The notes under the pieces: model-generated | The model's database searches: none | Seen by the model: the letters and a program-made list of their open reading frames with translations, nothing else | What the model was told of the DNA's origin: nothing | Origin: a virus | Strand: one strand, 5' to 3' | DNA length: 64,000 nucleotides | Virus record (IMG/VR): IMGVR_UViG_3300044611_002115 | Location: 1 to 64,000 of that record | Made by a program: the position numbers and the translations under genes | Shown here: one piece after another, positions 1-64,000 of the stretch | How the letters are laid out: each line of letters opens with the position of its first letter | How positions within the stretch are numbered: position 1 is the stretch's first letter

Positions 1-83
1 ACGTCCAGAGGGGGGCTGGGAGTGCACAGCCAGCGGAAACAGCCCCCACACGCAGGGGCGCGCGGGCAACTGCGCAGGCACCC

Positions 84-755
84 GTGGGCGAGGCACCCGC
101 ACGGGCACGGGGCAGGCGGGGGCAGGCGGGGGCGGACGCCCCGCCGCACGGGGGCATCGCGGCGCTCAACGTGCAGCGCATGAAGCTCACGGAGCTGGAG
201 CCTCATCCGCGCAACACGGAAATCCGCAAGCACCCCGCAGAGGGGGACGCGAAGTGGGAAGTGCTCAAGGAGTCGCTGCGCCACGACTACTTCGACCCGC
301 TCGTGTGGAACGTGCGCAACGGCTTCCTCGTCTCGGGACACCTGCGGTTGAAGATTATGCAGAGCCTCGGCTACACGCAGGCGGACGTGGTGAAGGTGAG
401 CTACGACGAGGCGACGCACCTTGCGAGGATGCTCGCCGCCAACCGCCTGTTAGGGGACGACGACACGGAGGGGCAAAAGAGCTTCCTGTTGGACTTGGGG
501 GCGACGAAGGGTTTTAACTTCGCGCTCGCTGGCTTTACGCTGGGAGAGGTGCGCGGCCTCGCCCCCGCCATTAACCTCGCCACCCCGTCCGCGTGGGACG
601 ACGGGACGGGAGTGAACGATATTGTGGAGAACAGCACGGGGGGCGTGTGCTCGCTCGTGCTGCGCTACCCGCAGAGCGCAGACCCAGACGTGCGGCGCAT
701 TGTGGCGGGGGTGGAGATGGCGGAGCTGGGAGTGGAGATAGCAGACAATGACTAA
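84..755 (+). CDS. ParB/Srx-like N-terminal domain protein at the head of the DNA-modification cluster
   Basis: LEPHPRN...PLVWNVRNGFLVSGHLRL matches the ParB-N pattern; true start may be ATG 180. Confidence 0.7.
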   Translation: MGEAPARARGRRGQAGADAPPHGGIAALNVQRMKLTELEPHPRNTEIRKHPAEGDAKWEVLKESLRHDYFDPLVWNVRNGFLVSGHLRLKIMQSLGYTQADVVKVSYDEATHLARMLAANRLLGDDDTEGQKSFLLDLGATKGFNFALAGFTLGEVRGLAPAINLATPSAWDDGTGVNDIVENSTGGVCSLVLRYPQSADPDVRRIVAGVEMAELGVEIADND

Positions 756-1611
756 GCGCACGCGAAGCAAGCTCCCGAAGCTCCACCTCCTCGTCGCCTA
801 TCCCTACTGCACAGCGTCAATGGTGCGTGTCATTAAGCGGTTGCAGGAGGTGGCGGACGTGGAGCTTATGCTGGACAGCGGGGCGTTCACGGCATGGAAC
901 AGCGGCAAGACGATTGCGCTGGCGGATTACTGCAACTTCGTGCGCACTCCCCCGCTCCACTTCCACAACGTCGTTCAGCTTGACTGCATTGGCAACGTGG
1001 AGGGCACGCGGGAGAACTACCTGCACATGAGGAGCGAGGGGCTGCGCTGCATCCCCGTCTTTACACGGGGCAACACGCGGGAGGCGCTGGATGAGATGTA
1101 TGAGGACAGCGACTACGTGCTCTTGGGCGGCATAGCGACGGGAGAGAACGTGAAGGGCTACGTCAAGTGGTTCCAGACCCTTAGCGGCAAGAGGAAGGTG
1201 CACTGGCTGGGGTTCACCAACAGGGAGTTCCTCGCACACTACAGACCTTTCAGCGCGGACGCATCATCGTGGCACTTAGCGTCACGAATGGGGGCGGCGG
1301 ACGTTTACGTGGGCAAGGGCGTATGCCGGAAGCTCACGTGGGCGGATTGCAGGCACCCCAGCGCCGCGCTACTTCCCCTCCTGCACTCCCACGGGTTCTG
1401 CGGCGACATGGTGAAGGAGCTGGGGACGAGGCAGCGGTGGAGGGGTGCGGGCAGCATAAGCCTCGACCTCGCCGCCAGCGCCAACGTGCTCCGCGCGCGA
1501 GACATTAAGGCGCGCTTCGGAACCAAGCTCTACTTCTGCGTCAGCACCCCGTTCCAAGTGGAGTCGCTCACTAAGATGATTCCGCGCATCCCCGCACAGG
1601 GCAAGCCATGA
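748..1611 (+). CDS. dpdA: DpdA-like / TGT-fold DNA-guanine transglycosylase (7-deazaguanine insertion)
   Basis: MLDSGAFTAW, QLDCIG, VHWLG, SADASSW motifs of the TGT fold; adjacent to queCDE/folE. Confidence 0.7.
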   Translation: MTKRTRSKLPKLHLLVAYPYCTASMVRVIKRLQEVADVELMLDSGAFTAWNSGKTIALADYCNFVRTPPLHFHNVVQLDCIGNVEGTRENYLHMRSEGLRCIPVFTRGNTREALDEMYEDSDYVLLGGIATGENVKGYVKWFQTLSGKRKVHWLGFTNREFLAHYRPFSADASSWHLASRMGAADVYVGKGVCRKLTWADCRHPSAALLPLLHSHGFCGDMVKELGTRQRWRGAGSISLDLAASANVLRARDIKARFGTKLYFCVSTPFQVESLTKMIPRIPAQGKP

Positions 1612-1859
1612 GAGTCATAGCCATAGACATTGACAGGACGGCGCTGGCGGAGCCGGAGCGCGTGCGTGCGCTGTATGAGTGCAGGGACAACTTCATAGTG
1701 CTGCACACGGCAAGGAGCGAGGCGATACGGGAGGAGACGGTGCAACAGTTGCAGCTCGCGGGCGTGCCCTACCACGCCCTCGTCATGGGAAAGCTGCGGG
1801 CGGACGTTTACGTGGACGACAAGAACCAAGGAGGACTACAATGGCCGACAGAATCTTAG
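1608..1859 (+). CDS. Minimal HAD-superfamily phosphatase-like protein
   Basis: IAIDIDRT (motif I), HTAR (II), K..ADVYVDDK (III/IV). Confidence 0.7.
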   Translation: MRVIAIDIDRTALAEPERVRALYECRDNFIVLHTARSEAIREETVQQLQLAGVPYHALVMGKLRADVYVDDKNQGGLQWPTES

Positions 1860-2539
1860 CCTTTAGCGGCGGGATGGATAGCTACATGCTCAAGCGCATG
1901 CACAAGTTCAGCGACGCGGAGTGCGTGTTTGTGGAGATGGGGACGAGGGAGAACCGGAGGGAGGCGGGGCTGCTGGACAAGCTGTTCCCCGACGTGCAGC
2001 GCGTGCAGCTTCCCCTCGTGCAGTGGGAGCTTCCCAATAAGATCATCCCGTTCCGCAACACCTTCCTCGCCCTAACCTTAGCGCAGCTCGCCCCGTCGCT
2101 CTACTTCGCCTTCACCGCTGGGGACACGACGCGGGACAAGGACTACGTGTTCAAGGCGGAGGTGGAGGGGATGCTGAACTACTTTGCAGGGGTGCCGGAG
2201 AAAGCGCCCTTTGGCGACGCGCGCTACGAAGTGCACATGCCCTTCAAGCCCTACACCAAGCGCGAGCTTGTGCGGCAGTTTATTGACGCTGGGTTTAGCG
2301 TGGAGGAGCTGCGCACGCGGACGGTGAGCTGCTACGAGGGGACGCCAGTGCCGTGCGGGGAGTGCCGCTCCTGCGTGCGCAAGTATGTCGCCCTCGCCGC
2401 TAATGGCATCAAGTGCGAGGGGTGGTTCTACAGCGACCCGCGCAAGCAACTTTCCGCGCTCCTAGACGAGAGCATAAGGAAAAACAGGAAACACGAAACG
2501 GAGGATATACTACTATGCACAAGCCAAAAACAGCAGTGA
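1841..2539 (+). CDS. queC: QueC-like 7-cyano-7-deazaguanine synthase, copy 1
   Basis: PP-loop FSGGMDS, IPFRN, Zn motif SCYEGTPVPCGECRSC; ATG 1841 follows GGAGGA. Confidence 0.8.
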   Translation: MADRILAFSGGMDSYMLKRMHKFSDAECVFVEMGTRENRREAGLLDKLFPDVQRVQLPLVQWELPNKIIPFRNTFLALTLAQLAPSLYFAFTAGDTTRDKDYVFKAEVEGMLNYFAGVPEKAPFGDARYEVHMPFKPYTKRELVRQFIDAGFSVEELRTRTVSCYEGTPVPCGECRSCVRKYVALAANGIKCEGWFYSDPRKQLSALLDESIRKNRKHETEDILLCTSQKQQ

Positions 2540-3183
2540 TGGTGACGGGCGGGATTGATTCAACCACGCTCCTTCACATGACCGCGCACCTCAACCCTAC
2601 ACCCGTGACAGTGGATTACGGGCACGACGCTTTTGGGCGTCAGGTGGAGATGCTGCAACCCCACATTGACAAGCTGGGACTCCCGCCGCTGGAGATTCTC
2701 AAGGTGGAGTTTCCCAAGTGGCAGCGCCGTGAGGGGCTGTTCACGCCGGGTTATGAGAGCCATGAGGTTGACCCGCTCAACGAGTGGGACAAGCTCCGCT
2801 ACGAGGAGTTCTTCATCGAAGGCCGCAACGCCACTATGGTTCTCGCCGCGCTCGCGTGGTGCAGCGCGCATAAGGTGGACGAGCTGCTCGCGGGCTACCT
2901 CTACGCTCCCGTCGAGTGGGAGAAGCGCCGCACCTACAAGCTAATGACGGGTGACAACTCGCCGCAGTTTGTGGACACGATGAACATGCTCACTAACGTC
3001 GGGTTCTCGCATCAGGTTCGCTTCCGCGCCCCGTTCTACGAGCTGCGCTGGGGCAAGGACGACGTGATTGCGGAGGGCAAGCGCCTCGGCGTTGACTTCT
3101 CCTCCACTCACTCCTGCTACTTCGTCCCCGCGTGCGGCAAGTGCGACAACTGCCTGCTCCGCGCTGAGTTTCTCGGAGCCTAA
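2515..3183 (+). CDS. queC: QueC-like PP-loop ATPase, copy 2
   Basis: VTGGIDS, VDYG, EGRN, DNSPQF, SCYFVPACGKCDNCLLR. Confidence 0.8.
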   Translation: MHKPKTAVMVTGGIDSTTLLHMTAHLNPTPVTVDYGHDAFGRQVEMLQPHIDKLGLPPLEILKVEFPKWQRREGLFTPGYESHEVDPLNEWDKLRYEEFFIEGRNATMVLAALAWCSAHKVDELLAGYLYAPVEWEKRRTYKLMTGDNSPQFVDTMNMLTNVGFSHQVRFRAPFYELRWGKDDVIAEGKRLGVDFSSTHSCYFVPACGKCDNCLLRAEFLGA

Positions 3184-3226
3184 ACCTTAGCAACCAAAAA
3201 ACCACGTTCTCCCCAGAACCCAATTT

Positions 3227-3661
3227 ATGAAACAGACCATCCGCAAGACCTACACCAACTTGAAAGCCGCGCACCGCCAATGGCGTCACGCGGGGCACTG
3301 CCACTTCGCGCACGGCGAGAACTGGACGCTGCACATCACTATGGCGTGCGAGAAGCTGGACGAGCAGAACTTCGTCATTGACTACGGCGCACTCAGGCCG
3401 CTGCGTGCGGAGATTGAGCAGCTCTTTGACCACACGCTGCTCATCGACCACGACGACCCAGCGCGTGCGCAGTTTGAGGCGCTGCACGAGCAGGGGTTGT
3501 GCGACCTGCGCATTGTGGAGAGCGCGAGCGCGGAGGGGCTGTGCAAGATCGTCATGGGGATGGCGGACAAGTGCGTGCGCGGACTCACGGGCGGGCGCGC
3601 GTGGGTTGAGGAAGTCACCGTTGAGGAGGACACTAAGAACACGGCGACGCTAAGGCTATGA
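3227..3661 (+). CDS. queD: 6-carboxy-5,6,7,8-tetrahydropterin synthase
   Basis: AAHR..HCHFAHGENW, FDHTLL, SAEGL, VEED. Confidence 0.9.
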   Translation: MKQTIRKTYTNLKAAHRQWRHAGHCHFAHGENWTLHITMACEKLDEQNFVIDYGALRPLRAEIEQLFDHTLLIDHDDPARAQFEALHEQGLCDLRIVESASAEGLCKIVMGMADKCVRGLTGGRAWVEEVTVEEDTKNTATLRL

Positions 3662-4368
3662 ACAAGCCCCTTCCAACCACAGAGCGCTTCCTAACCTTCC
3701 AAGGCGAAGGGGAGCACATGGGGCGCGCCGCGTTCTTCGTGCGCCTTTACGGGTGCCCGCTGCACTGCCCGTGGTGCGACAGCGCCGCGACGTGGCATAA
3801 AGATTATGTGCCCAAGCACATCAACAGGCTGCTGGTGGAGGACATTGTGGAGGAGGTGGTGAACTCCCATGCCCCCATCTGCGTCATTACAGGGGGCGAG
3901 CCTATGGTGCATGACTTAGGGCCGCTGGTGCAACAGTTGCAGCGCAACAGCATCGGCGTGCACTTGGAGACAAGCGGGGCTATGGACGGGGACTACTACC
4001 AGTTCGATTGGGTCACGCTCTCGCCCAAGTGGAGCAAGCTGCCCGTGCTGGACGCCTATGAAGCCGCTGACGAGGTTAAGATCATCGTGGAGGACGACAG
4101 CAGCATCAACAAGTGGATGGATCAACTGCGCCCCGCCTACAATGCTCACGGCTTCGTGTTCCCGACCATCTGGCTGCACCCAGAGTGGAGCAAGCGCAAT
4201 GACCCGCTCGTGCTCAACAGCATCACGGAGAGCGTGAAGCATAACCCCAACCTATTCCGCGCCGGATGGCAGCTTCACAAGTGCTACCGCGCCGACCTGC
4301 TGGACGCACGTGCAGACAAGCGCGTTGTGCCCCTTGGTGGAAACCCAGACCTATTGCCACTCACATGA
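3658..4368 (+). CDS. queE: 7-carboxy-7-deazaguanine synthase (radical SAM)
   Basis: FQGEG, GCPLHCPWCDS, ITGGEP, ETSG, LSPK, QLHK. Confidence 0.92.
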   Translation: MNKPLPTTERFLTFQGEGEHMGRAAFFVRLYGCPLHCPWCDSAATWHKDYVPKHINRLLVEDIVEEVVNSHAPICVITGGEPMVHDLGPLVQQLQRNSIGVHLETSGAMDGDYYQFDWVTLSPKWSKLPVLDAYEAADEVKIIVEDDSSINKWMDQLRPAYNAHGFVFPTIWLHPEWSKRNDPLVLNSITESVKHNPNLFRAGWQLHKCYRADLLDARADKRVVPLGGNPDLLPLT

Positions 4369-5312
4369 AACCTAATACCTACAACGTCACCCTCCGAGAA
4401 TGCAGGCAGCTCGCGCACGAAATCAACCAACGCCTGTGCCACGCGCTGCCTAATGCCTATGACGGGCGCAAGCTCCGCGTCTATGCCGTGCCGCGCGGGG
4501 GAGTCTATGCCGCGCTGCTGTGCGCGGATTGGGAGCTGGTCAACAGCCCGCTGGAAGCGGACATCATACTGGACGACATCCTCGACAGCGGGGCGACGCG
4601 GAACAAGATGCGCAGCTACGGCATCCCCTTCGTCGCCTTAGTGAGCAAGCAGCTAATGGAGGACACGCCTTGGCGCGCTGCGCTGCACGTGGCACAAGAC
4701 TGCTGGGTGACGTTCCCTTGGGAGCTTGTGCAGGACGAGGAGCAGGGCGCGGAGGACAACGTGCGGCGCATGCTGCAAGCCATAGGTGAAGACCCGCAGC
4801 GCGATGGGCTGCTGGACACGCCCAAGCGTTTCATCAAGGCGCTCAAGGAAATGACGCAGGGCTACCACAGCGACCCCAAGGCGCACTTGGGGAAGGACTT
4901 CGACATCACGGACGCGGGAGGCCGCGCCTACGACCAAATCATCATCAGCAAGGACTTGCCCTTTGTTAGCCTCTGCGAGCACCACCTGCTCGCCTTTGAG
5001 GGCAGGGCGCACATCGCCTATCTCCCCTCGCCGGAGAGCAAGCGCGTCGTGGGCCTTAGCAAGCTCGCCCGCGTGCTGGACGGCTACGCCAAGCGCCTGC
5101 AAGTGCAGGAGCGCCTAACCATGCAGATTGCGGACGCCATTGAGGAAGTGCTGCAACCCGCAGGGGTGGCGGTGATACTAAAGGCCAAGCACTCGTGCCA
5201 GTGCCACAGGGGGGTGGGCAAGGCGGGAGAGATGGTGACAAGCGCGCTGCATGGCGTGTTCCGCGACAACGGGGCATCGCGCATGGAGCTGTTCCACCTC
5301 CTCAAGCTCTAA
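4365..5312 (+). CDS. folE: Purine phosphoribosyltransferase-like domain fused to GTP cyclohydrolase I
   Basis: N-term AVPRGG, ILDDILDSGAT, WVTFPWE (PRT); C-term GLLDTPKR, SLCEHHLL, GLSKLAR, QERLT, HSC (FolE). Confidence 0.9.
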   Translation: MKPNTYNVTLRECRQLAHEINQRLCHALPNAYDGRKLRVYAVPRGGVYAALLCADWELVNSPLEADIILDDILDSGATRNKMRSYGIPFVALVSKQLMEDTPWRAALHVAQDCWVTFPWELVQDEEQGAEDNVRRMLQAIGEDPQRDGLLDTPKRFIKALKEMTQGYHSDPKAHLGKDFDITDAGGRAYDQIIISKDLPFVSLCEHHLLAFEGRAHIAYLPSPESKRVVGLSKLARVLDGYAKRLQVQERLTMQIADAIEEVLQPAGVAVILKAKHSCQCHRGVGKAGEMVTSALHGVFRDNGASRMELFHLLKL

Positions 5313-5317
5313 CCAGC

Positions 5318-5953
5318 ATGCACGGGTTCACGCATGGTGTGTCCTACTTCGGGTTCCGCGTCGCTACGTGGAACCTTCCCAGCGGGTTCTCCTGCCCCGC
5401 TGCCTTGCAGTGCCTAACCTTTGCCAACAGGCGCACGGGGAAGCTCACGCATGGGAAGCACCAGACGTTCCGCTGCTACTCCGCGTCAATGGAGCGCTAC
5501 CCTGCGCCGAGGGAAAAGGCGTGGGACAATTATGAGGCGGTGAAGGGGAAGTCGCCGGAGGACGTGTTCTACACGCTGCTCAAGGTGTGGGACGACTCCA
5601 CGCGGCACGTGCGCATCCACGCGGGCGGGGACTTCTTTTCGCAGGACTACTTCGACGGCTGGCTAATGGTTTGCAGGGCGCGGCCCAATGACACGTTCTG
5701 GGCGTTCACAAAATCCCTCCCCTTCTGGGTCAAGCGGCTGGGGAGCATCCCGCCCAACCTCTGTCTGCAAGCGTCATGCGGCGGGAAGCACGACGCGCTC
5801 ATCGCACAGCACGGGCTAAAGTATGCGAGGGTGGTGTGGAGCAAGCGGGAGGCGGAGGAGCTGGGACTTGCAATAGACACGGACGATAGGTTAGCAATGA
5901 CAGGGCGTGACTCCTTCGCCCTGCTGGAAAACTTTACAAGGAGAAAACACTAA
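5318..5953 (+). CDS. Phage Gp88-like protein (radical-SAM-related fold)
   Basis: NLPSGFSCPAALQC..CY, RIHAGGDF, WAFTKS. Confidence 0.6.
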   Translation: MHGFTHGVSYFGFRVATWNLPSGFSCPAALQCLTFANRRTGKLTHGKHQTFRCYSASMERYPAPREKAWDNYEAVKGKSPEDVFYTLLKVWDDSTRHVRIHAGGDFFSQDYFDGWLMVCRARPNDTFWAFTKSLPFWVKRLGSIPPNLCLQASCGGKHDALIAQHGLKYARVVWSKREAEELGLAIDTDDRLAMTGRDSFALLENFTRRKH

Positions 5954-5960
5954 TATCCCA

Positions 5961-6494
5961 ATGGCTAAGCGAGTAAAAAACACGGTGAAGTTCCGCGACA
6001 GGCGGAAGATCAAGGGCAAAGCGCCCAAGGACGAGACGCTCAAGGACAAGCCGCACGTGGAGGGCAAGCTGGACGACGCAGTGACGACGCGGCACCGCAA
6101 GCAGCGCATGGTGGCGGCGCTCAAGGAGCACTTAGGCATCGTCGCCTATGCGTGCGAGAGCGTGGGCATAGGGACGACGACGCATTACAGGTGGCTCAAG
6201 GAGGACGCGAACTATGCGGAGAAGGTGCTGGAGGCGGAGGACAGAATGATTGGGTTTACGGAGCGCAAGCTGTTTGAGCTTGTGGAGGCGCGTGACCGCG
6301 AGGCGTGCAAGTTCGTCCTAGACCGCAGGGGCAGGAGGCAGGGCTGGGGGCAAGCGCCGCTGGAGCTTAGCTCGCCGCAGGGGGCACCGCTGCGCGTGGA
6401 GCACGGCGTTGACCCGCTGTTCTTAGAGGAGGAAGCACCCGTGTCCGCCCTCGTCTCCATTGTAGCCAAGCTCACGGGGCTGGGGAGGAAGTAG
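5961..6494 (+). CDS. Terminase small subunit (putative)
   Basis: HTH-like ACESVGIGTTTHYRW; directly upstream of TerL. Confidence 0.65.
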   Translation: MAKRVKNTVKFRDRRKIKGKAPKDETLKDKPHVEGKLDDAVTTRHRKQRMVAALKEHLGIVAYACESVGIGTTTHYRWLKEDANYAEKVLEAEDRMIGFTERKLFELVEARDREACKFVLDRRGRRQGWGQAPLELSSPQGAPLRVEHGVDPLFLEEEAPVSALVSIVAKLTGLGRK

Positions 6495-6498
6495 CGCT

Positions 6499-7980
6499 GT
6501 GGCAACCGCTGCAACAGTTGCACCTGACGCGGAGAAGGAAGCGGCGCAGCAGCTACACGCCGACCTTTTCATTAGGCTCGTCGCCCGCGCCCGCAAGGAC
6601 TTCCTCTCCTACCTCCTCCTCTTTAACCCGCCGGAGCGCGCGGAGTATGTGGTGGGGCAACTGCACGTGTTCCTCTCCGACATGCTGCAAGCGGTGGCGG
6701 TGGGCAAAGCGTGCAAGCGCCAAATCATCAACGTCCCTCCGCAACACGGCAAGTCAACGCTGGTGAGCAAGGAGTTTGTGTCGTGGATCATAAGCTACCA
6801 ACCGGGCATCCAAGTCGCCCTCACCTCCTTCTCGCACGAGCTGGTGACGGACTTTAGCAAGTGGGTGCGCTCCCGCGTGCAGTCCCCGCTCTACCAAAAA
6901 GTGTTTCCCAACTCCCAAGTGGACGAGGGCAACAACAAGGCGGCGCTGTGGCACTTGACCAACGGGAGCAGCGTGTGCGCAAAGAGCACGGGGAAGAAGC
7001 TCATCGGGCGGCGCGTGGACTTGCTCATCATCGACGATGCGCACAGCGGGAGGCAGGACGCGGAGAGCGTGCTCATGCGCAAGCGCATCCGCGAGTGGTA
7101 TTTTGGCGACTGCCTGACGCGCATGAGTCCCGAGGGCTACGTGTTCATCATCGGCACGCGCTGGCACCCAGAGGACTTGAGCGGGCATTTGACGAGCGAG
7201 GAGTATGAGGAGGGCATGCGCGCGTCGGGGCTTGTGCGGGAGATGTTCAACAAGATCAACCTGCCCGCGTTCAGCGAAGGGGACGGCGACCCGCTGGGGA
7301 GGAGCAGGGACGAGCCGCTGTTCCCAGAGATGCGAGGCAAGGAGTTCCTCGAAAACATGCGCGCAGCCCAAGCCCCCTACGAGTGGGAGTCACAGTTCCA
7401 AGGGCACCCGCAGACGAGCGGCAGCGGACAGGTGGACACGAAGAAAATTCACCGCATCACGCTCGCGGACGTGCCAAAGGATTTGGAGCGGACGAGGGGC
7501 TGGGATTTAGCGCTCAAGGAAAAGCAGACGAGCGACTTCACTGCTGGCGCGCTGTGCGCCTACGACCGCGCCGCCGACCACTTCTACATCATGGACATGG
7601 TGCATGAGAAAATGGTGTGGGCGAGGGCGAAGCCCGCCATCATCAAAATGTCCATGATCGACAAGGAGGAGCACGGCGTCGTTCGCATCGGCATGGAGGC
7701 GGTGAGCGGGTTCAGCATCGGGCGCGACGAGATGGCGCAGTCACTCCTCGGAGAGCTGCGCGTGGAGGAGCGGAACCCCAAGACGGACAAGCTGCTGAGA
7801 GCGCAGCCGTGGCTGAACAAAATTGAGGCGGGGAAGGTGAGCATGGTGGTGGGCGAGTGGAACAGGCGTTTCCTGCGCGAGCTGGCTGTGTTCCCAGACG
7901 GCGACCACGACGATCAAGTGGACGCAGTTTCCGTCGCGTGGGAAATGCTGTTCACCAAGCGCACGTTCCAGTTCGCCTGA
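6499..7980 (+). CDS. terL: Terminase large subunit
   Basis: PPQHGKS, LLIIDD, GTRWHPEDL, GWDLA, HDDQVDA. Confidence 0.95.
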   Translation: MATAATVAPDAEKEAAQQLHADLFIRLVARARKDFLSYLLLFNPPERAEYVVGQLHVFLSDMLQAVAVGKACKRQIINVPPQHGKSTLVSKEFVSWIISYQPGIQVALTSFSHELVTDFSKWVRSRVQSPLYQKVFPNSQVDEGNNKAALWHLTNGSSVCAKSTGKKLIGRRVDLLIIDDAHSGRQDAESVLMRKRIREWYFGDCLTRMSPEGYVFIIGTRWHPEDLSGHLTSEEYEEGMRASGLVREMFNKINLPAFSEGDGDPLGRSRDEPLFPEMRGKEFLENMRAAQAPYEWESQFQGHPQTSGSGQVDTKKIHRITLADVPKDLERTRGWDLALKEKQTSDFTAGALCAYDRAADHFYIMDMVHEKMVWARAKPAIIKMSMIDKEEHGVVRIGMEAVSGFSIGRDEMAQSLLGELRVEERNPKTDKLLRAQPWLNKIEAGKVSMVVGEWNRRFLRELAVFPDGDHDDQVDAVSVAWEMLFTKRTFQFA

Positions 7981-8142
7981 CGCGCCGCGCAGCGCTGCAC
8001 ACTGCGCTCCCAGCGACGCTCCCTGCCCCCTGCACACGCCCTCGCGGAATTGCGCCCGCGTAGTGTGCACGCCTGCGCGCGCGGGGCACGTCGCTTCCGT
8101 AAGTGCTTCCAGCGGAAGCCGGTTGCGCGGGCAGATATTTTG

Positions 8143-8173
8143 TTGACAATGAATCTGCAACAGCTATTATGAT
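8143..8173 (+). promoter_or_regulatory. Early-type promoter, copy 1
   Basis: TTGACA-ATGAATCTGCAACAGC-TATTAT/TATGAT; ATG 8180 follows closely. Confidence 0.8.
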
Positions 8174-8179
8174 GGACGT

Positions 8180-8419
8180 ATGAAACACAACACCACACGC
8201 AGCAGCAGCACAATGGAGCAGCGCCTCGCGGAAGCGATGAAGCTCCCCACCGCAGGGAATCCCACACGCATCAAAACGGACAGCACGCACACAGCGCGCT
8301 TCCTCGCACAGAAGCTCAACGACAGCTTCCCCGACGTTCGCGCCGAGGGCGAGTTTGTCGTGTCCCCCACGATGTCCAAGCAGGAGCTTGGAAAGTGGAT
8401 GTGCGCCGCCGATGAATAA
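8180..8419 (+). CDS. Hypothetical protein
   Basis: ORF directly after promoter, genome-typical codon usage. Confidence 0.6.
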   Translation: MKHNTTRSSSTMEQRLAEAMKLPTAGNPTRIKTDSTHTARFLAQKLNDSFPDVRAEGEFVVSPTMSKQELGKWMCAADE

Positions 8420-8443
8420 TTCAGCAACACTACACACCACACC

Positions 8444-9277
8444 ATGAACACCAAACGCACCAACAACAAGTCAACTCACCAAGGCACGTGCCAGTTGTGC
8501 GGGAGCATGCAGATGCTCCCCAGCGGCAGGATCGCGCGCCACGGATACACGCTCAACTTCGGTTGGCAGAACGGCACGTGCAGCGGCAGCGGGGCGCTCC
8601 CCTTTGAGCAGTCCAACGAGCTGCTCGCCAGAGCCATCGCAGACACCACAGCGGCGTTCGCACACGCGGACAAGGAGCTGGAGGATGCACGCACTGCACA
8701 CCGCGCAGCAGTTGCAGCACTGCCGCACAGCGCTCCGCGCTACGAGGGGGACGCGGGAGCCTACACGCCGACGCAGGAAACCAAATACCTGTTCAACGTG
8801 CTAAGTGGGGCAAAGCGCCGCTCGGAGGGGATGCGCGCGTTTGTGCGCTTGCAGACGCCGCGCTGCGCAGCGTGGAAGCCAGCGGCGCTCCGCCCCGTCG
8901 TGCAAGTGGAGACGGCGAAGCGGGAGAAGCACACGGCGCGCAAGCAGCTCACGGAACTGCGCCGCGCACGGGAGGCCGCGAGCAGCAAGCTCAGCAAGCT
9001 GCAAGACCGCTGGACGGACGCGTATCTCGCCGCAGCGGACTTGGAGTGCGGGGGCCGCGCTAACCGCCCGAACTGGACGGGAGACAGGCAGGGGGTGATG
9101 GGTTGGTATTACGGCACCACCGCAGCGGGACTCGCCAAGTGGATTGCATCCTTCCGCAAGGATGCCCCGCTGGGGATGGCGCGCCGCCTGTGCGCACTCG
9201 TGGACGAGCTGGAAGCAGCGGGCAAGGAACTCGCCACGGCAAGCGCAGCGCTCAAGGCGGGGAAGGAGGGCCGCTAA
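8444..9277 (+). CDS. Hypothetical protein (N-terminal CxxC..H..C motif)
   Basis: HQGTCQLCG...IARHGY...TCSGS; ACACCATG leader. Confidence 0.65.
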   Translation: MNTKRTNNKSTHQGTCQLCGSMQMLPSGRIARHGYTLNFGWQNGTCSGSGALPFEQSNELLARAIADTTAAFAHADKELEDARTAHRAAVAALPHSAPRYEGDAGAYTPTQETKYLFNVLSGAKRRSEGMRAFVRLQTPRCAAWKPAALRPVVQVETAKREKHTARKQLTELRRAREAASSKLSKLQDRWTDAYLAAADLECGGRANRPNWTGDRQGVMGWYYGTTAAGLAKWIASFRKDAPLGMARRLCALVDELEAAGKELATASAALKAGKEGR

Positions 9278-9278
9278 C

Positions 9279-9503
9279 ATGAGCGCCCCGCACAGATACG
9301 CCTTTTGGAAGGACGGCGCGCTGCACCTCATCGGGGTGCAGTGCAGCGGGTGCCAGCACTTCAACACCATCCCCGACATGCACGCAGCAGCCGCACGCGT
9401 GCGCGAGCTTGTGCGGATGGGTATAGTGACGCACGGGAGGCTCCAAGACAAGCACGGGCAGACGTGGGACGAGGCGCTGCACTTGCAGGAGGAGGGGAAG
9501 TGA
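9279..9503 (+). CDS. Hypothetical protein
   Basis: Tightly packed ORF. Confidence 0.5.
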   Translation: MSAPHRYAFWKDGALHLIGVQCSGCQHFNTIPDMHAAAARVRELVRMGIVTHGRLQDKHGQTWDEALHLQEEGK

Positions 9504-9901
9504 GCGCACCATTGCAACAGTTGCAGCGCCCGCCAGTGCTGCACCCCGACGACACACAAACCCTCTACCGCTGCCAAGCGCTCGCCGCGCACCTCTGCGC
9601 ACTCATAGGCGTGCCCGACGCAGTGCTGGAGCCAAAGCGCAGGCCGCTCGCGCTGTCAGCCGTGGGGCTGTGCTACGTGCAGGAGCGCCGCATGTCCGTC
9701 ACGCTGCGCTACAGGCAGCACGCGGAGGACGGGGGGCGCTGGTGGAGCAAGCCCCTGCCGTGGGAGGAAGTGCGGGACACGGTGGCGCACGAGTGCGCTC
9801 ACCTCCGCTACAGGGGGCACGGGGCGGAGTTCAAAGCGCTGCACGCGCGGCTGGCAGAAGCGGCGGAGCGCTGGGACGCAGCGCAGGGGAGGGCAGCGTG
9901 A
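9500..9901 (+). CDS. SprT/WLM-like zinc metalloprotease
   Basis: TVAHECAHLRYRGHGAEF (HExxH...H). Confidence 0.65.
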   Translation: MSAPLQQLQRPPVLHPDDTQTLYRCQALAAHLCALIGVPDAVLEPKRRPLALSAVGLCYVQERRMSVTLRYRQHAEDGGRWWSKPLPWEEVRDTVAHECAHLRYRGHGAEFKALHARLAEAAERWDAAQGRAA

Positions 9902-10341
9902 GCAGGGCACAGCACAGCGTCGCGGACTTCCAAGCGCACGTGGACACCATTGCGCGCGAAGCTGGGGTCTGCGTGGACTACAGGGAGCGCACGGCGGGGA
10001 GGAGCTGGAGGCGAACGCGCCGCATCCGCATCTGCCGCGTCCGCAGCGCCGTCACCTACGCCATCGCGCTGCACGAGCTGGGGCACGTGCTCGGGCGCAA
10101 CAGCGGGCGCAGGCTCGACAAGGAGGTGCAGGCGTGGGAGTGGGCGAAGCGGCACGCGCTCACGTGGACGAAGCCCATGCGCACGTGTGCCGCGCGCTGC
10201 GTCGCGTCCTACCTGCGCTGGTGCGTGCGCAAGCGGGGGGCGTGGGTGCCCCCGCACACGCACGGGGCGTGGAGCTGGGGGCAGATGGCCCCTCCCGCCC
10301 CTGCGCAGCGGGGGGCAAAATCTCCTCAAATCTCCTGTTGA
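9898..10341 (+). CDS. HExxH zincin-like protein
   Basis: IALHELGH...EVQAWEWA. Confidence 0.6.
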   Translation: MSRAQHSVADFQAHVDTIAREAGVCVDYRERTAGRSWRRTRRIRICRVRSAVTYAIALHELGHVLGRNSGRRLDKEVQAWEWAKRHALTWTKPMRTCAARCVASYLRWCVRKRGAWVPPHTHGAWSWGQMAPPAPAQRGAKSPQISC

Positions 10342-10366
10342 CAATGAATCTGCAACAGTGCATTCT
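10338..10366 (+). promoter_or_regulatory. Early-type promoter, copy 2
   Basis: TTGACA-ATGAATCTGCAACAGTG-CATTCT; ATG 7 nt downstream. Confidence 0.75.
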
Positions 10367-10372
10367 GCCCAC

Positions 10373-10801
10373 ATGAAGCACAGCACCAAGCGGACACAGG
10401 ACGACGCACGCAGCGGCGGGGATTGGCAGGGAATGAACTGGATACGGCAGGAGAAACGGCTCGCCATTTACATGCGCGACGGCCTCTCCTGCGCCTACTG
10501 CGGCGACAGCGTGGAGCGGGGCGCACAGCTCGGCCTCGATCACATCAAGCCGCACAGCAAGGGCGGGAGCAATCACGCCACGAACCTCGTCACGTGCTGC
10601 ACGCGCTGCAACAGCAGCCGCTCCAACCGCCCCCTCGCAACTTTCTGCCGCACAGTCGCCGCCTACATCAACCACGGCACGACGGGAGACAGCATCCTCG
10701 CACACGTGCGCAAGTGCTCCCAGCGCGTGCTCCCCACGGCGGAGGCCAAGGCGCTCATCGCACGCAGGGGCAGCGCCGCCAAAGCTCTCGCCAGACTGTA
10801 A
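10373..10801 (+). CDS. HNH endonuclease
   Basis: RDGLSCAYCG, LDHIKPHSKGGSNHATNLVTCCTRCN. Confidence 0.85.
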   Translation: MKHSTKRTQDDARSGGDWQGMNWIRQEKRLAIYMRDGLSCAYCGDSVERGAQLGLDHIKPHSKGGSNHATNLVTCCTRCNSSRSNRPLATFCRTVAAYINHGTTGDSILAHVRKCSQRVLPTAEAKALIARRGSAAKALARL

Positions 10802-10820
10802 CCCCAGCGCGCTCCACTTT

Positions 10821-11129
10821 ATGCCAACACCACACAACACCACCACGGCGCTCAGCCTCCCGCTGCGCGACACCCCTCCCGACTTCCGCTCCTTCGACGT
10901 GCTGCTGCACGTGGAAACGGACGTGCGGGCCATTGAGTCTCACTGCATCTGGCGCGGGGAGCGCTTGGGCGCAGGCACCCGCGACGTGCTGGGCGTGCGC
11001 TGCGAAGCGCTGCACAGCGTAGAGGTGGACGCAGGGGGCGAGACATTTTCCAGCGCACAGCTTGCGGAGCTGATGCGCGCCGCGTCACACTACGCGCTCA
11101 ACGAGTCCGCAGATCAGCTCAACAACTAA
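10821..11129 (+). CDS. Hypothetical protein
   Basis: ORF in operon. Confidence 0.5.
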   Translation: MPTPHNTTTALSLPLRDTPPDFRSFDVLLHVETDVRAIESHCIWRGERLGAGTRDVLGVRCEALHSVEVDAGGETFSSAQLAELMRAASHYALNESADQLNN

Positions 11130-11143
11130 ACACCACACACACC

Positions 11144-11662
11144 ATGCCAAACTACTTCACACTCCAGCAAGCAGTGGAGTTCACGCACAAGGGCACGCTC
11201 TACAAGGGCGTCGTCGTCGGCCTCCCAGCGCGCGGCAAAGGCCGCTACAAAGTGCAATGCGAGCGCGGGTGCTTCAACGCCCCCGCCGCCATGCTGCGCC
11301 CCAGCCGCATCGCCCCCACCGCCGCAGCAGCGCTCGCGCAGCGGGGGAGCGCACACTTGCAGCGCCGCGCGGAGCACAAGGACGCGCGGAGCGACAGCAT
11401 GCGCAGCGCGTGCCAGCGCTGGATTCGCACGGAGGGGCTTCACGCGGGGATGCCCGTCAAGAACAAGTATGCGATGGGCCACCCCACCGTCATCATCCTC
11501 GACGTGCTGCACGAGGAGGGCAAGTGCATTGTCACCAACCCCAAGCGCGAGCTGGCGGGCATGCTGACCCGCGCGGGCATCCCCTCGCACGAGCTGGGAC
11601 GCCTCGCACGCACACGCGGCAGCATCACCGTCTGGGCCAACCGCCTCTACCCCATCACGTGA
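11144..11662 (+). CDS. Hypothetical protein
   Basis: ACACCATG leader, typical codon usage. Confidence 0.6.
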   Translation: MPNYFTLQQAVEFTHKGTLYKGVVVGLPARGKGRYKVQCERGCFNAPAAMLRPSRIAPTAAAALAQRGSAHLQRRAEHKDARSDSMRSACQRWIRTEGLHAGMPVKNKYAMGHPTVIILDVLHEEGKCIVTNPKRELAGMLTRAGIPSHELGRLARTRGSITVWANRLYPIT

Positions 11663-11877
11663 GCAGCGCCATCATCTTTGCGCTGTGCCTCGCGCTCCTC
11701 GTCACCCTGACGATGGAGCGCTTGCGCTGTAAGGCACTTGTCGCCCGCGCGCTGCGCGAGGGGCGGGTGCAGGGCTACCGCCGCGCCGTGCTGCACAGCC
11801 CCGCCATTCACAAGTCGCTGCAACTGTTGCAGCACAACCCATGCCCCGCACGGGGCGCAACCAAAGGAGAAGCATGA
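11659..11877 (+). CDS. Small membrane protein
   Basis: GTG start overlapping upstream stop; hydrophobic N-terminus. Confidence 0.5.
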   Translation: MSSAIIFALCLALLVTLTMERLRCKALVARALREGRVQGYRRAVLHSPAIHKSLQLLQHNPCPARGATKGEA

Positions 11878-12245
11878 GGAAGAAATACGACATCGACGTG
11901 CTGTGGAAGCACACGGGGAACAAGCAGTGCAGCATCAAGCGCACGCTGCAAGCGCAGCAGATTGGAAACTTCAACCCCGTGTTCTGCCGCTACCAAGGCG
12001 GGCAGCACTTAGTCAAAAGCAAGGAGGGAGACTTGAGCGATCCGTTCCGCAGGAACGCAAGTTATGAGGGGTCGCTCTACATCGAAATCGTGCCGCAGGT
12101 GGAGGCGCGGGACGGGCTGCTGTATTGGGCAAACGGCGGGGAGCTTGTGCGCTTGCCCTTCGCGGACACCGTGGCGCGTGCGCACGGCTTCCAATACGCG
12201 GAGCAGCTTGTGCAGCACTTGCAGGAGAAGGGGGAGGGCAAGTGA
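11874..12245 (+). CDS. Hypothetical protein
   Basis: ATGA overlap with upstream gene. Confidence 0.55.
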   Translation: MRKKYDIDVLWKHTGNKQCSIKRTLQAQQIGNFNPVFCRYQGGQHLVKSKEGDLSDPFRRNASYEGSLYIEIVPQVEARDGLLYWANGGELVRLPFADTVARAHGFQYAEQLVQHLQEKGEGK

Positions 12246-12472
12246 CGCTACTCATCCGCAAGGGCGCGCACATCCGCACGGGGGGCGGCGCGTTCACGCT
12301 CATTGTGGCGCGCGTCACCGTGTCCATCACGGACGCGGGCAGCACTGCGCTCGTCAAGCTGCGCGTGACGGAGAGCGACATGGAGGCGGTGCCAGCGGGG
12401 GCCACCTACACGCTCACGCACGAGGAGCTGGCGGACAAGTTCCTCCACCACCGCTGGACGCTGCTGCAATGA
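12242..12472 (+). CDS. Hypothetical protein
   Basis: GTGA overlap, GGAGG upstream. Confidence 0.5.
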   Translation: MTLLIRKGAHIRTGGGAFTLIVARVTVSITDAGSTALVKLRVTESDMEAVPAGATYTLTHEELADKFLHHRWTLLQ

Positions 12473-13242
12473 GCGGGCACCACAACCCGTTCAGCTTGCA
12501 GGGGCTTGGGGCCATAGGGCGCAGGCGCACGGACAGGCGGCTCCTGCGGCTGCGCAGGGCGCACCTCCTGCGCACGTGCAAGCGCCTCACGTTCACGGGC
12601 ACGCTCTACCACGGCTCCCCGCTCTACGGCATGGAGGAAATTTTCAACGACGGGCACTTCTGCGCGCCGGAGCACGGGGAGCTGAGCATGCCGCTTTTCA
12701 GCACGAGCTTGAACTCGGAGATGCTGCGCTACTTTGGCGAGGAGGGCGTGCACGGGTTCCAGTTCGCAGTGGATGGGATGGAGGTGCTGGAGCTGTCCGC
12801 GTTCTACCAATCGCTGCTGTGCGCGCATGAGTCCAATACGGAGATGTGGCACGAGCTTGTGGAGCTGCACCCGCAGGCGGAAGCGGAGGCGCGGTTTCTT
12901 GGCTACGAGGAAGCGGAGCGGCAGCGCTGGGGAACGTGCGGCGCGGAGAGCGTGTTCAGCATGTCCCCGCATGACATGGACGAGCTGCTCCCCGTGGGCG
13001 TGGAGGGCTTCGCGCTGCTTGGCTGGAACAACGTGACGCAGCACAACCACGAGGCGGAAATCGCTGTGAACGAAAATGGGTGCGCGCGCTTGTGGCGCAG
13101 CGTGGAGCGCGTGTGGGTGGACGGGGACGAGTATGAGCGGGAGGAGGGGGAGCAAGTGCTGCGCCAGCATGTGCAGTGGCAGCGGGAGACGCGCAAGCTG
13201 CGCGAGCAGGAGCGGGCGGAGCGGGACGCAGTTTGCAGTTGA
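12469..13242 (+). CDS. Putative ADP-ribosyltransferase-fold protein
   Basis: LYHGS ... FSTS ... EAEIAV in ART motif order. Confidence 0.4.
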   Translation: MSGHHNPFSLQGLGAIGRRRTDRRLLRLRRAHLLRTCKRLTFTGTLYHGSPLYGMEEIFNDGHFCAPEHGELSMPLFSTSLNSEMLRYFGEEGVHGFQFAVDGMEVLELSAFYQSLLCAHESNTEMWHELVELHPQAEAEARFLGYEEAERQRWGTCGAESVFSMSPHDMDELLPVGVEGFALLGWNNVTQHNHEAEIAVNENGCARLWRSVERVWVDGDEYEREEGEQVLRQHVQWQRETRKLREQERAERDAVCS

Positions 13243-13320
13243 CACTCCGCAGCGCACGTGATGGAGTGCGCTCGTTCTGGGGGGAATACCGAGAACGGTG
13301 ATATGGTGTCACTGGTGTCC

Positions 13321-13362
13321 GAGGGAGCTGCTGGCAATGCGCTGGCAGCTCCCTCCTCATTT
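13321..13362 (+). terminator. Stem-loop / probable intrinsic terminator
   Basis: GAGGGAGCTGC...GCAGCTCCCTC followed by CTCATTT. Confidence 0.55.
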
Positions 13363-13571
13363 ACACAGCGGCGCACGCTTCGCGCTACAGGGCGTCCAGC
13401 AGCGTCCGCACCCCCGCCAGCAGCCCCAGCGCTGCGCCCCCGCACAAGCGCACGCACTGCGCACGCAGGGGGCAGATATTTTTCGGCGCACGCAGGGAAA
13501 AAGGCATACGCCCTCGGGCGCTTCAACGACTTACAGAGCGAAAGAAAAAGTGCAACGGTTGCAATTTGCTG

Positions 13572-13599
13572 TTGACAATGAATCTGCAACAGCTACCTT
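13572..13599 (+). promoter_or_regulatory. Early-type promoter, copy 3 (palindrome at 13551 just upstream)
   Basis: TTGACA-ATGAATCTGCAACAGC-TACCTT; GTG 13606 is 7 nt downstream. Confidence 0.8.
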
Positions 13600-13605
13600 G
13601 GAGTC

Positions 13606-14436
13606 GTGAGCAACAACACCACATCAACGGCACTCGCAGCCACAAGCGAGCACAGCACACAAGTCGAAGTCGTCAACCACAGCAGCAAGCAGGTCGCGGA
13701 ATATAACGCGCTGCACGCCACGCTCATCAACACGGGACTCATGTTCCCCCGCGTGCAGTCCGAGAAGGCCAAGCAGCAGGAGGCCGCAGAGGACGCAGCG
13801 CGCGCCAAGCAGCAGCGCGAGGACGCGAAGCTCGCCGCCCTGTTCGCTCCCGTGCGCGAAATCAACCTCCGCCTCAAGTCCGAGTTCCCCACCGTCGGGG
13901 AGCGCGATGCCGTCAGCTACAGCATCAGCGAGACGCGCCGCAACACGGGGACATGGAGCCGCCATCGCGGGGAAATCATCGGCGTCACGATCCGCATGCA
14001 CGGGGCGCACGGCGTCACGCGCAACTTCCCGTTCAACAAGTCGGGGAGCATCAACTACGTGAAGATCGAAGCGCTGCTGCGCAATGCGTGGGAAGCCGCT
14101 GCCTCCCGCGTCGAGGAAGCCAAGCGCGTTGCCAACGCACGTGCAGCCGCCAAGGATGCGCTGCCCGAGGGCACGCTGGAGCGCGTCAAAGCGATCACCA
14201 AGACCACCTACGAGAGCGTCACTATGCAGGTCGTGGACGGCAAGGTGACGTTCTCGCACATGCACTATCCCGGCCAAGGGCGCAGCCCCTACGAGCGCGT
14301 CGTGTTCCCCGTCGCCAGCCCCGCCGCAGTGCTGCGCATCCTCGACATCCGCGAGGCCGCGAAGGCGCAGGAGAAGGCCGTGCTCGTGCAGGACGAAGCG
14401 CGCGGCATCAGCAGCGCTACACTCGCCGCCATCTAA
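13606..14436 (+). CDS. Hypothetical protein
   Basis: Long ORF, strongly biased codon usage. Confidence 0.7.
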   Translation: MSNNTTSTALAATSEHSTQVEVVNHSSKQVAEYNALHATLINTGLMFPRVQSEKAKQQEAAEDAARAKQQREDAKLAALFAPVREINLRLKSEFPTVGERDAVSYSISETRRNTGTWSRHRGEIIGVTIRMHGAHGVTRNFPFNKSGSINYVKIEALLRNAWEAAASRVEEAKRVANARAAAKDALPEGTLERVKAITKTTYESVTMQVVDGKVTFSHMHYPGQGRSPYERVVFPVASPAAVLRILDIREAAKAQEKAVLVQDEARGISSATLAAI

Positions 14437-14476
14437 CGCACACGTCAACCGCAACCATCAACACCACACACGCACA

Positions 14477-15157
14477 ATGAAACTCGCAACCACAGCCACA
14501 GCTCCCGCCGCTAAGCGCGGGCACAGCAGCGCCCCGAAAGTCACCAAGAAAGCCACGCTCGCGTTTGTGCGGGAGAAGCTCGGCAGCGACACGCGCTGGG
14601 CGACCCGCGCGCTGCACCTCGTTTTCCAAGCGCAGACGGCGCAGGAGCAGGCCAGCGCAACAACGCACGACGACAACGGCGTGGGCTTCTCCGGCGTGGA
14701 CGCGGAGTTCCTCACCTCCCTCGCCAACCAGATCAACGGCGGGCGGACGCTCTCCTACAAGCAGAACACGTGGCTGCTGCGCAAGATGCCCAAGTATGCG
14801 GGGCAGGTCATTGCACGCAGCGACGCGCAGAAGCTCGCCGCGCAAGTGCTCGCGCATCTCAACGGCACAGCGCCCGCAGCGCCCGCCGCCCCCAGCGCTC
14901 CCGCCTACGGGTGCGCTGTGCAGTGGGACGCCAAGGAGCTGCTCAAGGGCGAGAGCGTTCAGAGCAGCTACTACGACAGCAGCTTCTACAGCGTCCCCTT
15001 CACGGGCAGCTACAGCCACTCGGACATCTACGAGCAGCTCAGCCCCCGCTACCGCAGCACGGGCAACGTGTTCGGCGGATACAGCACGCTGGGCACCATC
15101 ACGCAGCTCGACGACACGCACGCGCGGGTCGAAGTCGTTTACCACATCGGGGAATGA
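14477..15157 (+). CDS. Hypothetical protein
   Basis: QTAQEQ..THDDNGVGFSGVDAEFLTS; AC-rich leader. Confidence 0.7.
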   Translation: MKLATTATAPAAKRGHSSAPKVTKKATLAFVREKLGSDTRWATRALHLVFQAQTAQEQASATTHDDNGVGFSGVDAEFLTSLANQINGGRTLSYKQNTWLLRKMPKYAGQVIARSDAQKLAAQVLAHLNGTAPAAPAAPSAPAYGCAVQWDAKELLKGESVQSSYYDSSFYSVPFTGSYSHSDIYEQLSPRYRSTGNVFGGYSTLGTITQLDDTHARVEVVYHIGE

Positions 15158-15522
15158 ACGCAGCGCACGCACTACACGCCATGAACACCATCACCAGAAT
15201 CAACAGCACGGGCGGAGCGCAGCACGTGTGGCACATCGACACCATCTCCCGCACGCAGCGCAGCACGGGGCGCAGCTACTACGTGGAAGCGGACACGCTG
15301 CGCGAAGCAGTGCGCTCCATCCGCACGCGCGTTCCCCGCACGCAGTTCGCGCTCGCAGTGGGGGCGCAGGGGTGCTGGCACAGCAGCACGGACGCAGCGC
15401 TTTCGTGGGTCGAGGCGCAGGAGGCCGCGCAATCGCACAAAAAGGCGTCCAGCTCCCTCCGCAGCGGGCGGAGCGCACGGCTGGGACGCGGCACGCAGGG
15501 AGCGCAGGGGGACGGGGAATGA
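15154..15522 (+). CDS. Hypothetical protein
   Basis: ATGA overlap; alternative start 15181. Confidence 0.5.
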   Translation: MNAAHALHAMNTITRINSTGGAQHVWHIDTISRTQRSTGRSYYVEADTLREAVRSIRTRVPRTQFALAVGAQGCWHSSTDAALSWVEAQEAAQSHKKASSSLRSGRSARLGRGTQGAQGDGE

Positions 15523-15668
15523 GCGCGCAAGCTCAAATTCTCCTGCACTTGGGCGCACTGCTGCGCGAGTGCCTGCGGGGCACCCCGAAGGTCACGTGGC
15601 ACGTGCAGGGGATAGGGCGCGCCCTGCGCATCAGCCGGTGAAGCACAGCAGCGCTCACACGCAGCACG

Positions 15669-15700
15669 GGAGGGGAGCCAGCGCTCCCCTCCTTCATTTT
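15669..15700 (+). terminator. Probable intrinsic terminator
   Basis: GGAGGGGAGC-CAGC-GCTCCCCTCC-TTCATTTT. Confidence 0.6.
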
Positions 15701-15807
15701 GTGCTGCGGAGCTTTTTACGGGCCATTCTGTGCAAACTTGCCGCCTTGCCGCCCATCCCTCCAACCCCTACACTTTCCAACGCAGTAAACACCAACACCA
15801 AAACACC

Positions 15808-16821
15808 ATGAACACTACACCAAGAAAACCCATGCTCGCGGAGACGTGCGACGACATCAACGCGCTGCGCTTCCCGCTACTAGCGACCGCAAAATTGGAC
15901 GGCATCCGCTGCCTCACGCTTCCCCACACGGGAGGCTTGTTCCGCTGCAACGCCGTGTCGCGCAAGTTCAAGCCCATCCCGAACGCGCACATCCGCGATT
16001 GGGTGGAGACGCACCTCCCAGCGGGACTCGACGGGGAGCTAATGATTGTGGCGGAGGACGGCAGCGCGCTGCCCTTCCAAGCCACCACGAGCGGCGTGAT
16101 GAAACACACGGGCACGCCCTGCTTCCAGTATCACGTTTTCGACTACTGCGGGCGCGGGCTGGACACGCCCTACACGGAGCGGCTGCAACAGTTGCAATTC
16201 CTGCGCCTCCCGCGCGGCACGTGCAAGCTCGTGCTCCCCGTGCTCATCAACAACGTGGAGGAGCTGCTGGCGTTCGAGGCCAAGTGCCTCGCGGAAGGCT
16301 ACGAGGGCGTCATGGTGCGCACGCCGGATGGCCCCTACAAGGAAGGCCGCAGCACAGTGCGCGAGCAGTGGCTACTAAAGGTCAAGCGCTTCAAGGACGA
16401 CGAGGGCTACGTGTGCGGGGCGGAGGAAGCGAGGGAGAACACCAATGAGGCGGGGAAGGACGAGCTGGGGCACACGAAGCGCAGCACGGCAAAGGCGGGC
16501 ATGCGGGGGAAGGGGCACGCGGGGTCGTTTATCGTTAAGCCCTGCACGCAGGGAGCGCCCACAGCAGCGGACTTCGCCTACATCAAAGAGAACGAGCATA
16601 GGCTGGACGCTGCACTCGCCGCCCACCCCTACCTGTTCAGCGCCAGCACGAGCGTCATTACAAAGGGCAAGCGGTTCATCCCCATGAGCAGCGTGCCCGC
16701 GCTGCTGCACAGGATGGTGGTTTACAAGCACCAGCCCACGGGCGTCCTAGTCAAGCCCCGCTTCCCCGTCATTAAGGGCTACAGGGACGCCATTGACATC
16801 GGGGAGCCGGAGCAGGATTAG
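15808..16821 (+). CDS. ATP-dependent DNA ligase
   Basis: KLDGIRC, LDGEL, VFD, EGYEGVMVR, LLKVK, PRFP. Confidence 0.92.
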   Translation: MNTTPRKPMLAETCDDINALRFPLLATAKLDGIRCLTLPHTGGLFRCNAVSRKFKPIPNAHIRDWVETHLPAGLDGELMIVAEDGSALPFQATTSGVMKHTGTPCFQYHVFDYCGRGLDTPYTERLQQLQFLRLPRGTCKLVLPVLINNVEELLAFEAKCLAEGYEGVMVRTPDGPYKEGRSTVREQWLLKVKRFKDDEGYVCGAEEARENTNEAGKDELGHTKRSTAKAGMRGKGHAGSFIVKPCTQGAPTAADFAYIKENEHRLDAALAAHPYLFSASTSVITKGKRFIPMSSVPALLHRMVVYKHQPTGVLVKPRFPVIKGYRDAIDIGEPEQD

Positions 16822-16825
16822 TCCG

Positions 16826-16857
16826 TTGACAACTGATCTGCAACTGTGCAGCATAGT
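16826..16857 (+). promoter_or_regulatory. Early-type promoter, copy 4
   Basis: TTGACA-ACTGATCTGCAACTGTG. Confidence 0.65.
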
Positions 16858-16869
16858 CAGCAGACACCA

Positions 16870-17232
16870 ATGCCCGTAATCCAAATCACCAAGTTCGACA
16901 ACATCGTGCAGCGCTTCATCCGCTTTAGCTCTCCCGTGCTGCCCTGCCGCGTCTATCGCATTCAGTGCGTCGTGGGGCACTTCGGGGAGGCTGACCCAGA
17001 GCGCGTGCTTGCGCTGTGTGACGTGTGCATAGTGGAGGGGACGCCCTACTACCGCATCGGGGACGTGGGGCGCGTGCGCGAGCGAGTGTGCATAAGCGCG
17101 GAGGAGTTCGCCTACGTGCGCTCCTGCTACGTGCGGAGCGAGGATTTACCAACAGTGAGGACGCTGTTACCGCTTGCGCGGCTGCGCCCCTCCAACATAA
17201 CCAAGCGCAAGCACAGGAGGATAGAAGTATGA
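16870..17232 (+). CDS. Hypothetical protein
   Basis: ORF after promoter; CACCAATG leader. Confidence 0.55.
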   Translation: MPVIQITKFDNIVQRFIRFSSPVLPCRVYRIQCVVGHFGEADPERVLALCDVCIVEGTPYYRIGDVGRVRERVCISAEEFAYVRSCYVRSEDLPTVRTLLPLARLRPSNITKRKHRRIEV

Positions 17233-17501
17233 CAGGATTCACGCCAATCAAAGACCGCGTTCTCGTCCGCATGGACGCGCGCAAGGAACAGACCGCAGGG
17301 GGCATCGTGCTGCCCGAGTTCTCGCAGACCACGGAGACGTGGGGCGAGGTGTGCGCAGTGGGAAACAAGGTGGAGGACTTGCGCACGGGCGACCGCGTGA
17401 TGGTGGAGTCCCACGTGGGCACGCACGTCGTTGTCAAAGGCGTGGACTACATCCTCATCGAGGAGTCCCGCGTGAAGGTCATGCAGCAGCAGGGGGCGTG
17501 A
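17229..17501 (+). CDS. groES: Co-chaperonin GroES
   Basis: PIKDRVLVR..EQTAGGIVLP..GEVCAVG..GDRV. Confidence 0.9.
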   Translation: MTGFTPIKDRVLVRMDARKEQTAGGIVLPEFSQTTETWGEVCAVGNKVEDLRTGDRVMVESHVGTHVVVKGVDYILIEESRVKVMQQQGA

Positions 17502-17761
17502 TGCAAGCGCTGCAAGGTGCCCACGTGCTTCCGCTGCTGCTCGCGCTGGGGCTTGTGCTCTGGACGCTGCTGGGGTGGCTTGCGCTGCGGGCCTACATGC
17601 AGAGCTGGACGCTGGAAATCAAATGGCCGTGGGAGCTTGTGTTCCTGCTGCTGTGCGGCCCCGTCGCTTGGGCGGGGCTGCTGGTGTTAATGTTTACAAC
17701 ACGAAAGGACACGGAAGATGAAAAAAGGAATACTGCAAGAGACGAGCGGGATGACGACTAG
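17501..17761 (+). CDS. Small membrane protein
   Basis: Two hydrophobic segments. Confidence 0.55.
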   Translation: MQALQGAHVLPLLLALGLVLWTLLGWLALRAYMQSWTLEIKWPWELVFLLLCGPVAWAGLLVLMFTTRKDTEDEKRNTARDERDDD

Positions 17762-18359
17762 GGGCGGGACGCACTTTGTTGACCACGACACGGATATGGT
17801 GGTGGCAGTGACGGACGCCTCCTTCTCCATGCGCTTCGTCACGGGAATGCTGGGGCTGCTGGAGGAGGGAAGCAGCGAGCGGCGCGTGCTGCAAGTGGGG
17901 ACGCAGGAGCTTGCCCTCTACCGCAGCAGCACGTTCTTTCGCTGGGCGCTGCTCCTCGACCCCTTCGTGCGCCTCGCCTACGCTTGGGCGGCATACCAGC
18001 AGGAGGACGCGGAGGGGGCGGGGCTGCTGACCTACGGGGACTTTGTGGCGAGCCGTTTGGAGCACGGGGCACCCACCCCCAGCGGGGGCGCTGCCCACGA
18101 GTTTCTCCTCGTGCGCCAAGTGGACTACCTAACGGTCGGGAAGGATTATGAGGTGGACGCGCTGTTCCGCTTCGACGCCGCAGCGGAGTGGCTCCCAATG
18201 ATGCAGCGCCGCTTCCTGCTGCCGGAGTTCAACTTCATCTACGACCCTCCCCAAGTGCCGGAGCTGCCGCGCAGCACTCGGCTCCTAGTCCATAAGGCTT
18301 ATGGCGAGGACTTGGAGTTGTTCAAGCAGATAGGCGACGCCCCGTTCCTCGTGCTGTAG
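17718..18359 (+). CDS. Degenerate sulfotransferase-family-like protein
   Basis: DPFVRLAYAW, RQVDYL, YGEDLELF resemble Sulfotransfer_2 motifs; PAPS-binding loop not evident. Confidence 0.4.
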   Translation: MKKGILQETSGMTTRGGTHFVDHDTDMVVAVTDASFSMRFVTGMLGLLEEGSSERRVLQVGTQELALYRSSTFFRWALLLDPFVRLAYAWAAYQQEDAEGAGLLTYGDFVASRLEHGAPTPSGGAAHEFLLVRQVDYLTVGKDYEVDALFRFDAAAEWLPMMQRRFLLPEFNFIYDPPQVPELPRSTRLLVHKAYGEDLELFKQIGDAPFLVL

Positions 18360-18459
18360 CGGGGGCGGGTTTATTCTGCGCGCTGCAACAGTTGCAGTGT
18401 CAAGGATATTTTCTTGCCAACGCGGGGCGCATGTTTCACAGTCCAAGCAACCTTTCGCC

Positions 18460-19767
18460 ATGAGCATACTACGCCGCCGACTAGACCTCACCTCCTCCAA
18501 GCGCCAGCTTGCCGTGGAGTCCCGCATCCCCAGCACCAAGGAGCGCAGGTTTATTGAGAACAGGCTGAGCTTCCCGCTGCACAGGTTCACGGACTTTGAA
18601 TCCTACATCAGCGCGGGCAGCAAGCAGGTCTGGGCCACGTTCCGCGCGTGCCACCTTGTAGCCTCCGTCATTATGGGGACGGACTTTAAGGTGGTGAAGC
18701 CCGACCAGCCCCTATGGACTCCCAACCCTGCCAAGGACGACGAGATGTTTCTCCTCGGCAGGCCAAACCCTTTGGACTCGTGGAAGGAGCTGCTGTATAT
18801 GTGGGTCTATCACATCAAGCTCACGGGCTGCGCGTTCTGGCTAAAGGACGAGATTAACGCGCTGGGGCAACCCACCGCCGTCTATCCCCTGCTGCCGCAA
18901 TACATGCGCATCGTGCCCGACGAGAAGAAGAACATTGCGGGGTTCATCTACCACGTGAACGGGCGGGAGGTTAAGTTCACGCCGGAGGAAATTATTTACT
19001 TCCGCCGCCCGCACCCCGCGTCAACCGTGTGGGGCATGGGGGACATTGAGCCAAGCGAGCCTCTGTTCAACGCGTTCATCAACCGCTCCACCTACGAGGA
19101 AAAGTTTATGGAGAACGGGGCGCAGCCGAGCGGAGTTATGACGCTCAAGGAAAAGGTGGACGACCCTGCGGAGTGGGCAAAGCTCAAGAGCTGGTGGAAT
19201 ACGGAGTATGGTGGAAAGAAGAACGCGGGCAAAACGGCGTTCCTCCAAGGCGAGTGGGAATACCACAAGCTCGGCTTAGACCAGCAGGCCATGCAGTCGC
19301 TTGAGCGGGAGAAGCTCACCGTGGAGCAAATCTTCATCAACCACGGCGTTCCCCTATCCATCGCGGGCATCCTTGGCGCTGCCAACTACGCCACCGCCAA
19401 GCAGGACGAGCTGAACTTCCGCAAGTATGAAATCGTCCCGCTGCTGGAAATGTTTTGCGGCAAGCTAAACCGCGAGGGCGCGCTCTTTCCGCTGTTCAAA
19501 AACAACACGCAGCTCGCCTATGAGTTGAGCGGGCTTGTGGACGTGGAGCAGGTGACGAAGGAATACGGGCCGCTCCTGCGCCTCGGCGCTATCACGCCAA
19601 ACGAGATTCGCAAGCTCGCGGGGCTTAACCCCGTCAACGACCCCTACCTCGACCAATACTTCATCGACAGCATGCTGTCCCCTATGGAGATGGCGGGGCT
19701 TGCCACCGTCCCGCCCGCTCCCGCGCCAAGCAAGAGCGCGGACTACCGCAAACTCAAGCTCAGCTAA
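18460..19767 (+). CDS. Portal protein (HK97 family)
   Basis: PNP, L.G.AF, IIYFR, FMENGAQPSGV, KNAGK, GVP..I.G, ITPNEIR. Confidence 0.92.
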   Translation: MSILRRRLDLTSSKRQLAVESRIPSTKERRFIENRLSFPLHRFTDFESYISAGSKQVWATFRACHLVASVIMGTDFKVVKPDQPLWTPNPAKDDEMFLLGRPNPLDSWKELLYMWVYHIKLTGCAFWLKDEINALGQPTAVYPLLPQYMRIVPDEKKNIAGFIYHVNGREVKFTPEEIIYFRRPHPASTVWGMGDIEPSEPLFNAFINRSTYEEKFMENGAQPSGVMTLKEKVDDPAEWAKLKSWWNTEYGGKKNAGKTAFLQGEWEYHKLGLDQQAMQSLEREKLTVEQIFINHGVPLSIAGILGAANYATAKQDELNFRKYEIVPLLEMFCGKLNREGALFPLFKNNTQLAYELSGLVDVEQVTKEYGPLLRLGAITPNEIRKLAGLNPVNDPYLDQYFIDSMLSPMEMAGLATVPPAPAPSKSADYRKLKLS

Positions 19768-19771
19768 GACC

Positions 19772-21691
19772 ATGCCATGCGCGTGCCACAAGCACAGGCT
19801 TTCATCCGGCGCGGTGTTCACCCTGTCCACTAAGTCCCACGTCCCAGAGGGCGGATGGACGAATGCGCACCTGCGCACCCCAAACGGGCAAGCGCTCAAC
19901 GCCGACCTTGTTCGCGTGCACAGGGCGGCGGTGGCGCGGGGGATGCGGGAGTATGGCGTGTGGCTGCGTGAAAAGTTTGACCTTCTGCTGGACAAGGTTA
20001 TCACGCAGGTCACGCTCGCCAAGCGCAGCCACCACTCGGGCAGGAGCGCAAGCGTGGGGGCTAAGGCGCAGGAGGAAATCTTCCTGTTCGACCTCATGGG
20101 CGACGAGCGCCTATGGATGAACGCGCTCAACAGGGAGCTGCAAGAGTTTCAAGGCGAGCTGCTGGTGGATTGGGTGCCCCGCGTGCAAAGCGTGGCGAGC
20201 GAGAGCTTCGCCAAGACGAGCGTGCTGCTGGGGAGGGAGACGCAGAAGGGGGACTCCAACTTGGTGCTCTCGCGCATCCGCGAGATAGGCTCGCTCATAA
20301 CCAACATTACGGAGACGACACGCACGCGCTTTTCCGACATCATCGGGCAGGGGCTAGACAGCGGGCTTCCCGTGAACGGAGTGGCGCAGCTCCTACGCGA
20401 CAGCATGCCCTTCATCGCCTACAACCGCATCGCCACCATCGCGCGGACGGAGATGGGGCGCAGCAGCGACGCGGGGAAAGTCTTAGCCATGCAGCGCAGC
20501 GGGGTGATCGACTTGATGGAGGTTATTGGCTGCGAAGCGGAGGAGGCTAACAGCCCGCAGTATAACGGGCGCTCGACCTGCAACATCACCAACGTCCCTG
20601 CGGCGGAGGCGGACTCCTTAGAGTTCCACATCAACCACACGGGGACTTGGGTGGTGCAGGAGTTTATTGACAAGGACGACCCCAATCCACCGGACGACCC
20701 ACCACCGCCACCCCCACCACTGCCGCCGCCTCCCGTGGTTCCAATCCCACCCGCAGTCCTTCCGCCCGCCCCACCCGTGCCAGCACCCGCGCCCGTGCCC
20801 GTGCTTCCACCCGTGCCCCCGCCCGTGCCCCCTCCGCCCACCATTGCGGAGATTGAGGCGTCCGTGCAGTCGCGCTTCGCCACGCTCCCCGTGTTTGCGA
20901 AGGAGGCGGACGACTCCCTCTTAGCAATCTCAAACACTAGGGACAGGGCGAGCGTCGCCTATCAGTTATTCTCCGACGCACAGCGCGCGGGAGCAGCCAA
21001 GGAGGAAGTGACTGCGCGATACAATGAGTGGGTGGCATTAACGGCGGAGGTGAAGCGGATGCACGACCACAGAAAAACACTCGTGTCCCGTGTGCACGCT
21101 GCGCTGGCGCTGCCGGAGGCTAGGCGCATTGACGCGGCCAGCGCCTTTATTGCCCCCGCCACAACATCAGCGACAGCAACGGCAAAGACTATTGCGGGGA
21201 ACGTGCAGCGCACGGTGGGCTGGCTGCGCCAATTTGTTGACAAGGACATATTCCCGACAGCCGCTAAGTGGAAAACCACAGCCAAGAGCCGCGCCTTCCA
21301 CTACGTCGGGAAGGTCTATATCAAATCAACCACCCCAGACAAAACCATCGCCCATGAGCTGATGCACGCTCTGGAGTTCTTCAACCTCACAACAGGCAAA
21401 GCGTCCACGGACTACAGGGACTCGCGCAATGGGGTTGGGGAGGTGCTCAAGAAACTTAGCGCGCTCACAGGCCACAGCGGATACAAAGCCAACGAGGTCG
21501 CCTACGAGGACAAGTGGGTTAAGACAGGGAACGCGGCATATTGCGGAAAGCACTACGGCACGGCCTATGCCAGCGAGGTGCTGAGCATGGGCATTGAGCG
21601 CCTTATGACAGACCCAATGAACTTTTTCAAGCAAGACCCAGAGTATATGAAATTCGTCCTCATGGCGCTGAGCGGGAGGTTTAGGAAGTGA
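19772..21691 (+). CDS. MuF/gp7-like head morphogenesis protein with Pro-rich linker and C-terminal HExxH domain
   Basis: ITETTR, RIATIARTE, HINHTG (MuF); poly-Pro 20680-20840; IAHELMHALE..SEVLSMG. Confidence 0.75.
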   Translation: MPCACHKHRLSSGAVFTLSTKSHVPEGGWTNAHLRTPNGQALNADLVRVHRAAVARGMREYGVWLREKFDLLLDKVITQVTLAKRSHHSGRSASVGAKAQEEIFLFDLMGDERLWMNALNRELQEFQGELLVDWVPRVQSVASESFAKTSVLLGRETQKGDSNLVLSRIREIGSLITNITETTRTRFSDIIGQGLDSGLPVNGVAQLLRDSMPFIAYNRIATIARTEMGRSSDAGKVLAMQRSGVIDLMEVIGCEAEEANSPQYNGRSTCNITNVPAAEADSLEFHINHTGTWVVQEFIDKDDPNPPDDPPPPPPPLPPPPVVPIPPAVLPPAPPVPAPAPVPVLPPVPPPVPPPPTIAEIEASVQSRFATLPVFAKEADDSLLAISNTRDRASVAYQLFSDAQRAGAAKEEVTARYNEWVALTAEVKRMHDHRKTLVSRVHAALALPEARRIDAASAFIAPATTSATATAKTIAGNVQRTVGWLRQFVDKDIFPTAAKWKTTAKSRAFHYVGKVYIKSTTPDKTIAHELMHALEFFNLTTGKASTDYRDSRNGVGEVLKKLSALTGHSGYKANEVAYEDKWVKTGNAAYCGKHYGTAYASEVLSMGIERLMTDPMNFFKQDPEYMKFVLMALSGRFRK

Positions 21692-21942
21692 AGGCTAAAA
21701 TCACACAGGCCGGAATGGTGTACTTTTACGACGGGCACAAGTGGGAGGGCGAGGAGCCTCTGCGCACCCACTGCGAAATGCTGGAGAGCCTGCTCCCGCT
21801 GGACTACTACCCCGATCCCATGCGGGGCATTTCCGCGCGCGTGAAGGAGCTGCTGCCAGCGCCCGTGGCGTGCGAGATTGTGGGCGTCGCGGAACCCGAA
21901 CTGGAGGACGACACCCTAGACCCCAATGATGTTCAGTATTGA
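21688..21942 (+). CDS. Small acidic protein (candidate MuF immunity protein)
   Basis: GTGA overlap with the MuF stop. Confidence 0.5.
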   Translation: MKAKITQAGMVYFYDGHKWEGEEPLRTHCEMLESLLPLDYYPDPMRGISARVKELLPAPVACEIVGVAEPELEDDTLDPNDVQY

Positions 21943-21990
21943 CACGCGCCGCGAGCGGGCGCAGAGTTGCGCTTTCAACTCCAACATCCC

Positions 21991-22368
21991 ATGAGCACTC
22001 CCTCGCAATACCTCGCCACATACAACGGCCCCACGGCAACAGTCGGGAGGCACGGGGAACTTCGCGCAGGGGACAAGGTGGTGCTGAAACGCAGGGAGTG
22101 GCTCTACGTGCAGCAGCACAGCGCAGGGGAGTTCACAGTGGACTCCGACGTTGACCCCTCCACGCCCGCAGTGGAAGCAGCGGGGGAATCCCCAGAAACC
22201 CCCGTGGAATCCGCAGAGGGGGGTGCTGAACCCACGCAAAAAGGCTCGGCAATCGCACAAAATGACGTCCAGCAGCGTCCGCAGCGGGAAAACAGTGCAC
22301 AGCCAGCGGCTTCCCCAAGCAAGCGCACAGCCCCCAAAAAGACCGTCGCCCCCGTGCGCAAGCGCTGA
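21991..22368 (+). CDS. Hypothetical virion-region protein
   Basis: YNGPTATVGRHGELRAG; N-terminus paralogous to 30585. Confidence 0.6.
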   Translation: MSTPSQYLATYNGPTATVGRHGELRAGDKVVLKRREWLYVQQHSAGEFTVDSDVDPSTPAVEAAGESPETPVESAEGGAEPTQKGSAIAQNDVQQRPQRENSAQPAASPSKRTAPKKTVAPVRKR

Positions 22369-22453
22369 CGGAGTGCAACTGTTGCAGCGCTTCCGCAGTT
22401 TTTCTTGACAGCGGGGGCACGGGGAATCACGGTGGCGGCAACACGACGCACCC

Positions 22454-23350
22454 ATGAAACTTCTCCATGCCCGCAAGCACGCCCCCGCCGCCACCAAACA
22501 CTTTCCAGCAGGAGCACTCCTGCGAGTGGCGTCCAAGTCCTTCGTCCCCGCCCCGCGCGTGCCCGCACCCGCACCCGACGCGCTGCTGGAAAAGATGGTG
22601 AGCTTTGAAGTGGACGGCGTGCTGTGTGCGGGGCTGGTGAGCAAGCGCCTGTCCGCCGACTCCCTCACCGTGCGCCTCGCCATTCCCGACAAGCGCGGCA
22701 TCCTCATCGTCACGGACTCCGAAATTGTCCACCCCGCCGCAGGGCTGGAGGTTGTCGGCTCCGTGGTGCGCGAGGAGCATAAGGTGCGGGAGTTCGCGGA
22801 GTCCTTCGCCTTTGAAATTGACAAGAAGATGGTCACGGTCATGGACGTGGAGAACCCGTCCATCGTGGAGGACTACCTGAACGTGAGCGTGGAGGGCTTA
22901 GCGTCCACGTTCCAAACCACCACCCCCGCTGACAGGGATGGCGACTACGTGGTGCCCACCGCGTTCAAGGACACGCTGGTTGAGTTCCGCAAGAACCCCG
23001 TGATGCTTGCAGACCACACGAACCGCATTGACAACCTGATTGGCTCCTACTCCAAAATCAGCACGACGCCCGCTGGCCTCGTCGTGCGGGGCGACCTTAG
23101 CAACGCCAAGGAGGTGCGCCGCGTGCGCTTCCTCGTCGCGGAGGGACACCTCAAGGCGTTCAGCATCGGCGGGCTGTTCTACTACGGCGCGGACGGCAGG
23201 GCGATTGAGCGCGTCAACCTTTATGAAATCTCCATGACTCCCGTGCCCGCCAACCCCGACGCGCTCTTTCAAGTGCGCTCGCTGGGGGCGTCGGATGTGG
23301 CGAAGCTCTGGAGCAGCGAATCCAAATCCCTGCGCCGCTGGTTGTCGTAA
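22454..23350 (+). CDS. Prohead (capsid maturation) protease
   Basis: DRDGDYV..AF, PVMLADH, FSIGG, EISMTPVPANPDA. Confidence 0.9.
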   Translation: MKLLHARKHAPAATKHFPAGALLRVASKSFVPAPRVPAPAPDALLEKMVSFEVDGVLCAGLVSKRLSADSLTVRLAIPDKRGILIVTDSEIVHPAAGLEVVGSVVREEHKVREFAESFAFEIDKKMVTVMDVENPSIVEDYLNVSVEGLASTFQTTTPADRDGDYVVPTAFKDTLVEFRKNPVMLADHTNRIDNLIGSYSKISTTPAGLVVRGDLSNAKEVRRVRFLVAEGHLKAFSIGGLFYYGADGRAIERVNLYEISMTPVPANPDALFQVRSLGASDVAKLWSSESKSLRRWLS

Positions 23351-23371
23351 CCACCCCACCCACACAATCTA

Positions 23372-24073
23372 ATGATCGCGGAAGAAGCCAATCTCAACCT
23401 CGTTGATTTTTTCATCTCCTTAGATGAAAGCCCGCAGCAAGCGCTCCGCGCCGCGCTCAACATCAACAGCCCCGCGCCCAAGACGCAGATCGTCGCCAAC
23501 GACAAGCTGCGGGTGAGGCTGCACTTCTGCCGCGCAAGCGGGGGCGTGCTGTCCGAAGTCTCCTACCCCGTGGGCACGGTGGTTTCCATAGGGGCGATTC
23601 CCGCCAGCAGCACCTACGGGACGAGCGAGTTGTTTATTGCGGGGGCGTGCTCCCTAGTGGAGACGGAGACGAGCGCCTACTACGAGCTTGAGGTTAATGC
23701 GGCCACGTCAACGATGGCGACGCTGCTGAGCGCGGCCTCCTCCCGCGACATCATTGTGAACGTGCAGGTGTCCGACGCGCTGGGAGGGCTTGCCACGCAG
23801 CGCAGGACAGTCGCCTACTTCACCGCCGCAGCGCTCAAGGACGCGCTCAACGACGGCGGCGCAGCGCCAACCCCGTCGCCCGAATACTTGGGAATAGACG
23901 GGACGATTAACTGCGGCGGAGCGGCGGGGGATGCCACTTCATTTTCCAGCGCGGGCAGCACGTCCACGACGGGCAGCTCCAGCAGCTCCAACACGTCGGC
24001 ATCAACCAGCGTGAGCGGCACGTTCACGACCACTGCCGCCACCAACACCTACTCAACGACATACCCAGCATGA
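23372..24073 (+). CDS. Putative virion protein, Ser/Thr-rich C-terminus
   Basis: ORF in structural operon. Confidence 0.55.
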   Translation: MIAEEANLNLVDFFISLDESPQQALRAALNINSPAPKTQIVANDKLRVRLHFCRASGGVLSEVSYPVGTVVSIGAIPASSTYGTSELFIAGACSLVETETSAYYELEVNAATSTMATLLSAASSRDIIVNVQVSDALGGLATQRRTVAYFTAAALKDALNDGGAAPTPSPEYLGIDGTINCGGAAGDATSFSSAGSTSTTGSSSSSNTSASTSVSGTFTTTAATNTYSTTYPA

Positions 24074-24258
24074 GCGCAGACCCAATCCTTCTACGCAAAC
24101 AAGACGAGCTGCCCTCTAACCCGCCCGACGCGGGAACCATTGAGCTTTACGTGGGGGCTGACGGCAAGCCCAAGCAGCGCGGCGTGGACGGCGTGGAAAA
24201 AGATTTAGGCGGGACAACCCTCACAGAGATTGACGGAGGGGACGCCTACAGCGTATAG
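24070..24258 (+). CDS. Small virion-associated protein
   Basis: NPPDAGTIELYVGADGK..IDGG. Confidence 0.5.
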   Translation: MSADPILLRKQDELPSNPPDAGTIELYVGADGKPKQRGVDGVEKDLGGTTLTEIDGGDAYSV

Positions 24259-24274
24259 AGAGGAAACCAATACC

Positions 24275-25156
24275 ATGAAAGTAAGACTTCGCAGATCAAC
24301 CTTGGCAGAATGGACAGAAGTGAATCCCGTGCTCTTGCTGGGCGAAGCGGGATATGAAAGCGACACCCGCCTCATGCGGGTGGGTGATGGCACAACGGCC
24401 TTCCTTTCACTGCCTCATGTGAAGGCGGCAGCGGAGTCCATCATCGCAAAAGTAACGGTGGCGGATCAGGCGGCTCGTTACGCCCTGACTTTGCAACAGG
24501 TGCAAAATGGCGACTACGTTTTCCAGACTGACACCTCCGTTCTCTACGAGGTGACGGATCAGACCGCCCTCAACGGTGCGGGAGGCTATACCGCCCTTGC
24601 CACGGTCACGGCTGCGGCGATTTCCGACTCCACAGCCGCAGGCCGCGCATTGCTCACGGCGGCGGATGCGGCGGAGCAGCGCACACTGATCGGCGCGGTG
24701 TATCCAACGATGCTGTTTCCTTCTGGGCAGAACATTATTGGGGATATTCCTACTGATTGGGGAAATGGAACCCATGACACAACACTGATTTTTGGAAATG
24801 CCGTAACTGCGATTGGAGGTGCAGTGTTCAACTACTGCGCTAGTCTCACCGGAACCCTAATTATTCCAAGCACAGTAATCACGGTTGGCCCTAGTGCCTT
24901 TGGAGGTTGCGCATTCACTGAGCTTACCATCCCCAACTCAGTAGCCATTCTCGGTGATGGGGCATTTAACAGTATGGGGTATTTGACTAGGGTTAATTGC
25001 TATGTCACCAAAACCATTATTGATTCCGGTTATGGTATGTTTGAAAGCATCGGTTCTCTTACCCTCCATGCGAGAGCTTCAGACGCAACATGGACGGCAG
25101 GCACCGGACTCACAGTTGGTGAGTGTTACAATGTAACCGTTATCAAAGACCTATGA
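24275..25156 (+). CDS. Fibre/adhesin: Mtd-N-like N-terminus plus BspA-type leucine-rich repeats
   Basis: RRSTLAEWTEVNPVLLLGEAGYESDT..VGDGTT; IPSTVITVGPSAF, IPNSVAILGDGAF. Confidence 0.7.
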   Translation: MKVRLRRSTLAEWTEVNPVLLLGEAGYESDTRLMRVGDGTTAFLSLPHVKAAAESIIAKVTVADQAARYALTLQQVQNGDYVFQTDTSVLYEVTDQTALNGAGGYTALATVTAAAISDSTAAGRALLTAADAAEQRTLIGAVYPTMLFPSGQNIIGDIPTDWGNGTHDTTLIFGNAVTAIGGAVFNYCASLTGTLIIPSTVITVGPSAFGGCAFTELTIPNSVAILGDGAFNSMGYLTRVNCYVTKTIIDSGYGMFESIGSLTLHARASDATWTAGTGLTVGECYNVTVIKDL

Positions 25157-25635
25157 AATACGCACTTCTAAGCTCCCACAAATTCATCAACCGAATCTCC
25201 GACACTGAACCGCAGTCCATTGCGGAACGAGCAACCGTTGAGCAGATCACCGATGACCAAGCCGCACAGGTTGAGGCTGGTCGCACCAGCACTCCTCCTG
25301 TCCGCTATTTCCTGATCGGCGGAACACTTCTGACCATGCAGCAGAAGATGGAGGCCGACCGCGCTGCCCGTCTCGCGGAACGTGCCGCCAGCATGACACC
25401 GGAGCAGAAGATCGCGGCAGGGGAGCAGTATGTCATCAACTCAGGAATCACCGGATTTCGCCTCGGTGCATTGCAAGACCGTTTGCTGACAGCGAAGGAG
25501 GCGGGAACTCTCGCCAGCAAACCGAAACTGGTAGCTCTCTACACATGGCTCCAGACGGTGAAGGCTATGGCGATTGCCGGAAGCGTTTCCTTCCCTCCCG
25601 CACCGCACACATTTGAAGAAGTCGTCAGCGAATGA
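25153..25635 (+). CDS. Hypothetical protein (possible fibre chaperone)
   Basis: Overlaps fibre stop; lower GC. Confidence 0.55.
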   Translation: MKYALLSSHKFINRISDTEPQSIAERATVEQITDDQAAQVEAGRTSTPPVRYFLIGGTLLTMQQKMEADRAARLAERAASMTPEQKIAAGEQYVINSGITGFRLGALQDRLLTAKEAGTLASKPKLVALYTWLQTVKAMAIAGSVSFPPAPHTFEEVVSE

Positions 25636-26015
25636 GCGAGCCCGACACTGTTAATCTCCGGCTTGATAACTTGGAGGATTTCCGGGCCGAGCAATTGTCC
25701 CTGAACAAGTCCATCTTGGAGGCGCTGCACCGGATCGAGCTTGGCCTGCAAAGCGCCCGCGACAAGGCGTGTCCGTTGCCGGGGCATTGCGTGGTGCTCG
25801 AAAGCACGATGAAGGAGAAATACAGCGCGGACGTGCTCCGGTTTTCCCGGCTCGAAACCCGCATCGCTGAAAACGACGCGTGGCGAAAGGAGATCGAGGG
25901 AAAAATCGACTCGCTGAAAACCACCTTGAATCGCGGCCTTGGCGCGGTCGGGTTGCTCACTGTCGCGATGCCGCTGCTGACGTGGTTCATCATTAACCAC
26001 CTCGTAAACCGATGA
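25632..26015 (+). CDS. Coiled-coil protein with C-terminal TM helix
   Basis: Heptad-rich body then LGAVGLLTVAMPLLTWFII. Confidence 0.6.
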   Translation: MSEPDTVNLRLDNLEDFRAEQLSLNKSILEALHRIELGLQSARDKACPLPGHCVVLESTMKEKYSADVLRFSRLETRIAENDAWRKEIEGKIDSLKTTLNRGLGAVGLLTVAMPLLTWFIINHLVNR

Positions 26016-26308
26016 AATGCCATCTCCTGATTTCTGTCCTCACTGCCCTCAGTTTGTCTGTGGGTTGCACGGCACCGCGCCATGCTGTTTCGCACCCCCT
26101 AGCGGGAGTGCGGGGTCAGGCGGCGGGCATCACGGAGACAATCACCTTAGCCAAGAGCGACGGGAAGGAAGTGCGCAAGAGCCTGACAGCGGCGCAGGAC
26201 GCCGCCCAGCGCGCGTGGCAGGACAGCAAGACGGTGAAGGGCTACCATGACGGCTTCCGCAGCCACCTTGACCGCGCGGACTACAAAATCCAACGCCTGC
26301 TCGAATGA
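26012..26308 (+). CDS. Lipoprotein (possible spanin component)
   Basis: Signal peptide with lipobox LSVGC. Confidence 0.55.
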   Translation: MKCHLLISVLTALSLSVGCTAPRHAVSHPLAGVRGQAAGITETITLAKSDGKEVRKSLTAAQDAAQRAWQDSKTVKGYHDGFRSHLDRADYKIQRLLE

Positions 26309-26841
26309 AAATCCTCGTCGCCTTAGTCCTCGCTGCAACTGTTGCAACTTCCATCGCCCTGACCCCAGCGGAGCAGCGGGAGTATGTGAAGGGGTTGCAG
26401 GTTGAGCTGAACGCGCTGCGTGCAAACCTTGAGGGCGCGGAGAACGCCAATGCCGCGCTGCAAGTAAACCTCGACACAACCAAGTCCGCGCTGCTCGCAT
26501 CCTACCAAAAGAACGAGACGGCGCTTGCTGTGCAAACCGCCGCGCTCACGCAGCTCATGCGCATGGAGGCAGACCTCAAGGTTAAGGACGAGGCATACGG
26601 CAAGCTCATTGCGGACAACGAGCAGCTCAAGCTCGACAAGGCGGCGGAGCATGCCAAATACATCCGCGCCAAATTTTTCATTGGCGGAGTGGCGGGCGTG
26701 ATTGCTGCCATGCTCTGCGTCCTGCTGCTGCTAAAGTATGCGGGACTCGCGCTCAACACGCTGCCCGGTTTAGGCGTCGTTGCGGGTGCTCCCATCGTTG
26801 TTGGTGGGCTGGTGTTTGGTGCCGCCCAGCTTTTCTTCTAA
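26305..26841 (+). CDS. Membrane coiled-coil protein (possible spanin component)
   Basis: N-terminal signal, coiled coil, two C-terminal TM segments. Confidence 0.55.
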   Translation: MKILVALVLAATVATSIALTPAEQREYVKGLQVELNALRANLEGAENANAALQVNLDTTKSALLASYQKNETALAVQTAALTQLMRMEADLKVKDEAYGKLIADNEQLKLDKAAEHAKYIRAKFFIGGVAGVIAAMLCVLLLLKYAGLALNTLPGLGVVAGAPIVVGGLVFGAAQLFF

Positions 26842-26860
26842 CCCATCCACCTCGCCCCTT

Positions 26861-27265
26861 ATGATCCACCGCGTCCTCACCCTCATCTACAAAGTGCTGC
26901 GCAGGCTAGTCTCCTCTTGGGCCGTGCTGCTGCTTGCATCCGTTGCCACTTGGCTGTTCCTGTGCCTCCCTCCCATCGTGCGCAGCTACGACCCCACGGC
27001 GGGGAACTACGACGGGGGCTTCGTGCTGTGGATTGGGCTGGGGCTTGCGCTTGCGTGCATCGTGCTCGCCGCGTCTTGGATCGTGTGGCAGCTTGGCTTC
27101 GGCAGCATTGACCGCGCCACGGCAAGCAAGGAAGCGGAGTTTGGGCACTTGGAGGATTGGTTCCACGCGTGCACGCCGCTCCAAAAGGTGCTGCTCACGC
27201 AGGGGACGTTCATCTTCGTCATTTGCTTCGTCCTCTACTGCCTCACCTTAGTCCAGACCAAATGA
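26861..27265 (+). CDS. Putative holin
   Basis: Three TM segments immediately before the endolysin. Confidence 0.5.
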   Translation: MIHRVLTLIYKVLRRLVSSWAVLLLASVATWLFLCLPPIVRSYDPTAGNYDGGFVLWIGLGLALACIVLAASWIVWQLGFGSIDRATASKEAEFGHLEDWFHACTPLQKVLLTQGTFIFVICFVLYCLTLVQTK

Positions 27266-27828
27266 CCCGTGCGTTTTTACTTGCCGCCATTCTTGCTCCG
27301 CTGGTTTGCCACGGTCAGCTTGTCGTGGGAGTTGAAGCGCCGCGCGCGGGAGCGCGAGATAGAATTCTCAGTGCCGCCAAGAGCCTCGTCGGAACCACAG
27401 AGGCCACGGGGAACAACGACGGCGCAGCCATTGACCGCATCCTCGCCAGCGTCGGACTTGAAGGCACAGGCGCTCCCTACTGCGCCGCCTACAACCGATG
27501 GGTGTATGATGCGGCAGACCTGCGAGCTTTTGGCCCACGTTCAGCCCTCGCTGCCTCATGGGTGCAAGCTGCGACATGGACGCGCGCGGGCGGAGGGAGA
27601 ACTCCGCTGTCCGGTGACACATGGGGCATCTACTTCCCCAGCAAAAAACGTGTCGCCCACACGGGCATCGTCTGGGTGTGGGGAAGCACAACAGTCAGAA
27701 CCTTAGAGGCGAACACGTCGCCGGAGGCTGTAGCGGGCAGCGCTGCGGACAGGAATGGCGACGGGGTGTGGAGCAAGTATCGGCTCAAGAACCAAATCTA
27801 TGCCTCTCGCAACTGGCTCGGAGATTAG
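27262..27828 (+). CDS. CHAP-domain endolysin with N-terminal signal sequence
   Basis: PYCAAY, HTGIV, LEANT. Confidence 0.75.
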   Translation: MTRAFLLAAILAPLVCHGQLVVGVEAPRAGARDRILSAAKSLVGTTEATGNNDGAAIDRILASVGLEGTGAPYCAAYNRWVYDAADLRAFGPRSALAASWVQAATWTRAGGGRTPLSGDTWGIYFPSKKRVAHTGIVWVWGSTTVRTLEANTSPEAVAGSAADRNGDGVWSKYRLKNQIYASRNWLGD

Positions 27829-28666
27829 GGCGCTCGCCTTTGTTGGCGCGGAGCGTGACTACTACTCCATCCTCGCCCAATCCTTCTTTCACGGCGCACG
27901 CGCAAAAGGCGTCACCGTGCTTCCCTACGGCGTCCAGCGGGGGGCGGGCGCGTGCGTGACGTGTGGGATGCGCCCAGAGCACGCCAAAGCGCGTGCAGCA
28001 GCACGCCGCAGGGGATTGCCCCTCGTCGTGCTGGAGCTTGGCTACATGCGCCGCGCCACCAGCAAGTATCTCCCGACAGGCTACTACCAAGTCGGCATAG
28101 GAGGCATCGGGTGGGTTCCCCGAGAGCAGACGCCCCCAGACAGGTTCGACGCCCTTAACCTTCCCGTCTATAACGACCACGCGGACGCCAGCGGGTGCTG
28201 GTTGATTGTGGGGCAGGTGCCCAACGACGCACAGCACCGCTTGGACGCGGACAAGCTGCTGCGCTGGTATGAGCGGGCGGCGGATGGCATACGCGCCAAG
28301 CACGCGGGCGCTCACATTATTTTTCGATCCCACCCCAAAGGCCCGCTCGTGCTCAACGGCGTGGAGCAGCAGAACGGGATGGACAACCCCATCAACTTCC
28401 ATGCCGTGCGCTGCGTTGTCACCTACAACTCCACGTTCTTCTACGAGTCCACACTGGCGGGCGTGCCCGTGCAGTGCGCGCCCTGCGCACACTACGCGTC
28501 CGAGTGCGCACCCGTGGGGGCCGCGCCCGCGTGCAGAACGGCCTCTAAAAAGCTCCCGTTCCTGCGCCGTATGGCCTACGCGCAATGGACAGCGGAGGAG
28601 CTTGCAGCGGGAGAGGCTTGGGGGTTCCTCAAAAATAAACTGCAACAGTTGCACTTTTCTCATTGA
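27800..28666 (+). CDS. KpsS/Capsule_synth-like GT-B glycosyltransferase
   Basis: ELGY, GQVPNDAQ, RSHP, VTYNST..E..LAGVPV, AYAQWT; start uncertain. Confidence 0.6.
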   Translation: MPLATGSEIRALAFVGAERDYYSILAQSFFHGARAKGVTVLPYGVQRGAGACVTCGMRPEHAKARAAARRRGLPLVVLELGYMRRATSKYLPTGYYQVGIGGIGWVPREQTPPDRFDALNLPVYNDHADASGCWLIVGQVPNDAQHRLDADKLLRWYERAADGIRAKHAGAHIIFRSHPKGPLVLNGVEQQNGMDNPINFHAVRCVVTYNSTFFYESTLAGVPVQCAPCAHYASECAPVGAAPACRTASKKLPFLRRMAYAQWTAEELAAGEAWGFLKNKLQQLHFSH

Positions 28667-28809
28667 CTCACCGCGCGCGTTGTGGTGATTTCCTCCCAAC
28701 GGCTCTAATGCCACCAACGCGAAACGAAAAATCTTGAGGAGAGTATCGGGAGGCGGAAAGGGTTAGGAGCCACACAAACCAAACTCAGCATCCAAAGGAA
28801 AACATTCTT

Positions 28810-30468
28810 ATGAACAAGACCCAGAAACTCCGCCTCAAGGCTCTCCTCGCGCTCGACGCGTCGAAGCTCTCCGACACGGAAAAGCAGGAGTTGGCAACTT
28901 TGCAGTCCACTGCGAAAGCCGCCAACTGGAACCCCGAAACCGACGCCATCGAAGACGAGGGCTTGCTCTCGGAAGATGATGTCAAAGGCGTCGTTGTTGA
29001 CGCGCTCAAAGCCATCGGCCTCGACGCCGACAGCGTGAAGGCCATCCGCGAGTCCCTCAAGGGCGACGGAACCGCACCGCTCAAAGTCGAGGACATTACG
29101 AAGGCCATCGAGCAGCACATCGGCGGCAAGGGCATCGACCAAGCCGCGCTTCTCGCGGAAATCAAAAAGGCGATCCCCGCGTCCAAAGGCATCACCGCCG
29201 ACGAGCTTGACGCCAAGCTCACGGAGTTCGCCAAAGGACTCAAGGCTCCGTCCCGCATGGAGTTCAACACGGAGGACGCCTCGTTCCCGATTGAGCACCG
29301 CATGGGCAACCTCACCGTCGCCCAGAAGCAGCTCGCCAACATCTGCCTCATGCACGTGACCGACGAGGCCATCGCCAACAGCGGCATCAAGCGCCCTGTC
29401 AGCATGGACGACGGCATCACACCGGAGCAGCTCAAAGCCGCTGCACGCAATGGCGACCGCCACTGCAAGTCCGTCCGCATGGAAGCCGTGTATGGCCGCA
29501 AAGCCATCACCGCTGGTGGAGCCGGAAGCGGCGCGGAGCTGGTCAACCATGACCTCTCCAGCGACCTGCTTGCGCGCCTCTACTTGGAGTCCGCACTCGC
29601 TGCGGAGTTCACCGCGCAGGAAATCAACATGCCCAGCAATCCGTTCACGCTGCCGCTCACCACAACCCGCCCCGTCTTCAAAGTCGGTTCGGAAGGTGCC
29701 GCTGGAACAAACAGCGATCCGGGCACTGCTGCTCCTGTGTTGACTGCGGGCAAGCTCATCGGCCAGTCGTCCTACAGCTACGAAGCGGAGGAAGATGCCA
29801 TCATCGCCATCCTGCCCATGTTGCAGGAGAGCCTTGGCGCTGCCGCTGCTGACGCGCTGGAAGGCGCGCTGCTCAACGGCGACACGACTGCGACCCACAT
29901 GGACAGCGACATCCACGCTGTTTCCCTGCACTCGTCCAAACTGTTCAAGGGCTTCCGCAAGCTCGCACTCGCAGGGGGCATCACCTCCTCGTTTGCCACT
30001 GGCGGCATCAGCGCTGACAACATTGGGGCGCTGCGCAAGAAGATGGGCAAGTATGGCGTCAAGCCCCGCGACCTCATCATCGTGGCTGGCGTGAAGGGTT
30101 ACAACGACCTCGTGCAGCTCGACGAGACGCTGACCGCTGAAAAAGTGGGCAGCAACATTGCCCGCATCATCACCGGCGAAGCTCCCGTCCTGTTCGGCAT
30201 GCGCATCATCACCTCGGCACAGGTTCGTGAGGACTTGAACGCCTCGGGTGTGTATGACGGCAGCACGACCACCAAAGGCAGCTTGCTCATCGTCCACAAA
30301 CCCAGCTTCCTGTTGGGCGTGCGCCGTGGGTTCACTGTCGAAGTGGAAACCGTCAAGCGCGAACAACTCAACTATGTCGTGGCCTCGTTCCGCCGCGCGT
30401 TTGCTCCGAAGGAAACCCCGTCGGCTACGGAGTCGATGGTGGCCCTCGGCTACAATTTTACCGCTTGA
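28810..30468 (+). CDS. Major capsid protein (HK97 fold, N-terminal scaffold domain)
   Basis: GSGAELV, SEG, EEDAII, LLNGD, LFGMRII; strongest codon bias; followed by a terminator. Confidence 0.9.
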   Translation: MNKTQKLRLKALLALDASKLSDTEKQELATLQSTAKAANWNPETDAIEDEGLLSEDDVKGVVVDALKAIGLDADSVKAIRESLKGDGTAPLKVEDITKAIEQHIGGKGIDQAALLAEIKKAIPASKGITADELDAKLTEFAKGLKAPSRMEFNTEDASFPIEHRMGNLTVAQKQLANICLMHVTDEAIANSGIKRPVSMDDGITPEQLKAAARNGDRHCKSVRMEAVYGRKAITAGGAGSGAELVNHDLSSDLLARLYLESALAAEFTAQEINMPSNPFTLPLTTTRPVFKVGSEGAAGTNSDPGTAAPVLTAGKLIGQSSYSYEAEEDAIIAILPMLQESLGAAAADALEGALLNGDTTATHMDSDIHAVSLHSSKLFKGFRKLALAGGITSSFATGGISADNIGALRKKMGKYGVKPRDLIIVAGVKGYNDLVQLDETLTAEKVGSNIARIITGEAPVLFGMRIITSAQVREDLNASGVYDGSTTTKGSLLIVHKPSFLLGVRRGFTVEVETVKREQLNYVVASFRRAFAPKETPSATESMVALGYNFTA

Positions 30469-30495
30469 GCGATCTTGAGGTAAGATAAATTCAAC

Positions 30496-30527
30496 AAGGC
30501 CCGCTCCAGCAATGGGGCGGGCCTTTT
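30496..30527 (+). terminator. Intrinsic terminator after capsid gene
   Basis: AAGGCCCGCTCCA-GCAA-TGGGGCGGGCCTTTT. Confidence 0.85.
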
Positions 30528-30584
30528 CATTTTCACCTTTTTCCCTTGCCAGCTTAGCATTTGCAGTTCTATTGTGAGCACGCC

Positions 30585-31061
30585 ATGAGACGAGTAAAAT
30601 ACACAGGCCAGCCAACATCGCTGGGGCGTCACGGGGAAATTCAAGCGGGAGCAGTGCTCCAGCTAAGGGAAAGTGAATATGCCTCCATCCGCAACAACCC
30701 GCTGTTCAAGTTGGAGGGCGACATTAACCCCGCACCCAAACACAAGAACTCCCGCCTAATGCCTTGGGCAATGCCGGAGTTCGACCTTCGCACCGTGCGC
30801 TGGAAGGGGAACTTGGAGCGGCAGCTTTTCCGCATGACCAAGACGCGGCTGTGCAAGGTGGGGCAAGCCATGCGGCGCATGGGCATCCCCGCCCTCTACT
30901 CCCGCGAGGAGGAGCGCCTCAACCTCATCGACTCCATCCACTACTACGCCGCGTTCTACGGGTGGGACAAGATGGACAGGAACACCATTATGAACTGCGG
31001 CGAGTTCGACCCCCGCACATTCAAGCGGGCGCTGGCAGAGCCGCTGCAACAGTTGCAATGA
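30585..31061 (+). CDS. Hypothetical protein (N-terminus paralogous to 21991)
   Basis: YTGQPTSLGRHGEIQAG. Confidence 0.6.
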   Translation: MRRVKYTGQPTSLGRHGEIQAGAVLQLRESEYASIRNNPLFKLEGDINPAPKHKNSRLMPWAMPEFDLRTVRWKGNLERQLFRMTKTRLCKVGQAMRRMGIPALYSREEERLNLIDSIHYYAAFYGWDKMDRNTIMNCGEFDPRTFKRALAEPLQQLQ

Positions 31062-31258
31062 GCACTCCCGTCAACAAGGCCACCGTGGAGCGCATGCTCG
31101 CACGTGTTAAGGGTTCGCGGCACACGGAGCTTCTCGCGGAGCTACAGGCGGCGGACGACAGCCAAGAAAAGTTGACCGCCCTGCATTTGAAGCTGGTCAG
31201 GGAGGCGGGGACGGCATCATACTCCCACAAGCGCGCCGACGTGCGCGACACACGCTAA
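31058..31258 (+). CDS. Hypothetical protein
   Basis: ATGA overlap. Confidence 0.5.
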   Translation: MSTPVNKATVERMLARVKGSRHTELLAELQAADDSQEKLTALHLKLVREAGTASYSHKRADVRDTR

Positions 31259-31270
31259 CCCATCACTCCT

Positions 31271-31867
31271 ATGTCCGTCACACTCGACCGCCCATACTGC
31301 ACGCTGGAGGAAGTCCAGAAAGAGTGCCGCAACAAAGACTCCGTGCAGAACGATTGGTTTAGCACGTGCATCAACAACGCGTCGCGGGCCGTGGACGACT
31401 TCCTGCGCAGGGACTACCTGCTGCACGACCACCGCAGCACCCCGCTCAAGGTCAAGCGCGACTGGCTTGCGGAACCCAACAGGCTCGTCCTGCCGTGGCC
31501 TATCCTAACCCTCACCGCCATCACGCAGAGCGGCGCGGGGCTAAGCGCTGCGGACTACGACTTCACGGCTGGGGAAAACAGCATCACCTACATCAAGCAG
31601 TGGCCGGAGTTCCTGTTCCCCTCTCCCGCCCTCTACCTCACGGGAACCTTTGGCTACGCGCAGGAAGCCACGGACGGGGCGACGAAGCCACCCGTGGGCA
31701 TACCCGCGCCCGTGCGCCACGCCACCGTCCTCATCGCCTCCGCGTGGAGCGTGCAGAACCGCACGGAAAAGCTAAGCCTTGAGGGGCAGACCCAAAGCCT
31801 GCTCGACACCAAAATTCCCGACGAGGCTCGCAAGCTGCTGGAGCCGAAAATCTACAGGTTCTTATGA
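31271..31867 (+). CDS. Head-tail adaptor (gp6/gp15-like)
   Basis: YCTLEEV..INNASRAVD..R, TFGY, IPAPVRHAT. Confidence 0.75.
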   Translation: MSVTLDRPYCTLEEVQKECRNKDSVQNDWFSTCINNASRAVDDFLRRDYLLHDHRSTPLKVKRDWLAEPNRLVLPWPILTLTAITQSGAGLSAADYDFTAGENSITYIKQWPEFLFPSPALYLTGTFGYAQEATDGATKPPVGIPAPVRHATVLIASAWSVQNRTEKLSLEGQTQSLLDTKIPDEARKLLEPKIYRFL

Positions 31868-32343
31868 TCCGAGTTGTTACGCGCACGGAAAGGGCGCGGG
31901 CGTTTGTTGCCAAGCTCAAAGTTGGCATGGCCGCCATAGAGGTGTCCAATGTCATACAGCGCGTGGCGTGGGACACACACAGGCGGCTGGTCAGGGCCAC
32001 GCCTAAGAAGTGGACGGGACAGACACGCAGGGGATGGACGGTTAAGCGCAGCACGGGGGCGGGCTGGGCAGTCACCAACGAGTATCAGGTGATGGGCTTT
32101 CTTGAGTCGGGCACAAAGGCGCACGGCCCCAAGACGAAGAAGGCTCTGTTCATCCCGCTCAAGTCTAAGGCTCTCGCTGGCTGGGACGCGTCTCTTGTTT
32201 ACGGCAAGGACTACGTGCTCGCCAAGCGTGTGAAGGGGATAAAGGCGCTGCACATTGTAGAGAAGGAGCGCCCGCAGGCACAGCGCCGCCTAAAGGCTGC
32301 AATTGATAAGTTTACCAGAAAAGCTATACAAAGGAGCAAATGA
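31864..32343 (+). CDS. HK97 gp10-like neck/tail-completion protein
   Basis: ATPKKWTGQTRRGW..FLESGT. Confidence 0.7.
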   Translation: MIRVVTRTERARAFVAKLKVGMAAIEVSNVIQRVAWDTHRRLVRATPKKWTGQTRRGWTVKRSTGAGWAVTNEYQVMGFLESGTKAHGPKTKKALFIPLKSKALAGWDASLVYGKDYVLAKRVKGIKALHIVEKERPQAQRRLKAAIDKFTRKAIQRSK

Positions 32344-32894
32344 ATATCAACGACTACCCTATCCCCGCACGCCCGTTCGCTGTCATGGAGTCCCGCATCA
32401 TTGCGGCCACTGCGGCGGGCAAGAAGCTCGCTGATGTCACTTATGACAGGGAGTGCCATGTTCACCACATGGGCGCGGACGACCTGCCTATGATACAGCC
32501 CACAGAGTTCACATTCTTTGAGCGCGTGTTTGGCGGGCGCTCGCAGACACCCGCGCTGCAAGGCAACACGCAGCTCGTGAGCGAGGCAAAGGTCGGGTTC
32601 TTTGTCATAGGGCGCAGGGAGTATGGGTTTACACGCGCGGAGACGGCAGACGGAAAGGGAGTAATGGAGTGGGCCAGCATACTGATGGACGTTATTGAAA
32701 CCAACGTGGGCGGCGGGGTGGCTGTCCCTCCCAGCCTAGTCAAGCCCGACATCCAAGACGCGTTCCTGCTGGGCACGCTCGCCAAGCCCGTCACCTTTGA
32801 TATTAAGGAAAACTTCGTTGCCGAGCTGTCCCTCATTGTGCTTGTGGAGTGCACGCTGTTTTCCGTTCCCTACTGGCGGGCGGGGCGGAGTTAA
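32340..32894 (+). CDS. Putative tail terminator
   Basis: Position in the siphovirus neck module. Confidence 0.45.
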   Translation: MNINDYPIPARPFAVMESRIIAATAAGKKLADVTYDRECHVHHMGADDLPMIQPTEFTFFERVFGGRSQTPALQGNTQLVSEAKVGFFVIGRREYGFTRAETADGKGVMEWASILMDVIETNVGGGVAVPPSLVKPDIQDAFLLGTLAKPVTFDIKENFVAELSLIVLVECTLFSVPYWRAGRS

Positions 32895-32968
32895 TTTTTT
32901 TCTTGCCAAACCCCGCGCCCTGAGTTCAGATGCGCTCGTAAGTCAACCTAAAAAAGGAGAACAAAATT

Positions 32969-33304
32969 ATGGTCGTCGGAGATGCACTAGCTTTCGGAAT
33001 CGCCTCGGATGAGGCTTCACTCGTCACCCAAAAGGTCGGCGTCACAAACAAGTCGGAAAAGAAAGAGGCCAAGGACAAGAGCGGCATTGTCGTCGCGGTG
33101 TCCTACTACAACAAGACCTCCGACATTTCCATTGAGGGACTCGGCACCTCTGCCCTCACCCCCGGCTCCGCGCTGAGCGTCGCAGGGGACTTTGACCTCG
33201 CGGGCGCGGCATTCGTTGACGAGTGCGGCGTGGAGCAGGCCAACGAGGACTTTGTGAAGTCCACCATCAAGGGCACTGCCTACGAAGGCATCACAGGCTC
33301 CTAA
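32969..33304 (+). CDS. Putative major tail tube protein (very small)
   Basis: Own promoter, high-expression codons, beta-rich, upstream of chaperone and TMP. Confidence 0.5.
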   Translation: MVVGDALAFGIASDEASLVTQKVGVTNKSEKKEAKDKSGIVVAVSYYNKTSDISIEGLGTSALTPGSALSVAGDFDLAGAAFVDECGVEQANEDFVKSTIKGTAYEGITGS

Positions 33305-33402
33305 CCCTTTTCCTGACCGCCTCCTTGGGGCGGGAGCGCCATACTCCCGCCCCGATTGGCAGTCCCCCACTGATATGACCCTTGCAACACAGCAAGTCCA
33401 AA

Positions 33403-33852
33403 ATGAGCGAGCCACAAGAACCTAAGAACAAGGTCGTCTCCGGCACGATCATCATTCACGTCCGCAACACGCAGCTCGCGGCATGCCTCATCTCCATCGG
33501 CGTCGCACTGCGCAATGACCCGCCCTACACCGTCAAGGAGCTGCCCAACGGCGAGCGCGTGACCACTTGGAACTTTGAGCCTAAGTCGCGCGACGGCATT
33601 CACCTCACGCAGGAGCTTATCAAGGCGTGGGTGCATGAACCCAAGTGGAGCGAGGAGCATCCCACGCACCCGTTCACCTTCGCGCTGCACGCGCTCAAGA
33701 ATTACAGGCAAATGGTGGAGCACATCCACAGCCAAAAGCCGTGGGTCGCCTACCTCTCGGAAACGGGGGTGCACACCATCTGGGTTATCAAGGGCAGCGA
33801 GCGCGAGCAAACGTGCATCGACCTCGGGCTGGAGCGCATCGCTGGGGGCTGA
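33403..33852 (+). CDS. Hypothetical protein
   Basis: ORF in tail region. Confidence 0.6.
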   Translation: MSEPQEPKNKVVSGTIIIHVRNTQLAACLISIGVALRNDPPYTVKELPNGERVTTWNFEPKSRDGIHLTQELIKAWVHEPKWSEEHPTHPFTFALHALKNYRQMVEHIHSQKPWVAYLSETGVHTIWVIKGSEREQTCIDLGLERIAGG

Positions 33853-33860
33853 GAGCATTT

Positions 33861-34672
33861 ATGAAAAAGGACAAGGACATATTGGACATGGATAAGGACG
33901 GGGTAAAACCCGCTGGCAATCGCACAGAACGGCCCCCAGCGCCCTCCGCAGGGGATTCCCCCTCGCCTGACGCAGCCCCCACCCCCGCGCCTCCTACAGG
34001 AGCGGAGCTTGTGGAGAAGATAGGGAAGGCGGGGAGCGAGTCCCTGCTGGACTCCAAGCGCGCTGTCCGCGTGCGGGAGTTCAAGCTGCGCCCCGTGAAC
34101 CTCGCATCCATTGAGCTGATGCGCACAATCAACAGCCCGCTCATCCTTGGGGTGAAGGTTGCTGACCCGCGCTCCCTACTTGGCGACGTGCTGGAGTTCA
34201 TCATGCTGCACACGCTCACGGAGGAGGACGCCATCGACCACGTGTTCCTCACGGCAGAGCAGCGCAGGCGGGCGGTGCTCAAGTGGAGCATGAACATTGA
34301 AATTGGCGACACGGAAGCGCTCGTCAACGACACCATCGGCGTGCTGGCTGGGGCAACGTCAACGCAGGTTAAGGGCCAGCCTCCCGCCTATGCTAAGGGC
34401 GGCGCGGACAGCAGCGTGGATGCGGTGATGGGAAAAAAGTCGGGAAACGAGTAAGGCCACCTTGGCTGCAACGCCTAGTTGCATCTGTGGTGGCCGTTAC
34501 AGGCCACGACGCGGACTACATCATTTGGAAGATGCCGCTGCGGCAGGTGTTCGTTTGGGAGCACGTGCATTTTGAGCAGAACGGCTGGACGTGCTACCCG
34601 CCGCAAGTGCGGGTGACACTGGAGGATGTGTGGGACGCGCTGGGCAAACCCAAGCGCACCAAAAAGGCTTGA
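33861..34672 (+). CDS. Tail assembly chaperone pair (G 33861-34454; GT via -1 frameshift to 34672)
   Basis: Slippery G GGA AAA AAG and G GGA AAC at 34430-34448; -1 frame open to 34672; upstream of TMP. Confidence 0.7.
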
Positions 34673-34709
34673 TTCCAAAGGGTGAACCAATCACAGTGAA
34701 CCCACTGAT

Positions 34710-34952
34710 ATGACGCCCGCTAAATTTCCACAGCAGAACATCGTCTTTGCCAAAGACCAGCCGGAGTATAACCAGCTCCCCGCCTACAGGAATGAGAATG
34801 GTGAAGTGCTTGTGTGCTGGAAGCTCACGCTGCGCGAGCGCTTGCGCGTGCTGCTGGGCGGGCGCATCTGGCACCGCATGCTCACCTTCAACCAGCCCCT
34901 CCAACCGCAATACCTAACCACCATCAAAGAGGAGGTTCTGCCCCGTGTCTAA
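34710..34952 (+). CDS. Hypothetical protein
   Basis: FAKDQPEYNQLPA..CWKLT.RER. Confidence 0.6.
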   Translation: MTPAKFPQQNIVFAKDQPEYNQLPAYRNENGEVLVCWKLTLRERLRVLLGGRIWHRMLTFNQPLQPQYLTTIKEEVLPRV

Positions 34953-36930
34953 TCCAGCCGTCACAATCGACTTCCTTGCTAACATGGAGAACTTTAGCAA
35001 GGGGCTTTCCCAAGTCACGGGGAAGCTGGAGCAAATGGCTATTACAGGGGCGAGCGGTGCGGGGGGCATTGGTGCGCTTGGCGGAGCCTTGGGCGGCATT
35101 ATGATGGCAGCAGCTCCGCTCATTGCAACTGTTGCAGGCGTTGCCGCAGCCATTGGCACAGTTGGCTTGGCTATGGACAAGGCGGCGCAGAAGCAGACGC
35201 TCTTGAAACAGTTTGAGCTAATCATGGGGAGCGCGGAGGAAGCAAAAAAGCGCGTCAACGAAATTGAGGACTTGGCACCCAACACAGTTTTCAGCGAGGA
35301 TCAATTAGTCGCCGCGTCCGCAGCCATGACCAAGCTGGGCGGCAACGCGGCGGGCAGTGCGGAGAACGTCATGCTGGTGGGCGACGCTGCCGCCGCATTA
35401 GGCCCAGAAAAATTTAATGAGCTGACGGAGAGCGTGGCGCGTGTAAAGGCGGGGCTTTCGGGCGGGCTACCTTTGGGGCGCTCCCTTATCTCCCTCGCCA
35501 TGATGGGCGCGCTTTCTGGGGACACGGTTAAGAAGCTGAATGACATGAAGAAGGCGGGGGCGTCTGGGGACAGCATGTGGGCGGTGGCGCAAAAGGACTT
35601 GGCACGCTTCGACGGGTCTATGAAGAAGATGGCGGAGGGCACGTTTGCCGGAGCCATGCAATCTCTCGGCACAGCCATTGGCGGCGCATTTGAGGACATA
35701 CTCGAAAGCGTAGGCATGCCCATCATTGAGGCGCTAACCCCAGCCATTGTCGCCGTTAAGAATTGGGTGATGGAGGTGAAGCCTATGGTGCTCGGATTCA
35801 TTGACGGCATAAAGGACGGCGTTTCCACAGTCATAAACCTTTTCACCAGCGGGGGCATCACAGAGGCGTTCTGGCTCGCGCTGCAAGTGGGCGCAGCGGG
35901 AGCGGTGGAGTGGCTGCTGGGCGCGCTCATTACTGTGTTCCAAACAGCCGTTGAGGTGCTGACCATGCGCATCATGCGGCTGGGCGACCCCTCCTACTGG
36001 ACTTCCATGCTGCAAATCTTTGGCTCCATCCCCACCATGATTCTCGGCGCGCTGGGCATGCTTGGGAGCGTGCTGCTGCAAACGCTGTCCGGCCCGCTGG
36101 ACTTCCTCGCCGCCAGCATGCAGTGGATTGGCGGCATACTCACGGACGCTCTCTACAGCGCGGGCATGGGACTCAAGGGCATCCTGCTGGACGCCGCGCT
36201 TCTCATAATGAACAAAATGGCGGACATCAGCGCTAAGGTCGGCATCGACCTCACGGGCGCAGTCACGTCACTGGAGAACGCTAAGAAGGAGCACCAGCAG
36301 CAGACGAGCCTTGGGGTTGGCGGCACGGCGGAGTCCTTTGCGGAAAAGATGCAGGGCGTAAAGGACAAGGGCGGCGTGTTGGGCATGGCGGGTGTTGACC
36401 CAGAGAAGTCTTTCCAAGCAAGCGAGCAGGTCGTCAAGGCGGGCTGGGACATGGGCGCTGCTGGGCTTAGCACGCAGGCCAAGCAGCTTGGGGAGGATGT
36501 GGTTGCACCCATCAAGGACAATTTCGACAACATGAAGCCCGTGGAAATTTATGACACGGACGCACAAGCCACACGGCTCAAAAGCATGTGGGAGGAGGCT
36601 AAGCCCAAGGACAAGGATCAGGCGGGAGGCAAAGAAAAGAAGCCTGATGCTGCAACTGTTGCAGCGGAGGCGGCAGTGGTTGCCGACAGCCTAACGTCCA
36701 TTGGCGGGGGCGGGGGCATAGCGGGCATGGGCGCGGGCGTAGGCATGACGCCCGTGGAGGAGCAGACCGCTGCCGTAACCACGCAGACCGCACTCGTGCA
36801 GGAACAGACAAGCGTGCAGGGGCAAATCCTCGGCGTCCTGACGGCGAGCAAGGCGCTGCTGGAAGCTATTGTGCAAAACACCAAACAAGGCGGCGGGGGC
36901 GGGGGCGGCTTAACTGTGGAGGCAACTTAA
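34945..36930 (+). CDS. Tail tape measure protein
   Basis: A/G-rich helical protein, GSAEEAKKR..A..T.F, GDAAAA. Confidence 0.85.
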   Translation: MSNPAVTIDFLANMENFSKGLSQVTGKLEQMAITGASGAGGIGALGGALGGIMMAAAPLIATVAGVAAAIGTVGLAMDKAAQKQTLLKQFELIMGSAEEAKKRVNEIEDLAPNTVFSEDQLVAASAAMTKLGGNAAGSAENVMLVGDAAAALGPEKFNELTESVARVKAGLSGGLPLGRSLISLAMMGALSGDTVKKLNDMKKAGASGDSMWAVAQKDLARFDGSMKKMAEGTFAGAMQSLGTAIGGAFEDILESVGMPIIEALTPAIVAVKNWVMEVKPMVLGFIDGIKDGVSTVINLFTSGGITEAFWLALQVGAAGAVEWLLGALITVFQTAVEVLTMRIMRLGDPSYWTSMLQIFGSIPTMILGALGMLGSVLLQTLSGPLDFLAASMQWIGGILTDALYSAGMGLKGILLDAALLIMNKMADISAKVGIDLTGAVTSLENAKKEHQQQTSLGVGGTAESFAEKMQGVKDKGGVLGMAGVDPEKSFQASEQVVKAGWDMGAAGLSTQAKQLGEDVVAPIKDNFDNMKPVEIYDTDAQATRLKSMWEEAKPKDKDQAGGKEKKPDAATVAAEAAVVADSLTSIGGGGGIAGMGAGVGMTPVEEQTAAVTTQTALVQEQTSVQGQILGVLTASKALLEAIVQNTKQGGGGGGGLTVEAT

Positions 36931-36931
36931 T

Positions 36932-37651
36932 ATGGCATCGGAACCTATCTGGAACGGCGCGGACTTGGCAGGCTATCTGCTTGAGGGCGTAGAGTCGGAG
37001 ATTAACATAGACGTGAAGGGCGTAGCGACAGGCTCGTGCGCCTATAGCTGCAAATGGGCAAACGCAATCGCGCTGGCGGGCGCAGTAACCTGCCACCCAG
37101 ACTTCAACTTCCTCCCCACCAAGAGCATTAAAATAACCCGCGAGGAGGCGGGGATGGCTAAGGTGACTGTTACTTTTGAGGGCATTGACCCAGACAAGGT
37201 GGACAACGAAAGTGTGCCCAAGGTTTACTCCTTGCAGGCCACGGTGTCCACGGAGCCTATTGAGACGCACCCAGATTTTGTGGAGAAGATTGGTGGAACC
37301 CCAGACGCGCCTTTGTTCAACGCGGAGTTTGACGAGGCGGGCAAGTTCAAAGGGTTTCCCGCTGTGCTTGCGGACGGCACGACGCAGAATCCAAAGGCTG
37401 GGATTAAGAGCTACCAATGCCCCTCGGTTGTTTACTCCTTGGAATACACGACCAACTCCACAGCGGACGCCCTTAACGACGTGGGCAAAATCAGCTCCCC
37501 TCCATCCAGCGCCATGCTCCCATCAGCAGCGGGGAGGAACTGGCTTTTCCTTGGCGGCACAGCTACCAAGAAGGGCAACGCAATTTCCGTGAAAAAGAGC
37601 TGGAAGCTGAGCGGGCCTCGGCAGTGGGACAGCGACATCTACGGGGACTGA
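36932..37651 (+). CDS. Tail protein (distal-tail-like)
   Basis: Follows TMP; EPIETHPDF..W..DIY. Confidence 0.6.
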   Translation: MASEPIWNGADLAGYLLEGVESEINIDVKGVATGSCAYSCKWANAIALAGAVTCHPDFNFLPTKSIKITREEAGMAKVTVTFEGIDPDKVDNESVPKVYSLQATVSTEPIETHPDFVEKIGGTPDAPLFNAEFDEAGKFKGFPAVLADGTTQNPKAGIKSYQCPSVVYSLEYTTNSTADALNDVGKISSPPSSAMLPSAAGRNWLFLGGTATKKGNAISVKKSWKLSGPRQWDSDIYGD

Positions 37652-37659
37652 TAAACCTT

Positions 37660-38307
37660 ATGAAGCTCCCAACCTTTAAGAGCAGCCACGAGGGCATAGG
37701 GAGCGCCCTAAACACTTTGGCACGCGCCATTGAGGAGTGCTACCATCGGGGCACAGTCAACTTGGGCGGAAACCTAATGGGGACGCAGGGGCCGGATGGA
37801 ATAACCATTGAGGGCTGGGGCGGGGAGAGCGGATCAACAGCGTCAGTCCATGCGCCTTGGGATATTTTCTCATTGGTTGGAGTAGGGACACCGAACCCAG
37901 AAACAGGGAAGTATTCTAATTACAAAGCGAAGGTGTGGCCGGGAACCCTGAACGGCTACCTCCCAACGAACGCCACTTCCGAAACGGGGCTTACGGAGTT
38001 CACGATCAGCGGAAGCGCCACGACCATATTTAAGGTTCGGGCTGCGACTGACGGCAAAGAAATACAAACCCTGCTCATCGTCGCGGACGAAGCGCAGCCT
38101 GCCCCCCAAGTTCCTGCCGCAAACGCCATGCCCTCAGCGTTTGAGGCAGTGTTTGCTATAGTTGACGACGGGGTGGTATATCGCACGATAGGGGGAGGGA
38201 ACCTTACAGCCACCGCGAACAAGTTGTTTGTGACAGATAAAACTACGACACCCACCTTCGGGCAGCTTGCTTATACTGCCTACTACATCTGGACGGTGGA
38301 GGGCTAG
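37660..38307 (+). CDS. Tail-tip protein
   Basis: Position; lower GC. Confidence 0.55.
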   Translation: MKLPTFKSSHEGIGSALNTLARAIEECYHRGTVNLGGNLMGTQGPDGITIEGWGGESGSTASVHAPWDIFSLVGVGTPNPETGKYSNYKAKVWPGTLNGYLPTNATSETGLTEFTISGSATTIFKVRAATDGKEIQTLLIVADEAQPAPQVPAANAMPSAFEAVFAIVDDGVVYRTIGGGNLTATANKLFVTDKTTTPTFGQLAYTAYYIWTVEG

Positions 38308-38311
38308 GCAG

Positions 38312-40405
38312 ATGAACGTCTTTGAATACACGATCCCCGCGACAGTCCAACAGCCTGCGGGTAACGCCTCCAGCATCACCTACGAGTTCAAAAGCACCAA
38401 GACGAATTCTGACAGTTGGAGGTGGGCGGATTCCAATGCCGACTCTGGGTGGACGACAAGCTCTGAGAGGGGGGGGACGTGGGGAGGAACCACCCATTCG
38501 ACAGAATGGACAGACTGCTACGGCAACAAGGGAACGTCTTGCATAGTCGCGGAAACCGAAAGCAGCAGTTCTTCTATTGGGCGCTCTTACGCCGGTTCCC
38601 CGTCCAACTCTAATGGCTCTCAGCACAATCGGAACTACGGGGCAACAGACGTTTCGTATATCAGCTACACAAAACAGGGAGGGAACAGCAGCACCTCAGA
38701 GGCAGGGGCCGATGCTGTAGATGGGGTAAACACTCCTTTCAACAACGGGGACGGCGATGCTTGGGAGTCCACCGTTTCCTTTTCCTACCACAAGGCAGAG
38801 AAAGCCAACTCTGCATACATACATGGGGTGGTGGGTCTTTCCACGAAGACTTACAGGTCCTCGAACAGTGGGGAGGAAGGATGGCCGACTGCTATTCCCC
38901 CATCCTATGTTTGCGGTTCTTCCTACACTCGCACCGCGCTCACGTTCACTAACGGGTGGTTGCAGGAGACCGTATCTTCGTTCACGTTCACCAAATCAAC
39001 CACCACATCCACGGCGAGTGGCAGTGGAACAAACACATGGACGACGACCAAGGAAACAACCACAACCAGAAATAGTTCTTGGAGCTATTATCCAGATGGC
39101 GCGACTTACTGCACGAGCGGGGGTGGGACAAAGAGCAGGACGGACAACGTGAATTACATAGGGGAAGCCGCAGGGACATCTTCGGCATTAGGGAGCAGCA
39201 ATCAAACAGTGAAGGTGGTTAGCGGAGATGGAGGCTCCTCTTTTTTGGTGGCAGCGGAACATGAGCCGCAGACCCTTGCAGAGTTAAAAGACCCCAGAAC
39301 GTTCCTTAATCTGACAGATCAACTGACCTATGGGGTCACAAGCTCGACAAAGCTGGGGACGATCTATACCGTGGCTGACAATGATGCCTTCGCCCTCCTC
39401 AGTTATGAAGTCCCGGCATGGACGTATGAGAGCACCTCATCTTCGGGAGGCACAAGGGAAAGCTCCTACACTCTTGGCGGGTGGGGTCGGGTGCCTGCCT
39501 CGACAGCAGCCTATACCCGCGCAGAGCACACACGGTCCACTTGGCTGACCACCCTCACCTCAGAGGCTTCGTATTCCGGCATCGGAGCCACTACAGCAAC
39601 AAGGGAAGCAACCTCTATGGCTTGGTCGGACAATATAAATCCAGTTACCTATTCACAGACTGACGTGCTGCCTGTTTCCACCACCAGCAACATACTCACG
39701 GCTACAGAATCGAATGAGGGACGAGGAAGCACAACAAGCAGGGGGTTCTCTGTCACGGACTGCACCACCTTCCTGCCGAACGCATTTTCGAGGGATCTTG
39801 ACAGAGACTTGTCGATTGTGGTGAGCGAACAACTTGACCATGGGGCCAATGCTCCCGCCTCTTCGATAAACACTGCGCGTATGTATATTTCGGGTAACAT
39901 CGGGACCACGCTTACGGTTGAGACTATGGCCTCTATCTCGAATGGAATCCTTGCACTCATCCCATGGCCGACAACATCATGGACATCAGGCAGCAGTTCG
40001 TGGGGTATGTCCATCAATGGCAGATCACTAAGCTGGGGGAAAACGGAGGCGTTCACTAAATCATCCAACCCCTCCGATCCTTCGACGCTATCCACAACGA
40101 GCGCCAGCAGCAGCGGATTGCTTTCTGATGCAGGGACGAACGGCGGCACGAAGACGGGCAATGTTTTCAGCAGCGTGATTAATGGAAAGATGACCGCCAC
40201 TTTCGGGTTCGGCTTGTGGGCGGCACTAAAAACGAATTCTACGGGCGGAACAGTAGAGGCGTTGTCCTTTTCAAACAAAAGCCAAGGAGTCACGACCACC
40301 TTGGCTTCCCCAGAATACTTTTCCTTCGCAGGCGCGGTTCAAGATACAGGGCTTGCGTGGGAGGAAACACCCAACTACATCTCAGTAGAAGTAGAAGAAC
40401 TATGA
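38312..40405 (+). CDS. Large Ser/Thr-rich tail or receptor-binding protein
   Basis: Extremely S/T-rich; lower-GC segment. Confidence 0.6.
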   Translation: MNVFEYTIPATVQQPAGNASSITYEFKSTKTNSDSWRWADSNADSGWTTSSERGGTWGGTTHSTEWTDCYGNKGTSCIVAETESSSSSIGRSYAGSPSNSNGSQHNRNYGATDVSYISYTKQGGNSSTSEAGADAVDGVNTPFNNGDGDAWESTVSFSYHKAEKANSAYIHGVVGLSTKTYRSSNSGEEGWPTAIPPSYVCGSSYTRTALTFTNGWLQETVSSFTFTKSTTTSTASGSGTNTWTTTKETTTTRNSSWSYYPDGATYCTSGGGTKSRTDNVNYIGEAAGTSSALGSSNQTVKVVSGDGGSSFLVAAEHEPQTLAELKDPRTFLNLTDQLTYGVTSSTKLGTIYTVADNDAFALLSYEVPAWTYESTSSSGGTRESSYTLGGWGRVPASTAAYTRAEHTRSTWLTTLTSEASYSGIGATTATREATSMAWSDNINPVTYSQTDVLPVSTTSNILTATESNEGRGSTTSRGFSVTDCTTFLPNAFSRDLDRDLSIVVSEQLDHGANAPASSINTARMYISGNIGTTLTVETMASISNGILALIPWPTTSWTSGSSSWGMSINGRSLSWGKTEAFTKSSNPSDPSTLSTTSASSSGLLSDAGTNGGTKTGNVFSSVINGKMTATFGFGLWAALKTNSTGGTVEALSFSNKSQGVTTTLASPEYFSFAGAVQDTGLAWEETPNYISVEVEEL

Positions 40406-41496
40406 TTGCTATCACTACCGCCGCTACTAAGTCCTATCTCCACGCTTTCCCGCAGTGCATTCGTTCGATTGCTGCCGCTGCTGCGCACCACGAAAAAGCT
40501 CACTTCATTTTTGCCACGGATGACAGCAAGGAAACCAAGGGTGCGGAGGAGATGCTTCGTCAGGAGCTTCCTGCTGGGTGGGAAATCACCACAATCCGAA
40601 TGAAGGGGATGGACGACGACTCGAAGGATTACAAACATAATGCCCAGCTTCGGATAGCTGCCCTTCAAGGAACGGCCTTTCATTGCGCCCGCGCCAAGGT
40701 TAGGGCGGACATGCTGTGGAGCGTGGAGAGTGACAACATTGTTCCGGCCAACGCGCTGCGTGTGCTGGAGTGGACGCTGGGCATGCCGCAGGCGGACGGG
40801 ACGCCCTACTACGACATCGCTGCGGCGACGTATCCCAACGGCCTTTTCCTCGGCGGGTTTGGCACGCCGCAGAACCCCATCGCGGAGGACTTCCTGCCGC
40901 ACGAGCGGGCGCTCCCCGCGAGGCTGCGCCTTTGCTTGGAGGCGTGCCAGCGCAGGCTGGACGCACAGCAGGTCGAGCACAGCGCCAAGCGCCCCGTCCC
41001 TGTTAAGGGCATGGAGCGGGAGGCCAAGCGCCTACACCGCCTCAAGGAGCGCAGCAAGAAGCACAGCCCAGACGGGAACATTTGGCAGGTCACTGCAAAG
41101 CACGGCTGGCGCAGGCGCGGGTGGATGGACTACGCGTATCCGGGCATAGGCGAGGGCAGTGTTGTGCCGTCCGATTGGTGCGGGCTGGGGTGCACGCTAA
41201 TGAGCAAGCGCGCGCTCGCCCTCGCGGACTTCTCCGGCTACGACGGCGGCGGGACGCAAGACCTTTTCCTGTGCTGGCAGCGCTGGCATCCGGCAGGGCT
41301 GCGCCTTGCCTGCGTCCCTCACGTGGCGTGCGATCACGTGAAGCGCGAGAAGCGCAAGGTGAAGGAGAAGGACAAGGACGGGAAGGACGTGGAGGTGGAG
41401 CGGGACGTGGTGACGCACCACCGCGCCTACCACGAGCAAGACCCAGACTACAGGGGCCACCTGCGCGTGCGCTCCCAGCCGTGGGTTCCCGTGTAG
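40402..41496 (+). CDS. GT-A fold glycosyltransferase
   Basis: WSVESDN (DxD-like), DWCGLGCTL, QDLF, CDH. Confidence 0.7.
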   Translation: MIAITTAATKSYLHAFPQCIRSIAAAAAHHEKAHFIFATDDSKETKGAEEMLRQELPAGWEITTIRMKGMDDDSKDYKHNAQLRIAALQGTAFHCARAKVRADMLWSVESDNIVPANALRVLEWTLGMPQADGTPYYDIAAATYPNGLFLGGFGTPQNPIAEDFLPHERALPARLRLCLEACQRRLDAQQVEHSAKRPVPVKGMEREAKRLHRLKERSKKHSPDGNIWQVTAKHGWRRRGWMDYAYPGIGEGSVVPSDWCGLGCTLMSKRALALADFSGYDGGGTQDLFLCWQRWHPAGLRLACVPHVACDHVKREKRKVKEKDKDGKDVEVERDVVTHHRAYHEQDPDYRGHLRVRSQPWVPV

Positions 41497-41563
41497 CACG
41501 AACTCGCGCCCACACACGGGGCGGACTTCCCTGCGCAGCGCTGCACGAAGTTGCACTGCGCGA

Positions 41564-41634
41564 ATGTAGCTGAATGCCGCTGCGTGCATGTAGCCGATTC
41601 CCTGCGTGTGTATGTAGCTGATTTCCGCTGCAAC
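41564..41634. repeat. Three imperfect 24-bp tandem repeats ending in a palindrome copy
   Basis: ATGTAGCYGA..CTGC units start at 41564, 41588, 41612. Confidence 0.7.
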
Positions 41635-41664
41635 AGTTGCAGTCGTTCCCGTCAAAATTCAGTG

Positions 41665-41693
41665 TTGACAATGAATCTGCAAAACTGCACAAT
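41665..41693 (+). promoter_or_regulatory. Early-type promoter, copy 5
   Basis: TTGACA-ATGAATCTGCAAAACTG-CACAAT; 41652-41689 identical to 51904-51941. Confidence 0.8.
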
Positions 41694-41755
41694 CTGCCCC
41701 GCGTCGTGGAAACGCGGCGCAAGAAACAACACAACCAAGGAAGACCAAAAACACC

Positions 41756-43393
41756 ATGAAACAGACATCAGCCCGCGAACGCTTCATCTCAGACTTTGAG
41801 ATTTTGAGCCGCAGCGGAATCGGAGTAATACTGACACGCACGCGGGAGCCGCACAGGGCGGAGGACGCGCTGCGGATGTGGGCATTCGAGCACGACAGAA
41901 AGTTCCGCTCGTGGAACGCAGTGCGGGGGTGGCTCGAAACCGTGCCGGAGAGCACCAAGGGGCAGCGCCCCGTGGCGGACAAGCTCATCGACCCATACAT
42001 TGCGCTCAAGCGCATCAACGACGTGGACGGGGGCGGGACGAACGCGTGGCAGGACACTCTCTGCGCCATGCACTATCCTCATTGGGTGCTTCCCAAAATG
42101 CCCGCCTTCATCCAGTGCGTGAAGGAATACGCGCGGGACTTCACGGAGAGCAAGCAGCGCCTAGTCCTGCTCACGCCGGAAGGCTTCGTGCTTCCCGTGG
42201 AGCTGCAAAACGACATCGCCGTGCTGGACTTCGACCTGCCCTCTCGCGGGGAGCTGCGCGAAATCTACGGCAACGTGCTGGAGAGCGTGCAGGACAGCAA
42301 GGGCGCGCAGAGCGTGCACTACACGGACGCCCAAGTGGATGTCCTGCTGGGGAGCGGGAGCGGCATGACGGAGTTCGAGTTTGAAACTGCGCTGTCCAAG
42401 GCGTTCATCACGCACAAGGCGCTCATGCCTAACGTGCCGCTAGAGAAGGTGAACGAAGTCATGCTGGAAACCAAGACGGACGTGGTGAAGCGGAGCGAAG
42501 TGCTGGAGCTGATGGAGCCTGTCAACATGAAGGACGTGGCGGGGCTGGACTTGGCTAAGGAGTGGATCGGCAAGCGCAAGAAGTGCTTCTCAGACGCCGC
42601 GAAGGACTTTGGCGTGGACGTGCCCAAGGGCATCTGCGCCATTGGGCCTCCGGGCACGGGCAAGACGCTGTTCGCCAAGGCCATTGCCAGCGTGCTGCAA
42701 GTGCCCCTCATCCGCTTCGACGTGGGCAAAGTGTTTGGCGGCATCGTGGGGCAGAGCGAGGAGCGCAGCCGCAGCAGCCTTAAGCAGATTGACGCGATGG
42801 CTCCCTGCGTGGTGCTCATCGACGAAATCGACAAGGCGGGCATTGACCCACGGCAGGGGGGCGGGGACAGCGGCGTGAGCAAGCGCGTCATGGGTGCCAT
42901 CCTCACGCACATGCAGGAGACGAAGGCTCCCGTGTTTTGGGTGCTCACAGCAAACCGCGTGGACGGACTCCCGCCGGAGCTGCTGCGGAAGGGGCGCTTG
43001 GACGAAGTGTTCGCAGTGCTGCCGCCTAACGCCACGGAGCGCCTTGAGGTGGTCAAAATCCACCTGCGCAAGCGCAAGCAAGACCCCGCGAAGATTAAGG
43101 GGCTGGACGCAATCGTTACGCGCAGCGAGGGCTTCGTCAGCGCGGAGCTGGAGGCCGCAGTGAAGGAGGCGGTGGTGGAAGCCTACGACAGCAACAAGCC
43201 CGTCACGGCGGAACTCATCGTGCGCCAACTGGAGGGCATGAAGCCCATCAGCGAGGCGTTCGCGGAGGACTTCACACGGATGCGCGAGTGGGCGGAGAGC
43301 AATGCGCGCATGGCAAGCACGCCGGAGGAACAGCCGGAGCCGGAGCACGCGTTCCGCACCCGCACCCGCCGCCGCGCGCTGGACAACAACTAG
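41756..43393 (+). CDS. Ycf46-like AAA+ ATPase
   Basis: GPPGTGKT, LIDEIDK, TANR..LPPELLRKGRLDE. Confidence 0.85.
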   Translation: MKQTSARERFISDFEILSRSGIGVILTRTREPHRAEDALRMWAFEHDRKFRSWNAVRGWLETVPESTKGQRPVADKLIDPYIALKRINDVDGGGTNAWQDTLCAMHYPHWVLPKMPAFIQCVKEYARDFTESKQRLVLLTPEGFVLPVELQNDIAVLDFDLPSRGELREIYGNVLESVQDSKGAQSVHYTDAQVDVLLGSGSGMTEFEFETALSKAFITHKALMPNVPLEKVNEVMLETKTDVVKRSEVLELMEPVNMKDVAGLDLAKEWIGKRKKCFSDAAKDFGVDVPKGICAIGPPGTGKTLFAKAIASVLQVPLIRFDVGKVFGGIVGQSEERSRSSLKQIDAMAPCVVLIDEIDKAGIDPRQGGGDSGVSKRVMGAILTHMQETKAPVFWVLTANRVDGLPPELLRKGRLDEVFAVLPPNATERLEVVKIHLRKRKQDPAKIKGLDAIVTRSEGFVSAELEAAVKEAVVEAYDSNKPVTAELIVRQLEGMKPISEAFAEDFTRMREWAESNARMASTPEEQPEPEHAFRTRTRRRALDNN

Positions 43394-43409
43394 GAGAGGA
43401 GCACACGAC

Positions 43410-44042
43410 ATGAAACAGTCAATCCAAACCATGACAGGGAACGAGACGGTGGCGGATGCGCTCGCTAAAGTGCATCTGTTCCACGTGCAGGAGAAGCGCG
43501 AGGACTTCCTTAGCGCGGCGGCAAAGATGCCCCACGGGCGCGTCCGCTCGCAGGGAAGCCCCGTGTTTGAGAGCGCGGTGGCGGGGGTGCGGCAGGAGAT
43601 AGGCGGGCGCTGGGTGCGTGCCGTCTATGACGTGGAGGAGGGGGAAATCCTCAAGCTCTACGTCAGCCGGAAAGGGGGCTGGGGCGAGCAGATGCGCGCG
43701 TGCGTGCTGTTCCTCCGCGTGCGCCAGCACGCCGCCCTCCGGCGCGTGTCCATCCCGCTGCTCAACGTGCCCAACAAGAGCCGCTTTGAGCGGGCGGACA
43801 TCACGGGGCGCTTCGACGTGCTCACGGCGCGGGAGGTGATGGGGGCGGGCTGCGCGGTGTCGCACAGCAGCGTGATGATGTCGGCACGGAGCGCAGTGGA
43901 CAACACGCTGAGCATCGCGGTGCTGGAGGAGGAAACCACAAGCTCGCCTAAGACCGTCGCTGCAACAGTTGCAGTCGAGGGCGGGGAAAGCAAAGTGATC
44001 CGCGTGCGCCGCCGCGTGCGCCGGATGGAATTCAACAGTTGA
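43410..44042 (+). CDS. Hypothetical protein
   Basis: ORF in AAA operon; GAGGAG upstream. Confidence 0.65.
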   Translation: MKQSIQTMTGNETVADALAKVHLFHVQEKREDFLSAAAKMPHGRVRSQGSPVFESAVAGVRQEIGGRWVRAVYDVEEGEILKLYVSRKGGWGEQMRACVLFLRVRQHAALRRVSIPLLNVPNKSRFERADITGRFDVLTAREVMGAGCAVSHSSVMMSARSAVDNTLSIAVLEEETTSSPKTVAATVAVEGGESKVIRVRRRVRRMEFNS

Positions 44043-44066
44043 CAACTAATCTGCAACAGCTAACTT
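44039..44066 (+). promoter_or_regulatory. Early-type promoter, copy 6
   Basis: TTGACA-ACTAATCTGCAACAGC-TAACTT. Confidence 0.75.
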
Positions 44067-44124
44067 AATCCCGCCCCGTAACAGGGGCGGAAACACAACC
44101 AAAAACCAACAAGGAAAAAACACC

Positions 44125-44577
44125 ATGAGTCATACAACCAAAATCAATCGCGTCCCCATCAAGGACATCGCCGCCCTGCACAGCGCAGTGGCCGAGCTGC
44201 TCGCCAAGGGCGTGCAGTGCACACTCGCGCAGAACGTCGCGCCGCGCATGTTCTACGGCAACCAGCACGGGGTCTGCGACTACGTGCTGCAACTCCCCGC
44301 CAGCCGCTACGACGTGGGGTTCGCCAAGAACGCGGACGGCAGCTACACTCCCGTCTGCGACCTCTGGGGACAGGACATCAGCCGCAACTTGGGCGCACGC
44401 TGCCCGCTGCCCACCAGCACGGAGGGGCGCACGCAGCACGCCATTGGACAGCTTATGCAGGGCTACAGCAAGCACGCCGCCATCAACGCCGCCACCGCAG
44501 CGGGGCACATGGTCGAGTCCTGCACAGTCAACGAGGAGACGGGCGACGTGGAGCTGCTGCTCGCCACCACCTACTAA
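44125..44577 (+). CDS. DUF1257/Ycf35-like protein
   Basis: MSHTTKI..IKD, YDVGF....DGSY...D.W, L.Q.Y. Confidence 0.7.
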   Translation: MSHTTKINRVPIKDIAALHSAVAELLAKGVQCTLAQNVAPRMFYGNQHGVCDYVLQLPASRYDVGFAKNADGSYTPVCDLWGQDISRNLGARCPLPTSTEGRTQHAIGQLMQGYSKHAAINAATAAGHMVESCTVNEETGDVELLLATTY

Positions 44578-44615
44578 TCCCACACCAACCAACGACACAC
44601 TAGGAGGACACGAAT

Positions 44616-44822
44616 ATGGGAAACAGATACAAAGTCACAATCGACCCGCTGGGCAACCCCAAGGTGGAGGGGCTGAACATGCAGGGGAGCATCTGCACGA
44701 GCGTCACGAAGCCCGTGGAGGATGCGCTGAGCGGGGGCGGGGCAAACTGCACGACGGAGTTCAAGCCGGAATACGCGATGCTGGAAAGCAGCGCGGAGGA
44801 GCAGGAGCAAATCCTCAACTGA
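44616..44822 (+). CDS. DUF2997-like protein
   Basis: VTIDPLG..KVEG..G..C..VT..VEDAL..KPEY. Confidence 0.7.
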   Translation: MGNRYKVTIDPLGNPKVEGLNMQGSICTSVTKPVEDALSGGGANCTTEFKPEYAMLESSAEEQEQILN

Positions 44823-44823
44823 C

Positions 44824-45180
44824 ATGGCACAGCTCATCACAATAGCGGCGGACGGGAGCATGACCGCGCTGCAAGTCAAGCGGGGGAAGGGGCTGGACTT
44901 GCGGCAGTTCGGGCACGCGGACATCGTGCGCAGCTCGCTCATCGAGTGGGACGCGGAGGTGCAGGGGTGGAAGGTGCGCTTGCTGCACTGCACAGTCGAC
45001 CACGGGCTGCTCACGCCCGACCTCTGCCACAAGGCGGGAGTGGACGTGCCGGACACTGCGCAGCGCTACGGCGAGGGCGGGGAGTGCGCGCTCTACTTCG
45101 ACGAATACGAGGACGCGGTGACAGCGGAAGTGGACGTGATCCAAGGGCTGCGCCGCATATACGGGAGGGACGCAGCGTGA
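44824..45180 (+). CDS. Hypothetical protein (Ycf46-module associated)
   Basis: LITIAADGS..LDLRQFG...IVRSS.IEWD. Confidence 0.6.
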   Translation: MAQLITIAADGSMTALQVKRGKGLDLRQFGHADIVRSSLIEWDAEVQGWKVRLLHCTVDHGLLTPDLCHKAGVDVPDTAQRYGEGGECALYFDEYEDAVTAEVDVIQGLRRIYGRDAA

Positions 45181-45301
45181 AACGCAGTGCAACCAGCCCC
45201 CAAAAAGGCTCAAACTTCGCACAAAAAGGCACCCAGCAGCGCGTTTGGCGCTCTGGGAGGGTAAAGTCAGCGGGCGCAGGGGGAGGGCGCTACAGGGAGC
45301 C

Positions 45302-45553
45302 ATGAGCCAGTATCGCTACATCCACAAGGACGGGAGGGCGTGCGAATGGCTCCCCAGCGGGCGGGGCAGCTACCACGCAATCTGCGCAGCGCTGGGAGAC
45401 GTGGAAGCCAACGACCTGCTGGGGCTTGACGCGGAGACGTGCGAGATGAAGTCGGACGGGGGATACAAGTTCGACGCGGAGCACAAGGCGGAGGTGCTGC
45501 TCATGCGCAGCACAAAGGACGGCAGCATACTTGGAAGGGTGCTGCGCAAGTGA
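45302..45553 (+). CDS. Hypothetical protein
   Basis: GGAG upstream of ATG. Confidence 0.5.
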   Translation: MSQYRYIHKDGRACEWLPSGRGSYHAICAALGDVEANDLLGLDAETCEMKSDGGYKFDAEHKAEVLLMRSTKDGSILGRVLRK

Positions 45554-45568
45554 CCAACAATTTTACGA

Positions 45569-45772
45569 GGGCAGGTAGCTCAATAGGTGTGGGTGAGTCT
45601 GCGCACAGTGGACGCATGGGAGTCGAGCGACGGCTTCTATCTCATGCGCGAGCGGTGCAGGGCAAGTCCCATATCCCGTCGAGGGATAGAGTAGGTGGTG
45701 AGTGCGGAGCCGCTGCGCACGGAAGGCCAAGCGAGCCACTGATGATTGGAGGTTCGACTCCTCCCCTGCCCA
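45569..45772 (+). ncRNA. tRNA-like structured RNA with expanded D and anticodon loops
   Basis: Acceptor GGGCAGG/CCTGCCC+A, TAGCTCA, T-arm GGAGG-TTCGACT-CCTCC; about 130 extra nt. Confidence 0.7.
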
Positions 45773-45994
45773 CAATTTTCAGTTCCGTTGATCGTGGTGT
45801 TCAACGGTTGTGGCGGGGAGGGGTGACACGGGTTGCCCCTCCCTTGCCGCCACTACACGCTGCAACAGTTGCAGCGCTTATCATTCAACAAAAGACCCCG
45901 CCCAGCATTTCTGCCGAGCGGGGTGACACATTAGGTTCCCAACGAATAGGAGCGGGGATCATCCCCTGTTTCCGCAACACTGTCAACACGCATT

Positions 45995-47218
45995 ATGGCA
46001 TCAGACTCTTTTTCCAACCCCGTGCACTTCCGCGATTGGTTCCGCGTAGTCATGCGAAACTGGGCGCAGCACTTATCCCCAGCGGAGGCCATGCTTGTGC
46101 TGTTCGTGCTGGACAGGACGATGGGGTGGGGGAAGGAGTGGGAAATTGTCACGTGCCAGCAGATGCAGGACGGCATCTACTACCAGCGGGACGACGGAGC
46201 TGTGGTGGAGGTGGCAGGGGGCATCGGGCTAAGCGCGGACAGGGCGCAGCGCTTGCTCACGGGGCTTGTGGAGCGGGGCGTGCTGCGGGCGCGGGGCACA
46301 GCGGGGCGGGCGCGGCAGCTTGCGCTCAACTACGAGTGGACGCCTGACACGGACATGAAAGTATCCCAGCGCCCAAAGCAGTTGCAGCGCGGGCTGAAAG
46401 TGCCCAAATCAACCCCCGTTAATATAACGGCCACCCCCGTTAATATAACGCCACCCCCCCGTTATATTAACGGACTAAGAGTAGCAAAGCAACAGGACGG
46501 AAACAAAAGAGAACGGACTGCCGCGCGAGAGCGCGGCGAGGGGAGGCTGGCGGAGGTAGCGGACACAGCAGCACAGCGCACGCGGGACAAGCACGCAGCC
46601 AAGCTCTCCCGCCTAGCCAATGCGGACACGCTCAGCCTAGCCTCCCTTTCCTCCGTGTGGGGCGCGGCATGCGCAGCAGCGCACAGCGGGGAGTCACTGC
46701 CCGACGTGAGGCAGAAGGACTTCCTCATCCTGCAAGCGTGCATGCGCAGGCACAGCGCAGGCGAGCATTCCGTGCGCTTCGTTCCCCTGCTGCAATGGAG
46801 CGTGGCGCAGTGGCGCAGCATAGTGAGCGCCTACTTCCGCTGGATGCCCGATGCCCCCGTGCTGCCGGAGCCTCGTTTCTTTGTGCGCTTCATAGACAGG
46901 TTCCTCAACGCGCACTCGCGCTTGGAGGAGCTGGAGCGCTTGCAGAACATGACGACGCGGGAGCAAATGGTCTATCACCTCACGGCGCGCAAGGGCATGT
47001 CACAGGAGGCGGCGGAGCGCGAGGTGGACGAGAAGCTGGGGCTGCTAAGGATCAAGCAGGACATAGAAGCGGAGCGGAAAAAACTGCAACAGTTGCAGTC
47101 GAGCAGCGTGGAAGCTGTGGAGTCAAAACAACGCCTTGCCTTAATGCAGCGGGAAGCTAAGCAAGTCGAGGCGCGGGCGGTAACATTAACCAAAGGAACA
47201 TTCGACACATGGGAATAG
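45995..47218 (+). CDS. Replication initiator protein (lambda O-like N-terminal wHTH)
   Basis: LSPAE..VL.FVLDRTMGWGK; internal iterons; upstream of loader and DnaB. Confidence 0.7.
   Translation: MASDSFSNPVHFRDWFRVVMRNWAQHLSPAEAMLVLFVLDRTMGWGKEWEIVTCQQMQDGIYYQRDDGAVVEVAGGIGLSADRAQRLLTGLVERGVLRARGTAGRARQLALNYEWTPDTDMKVSQRPKQLQRGLKVPKSTPVNITATPVNITPPPRYINGLRVAKQQDGNKRERTAARERGEGRLAEVADTAAQRTRDKHAAKLSRLANADTLSLASLSSVWGAACAAAHSGESLPDVRQKDFLILQACMRRHSAGEHSVRFVPLLQWSVAQWRSIVSAYFRWMPDAPVLPEPRFFVRFIDRFLNAHSRLEELERLQNMTTREQMVYHLTARKGMSQEAAEREVDEKLGLLRIKQDIEAERKKLQQLQSSSVEAVESKQRLALMQREAKQVEARAVTLTKGTFDTWE
46412..46473. repeat. Iteron-like repeats, probable replication origin
   Basis: ACCCCCGTTAATATAACG twice (21-bp period) plus inverted copy CCGTTATATTAACGG. 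Confidence 0.7.
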
Positions 47219-47802
47219 ATCAACAGCAGGAGAGGGAGCGGGCGGCGGTAGCCAGCTTCCGAGACGCGGGCATTGCCACGCGATATTTGAAAATGGAGGA
47301 GTCCCTCATGCACTACGGCGACGGGGGCATTAAGATTGCGGGGATGCACGCGAGCGGAGCGCTGCGCGAGTCCCTCTACAACGGGAGGGGCTTAGCCATA
47401 GTTGGCGACGGGGACAGGGCGGTGAGCGTGACGCAGCTTGCATGCCGCGCTTCCCTGCTGCTGGGCGTCCCGACGCGCCTCTACACGCTGCCGTGGCTGC
47501 GCCGCGTGCTGTGCGGGCAGGGGAGGGACGGGGACGAGCTGGGAGAGCTGCACAGGGCGCGCGTGGTGGGAGTGCTTGGGTTCTACGACCACAACTTCAA
47601 GCATCCCGTGCCGGAGGAGGATTTGTTTAGCATAGGCTGGTCGCTCAAGGAGCTGCTCATGGACAACAAGGCGTTCATCGTGCACACGACGCAACCGCTG
47701 GAGCAAAGTGCGGCGTGGTGGCATGAGGGGCTTGTGGACATGCTACAGCAGCGCGTTGTTCAAGTGCCTGTGGGCGCTGCAAGCAGGAAGGGGAAACACT
47801 AA
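47209..47802 (+). CDS. Degenerate DnaC-like helicase loader (putative)
   Basis: Between initiator and DnaB; AGIATRY, GLAIVG, IVHTT; no intact Walker A. Confidence 0.45.
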   Translation: MGIDQQQERERAAVASFRDAGIATRYLKMEESLMHYGDGGIKIAGMHASGALRESLYNGRGLAIVGDGDRAVSVTQLACRASLLLGVPTRLYTLPWLRRVLCGQGRDGDELGELHRARVVGVLGFYDHNFKHPVPEEDLFSIGWSLKELLMDNKAFIVHTTQPLEQSAAWWHEGLVDMLQQRVVQVPVGAASRKGKH

Positions 47803-47803
47803 G

Positions 47804-49051
47804 ATGAGCCTATACGGAAAACTGGTGGCAAGCGCGCTGGACACGGGTTCGTCCTCTATCCTGCTGCGCGACGTAGCGACGGCGCACTTGCTGGAGAACG
47901 AGCAGCCGCTTGCGGCGTTCCTGCGCTCCCACTTCAACCGCCACGGCGCGCTTCCCAGCGCAAGCACGCTAAGGTCGAACGGGTTTACGCTTCCCGCCTT
48001 TGAGGAGCCAGCGAGCTACTACGCGGAGCGCTTGCGAGCGCGCTACGCCTTCAACGTCATTAACGAGCGGCACCCGCAGTTCCTCGCCGCCCTTGAGGGG
48101 CGCAACATGCTGGAGGCCGTGCACGTGCTGCGCGACATGGTGGCGACGGTGGGGAGCAGCGTGGAGGAGCAAAGCGCCACAACCTTAGCGGCGGAAGTCG
48201 CGGGGGTGGTGGAGGAGTATAGGTCGCGCAAGCTGCAAGGCGGGCTGGCGGGGCTGACGTTTGGGTGGAGCACGCTCAACGCGCTAACTCTCGGAGCTAT
48301 GGGCGGCGACCTTGTGGTGATTGCGGGGCGACCCAGCATGGGGAAGTCGTGGCTGCTGTTTGAAAGCGCGTATCAGGCGTGGCAGTGCGGGCACAGCGTC
48401 GCCATCGTGAGCATGGAGATGAGCAAGCGGCAGGTCACGCGGCGCTGGATAGGCAGGCACTTGGGAATCAACCCAAACTTTATCAGGGCGGGGCAGGTGA
48501 GCGATTGGCAGGAGAGCACGCTAATCAACTACGCGGAGGGCATCAGCGCCATGCCTCGCGTGACGCTGCTCGCCGGAGACATGCGCAAGGGCATGGACGG
48601 GCTGGAGGCGATTATGCAGGAGCACCTCCCAGACGCGCTCTACGTGGACGCCGCCTACCTGCTAAGCCCAAGCGGGAGGCAGAAGGGTTACGTGAGCAAG
48701 TGGGAAACCATCAGCGCCGTGATTTTGGAGCTAAAGCAAATGAGCATCCGCTTCAACCGCCCCATCCTCATCACCGTGCAGTTCAACCGCAACCAAAAGA
48801 GCGACAGCCGCAAGGAGCTAGACCTTAGCGACATTGCAGGCAGCGACAGCATTCCGCAGGACGCGAGCATAGTGCTGGGCGCACGCAGGGGACTGCCGCC
48901 CTACGACAGCATCCGCAGGCAGGTGGTGATTATGAAGAACAGGGAAGGCGAGACGGGGGAGTTCACAACGAACTTCACCTTTACCCCGCCCAACTTGACG
49001 GAGATAATAGGGGCAGAGGCGGACGTGGCGGAAGTGGGCTGGATGGCTTAG
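47804..49051 (+). CDS. dnaB: Replicative DNA helicase
   Basis: AGRPSMGKS, SMEM, YVDAAYL, QFNR, SDSIPQDA, KNREG. Confidence 0.9.
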   Translation: MSLYGKLVASALDTGSSSILLRDVATAHLLENEQPLAAFLRSHFNRHGALPSASTLRSNGFTLPAFEEPASYYAERLRARYAFNVINERHPQFLAALEGRNMLEAVHVLRDMVATVGSSVEEQSATTLAAEVAGVVEEYRSRKLQGGLAGLTFGWSTLNALTLGAMGGDLVVIAGRPSMGKSWLLFESAYQAWQCGHSVAIVSMEMSKRQVTRRWIGRHLGINPNFIRAGQVSDWQESTLINYAEGISAMPRVTLLAGDMRKGMDGLEAIMQEHLPDALYVDAAYLLSPSGRQKGYVSKWETISAVILELKQMSIRFNRPILITVQFNRNQKSDSRKELDLSDIAGSDSIPQDASIVLGARRGLPPYDSIRRQVVIMKNREGETGEFTTNFTFTPPNLTEIIGAEADVAEVGWMA

Positions 49052-49082
49052 CACCGCAAACCATTAGGACACCAAAAACATT

Positions 49083-51920
49083 ATGAACATTGACGAGCTT
49101 GAGACGGAGAACTTGAACGTGGGGGGAAACCCCGACGCGCAGATTGCAGTCGTGTGCGACAGCCCATCACAGAACGTGTGGGCGGCGGGGAACGTGATGA
49201 GCACGCACGCCATGAACGTGTTTGGGCAGCAGGCGAAGGACTGCGGCATGACTAAGGACGACTTCTTTTTCGTCACGTGCTCCCCGCCCATCCCAGAGGA
49301 GCATGCGGTGAGCGAGGGGCGCGTGAGCAAGTTCGTGCAGCCTTACGGGGAGGAGCTGATGCGCACGCTGCAACAGTTGCAGCACTGCAAGCTGGTGATC
49401 TACTTGGGCAAGACAGCGGGGCGGCAGGTGCACGGGCGCAGCATTAAGATCAACTCGCTGCGCGGGCGCTTCCAAAACCTACCCATCAACGGGAGGCAGG
49501 TTCCCGTGCTGCCCATGCTAAGCCCCGCCAACGTGCTGCGCAGGCCGGAAGTGGCGAGCATATTCAACGCGGACTTCCACCAAATCACAGCGTTCCGCGA
49601 GGCGGGCTGGAACGTCAAGCGCTACGAAGCGGCGCGGGTGACGACAAAGTATCAGTGGGTCACAGACCTTAGCGCCATCCTCGCCAACCCTCCCAAGGCG
49701 CTCGCGCTGGATACGGAGACGCGTGGCTTGTGGGGAAAGCCCCTGCTGGCAACAATGAGTTGGGGCAAGGGGCACGGCATCTGCATCCCCTTAGATCACA
49801 CCTATTACACGGACATGACGGAGGCGGACGAGCGCAAGCTGCACGCGCAACTCCGCAATCTGCTCGCCAACCCGCGCGTGGCGGTGGCGGGGCACAACTT
49901 AGGGTTCGACGTGGCGGCGCTGCGGCGCATTAACATTGAGGTGGCGAACTGGTATTGCGACACCATGCAGCTTGCCTTCGCGGCGGACGACAACATGCTG
50001 AGCAAGTCGCTCGCGGATTGCGTGAAGCGCTGGGTGCCGGAGCTTGCGGGCTACAGCGACAGCTTCGACGCCACAGTGGACAAGGAGCACATGGAGCTGG
50101 TGCCGCTGGAAAAGATGCTGCCCTATGCGGCGGGCGACGCGGAGGCCACGTTCCTGCTTGCGCAGCGCCTAGTGAAGCTGGTGAAGGAGGACAGCAGGCA
50201 ATGGACTTGCTTCGTCAAAGTGCAGATGCCCGTGCTGCGGATGTTTGTGGGGATGAAGGAGCAGGGGATACTCATTAACCAAGAGGCGCTGCGCACGCTG
50301 GAGGAGGAGATGGCGGTGAGCGAGCGGGAGCTATACCGCAAGCTCATCCGGCGCGTGCCAGCGGAGGTGAAGCGCAAGCACATTGACAAGGGGCTGGCGT
50401 TTAGCAGGGACGAGTTCGTGCGCGACATCCTGTTCAGCAAGGAGGGCTTCGGCCTAACTCCCGTCGTGTTCACTAAGACCACGAGCATGCTAAAGGGTGC
50501 GGCGCGCATACCCAGCACGAGCGCGAAGGATCACCTGCCGTTTTTTGCAGAGGACAACAGCTTCGTCGTGGACTTGATCCAATACCAGAAGCTCGCCAAG
50601 ATGCGCAGCACCTACGTCGGCAGGGAAAGCAAGCGGGTGGTGACGCGGGTGGTGATGAAGAAGGATGGGACGATGCCAGCGGCGCTGGGGAAGAAGCTGG
50701 AGCGCGCGGGGGTGGAGCTGGACTTAGCGACACGCTCCGCGCTGGTGCAGGGGGTGCGGGCACGCACGCGCAGGCGGGTGCTGGAGTTTGACGACAGGCA
50801 GCTCAACGTGGCGCTGAGCGTGCCTATCGGGGAGGGTGCGGACAACTTGCTGGTGACTGACCGCGACCAACTGTTCCTGTCCCAATACAGCGAGCCGACG
50901 GGGTTCTGGCAGCACATCATGGAGGACGGGCGCATCCATCCCAGCTTCCACCTTCACCGCGTAGTCACGGGGCGCAGCAGCAGCAGCGATCCGAATGCGC
51001 AGAACTTTCCCAAGCGCGGCGCGCTCGCCAAGCAGTATCGCAAAATCTTCATCCCCTCGGACGGATACAAAATTATTGAGGCCGACCTTAGCCAAGCGGA
51101 GCTGCGCATTGCGGCGTGGATGGCAGGGGAGACGACCATGCTGCGCATCTACCGCGAGGGCGGGGACATTCACGCAGCAACAGCGGCGGCGATTCTCGGC
51201 ATCACAATGGAGCGCTTCTCCGCACTCAAGGGCAGCAAGGAGGAGGTGCCCGCGAAGTATAAGGTGGGCGGGTTTGATGGAAAGACGTGGGGCGAGTATT
51301 ATGACTTCAAGCGCTTCCAAGCAAAGGCGGTCAACTTCGGGTTCCTCTACGGCATGGGGTGGAAGACGTTCCGCGTGTATGCGAAAACGGACTACGGCCT
51401 CAACTTGAGCGAGGAGCAGTCCATCGCCATGCGCCGCGCGTTCTTCGCCCTCTACCCCCGCCTCGAAGCGTGGCACAAGAGCATGAGGGCATTCGTGCAG
51501 CTTCACGGCTACGTGCGGGGGCTTCACGGCGCGCTGCGCAGGCTCCCCAGCATCGACAGCGACGACGAGGGCGTGCGGGGCGACTGCGAGCGGCAGGCAA
51601 TCAACAGCCCCGTGCAGCGCTTCGCGTCCGACTTGGGGCTGATTGGCATGTTCCGCTTCTGCGAGAACGCGCCCCGCGACGTTGTGCGCCCGCTCGCCTT
51701 CATTCACGACGCGGCAGTGCTGGAGGCGCGGGAGGACTGCGTGCGGGAGTGCGCAGGGGGAATCAAGTGGGCGATGCAGACGCCCCCGCTGGAGGAGTGG
51801 TTCGGCATCAAGTCTCCCATCCCCATCCTTGCGGACGTTTCCGTGGGGACTTCGCTGGGGGCGACGGAGGAGCTGGACGTGGCAGCAGCCGCGCCAAGCT
51901 GGATCAAAATTCAGTGTTGA
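49083..51920 (+). CDS. polA: Family A DNA polymerase with N-terminal UDG-like and 3'-5' exonuclease domains
   Basis: DTET, HNLGFD, YAAGD; TGRSSSSDPNAQN, ADLSQAELR, KAVNFGFLYG, HDA; N-term LGKTAG, SPANVLR. Confidence 0.93.
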   Translation: MNIDELETENLNVGGNPDAQIAVVCDSPSQNVWAAGNVMSTHAMNVFGQQAKDCGMTKDDFFFVTCSPPIPEEHAVSEGRVSKFVQPYGEELMRTLQQLQHCKLVIYLGKTAGRQVHGRSIKINSLRGRFQNLPINGRQVPVLPMLSPANVLRRPEVASIFNADFHQITAFREAGWNVKRYEAARVTTKYQWVTDLSAILANPPKALALDTETRGLWGKPLLATMSWGKGHGICIPLDHTYYTDMTEADERKLHAQLRNLLANPRVAVAGHNLGFDVAALRRINIEVANWYCDTMQLAFAADDNMLSKSLADCVKRWVPELAGYSDSFDATVDKEHMELVPLEKMLPYAAGDAEATFLLAQRLVKLVKEDSRQWTCFVKVQMPVLRMFVGMKEQGILINQEALRTLEEEMAVSERELYRKLIRRVPAEVKRKHIDKGLAFSRDEFVRDILFSKEGFGLTPVVFTKTTSMLKGAARIPSTSAKDHLPFFAEDNSFVVDLIQYQKLAKMRSTYVGRESKRVVTRVVMKKDGTMPAALGKKLERAGVELDLATRSALVQGVRARTRRRVLEFDDRQLNVALSVPIGEGADNLLVTDRDQLFLSQYSEPTGFWQHIMEDGRIHPSFHLHRVVTGRSSSSDPNAQNFPKRGALAKQYRKIFIPSDGYKIIEADLSQAELRIAAWMAGETTMLRIYREGGDIHAATAAAILGITMERFSALKGSKEEVPAKYKVGGFDGKTWGEYYDFKRFQAKAVNFGFLYGMGWKTFRVYAKTDYGLNLSEEQSIAMRRAFFALYPRLEAWHKSMRAFVQLHGYVRGLHGALRRLPSIDSDDEGVRGDCERQAINSPVQRFASDLGLIGMFRFCENAPRDVVRPLAFIHDAAVLEAREDCVRECAGGIKWAMQTPPLEEWFGIKSPIPILADVSVGTSLGATEELDVAAAAPSWIKIQC

Positions 51921-51945
51921 CAATGAATCTGCAAAACTGCATCAT
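51917..51945 (+). promoter_or_regulatory. Early-type promoter, copy 7
   Basis: TTGACA-ATGAATCTGCAAAACTG-CATCAT; -35 overlaps the polA stop. Confidence 0.8.
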
Positions 51946-52000
51946 CAACCCCGTCGCAGCACAACCGCAGCGGCAACAAACCAACAACCGAAAGGACACC

Positions 52001-52441
52001 ATGCCAGCAACAAGCAAAACACCAGTCAGAACCCGCACACGCAAAATCGACGCGCACGAGGAGGAGAGCAAGCAGCAGAAGCTCGACAAGCTCGCCATCC
52101 TGCACTTCCGCGAGAACCGCGAAATGAACGCGCACAAGCGCACGAGCGACAAGGCCCGCAAGGAGCTGCTCGGCGGGATGAAGGACGCAGGGGTCGCCGC
52201 GTTCTCCGTCACCTACGAGGAGGACGGACGCCCCGTGGCGCTCGACGCCGAAATCCTCACGCCCCAGCGGCAGACCGTGGACGTGAGCAAGCTGCGCACG
52301 CTCTGCACGGAAGCGCAGTTCCTCGCCATCGTTTCCGCCAGCGCGGAAGCCGTGACGGAAGTGCTGGGCACCTCCCTGCTCGCGCAAGTGCTCGTCAGCA
52401 AGGCGGGGACGGAGAACGTCACAGTCAAGGCCGCGAAGTAG
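52001..52441 (+). CDS. Hypothetical protein (highly expressed codon pattern)
   Basis: AAAGGACACCATG leader. Confidence 0.7.
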   Translation: MPATSKTPVRTRTRKIDAHEEESKQQKLDKLAILHFRENREMNAHKRTSDKARKELLGGMKDAGVAAFSVTYEEDGRPVALDAEILTPQRQTVDVSKLRTLCTEAQFLAIVSASAEAVTEVLGTSLLAQVLVSKAGTENVTVKAAK

Positions 52442-52496
52442 CCAACCCGCAGCGGGCAGGGTTCCATCCCCTGCTCGCTGCAACTGTTGCAACACA

Positions 52497-53072
52497 ATGA
52501 TCCCCACAAACCCCGACAACTTTTCCGCCGACGATGCCCAGCGCTACTTCGGCGTCTCCCTCCCACAATTTCATGCCGTGCTCGCGCAGTGGCCGCTCAT
52601 CGGCACGGACAGCATCCACGGCCCCGACCATTGGGCGCGCGTGAGCTGCAATGCGCAGCACATCCTCCAGTTCGCCTACCCCGCCTATCGCACGCAGTTG
52701 CTCCCCGCCGTCCGCCTTTTTGCGCTGCTGCACGACAGCAGGAGACAGGACGAAGGCTGGGACACAACGCACGGGGAACGCGCTGCGGAGCTTTTACGGG
52801 GCCATTCCGCGCGATTGTGCCCTCACGTGGATGCGCAGCTTGTCGAGCATGTGGCAAGCGCGTGCAGCGTGCACACTGTCCTCCAGCCGTGGCAATACGG
52901 GTTCACGCACGCACCCAAGAGGCCGGAGAGCTGGCGCGTGCTTGTGGCGTGCTGCTTGGACGCGGACAGGCTCGACCTGACGCGCTTGGGGCGCACGCCC
53001 GACCCCCGCTTTCTGTTCACCCCTTGGACACGCGACGCTGTAGCACGGGGGGTTTATGGATTTTCCGACTGA
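52497..53072 (+). CDS. HD-domain phosphohydrolase
   Basis: HGPDHWARV, LLHDS, HG, CLDADRLDL. Confidence 0.8.
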   Translation: MIPTNPDNFSADDAQRYFGVSLPQFHAVLAQWPLIGTDSIHGPDHWARVSCNAQHILQFAYPAYRTQLLPAVRLFALLHDSRRQDEGWDTTHGERAAELLRGHSARLCPHVDAQLVEHVASACSVHTVLQPWQYGFTHAPKRPESWRVLVACCLDADRLDLTRLGRTPDPRFLFTPWTRDAVARGVYGFSD

Positions 53073-53298
53073 CGCCTTTCCCCTGCTGCCCTCGCTGTGG
53101 ACTGTGCAGCCTTTTGTCCGCGCGAAGGGGCGCGCCGTGTTCGTGTCCGCCCCAATGGTGTTCATCGGCCCCGCAGACCCGCACGCGGCAGAGGAGCGCG
53201 CGCATGCCGTGCTTATCAAAAACTCCGTGCAGTGCGACGGCCTAGTGCTGCGCAAGCCTCCCGCGCCGGAGCAACCCAAACCCATTATGATTCTATGA
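53056..53298 (+). CDS. Hypothetical protein
   Basis: Overlapping ORF in operon. Confidence 0.45.
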   Translation: MDFPTDAFPLLPSLWTVQPFVRAKGRAVFVSAPMVFIGPADPHAAEERAHAVLIKNSVQCDGLVLRKPPAPEQPKPIMIL

Positions 53299-54314
53299 CA
53301 CAGCCAGAACTTCTCAGCATACTAGACGAGGCCGCAGTGAGCGTGGTGAGCCGACGCCCAAACCACGCGGGGTGGCTTGCGTGCTTGTGCCCGCTTGCGG
53401 AGTGGCTGCACGAGCGGGGCAGGGACACCAACCCCAGTTTTTTCGTGAAGGTCAACCCCAAGGGCATATCCTCCTTCCACTGCTTCACGTGCAAGCAGCA
53501 CGGGCGCACAAGCTCGCTCATGCGCCTGTTGCAGCACTACAGGGAGGAGGACATGGACGACCTTATTATCCGCGCCGACCTAAACGACATGCGCGTGGCG
53601 CTGGGAGATTTTGAGCAGGAGGGCGAGGAGGTGCCGGAGCGGGAGGAGCTGGACATGGACGTGTTCGCCAATATGTATCCGCTCGCGTGGGAAGTGCCGG
53701 AGTGCCGCGAGTATCTCCAGCGCAGGGGAGTCACCAGCGCCGCCTCGCTCACGATGGGGCTAAAGTTTGACACCCGCGAGCAGCGCGTGCTCTTTCCCGT
53801 CATGGGGCGCAGCGGCAAGCTCTACGGGTTCAGCGGGCGCAGCATCCTGCACCCCAGCGCCTACCCCTTCCCCCGCTACAGCAAGCATCGGGACTATTCC
53901 TTCCGCAAGGAGCTGTGTCTGCTGGGAGAGCATTTGGTGCAGAAGGGGAAGCCCGTGCTGCTTGTGGAGGGGCTGTTTGCCTACGCCCACATGATAAGCA
54001 TTGGCGCGCGTGGGTGGTGCAACCCCGTGGCAAGCATGGGCAGCAGCTTGAGCGACTTCCAGCGCGACCTGCTTATTGAAATCGGGGAGCCTGTTGTGCT
54101 GTGCTACGACAACGACCATGCAGGGGACGAGGGGCTGTTCGGCCCGTGGGACAGGCACGTGGGCGCGCACAAGGGCGGGGGTGCAGTGGACACGCTCAAA
54201 AAGGAGCTGCCCACGAAGCTCGCCTTATACCCGCAGGGCGTGGACGACCCCGACGACCTTACGCTGCAACAGTTGCAGCGCATGCTAAGCGTTGACCACG
54301 AGCTTTGCAGTTGA
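53295..54314 (+). CDS. dnaG: DNA primase (Zn finger + TOPRIM)
   Basis: CP..H...D.NPS..HCFTC, FSGR, VEGLF, YDNDHAG, DPDD. Confidence 0.88.
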   Translation: MTQPELLSILDEAAVSVVSRRPNHAGWLACLCPLAEWLHERGRDTNPSFFVKVNPKGISSFHCFTCKQHGRTSSLMRLLQHYREEDMDDLIIRADLNDMRVALGDFEQEGEEVPEREELDMDVFANMYPLAWEVPECREYLQRRGVTSAASLTMGLKFDTREQRVLFPVMGRSGKLYGFSGRSILHPSAYPFPRYSKHRDYSFRKELCLLGEHLVQKGKPVLLVEGLFAYAHMISIGARGWCNPVASMGSSLSDFQRDLLIEIGEPVVLCYDNDHAGDEGLFGPWDRHVGAHKGGGAVDTLKKELPTKLALYPQGVDDPDDLTLQQLQRMLSVDHELCS

Positions 54315-54338
54315 CAACTAATCTGCAACAGCTAAAGT
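54311..54338 (+). promoter_or_regulatory. Early-type promoter, copy 8
   Basis: TTGACA-ACTAATCTGCAACAGC-TAAAGT; ATG at 54346. Confidence 0.8.
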
Positions 54339-54345
54339 CTTAGGC

Positions 54346-54720
54346 ATGGACACACCGGACATCACCAGCTTCGCACGCCAGCGCCTCGCGCAAGGAATGG
54401 GCGTGGAGCTGCGCATCGTGCGCCGCACGGCGTCCCTGCGCTTGCTGCTGCTGCCCAGCGCGCTCTACTCGCTGGACGCACAGCGCTCCCTCGCCATCAC
54501 GTGCGAGGAATATGGACTTTATGTATGGGACGGATTGAACCCGCTGGACGTGTTTGATCTTGTCACCGCAGGATTTCCGCTCAGTATAGCGGAAGCCGTC
54601 GCGGAGCTTATCGGGGAAATTCTTCCCGTGCGCTTCCGGCGGAAACTAAACAGCCCGCAAGGGCAACAAAAGGGCGTCAGCCCACAACTAGGAGAAACAA
54701 ACCTATGCCAGAGCAAGTAA
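54346..54720 (+). CDS. Hypothetical protein
   Basis: ORF directly after promoter. Confidence 0.55.
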   Translation: MDTPDITSFARQRLAQGMGVELRIVRRTASLRLLLLPSALYSLDAQRSLAITCEEYGLYVWDGLNPLDVFDLVTAGFPLSIAEAVAELIGEILPVRFRRKLNSPQGQQKGVSPQLGETNLCQSK

Positions 54721-55763
54721 GACAACGGCGCAGAGGTGCAGCAGCACCCGCAGCGCCAGCAGCAGCAACCCCCACACGCACACGCAGCGCAGCCGCAGCG
54801 ACGGGCGGATGGGGACACACGGGCGCGGACATGCTGGAGACAGCGGCACGCGCTAAGAAGGAGCAGGAGCGGAAAGCCACGGGCACGTTTGCCCCGTTTC
54901 GCTACTACTTGAAAAAGGGCGAGGAGTGCGAAATCATTATCCTCGACGAGAGCGTGGAAAGCGGAATCGCGTTCTACGAGCACAACCTGCAAGACGGGGA
55001 CGGCATCTGGAGCATCCACGAGCCGTGCATCAAAGACTTGGGCACTCCCTGCCCGATCTGCGAGCGCTACAAGGACAGCTCCTACACGCTGTTCCTCACC
55101 TGCCTCGTCCTCAAGTCGTTCACGACTAAGAAGGGCGTCGTGATCCCTCACAGCAAGATGTTGCTGCCTGTGAAGCTGGGACAGTTCGACCTGTTCCGGC
55201 AGTTGGAGAAGGCCGCTAAGGATGGCGGCGGGAGCATGCGCGGCATGTATCTCATTATGAAGCGCGGAACGGAGAGCACCTCCGCACGCATTGGCGAGCC
55301 GGTGATCCAAGAAGGGGGCAAGGTGTTCGACCTTATCTCCGAGGAGGAGCTGGACGAGGAATACGGGCACGATGCAATCGTGGGGCAGGACGGCAAGACA
55401 GTGATCCGCCCTGAGAACTTCGACATCACGCCTTATGACTACAAGAAAATCTTCCCGCGCCCCGACGTGCAGGACATCCTCAACCGCTATGGCAGCGGCG
55501 GGGGTGCCCCTCGCGCAGCAGCAGCGGGGAGCGCAGCGGAAGTCATTGCGGAGTTTGAGGACGACGTGCCTATGGGCGACGACGCCCCTGCACCCGCAGC
55601 CGCAACACGCACGCGCCGCGCAGCCGCACCCGCGCCAGCGGAGCCGGAACCCGCAGCGCGCACACGCCGCCGCACAGCAGCAGCGCCGGAGCCGGAAGCA
55701 CCCGCCCGCACCCGCCGCCGCGCAGCAGCGCCCGCAGGGGGCGAACCGTTTGGTGAGGACTAA
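54705..55763 (+). CDS. Single-stranded DNA-binding protein (gp32-like, Zn-binding)
   Basis: EH..C.......CPIC core, low-complexity tail ending EPFGED; between primase and helicase. Confidence 0.65.
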   Translation: MPEQVRQRRRGAAAPAAPAAATPTRTRSAAAATGGWGHTGADMLETAARAKKEQERKATGTFAPFRYYLKKGEECEIIILDESVESGIAFYEHNLQDGDGIWSIHEPCIKDLGTPCPICERYKDSSYTLFLTCLVLKSFTTKKGVVIPHSKMLLPVKLGQFDLFRQLEKAAKDGGGSMRGMYLIMKRGTESTSARIGEPVIQEGGKVFDLISEEELDEEYGHDAIVGQDGKTVIRPENFDITPYDYKKIFPRPDVQDILNRYGSGGGAPRAAAAGSAAEVIAEFEDDVPMGDDAPAPAAATRTRRAAAPAPAEPEPAARTRRRTAAAPEPEAPARTRRRAAAPAGGEPFGED

Positions 55764-55780
55764 GCGGTAGTCACGGAAAC

Positions 55781-57199
55781 ATGAACACCCCGCACAGCAC
55801 AGCAGCACAGGCGCAGGCAGACGCGCTCCTATGGATACCCTTCGGGGCGTTCACACGGACAAGCGCGGACACGCTGCGCAGGCGCTTGACTTGTGTTGTG
55901 CGGGGCTTCCGCGACGACGCGGAGGATGTGGAGATTAGGAACTACGTGCTAGACAGAGACGCGCAGCGCGTGGGAGTTCCAATCCACTTCGGGCTGCAAC
56001 TGTTGCAGTCCTGCTCCCTGCGAGGGGCATACACACTTTCAAAAACATTAGGCGACGGGCGCGCCATAGCTGTCAGCAAGTTCCCAGACCCGCACCACCC
56101 AAAGGCATCCCCTAACCAAGCGGAGTTAATGTCCGCAGTGCTACAGCACGCGCGGGGCAGCATGGTGACGCTGGTGGAGTCGCCCACGGGCAGCGGCAAA
56201 ACAGTGGTGGCACTTAACACCATTGGGCGCTTGCAACGCGCCGCGCTCATCATTGTCACCAACAAGGTGCTCGCCGCGCAGTGGAGGCGGGAGGCCGCGC
56301 TGCACTTGGGGCTTGCTGATGGGGACATAGGTTTAGTGGAGGGGGCGAAGTGCGAATACTTGGGCAAGGCGATTGTGGTGGCTGTGATTCACAACCTAGT
56401 TATGAAGCCGCTGCCGGAGGACTTTGTGCAGCAGTTCGGAATCGTCGTGTGGGACGAGGCGCACAGGCTGGGGGCTGTGATGTTTTCGCAGTCCCTCAAG
56501 CTCTTTCCCTGCAAGCACCGCATCGCCCTAACAGCTACGCCCACGCGCAAGGACGGGGCGGAGTGCTTGTTCCTCGACTACTTCGGCCCGCCCGCAGTGC
56601 ACGGACTAAGCGACGCGCTGCCCTGCACGTGCCGAGTCGTAAACTTCGACACCTACATCAAGGACTCCACGGCTATGAGCAGCGGGGAGCTGATGAACAG
56701 GCTGGTGCATCACCCGCGCCGCAACGACGCGCTGGTGGCTATCATCCAATCGCTCTACCTAAAGGGGCGTCACGTGCTAGTGCTCTCCGACAGGGTTAAG
56801 CACCTGCAACTCCTCATGCGGCTGTGCGCTAAAGGCGCGCGCGCAATCCAAGCAGGGGACATGGGGCTGTTTTGCCGCTCCTACAAGGACGGGAAGAAAA
56901 AGAAGCAGCACAACGCCAAGCAGCTTGCGCTCGTCAGCGACAGCGCCCGCGTGGTGTTTAGCACCTACGGCATGGGCAAGGAGGGGCTGGACATAGCACG
57001 CTTGGACGCTGGGCTGGATGCAACGCCGAGGGCAGACGGGGTGCAGGCAATAGGCCGAATCCGCAGACCGTTGCCAAACAAGCCCCGCCCCGTGTGGTTC
57101 ACCATACGGGACAAGGGGGTTCCGCTGCTGTGCGCCTACACGGGCGCGAGGCTGAGGGAATACAGGGAAAACAATGTGGAAGTTATCGACCATGAATAA
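55781..57199 (+). CDS. Superfamily 2 DNA helicase
   Basis: PTGSGKT, DEAH, LTATP.R.DG, EGLDI, QAIGRI.R. Confidence 0.9.
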   Translation: MNTPHSTAAQAQADALLWIPFGAFTRTSADTLRRRLTCVVRGFRDDAEDVEIRNYVLDRDAQRVGVPIHFGLQLLQSCSLRGAYTLSKTLGDGRAIAVSKFPDPHHPKASPNQAELMSAVLQHARGSMVTLVESPTGSGKTVVALNTIGRLQRAALIIVTNKVLAAQWRREAALHLGLADGDIGLVEGAKCEYLGKAIVVAVIHNLVMKPLPEDFVQQFGIVVWDEAHRLGAVMFSQSLKLFPCKHRIALTATPTRKDGAECLFLDYFGPPAVHGLSDALPCTCRVVNFDTYIKDSTAMSSGELMNRLVHHPRRNDALVAIIQSLYLKGRHVLVLSDRVKHLQLLMRLCAKGARAIQAGDMGLFCRSYKDGKKKKQHNAKQLALVSDSARVVFSTYGMGKEGLDIARLDAGLDATPRADGVQAIGRIRRPLPNKPRPVWFTIRDKGVPLLCAYTGARLREYRENNVEVIDHE

Positions 57200-57686
57200 A
57201 CCAACCGAAAAAAGAGTTTACGACCCCAAGTGGCTCGCCCGCTACAATAAGCAGCGCAAGCAGCGCTATCAATCCGACCCCACCTACAGGGCGCACGTGC
57301 GGGAGGCTAACAGGCGCAGCTACAGAAACCGCGCCATTGTCAGCAACCCCGTGGTGGTTACAGCCAGCGACGTGTCCGCACACGGGCAGACGCGCCCCAC
57401 GTTGACGGAGGCGGAGAGCTACTCGCCCGCGCTGTGCTTTACAGTGGAGGAGCTGGGAATGGTGCTTGGGGGCTTAGACCCGTCCACGCTCTACCGCTGG
57501 ATCACGCGCAATATCCTGCCCTACCCGCAGCGGACAGCCTTAGTGCACGGGCAACCCGTGGGGGTTTACACTTTGGCACAAGTTAAGTCGGTGGCCGTAA
57601 TTCTGCGTGACCACTACAGCAAAAAAGCCTACCTTAGAAAGTCGGATAGCGACACCATCACCAAACTGTTCGCGGCAGTCAAATAG
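57192..57686 (+). CDS. HTH DNA-binding protein (MerR/excisionase-like)
   Basis: FTVEELGMVLGGLDPSTLYRWITRNILP. Confidence 0.65.
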   Translation: MNKPTEKRVYDPKWLARYNKQRKQRYQSDPTYRAHVREANRRSYRNRAIVSNPVVVTASDVSAHGQTRPTLTEAESYSPALCFTVEELGMVLGGLDPSTLYRWITRNILPYPQRTALVHGQPVGVYTLAQVKSVAVILRDHYSKKAYLRKSDSDTITKLFAAVK

Positions 57687-57724
57687 CTGCAACAGTTGCA
57701 ACAAAAGAAAGACACCATAACACC

Positions 57725-58066
57725 ATGAGCACTCCAACACGAGTCAGGCAGCGCAGGGCGGTCAACGCCAAAGAGGGGCACGTCATTAAGAGCGTCGAGC
57801 ACAAGATGCAAGGCAAGCTAATTGACGAGGCCGACACCAACGAAACCTTTGTGGGCACGGACGAGGCGAACCCCGCCTACGTAGGCGTTTCGGGCAGCAC
57901 CACTAAGAACCTCGGGAACTACGAGTCACTCAAAGTCTCCGTCTCCGTCAACCTCCCGTGCGCCCCAACAGCGCCCGCAGTGCGCAAGACGTTTGACGCG
58001 GCGAGCGAAATGGTCGCGGAGTTCATCAAGCTGGAAATCGACAATGCGCTGGGGGTGCAGGGATAA
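57725..58066 (+). CDS. Hypothetical protein
   Basis: TKNLGNYESLKVSV; ACACCATG leader. Confidence 0.65.
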   Translation: MSTPTRVRQRRAVNAKEGHVIKSVEHKMQGKLIDEADTNETFVGTDEANPAYVGVSGSTTKNLGNYESLKVSVSVNLPCAPTAPAVRKTFDAASEMVAEFIKLEIDNALGVQG

Positions 58067-58067
58067 C

Positions 58068-59240
58068 ATGGCTGCTCCCACACGCAAGCGCGGCAAGAAG
58101 GTTAAGGCGGAAGCAGCAGAGGCAGCACCAGCAAAGGCAGCACCCGCGCCCGCTAATGAGCTGGCGGCAGTGCTGGCGGATATTAGGAAGAACAAGGGAG
58201 AGAACAGCGTGCTGCCCGCGTCTCAAATCCCCATCGCCAACCACATTCCCACGGGTTCCTTCATTCTGGACTTCGCCCTGCTGGGCGGAATCCCAGAGGG
58301 CTTCCCGACTATGATCTACGGGCTGGAGAGCAGCGGCAAGACCACGATCCTAAAGAAAGTGGTGGGCTGCTTCCAGCGCAAGCATCCCGACAAGCAAGTG
58401 GTGTGGATTGACAGCGAGGGCATGTTTGACCCGCAGTGGGCAACGCAGCTCGGCGTTGACTTGGACAGGCTGCTGGTGCACAGGCCGGAGACGGGGCAGG
58501 AGGCCGTGGACGTTATGGAGGCAATGATGGGCGCGTGGGAAACGGGCATGGTCGTGCTGGACTCAATCCCCGGCTGCGTGCCGTTCAACATCATTCAAAA
58601 GAGCGCGGAGGATATGACTATGACGGAGCTGGCGCGCCTAATGGGCGTCATGTGCAGCAAGCTCACAGCCTCCTACCAAGCGGAGCGCAAGCGGGGGCAC
58701 TTCGTCACCAACCTGTTCGTCAACCAGTTCCGCTTCAAGGTGGGAGGGCTAGTGCTGGGCGACCCGCGCACGTTGCCCGGTGGTCGCCAAATCAACCACA
58801 TCCCCACGACGAAGATTGAGATTAAGAACAAGGAGGAGCACGGGAAAGACCGCTACGACAACGACGTGGTGGAGCACAATGCGCACGAGTTCAAAATCAC
58901 AAAGGCCAAGCACGGCAGCAGCATCCGCAGCGGAGAGTTCCGCATGATGATAAACCCAGACAACGCGGACGGAGTGCCGCAGGGAACCATCGACGACGCG
59001 GACACCGTTTGCGTGTATGCTAAGAAAATGGGCATGCTGACGGGTGGGGGCGCTGCGTGGCGCGTGGACGGGATAGACCGCAAGTTTGGCAACATCGCCA
59101 GCATCGTCACCCACTTGCGCGAGACGCCGGAGGAATACGTGCGGCTGTGCCAGCAGGTCATTGCAGCGCAGAGGCAAAGCAAAGGGCTTCCACTGCTACC
59201 GCCCGATGGGTATTTGCTTGATTGGGCAGAGGCGTCCTAA
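58068..59240 (+). CDS. recA: RecA/UvsX-like recombinase
   Basis: IPTGS..LD.AL.GGIP, GLESSGKTT, IDSE, VLDS, NQFR, PGG. Confidence 0.9.
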   Translation: MAAPTRKRGKKVKAEAAEAAPAKAAPAPANELAAVLADIRKNKGENSVLPASQIPIANHIPTGSFILDFALLGGIPEGFPTMIYGLESSGKTTILKKVVGCFQRKHPDKQVVWIDSEGMFDPQWATQLGVDLDRLLVHRPETGQEAVDVMEAMMGAWETGMVVLDSIPGCVPFNIIQKSAEDMTMTELARLMGVMCSKLTASYQAERKRGHFVTNLFVNQFRFKVGGLVLGDPRTLPGGRQINHIPTTKIEIKNKEEHGKDRYDNDVVEHNAHEFKITKAKHGSSIRSGEFRMMINPDNADGVPQGTIDDADTVCVYAKKMGMLTGGGAAWRVDGIDRKFGNIASIVTHLRETPEEYVRLCQQVIAAQRQSKGLPLLPPDGYLLDWAEAS

Positions 59241-59260
59241 TAGACCTATGAACCCCAGCG

Positions 59261-59692
59261 ATGCCAAAGCACAAACAGCGCCCCAGAGGAAAGCAGCGAC
59301 ATCTGTGCGCGACCAAGTATTGCAGGAACGAGAAGGCAAAGGGGCGGAGCATCTGCCACAAGTGCTACCAGCGGCAGTGGAGGGCGAAGCACCCGCTTGT
59401 GGCTGCGTGGCATCACCTGCTGGATCACGCGCGGCAGCGGAAGATAGAAGTGACGCTCACGCGTGCGGAGTTCGAGGCGTGGGTTGTTGCGGAGGGGGTG
59501 TTTGTGGACGGGAAGCGCAACCCCAACCTGCACATGGACAGGCGGGAGGCGTGGCGGGGATACTCGCTGGACAACATCCAAGCGCTCCCGTGCGGCGAGA
59601 ACATAGCCAAGGGGAACAGGGAGAGGCACGCGCCGGAATACAAGAGCAAGCGCTGGGCGCAGCAGCCGCAGCAGGAGCCTGACCCGTTCTAA
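59261..59692 (+). CDS. HNH-like endonuclease
   Basis: HMDRREAWRGYSLDNIQALPCGEN; N-terminal Cys cluster. Confidence 0.6.
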   Translation: MPKHKQRPRGKQRHLCATKYCRNEKAKGRSICHKCYQRQWRAKHPLVAAWHHLLDHARQRKIEVTLTRAEFEAWVVAEGVFVDGKRNPNLHMDRREAWRGYSLDNIQALPCGENIAKGNRERHAPEYKSKRWAQQPQQEPDPF

Positions 59693-59697
59693 GCATC

Positions 59698-60060
59698 ATG
59701 GCGCTAAAGATTCCCAAGAGGCAGCAGCAGCACCGCAGCATCGCCCGCTCACGCTTGCAGGAGAAGGAGCTGGCGAAGCGCGTGGGCGGACAGCGCACTG
59801 TTGCCAGCGGAGCGCTGGACGTGAAGGGCGATGTGCGGCTCAAGCGCGTGCTGCGCATTGAGGCCAAGACAACATCCAAGGAGAGCTTCCGCGTGACCAC
59901 GGAAATGCTGGGGAAGATTGAGACGGCGGCGCTGGCAAGCAACGAGCTTCCCGCCTTTGTTGTGGAGTTCACGGACGCGCGGGGGAAGGTGCGGGGCAGC
60001 GTGGCGGTGGTGCCGCTCTACGTGCTGGAAATGATGGGCGCGTGGAAGGAGGGGCAATGA
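59698..60060 (+). CDS. PD-(D/E)xK Holliday junction resolvase-like nuclease
   Basis: QEKELAK..GG...ASGA...KGDV...IEAKTT. Confidence 0.7.
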   Translation: MALKIPKRQQQHRSIARSRLQEKELAKRVGGQRTVASGALDVKGDVRLKRVLRIEAKTTSKESFRVTTEMLGKIETAALASNELPAFVVEFTDARGKVRGSVAVVPLYVLEMMGAWKEGQ

Positions 60061-60365
60061 CAAGCGTGAGCGATGTGCACCGCCTTGTGAACCACGCCCT
60101 AGAGGGAGCGCCCAACAGGGACAGGAACGCGCTGCGCCTAGTGCTCAGCCCACAAGCATTCAGCGAGCTGATGCGCGACCCCAGCGTGCGCATGGTAAAC
60201 TCCAGACCCCCAGCGCAGCAGGTCGCCCAGATTTTTGGCATCAACCTTTCACAGCACCAGCAGAGCGCTCCCGCCCTCCTGTTCTTTACGGAGCGCCACG
60301 CGGACGACTACAAGGCGGGGCGCATCAGGGAGCGCGACCTGCTCAACGGGAGGCTGCGCCCGTGA
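60057..60365 (+). CDS. Hypothetical protein
   Basis: ATGA overlap. Confidence 0.5.
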   Translation: MTSVSDVHRLVNHALEGAPNRDRNALRLVLSPQAFSELMRDPSVRMVNSRPPAQQVAQIFGINLSQHQQSAPALLFFTERHADDYKAGRIRERDLLNGRLRP

Positions 60366-61243
60366 GCCTCCTGCGCAGCATGCAGGAGCATGTCCGCCCG
60401 CAGCGCGTCCGCAATCGCGCGCAAAGGCCCGCAGCAGCGCCCGCACTGAGCGAGGGCTACATAACGCGCATGGTGGAGGAAGCGGACGCACAGCCCGACA
60501 GCAGCCGCGTGCGGGAGGGCTACATCCACGTCTCCTCCCTGCTCTCCTTCTGCCCGCGCCTCTACAGGCTCGCAGCAGTGGACGACATCCCCATCGTCAA
60601 CCTCCCGCGCGCAGGCGACCGCATCGTGTGGGCGCTGGGGAGGGCGGCGGAAAAGCACGTGCGCGACGCAGTGCTGGCTCACGTGGGGCTGGGGAACGTG
60701 TATGGGGTGTGGCGCTGCAACTGCGGCATGGTGGCCTACGAGGGGCTTCACAGGGAGCTGCGTTGCACGCACTGCGCCACCCCCGCCAACAATTTTGGCG
60801 AGCTGCCCGTGTTCGACCACGAGCTGCGCATCAGCGGCTCCCCTGACATCCAACTGCACGACGCGGGGAGCAGGCGCATCGTGGAAATCAAGAGCATCAA
60901 CAAGCGGGAGTTTGAGGAGCTGGAGCGCCCCAAGCCCGACCACGTGTTTCAAGCCTCCTTCTACGTGGACTTGCTCCGCGTGATGGGCGAACCCGTGCAC
61001 GAGGAGCTGGCGATATTTTACGTCTGCAAGGACTACACGTTCCGCTCGCCCTACAGGGAGTTTCATGTGGGGGCGGGAGACATGGCAATGCAGATCGCAG
61101 CGGCGAAGGCGAGCGTGGCGCAGTTGCGGGCGTGCGAGATGGGAGGGGCGCTGCCGCCCAAGCTCCCCGTGTGCAGCAGCGCGGCGACGCCGACAGCGCG
61201 CAAGTGTGTGGCGTGCGCGAGCTGCTTTGGGCGAAGGAATTGA
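60362..61243 (+). CDS. Cas4-like PD-(D/E)xK exonuclease
   Basis: HVSSL..CPR, SGSPD, IVEIKS, Q...Y, C-terminal C..C...C. Confidence 0.75.
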   Translation: MSLLRSMQEHVRPQRVRNRAQRPAAAPALSEGYITRMVEEADAQPDSSRVREGYIHVSSLLSFCPRLYRLAAVDDIPIVNLPRAGDRIVWALGRAAEKHVRDAVLAHVGLGNVYGVWRCNCGMVAYEGLHRELRCTHCATPANNFGELPVFDHELRISGSPDIQLHDAGSRRIVEIKSINKREFEELERPKPDHVFQASFYVDLLRVMGEPVHEELAIFYVCKDYTFRSPYREFHVGAGDMAMQIAAAKASVAQLRACEMGGALPPKLPVCSSAATPTARKCVACASCFGRRN

Positions 61244-61244
61244 C

Positions 61245-61796
61245 ATGAAAAAAACACAAGCACAAACAGCTCGCCCGTGGCTCTGGCAGGGCAGGGAGTT
61301 CACCACAGCGCCGGAGGAGTGGCTGGGGTTCGTTTACCTCATCACCTCTCCCAGCGGGAAGATGTATGTGGGGAAAAAATTGTTCTGGAGCCGCATCCGC
61401 CGCAAGCCGCTCAAGGGAACCCGCCGCGTGCGCATCGAGCGCAAGGAAAGCGACTGGAGAAAATACTTCGGCAGCAGCAACGAGCTGGTGGCGGAATTGG
61501 GGCGCACGGGGCGCTCTTTTTGGACGCGGGAAATCCTCCACTTGTGCGAGTCGAAATGGGAGTGCTCGTTTGCGGAGCTGAAAATTCAACTGGCGCTGAA
61601 CGCGCTTGTCCGCACAGATTTTTTCAACAGCATCATCCACGTGCGCCTCAACCAGCCACCTTCTAGCTTTACCCCGTCGCGCCTTGACGCTACAGTGGCA
61701 CGCGTTCAGCAGCAGTATGGAGGATCAACGACCACCAAAATCTCAACGTGTGCTCCGGTTCGGATTCGTTCGCGCGGACGGCAAGGTGTTTCGTGA
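61245..61796 (+). CDS. GIY-YIG-family nuclease-like protein
   Basis: GFVYLIT..SGKMYVGKK, ESDWRKYFGSS, F.REIL. Confidence 0.7.
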   Translation: MKKTQAQTARPWLWQGREFTTAPEEWLGFVYLITSPSGKMYVGKKLFWSRIRRKPLKGTRRVRIERKESDWRKYFGSSNELVAELGRTGRSFWTREILHLCESKWECSFAELKIQLALNALVRTDFFNSIIHVRLNQPPSSFTPSRLDATVARVQQQYGGSTTTKISTCAPVRIRSRGRQGVS

Positions 61797-62475
61797 ATAC
61801 AGCCCAACTTGTGCAAACGGGGAGCGCTGGATAATGCCTTGGGAGTTTGAGCTGCTAAAGAAAAGGCAGCAGGAATATCAAAAGCGGGAGCACGTGCGGG
61901 CCAAGAACAATGCGTGGAACAGGGAGAACAGAAAACAGCCCCACATCCGCAAGCGGGCGCGAGAGTATAAAAAGAAGCGCATGCAAAGCAACCCATCAGC
62001 CCGTGTTGCTGCCGCCCTACGTGGCAGGGTGCGGGAGGTGTTCCTTTCACAAGGACTGCGCAAGACGGACAAGACGTTCAAGTTGGTGGGGTGCAGCCAC
62101 GCGGAGCTGCGTGCGCATCTTGAGGCGCAGTTCACGGAGGGCATGACGTGGGAAAATTACGGCGCATGGGAAATCGACCATCGCATCCCGTGCAGGGCGT
62201 TCGACCTCACGCTGCCCGAGCACAGGAGCGCCTGTTTTCACTTCACAAATTTGCAGCCCCTCTGGCGCACGGACAACCGCAGGAAATCGGGAAAATTGAA
62301 GGAGCAGCTCGCCCGCGATGCACTTTTTTCAAAAAATTATTTCAACTCCATCCTGCACGTGCGGCTCAACCAGCCTCCCGCCTCCTTCCTGCTGCGGCAC
62401 CGCATAAACACAAGCGCAGCGAGCGGGGGCACCCCCAGCCGCTTCGACGCCCCCGTGCGCAGCAGGAGACGCTGA
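61717..62475 (+). CDS. HNH homing-endonuclease-like protein, C-terminally fused to a duplicate of the upstream gene's 3' end
   Basis: MTWENYGAWEIDHRIPC..FHFTNLQPLW..DN.RK. Confidence 0.75.
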   Translation: MEDQRPPKSQRVLRFGFVRADGKVFREYSPTCANGERWIMPWEFELLKKRQQEYQKREHVRAKNNAWNRENRKQPHIRKRAREYKKKRMQSNPSARVAAALRGRVREVFLSQGLRKTDKTFKLVGCSHAELRAHLEAQFTEGMTWENYGAWEIDHRIPCRAFDLTLPEHRSACFHFTNLQPLWRTDNRRKSGKLKEQLARDALFSKNYFNSILHVRLNQPPASFLLRHRINTSAASGGTPSRFDAPVRSRRR

Positions 62476-62500
62476 GCGCTGCAACTGTTGCAATTTCCTG

Positions 62501-62529
62501 TTGACAACAAATCTGCAAGCACGCATATT
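62501..62529 (+). promoter_or_regulatory. Early-type promoter, copy 9 (palindrome at 62480 just upstream)
   Basis: TTGACA-ACAAATCTGCAAGCACG-CATATT. Confidence 0.75.
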
Positions 62530-62598
62530 CCCGTTCGTTGCTGCCGCCAGTGGGCAGCACAAGCAACACAAACCAAAAACCAAAAAGGAAAAAACACC

Positions 62599-63783
62599 AT
62601 GTCAAAAGCAGCATTCACAACCAACGAAATCGTCCGCTTCACGGGATACAGCGAGCCGCTCGAAAAGGGGCAGAAGCCCATCCTCACCAAGGGCGAGAAG
62701 GTGCGCATCACCGGACAAGTGGACGCGGAATCGTTCAACGTCGTCAGCGTCAACAACCCGAAGGCCAAGGACTCCGTGTTCAACACGGAAATCGAGGCGC
62801 TCAAAATCTCCGCCGCCCCTGCCGCCAAAGCGGACAAGGCCGCGAAGGTGAAAGCGCCCGCTGAGAAGCCCGCCGCTGCCGCCAAAGTGCCGCAGATCAA
62901 GAAGGGCAAAGCGCCCGCAGCCAAGCCCGCTCCCGCGAAGGCCGAGAAAGCCGCCAAGACCAAAAAGGTCAAAGCGGAGAAGCCCGCCAAAGCGCCCAAG
63001 GCCGTGAAGCCGGAAGCGGAGGAGCTGAAACCGCTCGCCATGTCCGCCTACAGCGAGGACGTGCAGAAGCAGGTCAAGTCCGACGCCAGCGCGCTCAAAG
63101 CCGCCAAGTCGCTCGCGCAGCGCATTCAGGAAACCTTCTGGACGCTGGGCGGCGTGCTGTCCTTCATTCAGCGCAACAAGTCGTTCGTCAAAGTGGAGAC
63201 GGAGGCGGGCGAGCACCCCTACGCGGGATCGCACGGCTTCAAGAACTACGTGGAGGTCGAGCTGGGGATGAAATACCGCCGCGCGATGTATTATGTCAGC
63301 ATCTACGAGACGTTCTCACCGCTGGGCGTGGAGCAGGAAACCGTCCTCGCGCTGGGCTGGGCCAAGGCGAAGGAACTCACGGGCGTCGTCAACAAGAAAA
63401 ACGTGCAGGGCTGGCTCAAGAAAGCGGACGAGCTGGGGCGCGAGGACTTGCAGGCGGAAATCAAGCAGAGCAAGGTCAAAGCGGGGGACGGGGATGTGAA
63501 CCCGCCCGCTGGCCCCACCGCCACCGCCACCACGTTCAAGTTCCGCTTGTTCGAGGATCAGGGCAAAGTCGTCGCCAGCGCCATCAAAGATGCGCAGGAG
63601 AAGCTCGGAGAGGGCGCGGATGAAAACGCCGCGTTCGCTCACATCGTCAGCGAGTGGGCAGTGCTCAACGGCACGGGGGCCAAGCCCGACATCGACACCG
63701 CGTTCGCTTCGCTGGAAAACAGCTACGGACTCGCGGACGTGAGCAGCTACGCCAAGAGCCACTACGGCAAGGGCGGCAAGTAG
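62599..63783 (+). CDS. Putative DNA-binding protein: SH3-like N-terminus, histone-H1-like K/A/P linker, helical HTH-like domain
   Basis: AKAEKAAKTKKVKAEKPAK repeats; FKNYVEVELGMKYRRAMYYVSIY; strong codon bias. Confidence 0.65.
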   Translation: MSKAAFTTNEIVRFTGYSEPLEKGQKPILTKGEKVRITGQVDAESFNVVSVNNPKAKDSVFNTEIEALKISAAPAAKADKAAKVKAPAEKPAAAAKVPQIKKGKAPAAKPAPAKAEKAAKTKKVKAEKPAKAPKAVKPEAEELKPLAMSAYSEDVQKQVKSDASALKAAKSLAQRIQETFWTLGGVLSFIQRNKSFVKVETEAGEHPYAGSHGFKNYVEVELGMKYRRAMYYVSIYETFSPLGVEQETVLALGWAKAKELTGVVNKKNVQGWLKKADELGREDLQAEIKQSKVKAGDGDVNPPAGPTATATTFKFRLFEDQGKVVASAIKDAQEKLGEGADENAAFAHIVSEWAVLNGTGAKPDIDTAFASLENSYGLADVSSYAKSHYGKGGK

Positions 63784-63812
63784 CAGCACGCGCACAAGCT
63801 GCGCACAACAAG

Positions 63813-63843
63813 AGGCGCGCTCCACACGGGGCGCGCCTTTTTT
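63813..63843 (+). terminator. Intrinsic terminator
   Basis: AGGCGCGCTCC...GGGGCGCGCCTTTTTT. Confidence 0.85.
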
Positions 63844-63929
63844 GTTGATTATTTTTCGCGGGGCGCTCGCCCCATAGCTTTGCACCGCCGCAGTGTGCAG
63901 CGCAGCACGCGGGCAGCGCGCTTTCCCTG

Positions 63930-63957
63930 TTGACAATTAAACTGCAAGCGCTACTCT
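63930..63957 (+). promoter_or_regulatory. Early-type promoter, copy 10
   Basis: TTGACA-ATTAAACTGCAAGCGC-TACTCT; ORF begins 63968 and runs off the window. Confidence 0.7.
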
Positions 63958-64000
63958 CAGCACTGCCATGAGCACACCACACACCACCACACCAACGCCC

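Follow-up and report, generated by a model that had tools for sequence, protein, structure and literature searches.

RacA of Bacillus subtilis is a MerR-type winged helix-turn-helix (HTH) protein that acts on about 25 dispersed 14-bp palindromes (ram). The sites of the plasmid protein KorB (OB) fall into classes, some adjoining promoters and others being located far from any. The OB core, TTTAGCGGCTAAA, is palindromic over 13 bp around one centre base (PMC11790492). Cluster O mycobacteriophages carry more than 30 copies of 17-bp palindromic repeats (TGTTCGGNNNCCGAACA), whose arms are constant while the centre varies and which lie genome-wide in intergenic and coding regions; these phages are not obviously temperate, and a dimeric binder was predicted by the authors, who assigned no function (PMC4351075). 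The stoperators of Cluster A phages are 13-bp sites, present genome-wide in about 25–35 copies at gene junctions, at which one phage protein silences transcription (PMC4351075).

The DNA analysed here derives from a lake-water phage (IMG/VR record IMGVR_UViG_3300044611_002115), the window being its first 64,000 nucleotides. The whole record comprises 77,539 bp and was treated as circular because its ends overlap by 127 bp. A preliminary description had listed 24 perfect copies of the palindrome TGCAACNGTTGCA in the window, and all 24 were found at their positions by a rescan; the exact motif scan of the full genome (77.5 kb) that it proposed yields 30. Shuffled sequences preserving dinucleotides contain 0.01 copies on average, and codon-block shuffling, likewise suggested there, leaves 0 against the real 24. 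Each site spans 13 bp, with two invariant 6-bp arms and a single free centre base, which in the window is A in 15, T in 8 and G in 1 of the copies, in agreement with the earlier account of A or T and once G. The flanks widen the symmetry to gC-TGCAACWGTTGCA-Gc. Variants of TGCAACNGTTGCA with one mismatch display a strand bias (33 vs 13), the perfect site being a palindrome. Invariant arms and a free centre fit recognition by a dimer that would not read the centre base.

Inside genes, the palindrome is read in only two frames, (L/V)Q(Q/L)L(Q/H) and ATVA. This part of the preliminary description stands. It divided the copies into 16 coding and 8 intergenic ones; longest-ORF calls give 14 coding (8 + 6) and 10 intergenic copies in the window, the counts differing because of the choice of start codons. 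Coding copies (like all sites below, given without strand) are found at 1741..1753 (centre A, frame ATVA, 62 nt into the QueC-like ORF 1679-2539), 3929..3941 (VQQLQ in ORF 3658-4368, an uncertain ORF call), 6510..6522 (11 nt inside the TerL ORF 6499-7980), 16184..16196 (frame LQQLQ in ORF 15730-16821), 26334..26346 (29 nt inside ORF 26305-26841) and 43961..43973 (close to the 3′ end of ORF 43302-44042). Two further copies occupy the 5′ part (35124..35136) and the 3′ part (36651..36663) of the long ORF 34945-36930, previously described as tape measure gene.

In the relative G001 (protein identity 40–65%), 10 of 20 mappable sites are kept in place. Four coding sites fall on the same codons there, with flanks that are only 41–61% identical, and these sites use the minority codons CAA (278 vs CAG 582) and TTG (191 vs CTG 777). 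The same codons are found in the 3′ part of the initiator ORF (47085..47097; 63352 in G001; flank identity 49%), in the 5′ part of the PolA ORF (49369..49381; 66441) and in the 5′ part of the SF2 helicase ORF (55995..56007; 73802; flank identity 41%). Retention of the rare CAA and TTG codons at orthologous positions, in spite of such divergent flanks, fits the earlier proposal that selection acts on the DNA and not on the peptide.

The copies are spaced nearly evenly. Gaps between palindromes in the window have a mean of 2.58 kb, a minimum of 1,224 bp, a maximum of 4,978 bp and a coefficient of variation (CV) of 0.38, consistent with the preliminary description of near-even spacing with no gap below 1.2 kb. 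The analytic probability of so large a minimum gap is 8e-9. The observed CV is reached by none of 2,000,000 random placements and by none of 20,000 placements weighted to gene ends. A site with one mismatch, TGCAACAGGTGCA (24492..24504), sits mid-way between the copies at 22374 and 26334, which are 3.96 kb apart. Regular spacing is displayed by all six phages with related boxes in multiple copies (see below), with CV 0.38–0.61 and P values between <5e-6 and 0.005. That the gaps have both a lower and an upper limit in six lineages is what a limited range per site predicts, and may suggest that the lattice is mainly structural: a protein would nucleate at each site and spread or bridge over 1–2 kb, and the whole chromosome would thereby become coated, compacted or anchored, or be marked as self, perhaps for protection against host nucleases or for the organisation of replication and packaging. 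A packaging or injection ratchet, as the preliminary description also proposed, would be speculative. Promoter-proximal sites would then form an autoregulatory part only. The presence of some sites inside long genes and away from any promoter is in line with this explanation. However, coating a chromosome requires neither a preference for gene boundaries nor a fixed phasing to -35 boxes, both of which are observed.

A subset of sites precedes, by 8–10 bp, the -35 box in a conserved family of sigma70-like promoters with spacers of about 17 bp. It is exemplified by TTGACAATGAATCTGCAAC (13572..13606, plus strand), which contains one half-site in its spacer; other copies start at 8143, 10338, 41665, 51917 and 62501. 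The only copy with centre G (13551..13563) ends 8 nt before the -35 box TTGACA at 13572, its centre being at about -50. The copy at 62480..62492 ends at the same distance (8 nt) from the -35 box at 62501 in the promoter of a gene termed A4 here; a site is kept at this place in 9 of 10 lineages. These two show the phasing that is found in Rhizobium phage L338C (site 21–26 bp before -35 in 14 of 24 family promoters) and in G001 (21–24 bp in about 11 of 23). Further sites are near promoter elements as well: 41629..41641 (intergenic, upstream of an AAA+ gene) lies 23 nt before the -35 box at 41665; 22374..22386 (intergenic) has TTGACA 18 nt downstream; 28641..28653, within the final codons of ORF 27755-28666 (orthologous G001 site 42199), is followed after 9 nt by TTGACT-N17-TGATTT, upstream of gene 28810; and 54265..54277, at the 3′ end of the primase ORF (G001 site 72174), has a family promoter about 38 nt downstream. 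For the majority of the palindromes in this genome, no promoter can be recognised in the vicinity. Repressors do not classically sit with their centre at about -50 of a near-consensus promoter, which counts against an operator reading, and control of initiation alone does not account for the even spacing.

The second preference is for gene boundaries. One strand carries all the genes, and at gene junctions the sites often lie 0–30 nt before start codons; 14 of 19 coding sites fall in the first 15% or the last 14% of their ORF, and boxes within 60 bp of stop codons are enriched 2–3.7-fold in each of the six phages. Examples are 31045..31057, at the stop of ORF 30561-31061 (orthologous G001 site 44619), 52479..52491, 5 nt before ATG 52497 (70254), 18384..18396, between ORFs 17718-18359 and 18397-19767, and 11819..11831 (centre T), at a gene junction. 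The copy at 9513..9525 is intergenic according to longest-ORF calls, and 45861..45873 is intergenic upstream of the initiator gene. Such a layout would also suit an RNA element, in which UGCAA-CWG-UUGCA forms a hairpin in polycistronic transcripts for processing, stability or translation at junctions, and the Arg-rich N-terminus of one candidate binder (A3, see below) could be read in the same sense. On the other hand, the stem is invariant and the loop free, compensatory or G-U changes are absent, the common variants TGAAAC and TACAAT break one pair instead of wobbling, and a centre of 1–2 nt prevents full closure of the stem, which makes an RNA hairpin highly unlikely. The sites are not intrinsic terminators (GC-rich stem, loop of at least 3 nt, T-run) either, because no T-run follows them.

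The box in its general form, TG(C/A)AA-N3-4-TT(G/T)CA, is present in multiple copies in six phages with a common replication and recombination module. They include the cultured Rhizobium phage L338C, Aeromonas phage HJ05, Pseudomonas phage SM1 and Rhodobacter phage RcDurkin, and further IMG/VR loci also carry it; a literature search found no paper mentioning this box. In relatives, the box flanks are T-rich upstream and A-rich downstream. The boxes probably make up a conserved array at which a DNA-binding protein of the phage binds. The links to promoters and to gene boundaries, and the clade-wide occurrence of the motif, are absent from the preliminary description.

The module linked to the box comprises DnaB, PolA, a DnaG-type primase, an SF2 helicase, RecA, a Holliday-junction resolvase and an exonuclease, as well as a protein annotated as gp32-like in RcDurkin, while structural genes vary among the lineages. 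This joint inheritance may point to a role of the sites in replication or recombination, for example in priming, helicase loading, nicks or hot spots at roughly Okazaki-fragment spacing, the palindrome serving either strand. The box spacing of 2–3 kb is similar in order of magnitude to the length of lagging-strand fragments. However, the initiator has iterons of its own: CCGTTAATATAACGG, about 21 bp long and present three times at 46412-46475, fills the role of lambda-type origin iterons, and the box is thus distinct from the origin repeat. Moreover, A and T at the centre show no regional polarity along the genome, no box-specific nickase was identified, and the phasing to -35 boxes and gene ends would be left unaccounted for. 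We consider a replication function quite improbable.

Longer versions of the box, of 14 bp, are found in RcDurkin (TGCAATCGATTGCA), SM1 (TGCAARCGYTTGCA) and HJ05 (TGCAACCGGTTGCA). They match the LacI/GalR operator pattern TGnAAnCGnTTnCA, and near-identical strings occur in papers on MalR and CcpA sites. This may suggest that a host protein binds the box, for example as an operator mimic that recruits or titrates a host regulator. Against such mimicry, the box of the phage described here and of G001 measures 13 bp and has one centre base, and L338C tolerates any centre dinucleotide and combines spacers of 1 and 2 bp within one genome, which does not suit a hinge helix reading a central CG. Hosts of the box phages range from alpha- to gammaproteobacteria, with phage GC contents of 45–62%. 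Binding by a host regulator is very unlikely in our estimate; the LacI/GalR layout itself (14–16 bp, central CG) is seen only in RcDurkin, SM1 and part of HJ05, compared with 13 bp and an A/T centre here.

The same comparison bears on DNA modification. The phage encodes QueC, QueD and FolE, and a box serving as the target of a modification or restriction-like enzyme tied to 7-deazaguanine genes could be conceived. Palindromes are typical of type II recognition sites. Yet HJ05 possesses the lattice and gives no tblastn match to the Que/FolE ORFs of the window, for which reason the loading of modification machinery, one of the functions proposed in the preliminary description, appears unlikely. 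In addition, no methyltransferase common to the six phages was seen in a partial survey, and even spacing and promoter phasing would be left unexplained. A modification target is therefore extremely unlikely.

Two gene families accompany the box in all lineages. Of the three candidate binders previously named, the genes starting at 62599 and 57192 encode proteins of DNA-binding type that are conserved in every box phage; the one at 84 gained no support. The second of these, A3 (57192..57686, plus strand, 164 aa), follows the SF2 helicase gene in 6 of 6 phages. A palindrome (57688..57700) is placed directly after its stop codon and 24 nt before ATG 57725, with an orthologous site in G001 (75442). 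The structure model of A3 (pLDDT 94) consists of an N-terminal helical hairpin and a predicted winged HTH of MerR type (residues 80–164), which aligns to 3gpv, 3hh0, 7cla, 2vz4, 3d6y, 5i41 and 2zhh (VIA-align Z 5.0–6.4, rmsd 2.6–3.5 Å, 67–73 residues); a Pfam search of A3 returned no match. The operator layout of MerR, with the operator in a promoter spacer of 19–20 bp, is not found here: full palindromes precede the -35 box, spacers measure about 17 bp, and only a half-site occurs within a promoter spacer of this genome.

The first candidate, A4 (62599..63783, plus strand, 394 aa), may be the binder or a key target. It comprises an SH3/Tudor/KOW-like N-domain, a disordered K/A/P-rich linker resembling histone H1 (two homologues carry the annotation HC2 histone-H1-like) and a conserved helical C-domain, and a palindrome is found 26–150 bp upstream of its gene in 9 of 10 lineages. 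In the model, residues 160–292 resemble ParB DNA-binding domains (6s6h_B, Z 8.4; 1vz0_A, Z 7.9), a likeness that is only middling, the unrelated helical Raf1 scoring higher (Z 9.9). The SM1 orthologue has a weak DUF3102 match, a Plasmid_parti_N lead for the family is weak too, and a search of A4 with HTH_ParB (PF17762) gave no sequence match. A search for the ParB_N domain (PF02195, E <= 0.01) finds it in HJ05, L338C and SM1 and gives no match in this genome or G001, so that a ParB-type loader is unsupported in this genome and a ParB-type sliding clamp would be unavailable here. What ties both proteins to the box is co-occurrence, for which common ancestry would suffice as an explanation, and no co-variation between their recognition-helix residues and the inner box bases is visible. 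The H1-like linker and the partition-protein-like helical domain of A4 favour the structural explanation and the missing ParB_N/CTPase domain speaks against it; overall, we regard a mainly structural lattice as rather unlikely. The same holds for its specific form, a doubtful one, in which the boxes would nucleate a spacing-controlled lattice and A4, with a partition-type HTH and an H1-like tail, would organise the whole chromosome into coated or looped units of about 2.5 kb. If true, this would amount to a phage 'chromatin' insulating transcription units across phages of Alpha- and Gammaproteobacteria, and it could also set the timing of late expression, as site numbers rise with replication, or protect the DNA against host nucleases.

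Based on this dataset, we hypothesize that the palindromes are high-affinity sites of a phage-encoded dimeric DNA-binding protein, forming a conserved, spacing-controlled array along the whole chromosome for global regulation or organisation, an explanation to which we would give an even chance. A dimeric protein along the whole chromosome had been proposed before and is the best-supported reading, in view of the free centre, the kept codons, the conservation in distant phages and the two candidates. A dimer bound 8–10 bp upstream of -35 (centre at about -50) would set the activity of the sigma70-like promoters, that of A4 bearing such a phased site in 9 of 10 lineages. The other sites, mostly at gene boundaries, would be kept at least about 1 kb and at most about 5 kb apart, so that every stretch of the genome might be within reach of a bound dimer. 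Between transcription units they may serve, for example, as roadblocks or insulators; alternatively, a protein with an H1-like tail may nucleate at them. The product of 62599-63783 is the likeliest binder, followed by the MerR-type protein of 57192-57686.

In design, the array recalls KorB with its OB sites, the stoperators and the Cluster O repeats. Among other known systems, parS/ParABS does not apply, as the sites are spread evenly rather than clustered by parAB and ParB_N was not found in this genome. Stoperators have an asymmetric sequence whose orientation follows transcription, and they occur in temperate phages that encode an immunity repressor, whereas the site described here is a perfect palindrome, and no integrase or repressor was seen among the part of the ORFs that was scanned. 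The A3 model aligns to the DNA-binding domain of RacA (5i41, Z 5.2), a likeness at the level of the fold; RacA is a cellular chromosome anchor, and ram sites are clustered at the origin and not regular. Cluster O phages likewise have palindromes with invariant arms, scattered genome-wide both between and inside genes (>30 copies, compared with 30 here), and they encode an AAA+ ATPase homologous to that of this phage. They differ in sequence (TGTTCGGNNNCCGAACA vs TGCAACNGTTGCA), arm length and replication module; in the right half of the Cluster O phage Dylan, the sites are irregular (CV 1.07) and the A3 family is absent. KorB of the IncP plasmid RK2 is a global silencer that autoregulates its own operon. 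It slides by means of the ParB N-terminal CTPase domain, of which no counterpart was found in this phage genome. OB sites number 12, compared with 30 here, have no known regular spacing and a different sequence, and reside on a plasmid rather than a phage. The helical domain of A4, as modelled, weakly resembles the ParB-type DNA-binding domain. As with OB in RK2 (about 60 kb), many copies are dispersed round the replicon, some phage palindromes lying 8 nt before a -35 box and most far from any recognisable promoter.

All 24 copies of the 13-base palindrome TGCAACNGTTGCA (the box) that the preliminary description had located in the window are present where they were reported. Codon-block shuffles of the window contain 0 copies as compared to these 24, and dinucleotide-preserving shuffles contain a mean of 0.01. 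The window covers bases 1–64,000 of an IMG/VR virus record of 77,539 bp, and because the ends of that record overlap by 127 bp the phage genome (G000) was handled as circular. In total, G000 contains 30 perfect copies and a single copy with one mismatch. Symmetry of the flanks beyond the core is weak (gC-TGCAACWGTTGCA-Gc), and the arms were not found with any other spacer length. Gaps between sites range from 1,224 bp to 4,978 bp around a mean of 2.58 kb, and their coefficient of variation (CV) is 0.38. Calculated analytically, a smallest gap of this size has a probability of 8e-9. The even spacing claimed earlier is borne out, as 0 of 2,000,000 random placements match this CV; sites placed at random with weighting towards gene ends display a mean CV of 0.96, and 0 of 20,000 such trials get down to 0.38. 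Megablast of 20 kb of G000 against cultured phages returned no match. The sequencing runs that hold the stretch are of lake-water DNA only, with no RNA run among those listed.

A search with the terminase large subunit TerL identified G001, a syntenic 81-kb phage in IMG/VR (TerL 58% identical, other proteins 30–65%), which carries 22 perfect sites and 15 with one mismatch, flanked by TTT...AAA. A counterpart at the orthologous place in G001 exists for 10 of the 20 mappable G000 sites (7 within 7 bp), against a chance expectation of about 4%. Scanning IMG/VR with the AT-flanked 17-mer recovered G001 and the multi-site loci L139, L160 and L167; protein similarity to G000 is seen in L139 only, a fragment of 45% GC that is related via structural proteins and has kept the identical 13-mer. 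The corresponding scan with the GC-flanked 17-mer returned singletons only, a 14-mer scan of IMG/VR gave single chance matches among the matches listed, and related-locus searches with A1 and A3 either recovered G001 alone or yielded no conserved stretch that could be used.

Searches with PolA and the AAA+ ATPase led to cultured phages whose similarity to G000 is confined to the replication/recombination module (41.7–63.8 kb), and each of them has its own version of the box, in general form TG(C/A)AA-N3-4-TT(G/T)CA. Aeromonas phage HJ05 carries TGCAAC-NN-GTTGCA (24 sites at ≤1 mismatch), Pseudomonas phage SM1 TGCAA-RCGY-TTGCA (14 in 50 kb), and Rhodobacter phage RcDurkin TGCAATCGATTGCA (24 in 50 kb at ≤1 mismatch), while Rhizobium phage L338C displays 43 copies of TGCAACNNGTTGCA and 11 of TGCAACNGTTGCA in 100 kb, with any centre dinucleotide. 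Seven further IMG/VR loci are described by TG(C/A)AAT-YR-ATT(G/T)CA, with several copies each in most and none found in L270. Regular spacing was seen in every genome tested: CV 0.61 in G001 (P = 6e-4), 0.43 in HJ05 (P < 5e-6), 0.51 in L338C (P < 5e-6), 0.48 in SM1 (P = 0.005) and 0.46 in RcDurkin (P = 3.5e-5). No paper was found that mentions HJ05 or reports the box sequences from a phage, and the literature on L338C and RcDurkin does not describe the motif. Genes for an AAA+ (Ycf46-like) protein, DUF1257 and DUF2997 (window 41756–45180) accompany the replication module in every box-bearing phage. A homologue of this AAA+ ATPase also occurs in Cluster O mycobacteriophages, which bear a palindromic repeat of their own.

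All convincing genes of G000 lie on the plus strand. Sites within coding sequences are read solely as (L/V)Q(Q/L)L(Q/H) or ATVA, in agreement with the two frames described before; the third frame, Cys-Asn-x-Cys, is used by 0 of them. The LQQLQ sites depend on two minority codons of G000, CAA (278 vs 582 for CAG) and TTG (191 vs 777 for CTG). Most coding sites (14 of 19) are located within the first 15% or the last 14% of their reading frame. Sites at most 60 bp from a stop codon occur at 2.6 times the expectation (P = 0.001), and this enrichment is present in 6 of 6 phages, namely G000, G001 and the four cultured ones. Four coding sites lie at the same codons in G001 despite only 41–61% identity in the flanking 95 nt, which shows selection on the DNA, as proposed earlier.

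Part of the sites are found at promoters. The G000 promoter family TTGACAATGAATCTGCAAC... (window 8143, 10338, 13572, 41665, 51917 and 62501; genome 68071) has a half-site in its spacer and weak -10 boxes. Exactly 8 nt separate the ends of two palindromes, 13551 and 62480, from the -35 box of this family downstream, which places the palindrome centre at about -50; the site at 28641 lies 9 nt 5′ of TTGACT-N17-TGATTT, an arrangement conserved in G001. Related families (TTGACnAYGAATC in G001 and L139, TTGACAAAGGATCGGTTC in L338C) retain the -35 box and have a conserved spacer. About 11 of the 23 family promoters in G001 have a box 21–24 bp before the -35 element, as have 14 of 24 in L338C (TTGACAAAGGATCGGTTC...TAGATT) at 21–26 bp; one L338C promoter has the box over its start region. 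Part of the array thus belongs to the promoter architecture. The majority of G000 sites are without a recognisable promoter. In the TTGACAATGAATCTGCAAC family the ATG follows about 7–15 nt after the -10 box, so that the transcripts appear to have little or no leader. In front of many start codons lies an A/C-rich leader, e.g. ACAAAAGAAAGACACCATAACACC, in place of a clear Shine-Dalgarno sequence (window 57701–57724; genome 68394–68415 and 73461–73486).

Several box-less family promoters in L338C (loci L261/L262, e.g. 8533, 40419 and 69875) bear a terminator-like hairpin with a T-run in place of the box, and in this phage one element may be able to substitute for the other. The box itself is not a terminator, as it has no T-run and its centre of 1–2 nt is too short for a loop. 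Action as an RNA hairpin is unlikely: the arms display neither compensatory nor wobble changes, and the common variants TGAAAC and TACAAT break a pair. Of the variants with one mismatch, 33 are defective in the upstream arm and 13 in the downstream arm (P = 0.0045), and G001 holds 11 identical copies of the asymmetric 13-mer TGAAACTGTTGCA, always in the same orientation on the coding strand. This bias could indicate functional polarity, or it could stem from the excess of A over T on the coding strand.

About 17 genes are common to the six phages, and two of their products, A3 and A4, look like sequence-specific DNA binders, the initiator aside. Among the candidate binders named in the preliminary description (62599, 57192 and 84), the first two coincide with these DNA-binding-type genes found in all six phages; binding of the box is a prediction for both. 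A3 (57192–57686, 164 aa) is encoded after the SF2 helicase in every phage and belongs to a family of 487 clusters without a Pfam model. Its structure model (pLDDT 94) predicts a MerR-type winged helix-turn-helix at residues 80–164, with Z-scores of 5.0–6.4 to MerR-family domains including RacA. The motif N-x-(R/K)3-x-RY-x-x-DP-x-YR is conserved in all orthologues; it sits in a long helical hairpin at the N-terminus (window 57192–57330). The A3 frame of SM1 (L263 39853–40359; HMM E 6e-26) is not annotated as a full CDS in GenBank; gp044 lies inside this frame, which also overlaps the end of gp043. Sequence searches with A3, 59698 and 57725 against PDB chains returned no match, and the A3 family was not found in the right half of Cluster O phage Dylan.

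A4 (62599–63783, 394 aa) corresponds to PHROG 17202. It comprises an SH3/Tudor/KOW-like N-domain, a disordered K/A/P-rich linker that is annotated as HC2 histone-H1-like in two homologues, and a well predicted helical C-domain whose model resembles the ParB DNA-binding domain (Z 7.9–8.4, with Raf1 higher). Sequence comparison gave weak leads to DUF3102 and Plasmid_parti_N and no match to HTH_ParB, and the A4 profile had low-complexity or faint matches only in PDB, Pfam and NCBIfam. The A4 gene is preceded by a box at a distance of 26–150 bp in 9 of 10 distinct lineages, compared to 3 of 6 for the next-best module genes; such a pattern would be expected of an autoregulated binder or of a key regulated target. 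Helix residues of A3 and A4 displayed no clear co-variation with the inner box bases in 11 sequences, and a PHROG scan of 20 ORFs at 64–75 kb found no DNA-binding family. A probable homing endonuclease is encoded at window 61065–61796, with the exonuclease gene on one side and the A4 promoter on the other; its GIY-YIG endonuclease domain is of the SegE type (Pfam E 1e-29).

The RepO-like initiator gene (45995–47218) holds three tandem iterons of about 21 bp at 46412–46475, each with the palindrome CCGTTAATATAACGG, an arrangement that resembles an origin of the lambda type, in which the initiator gene itself houses the iterons. The box is thus ruled out as an origin repeat, and the initiator is rejected as its binder because its gene contains iterons of its own. 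A ParB clamp-loading site in G000 is not supported, since no ParB_N domain was found in G000 or G001; an HTH_ParB search of G000 gave no match. The link to the modification machinery (7-deazaguanine genes) that had been considered is unlikely, as HJ05 showed no tblastn match to the Que/FolE ORFs of the window. The 14-bp versions of the box resemble the LacI/GalR operator pattern, but a LacI-type binder from the host is not a good fit: the box also has a 13-bp form, its centre is free in L338C, and the hosts of these phages are diverse.

The best-supported reading is that the array consists of operators for a phage-encoded dimer. We hypothesize that this putative dimer would bind at promoters, with the box centre at about -50, and also between and within genes at controlled spacing. 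Regular spacing kept in six lineages while half of the individual sites turn over suggests a range of about 1–2.5 kb per site, and points more to a limited reach of each site than to a simple collection of operators. Sites with such a reach would be consistent with a role as roadblocks or insulators that separate transcription units, or as nucleation points for a protein that spreads or forms bridges. New in this dataset are the presence of one box across Rhizobium, Aeromonas, Pseudomonas, Rhodobacter and lake-water phages despite 24–65% protein identity and 45–62% GC, its statistically regular spacing in every lineage tested, and two concrete candidate proteins with four cultured phages as test beds. 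The promoter family and the box are directly useful for the annotation of these poorly annotated phages. Should the array prove to silence, insulate or coat the genome, it would amount to a general level of organisation in phage genomes that has not been described before, and would also provide a handle on the Cluster O puzzle.

Dispersed operator-like repeats in phages are already represented by the stoperators and by the Cluster O repeats, which have awaited a functional explanation since 2015. Cluster O mycobacteriophages contain unexplained 17-bp palindromes (PMC4351075). These repeats display no regular spacing in the half-genome tested (CV 1.07), in contrast to the G000 box (CV 0.38). 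Together with the Cluster A stoperators, they are the nearest known phage cases, and the nearest known design is that of KorB and its 13-bp OB sites on RK2 (PMC11790492).

Follow-up and report, generated by a model that had tools for sequence, protein, structure and literature searches.

Our analysis identified a 204-nt tRNA-shaped element (45569..45772) on the plus strand of a phage genome, recognised from its sequence, its predicted fold and a pattern scan. We tentatively interpret it as encoding a tRNA mimic that does not decode, built on a scaffold of the tRNA-Phe type, excised by the tRNA-processing enzymes of the host, and kin in kind to RNA C and RNA D of phage T4 and to RNA1 and RNA2 of phage T5. 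An initial annotation of the same DNA had offered either a tRNA mimic or a tRNA with two non-canonical introns; the mimic is the reading that we favour, given that the upper half of a tRNA and the nucleotides of its tertiary pairs are intact and that no usable anticodon is present.

The window, that is the whole stretch of DNA that we analysed, comprises the first 64 kb of a complete 77.5-kb virus record of IMG/VR with direct terminal repeats. The genome is tightly packed with genes, has a G+C content of 62%, and carries nearly all of its genes on the plus strand. Identical phage DNA was found in lake-water metagenomes; among the sequencing runs listed for it, five are lake-water DNA runs and none is an RNA run. 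Preceding the element are, in this order, genes for an AAA ATPase, a 246-aa ORF, a DUF1257 protein, a 118-aa ORF and a small ORF on the plus strand (45302..45553; 83 aa from its ATG, with the frame open from 45245), and the element starts 15 nt past the stop codon of this last gene. The small protein belongs to no known family: searches of Pfam, PHROG, PDB and Atlas gave no lead, and we did not find it in viral contigs. Following the element, also on the plus strand, are three hairpins (45807..45924, individually 45807-56, the terminator-like 45858-76, and 45895-924), in which GGGGTGACAC is present twice, at 45820 and 45920. The replication module then opens with a gene for a lambda-O-like (RepO-like) initiator (45995..47218, plus strand), continues with a 197-aa ORF, a DnaB helicase and a UDG/exonuclease/PolA polymerase, and is followed farther along the genome by a Toprim primase-like protein, a helicase, RecA and RNase H. 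The replication genes of the phage are of bacterial type, and judging by DnaB, RecA, PolA and the lambda-O-like protein the host is probably a bacterium. The closest cultured phage is Aeromonas phage HJ05 (PolA 50% identity).

The location just upstream of the replication operon, as first described, was borne out, with the RepO-like gene starting at 45995 and the three hairpins intervening. Because these hairpins separate the element from the RepO-like gene, it is more likely that the preceding transcription unit ends with the RNA. Promoter prediction returned nothing beside the element, and the terminator-like hairpins downstream are only weak. We found no other tRNA genes in this phage, neither with ARAGORN at default settings nor with a tRNA-Phe model searched against the whole genome; a weak second match to the tRNA-Phe covariance model (genome positions 76361-76430) falls inside a gene and is devoid of D and T features. 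Searches of the phage genome for an RtcB ligase and for a CCA-adding enzyme showed that neither is encoded. The element is not the attachment site of the phage itself, since the genome has no tyrosine or serine recombinase or integrase.

The two ends of the element form an acceptor stem in which GGGCAGG (45569..45575) pairs, with seven of seven Watson-Crick pairs, with CCTGCCC (45765-71); the discriminator A (45772) completes the 3' part (45765..45772), no CCA is encoded, and CAATTTT comes next. U8 and A9 lead into the 5' strand of the D stem, GCTC (45578-81), and the start of the D-loop, AATAGGT, which provides A14, A15, G18, G19 and U20 (45576..45588 altogether). The 3' side of the D arm (45688..45693) consists of A21, the strand GAGT (45689-92), which pairs with GCTC through one G-U and otherwise regular pairs, and A26. 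The D-loop thus measures 107 nt (45582-45688). Most of it is occupied by two hairpins: hairpin I (45589..45672) is an imperfect rod of 84 nt, with a 9-bp helix CGCAUGGGA/UCUCAUGCG close to its tip (in DNA letters, CGCATGGGA at 45613-21 with TCTCATGCG at 45640-48), and hairpin II (45673..45687), obtained in the constrained fold, is 15 nt long and reads AUCCC-GUCGA-GGGAU. In the position of the anticodon arm (45694..45740) a stem of GGTGG (45694-98) and CCACT (45736-40), again with one G-U pair, closes a loop of 37 nt (45699-45735), which has no anticodon and contains a short helix of GTGCG (45702-06) and CGCAC (45716-20). A 7-nt variable region, GAUGAUU (45741..45747), follows; by the tertiary rules of tRNA, its last U could form the Levitt pair with A15 and its first G could oppose A26. 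The T arm, GGAGG-UUCGACU-CCUCC (45748..45764), is evident from the sequence and from covariance-model matches. All these parts lie on the plus strand. The stems, the discriminator A, U8-A9 and the loop sizes given in the initial annotation were all confirmed. Its inner helices are also all present, although GTGTGGG/CCCATAT and TATCCC/GGGATA (45672-77 with 45683-88) compete for 45672-74 and cannot both form fully. The element has no CUGAARA-type loop, and its only GGAAGG sits in the unstructured part of the 37-nt loop. It is non-coding: the two ORFs that overlap it, with GC3 values of 0.48-0.65 versus 0.76-0.88 in real genes of the genome, both lack the strong third-position G+C signal and were rejected as genes.

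The scaffold descends from tRNA-Phe. We scanned GTDB, with one genome per species, for the first 14 bases of the element followed, after a gap of 40-70 nt, by its 3' acceptor strand and discriminator. This acceptor and D-arm signature (GGGCAGGTAGCTCA...CCTGCCCA) corresponded to tRNA-Phe(GAA) in 118 of 122 among the matches listed; in viral contigs, the same signature was a tRNA-Phe in 7 of 14. When compared with an alignment of 24 tRNA-Phe genes drawn from the GTDB signature matches, the element has the invariant tRNA-Phe nucleotides at columns 1-14, G18, G19, U20, A21, G22-G24 and A26, in the T-loop and its surroundings (G53-C56, A58, C61), and at 66-73. It differs from bacterial tRNA-Phe(GAA) in having neither the GAA anticodon nor its loop, in the insert of about 99 nt after U20 of the D-loop, in a variable region of 7 nt rather than 5 nt, and in the Levitt pair, which is A15-U48 instead of G15-C48. 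Under this parse, the nucleotides of the tertiary pairs are retained (U8-A14, A9 with U12-A23, G18 and G19 with U55 and C56, A21, and A26 with G44), and the differences from tRNA-Phe fit a retained tertiary fold. Position 20 of the D-loop is the "variable pocket" on the outer side of the elbow, where extra nucleotides leave the L-shape undisturbed; by analogy, the insert at U20 of the element would leave it intact. A covariance model of tRNA-Phe that we built ourselves matched the 3' part of the element with 22.4 bits (E 2.5e-4), taking the inner GAGUAGG (45689) in place of the acceptor strand. We did not find a close donor tRNA in bacteria or in viral contigs; the T stem and the anticodon stem set the nearest tRNA-Phe genes apart from the element.

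The arrangement is more than chance: a composite pattern in which the 5' 14-mer is followed, after a gap, by the T-loop and then the 3' acceptor strand had one match in the window and none in 100 shuffles. When ViennaRNA was constrained to the acceptor and T stems alone, it recovered the D stem as well as the anticodon-type stem, at an energy of -87.2 kcal/mol; the unconstrained minimum free energy is -87.4 kcal/mol, so that the cloverleaf with both inserts is 0.2 kcal/mol away. An alternative closure of the D stem, with the GAGT at 45595-98, is 3 kcal/mol worse and loses A21 and A26. The z-score for folding of the whole element is only -1.63. The D insert alone has a z-score of -2.75 and folds better than 197 of 200 shuffles, and hairpin I alone one of -2.59, with 3 of 200 shuffles folding equally well. 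The domain on the anticodon side (z-score 0.06) folds no better than shuffled sequence. Loop-loop pairing between the two inserts was not above that in shuffles, and a scan of the phage genome for antisense targets found 8 complementary 11-mers versus 5.2 in shuffles.

The element is not a canonical tRNA. It has the 7-bp acceptor stem, the discriminator, the 5-bp T stem and the 7-nt UUCRANY loop of one, and it lacks an anticodon loop of 7 nt in which U33 is present and position 37 is a purine. Rfam, named in the initial annotation as a check, holds no strong match to it: nothing matched at the gathering threshold, and the best score of the tRNA model RF00005 was 18.7 bits versus a cut-off of 29, at 45689-45772 (the 3' 84 nt, with an inner pseudo-acceptor). 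Default ARAGORN does not find a tRNA here. Reading the 37-nt loop by eye, we did not find any single excision that yields a 7-nt loop with U33, and hence the element cannot decode.

For the reading as a non-decoding mimic, our data establish the anatomy, the tRNA-Phe ancestry of the scaffold, the missing anticodon, the non-coding nature and the location in a variable accessory region, whereas we infer expression, processing and stability of the RNA, and any partner. It is probably co-transcribed with the upstream accessory genes, since all local genes are on the plus strand and no promoter is predicted beside the element. In a tRNA, RNase P, the 3' trimming enzymes and the CCA-adding enzyme recognise the minihelix of acceptor and T arm together with the D stem and the elbow. 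The element retains these parts, and we therefore propose a tRNA-like excision: the intact minihelix and the elbow of D-loop and T-loop would make the transcript a substrate for the maturation enzymes of the host, with an RNase P cut before G45569, 3' trimming to A45772 and addition of CCA. The product would be a stable L-shaped RNA of about 204 nt, from which two extra domains may project at tolerated sites, a rod of about 99 nt at position 20 of the D-loop and the 37-nt loop at the anticodon end. It would not decode. GAA is the main identity element for PheRS, and recognition or charging by this enzyme is not expected of an RNA that lacks it. The RNA would rather act by occupying or recruiting a factor that reads the upper half of tRNAs, and it is a possible decoy or scaffold for a factor that reads the acceptor, the T arm or the elbow. 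A decoy for anticodon nucleases, which the initial annotation had suggested, is unlikely given that no anticodon loop is displayed; a factor reading acceptor ends or elbows is the more plausible decoy target. Neither the antisense scan, nor the pairing between the inserts, nor the neighbouring proteins gave a pointer to a partner.

The element is a singleton among syntenic phages, viral contigs and phage records, and consequently there is no covariation to be measured. Three phages share the gene order: L005 (DnaB 64-66% identical), L006 (DnaB 47%) and HJ05. In L005 and L006, other DNA lies between the 118-aa ORF and the initiator, and in HJ05 a mere 110-nt gap separates the two annotated genes in the matching positions. 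The small upstream ORF is missing from all three, as is the RNA; their whole genomes gave no match to the tRNA-Phe model, and they have no tRNA genes. The slot between the 118-aa ORF and the initiator is a variable accessory region. We did not find the RepO-like protein in other viral or metagenome contigs, and a search of the same two sets with DnaB returned only distant phages, which do not have the element. A shape pattern with a long D-loop gap matched 103 stretches of viral contigs, none of them like the element after filtering for acceptor pairing, and the same scaffold with a gap of 165-195 nt was not found in IMG/VR viral contigs. BLAST against 50,697 phage records gave chance matches only, and a scan with the exact T-arm/acceptor pattern identified only ordinary phage tRNA-Tyr genes.

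Wherever metagenome contigs cover the element, they match the window letter for letter and so provide no variation. In two of the runs (X2 and X4) a second contig, of 462 nt in X2 and 167 nt in X4, carries a co-occurring form of the locus, which joins the phage sequence exactly at 45756. The sequence ahead of this position is unrelated to the phage, and 30 letters of it agree between the two runs; past the junction the contigs are identical to the phage over at least 77 nt, so that the shared DNA begins at G57 of the T-loop (junction at 45756..45785, plus strand) and only the last 17 nt of the element are kept. On the simplest reading of these sequences, the element was replaced in the second form, and would hence be dispensable at least for some variants. 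The junction sequence of the variant was not found in viral contigs or in the loci studied. In run X4 no contig spans 45420-45755, and the ends of X4 and X5 contigs at 45419 and 45421 represent missing cover, which we did not count as evidence.

Repeats are also present at the locus. An 11-nt direct repeat flanks the element, with an upstream copy CCAACAATTTT (45554..45564) and a downstream copy CCCACAATTTT (45769..45779), both on the plus strand; the two match at 10 of 11 positions (consensus CC(A/C)ACAATTTT), and the second overlaps the 3' end of the element. This repeat could stem from a target duplication, or it may serve as a shared processing signal. A search for internal duplication within the element revealed only short repeats, CTGCGCAC, GGTGAGT and GTCGAG, each present twice, which could be scars of rearrangement.

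In favour of a mimic we count the fully paired tRNA core, the tRNA-Phe signature, the retained tertiary nucleotides, the closeness of the cloverleaf to the energy optimum, the folding of the D insert, the unevenness of any decay, the non-coding nature of both overlapping ORFs, and the precedent of the stable RNAs of T4 and T5. Other observations weigh against it: the singleton status, the lack of a predicted promoter beside the element, the weakness of the terminator-like hairpins after it, the z-scores of 0.06 for the anticodon side and -1.63 for the whole, the variant that dispenses with it, and the internal repeats.

The element could instead be a dead relic, a captured gene of the tRNA-Phe type that insertions or rearrangements have ruined in both the D-loop and the anticodon loop, and that persists without a function until it is deleted. 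This reading is favoured by the missing anticodon and the unstructured anticodon domain, by the lack of relatives, and by the absence of tRNA genes from this phage and from those sharing its gene order. The internal direct repeats (CTGCGCAC, GGTGAGT, GTCGAG), the flanking repeat that matches at 10 of 11 positions, and the population variant that lacks all but the last 17 nt also speak for it, and the inner pseudo-acceptor strands GAGUAGG at 45689 (the one used by the covariance model) and GGGCAAG at 45660 hint at a duplication. The decay, however, would have been uneven. Nothing is lost from the acceptor stem (7/7), the T arm (5/5), the D stem or the nucleotides of the elbow, the A15-U48 pair is compensated, and both inserts fall exactly at sites that tRNAs tolerate. 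An unrecognisable anticodon loop beside an intact core argues against neutral drift, and in a genome so packed with genes on one strand 200 useless bases are not expected to persist. We regard a relic as less likely than a mimic, but as its main rival and a serious alternative.

A narrower version of the mimic assigns the function to the added parts. The tRNA-Phe body would be a display scaffold, with the L-shape giving processing, stability and entry to tRNA-binding sites, and with the structured 99-nt arm on the outer side of the elbow and the remodelled anticodon end carrying the function, which could be to trap or block a host factor recognising the acceptor ends or elbows of tRNAs, for example an abortive-infection toxin that targets tRNA. 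We give this specific version an outside chance.

The location at an operon boundary, 15 nt past the upstream stop codon, with three hairpins before the RepO-like gene and no promoter of its own predicted, could also indicate a signal acting in cis. The tRNA-like fold would recruit RNase P or RNase Z at the boundary between accessory and replication genes ("tRNA punctuation"), or would cap and stabilise the 3' end of the upstream mRNA; the minimal substrate of RNase P is the acceptor/T-arm half, the best-kept part of the element. Punctuation needs neither a D arm with G18 and G19 nor a structured insert of 99 nt, though, and the relatives with the same gene order do without the element. The odds of a cis signal thus appear slim to us.

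Very improbable is a true tRNA gene from which two unconventional introns are removed to yield a decoding tRNA, the second proposal of the initial annotation. ARAGORN with introns allowed does return a call, a tRNA-Arg(GCG) with a 111-nt intron at 45602-45712 and a direct repeat (CTGCGCAC) at both ends of this "intron", and odd inserts are known in other phage tRNA genes (e.g., L003 and L076). That model is nevertheless forced: its D stem has 3 bp and is rich in G-U, its intron precedes position 32, its position 37 is a C, and its 23-nt variable arm has no stem. The calls are moreover mutually inconsistent, since, once the D insert is removed in silico, the prediction becomes Ala-AGC, Arg-GCG or Ser-CGA according to where the cut is made. 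No single excision gives a loop with U33, and no match in Rfam points to a group I intron, a ribozyme or another family. With a bacterial host, bulge-helix-bulge splicing is not expected, and RtcB is not encoded by the phage. We also rejected the element as the host of a group I intron, as neither Intron_gpI nor any ribozyme matched at E up to 10, with inserts of 99-107 nt and 30-37 nt.

The reading as a tmRNA, whether ordinary or of the permuted two-piece kind, has next to no chance and was rightly excluded from the start: default ARAGORN makes a "tmRNA*" call (45679-46017, tag DPAQHFCRAG) and there is a weak beta_tmRNA match at 45748-45821, but the reading is refuted by a 3-70 pair that is G-C instead of the G-U needed by AlaRS and by a best score of 12.7 bits (beta_tmRNA) versus a cut-off of 84 among the models RF00023 and RF01849-51, while the tag lies in a hairpin stem (45895-45924) and has no hydrophobic, Ala-rich tail end, the call extends 23 nt into the RepO-like ORF, and ARAGORN -m on the local stretch returned nothing.

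If the element is indeed a non-decoding mimic, it bears on an old question. To our knowledge, non-decoding phage tRNA-like RNAs such as T4 RNA C/D and T5 RNA1/2, known since the 1970s, are still without a function. The element may well be a new architectural variant of this unexplained class, an assignment that we make tentatively. Each differently built example narrows down the shared part under selection, here the acceptor/T-arm minihelix and the intact elbow, and this one also indicates where cargo can be grafted. It is unusual in having its main insert in the D-loop and not at the anticodon, in being alone in a phage without tRNA genes, and in occupying a variable slot beside replication genes. 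Counter-defence genes tend to occur in such variable accessory slots. A large functional domain at position 20 of the D-loop of a bacterial-type tRNA fold would, if true, constitute a new architecture. Should the RNA be expressed, it would offer a compact test case for the viral use of tRNA mimicry; if it is not expressed, the locus would be a snapshot of a captured tRNA gene in decay.

Among known non-decoding mimics of the upper half of tRNA are the YrlA-type Y RNAs of bacteria and phages (RF02553), which act with Ro60 (Chen et al. 2014, PMC4201824). YrlA RNAs end in the Ro-binding stem and their acceptor-like stem is closed by a loop, whereas the ends of the element themselves form the acceptor stem. 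We rejected a Y RNA of this kind: RF02553 did not match, and no TROVE domain was found in the 77.5-kb genome, in a search for which the Deinococcus control was positive.

The stable RNAs of T4 and T5 are closer in kind. The T4 rnaC and rnaD genes and T5 RNA1 and RNA2 are annotated as stable RNAs, and their folds have an acceptor-like stem and a GGUUCRA T arm enclosing a foreign middle. RNA C (species 1, 139 nt) and RNA D (species 2, 119 nt) are, like the element, small phage RNAs lying beside tRNA genes or derived from them, and RNA C includes a T arm of canonical form (CCGGG-UUCGAAU-CCCGG) as well as a terminal closing helix. No homology connects them to the element. The T4 pair lies at the end of a tRNA operon and is made in infection, while the element is known here from DNA alone, and RNA C retains less of the tRNA body, its fold having no D arm with G18 and G19. 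Northern blots have confirmed both T4 RNAs, which are still without a known function (PMC9697503).

T5 RNA1 and RNA2 (NC_005859, 30501-30644 and 32959-33083, respectively) are annotated as "tRNA-like stable RNA with unknown functions". They resemble the element in an acceptor-type closing stem, a GGUUCRA T arm and a D-type arm around a foreign structured middle, with no decoding arm, and RNA1 likewise scores below the Rfam tRNA cut-off of 29, just under it with 24 bits versus 18.7 for the element. There is no sequence similarity, and the T5 RNAs are shorter (125-144 nt versus 204 nt). Their scaffolds are different, RNA1 looking like a class II tRNA of the Leu type in contrast to the tRNA-Phe type of the element, and their extra RNA is on the anticodon side, whereas that of the element is mostly in the D-loop. 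The T5 pair is found within a large tRNA cluster, while the element is the only tRNA-like gene of its phage. Taking the phage tRNA-like stable RNAs as a descriptive class and not as a homology family, the element stands apart from them in not being embedded in a tRNA cluster, and shares with them a closing stem and a T arm around a non-decoding middle.

The slot that runs from a conserved 118-aa ORF to the replication initiator (the RepO-like gene, 45995-47218, + strand), in which the 204-nt tRNA-shaped RNA lies (45569-45772, + strand), is an accessory-gene hot spot. Its content differs from phage to phage across the window phage and the three related phages with the same gene order, L005, L006 and the Aeromonas phage HJ05. 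In the window the slot spans 45180-45995; it measures 0.55 kb in L006 (3699-4252) and 0.1 kb in HJ05 (stretch L117, 3515-3626); in L005 (2135-3834) it holds three unrelated ORFs.

A second form of the locus co-occurs in two lake-water metagenome sequencing runs, X2 and X4. In both, a variant contig fuses to the phage DNA exactly at 45756, which corresponds to G57 of the T-loop, and shares with the window at least the stretch 45756-45832. Only the final 17 nt of the element are thus kept in this form, plus DNA downstream. Upstream of the join the contig carries unrelated DNA, and its 30 loose letters are identical in X2 and X4.

The element is flanked by a direct repeat, CC(A/C)ACAATTTT (45554-45564 and 45769-45779), whose copies agree at 10 of 11 positions. 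The window contains three copies of the 10-mer CMACAATTTT where 0.14 would be expected; the third, CAACAATTTT, lies within a gene at 60787-60796. The flanking repeat could be a target-site duplication, or it could be a processing or termination signal common to both sites. Another repeat, GGGGTGACAC, has exactly two copies in the 77.5-kb genome, spaced 100 nt apart (45820-45829 and 45920-45929), each lying at one of the hairpins that separate the RNA from the RepO-like gene. Both copies are candidates for operators or iterons of the replication module. The equivalent gap in L005 contains GGGGTGTCACAGCCCC.

A short way upstream of the replication genes lies a recurring gene set formed by an AAA ATPase (phrog_8638), a 246-aa ORF and DUF1257 (41756-44577). 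L006 matches all three; in the L005 stretch covered, which starts just upstream, only DUF1257 is seen. The family A DNA polymerase (49083-51920) carries a uracil-DNA-glycosylase-like domain N-terminal to its 3'-5' exonuclease domain, a layout that recurs, with alignment from end to end, in phages of Aeromonas, Rhizobium, Rhodobacter and Pseudomonas.

tRNA-like genes with inserts were also seen at two other phage loci. Default ARAGORN missed the first, a tRNA-Tyr-like gene in a phage tRNA cluster (L003, 4795-4960, - strand), and gave an implausible Gly call when introns were allowed; an interruption of ~80 nt falls immediately 3' of the anticodon (…GACTGTA), and the T arm and acceptor end beyond it are normal. 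The second (L076, 3579-3797, + strand), called by ARAGORN only with introns allowed, has the shape of a tRNA gene: the acceptor, D and T arms are intact, and the anticodon loop holds an AT-rich insert of ~148 nt.
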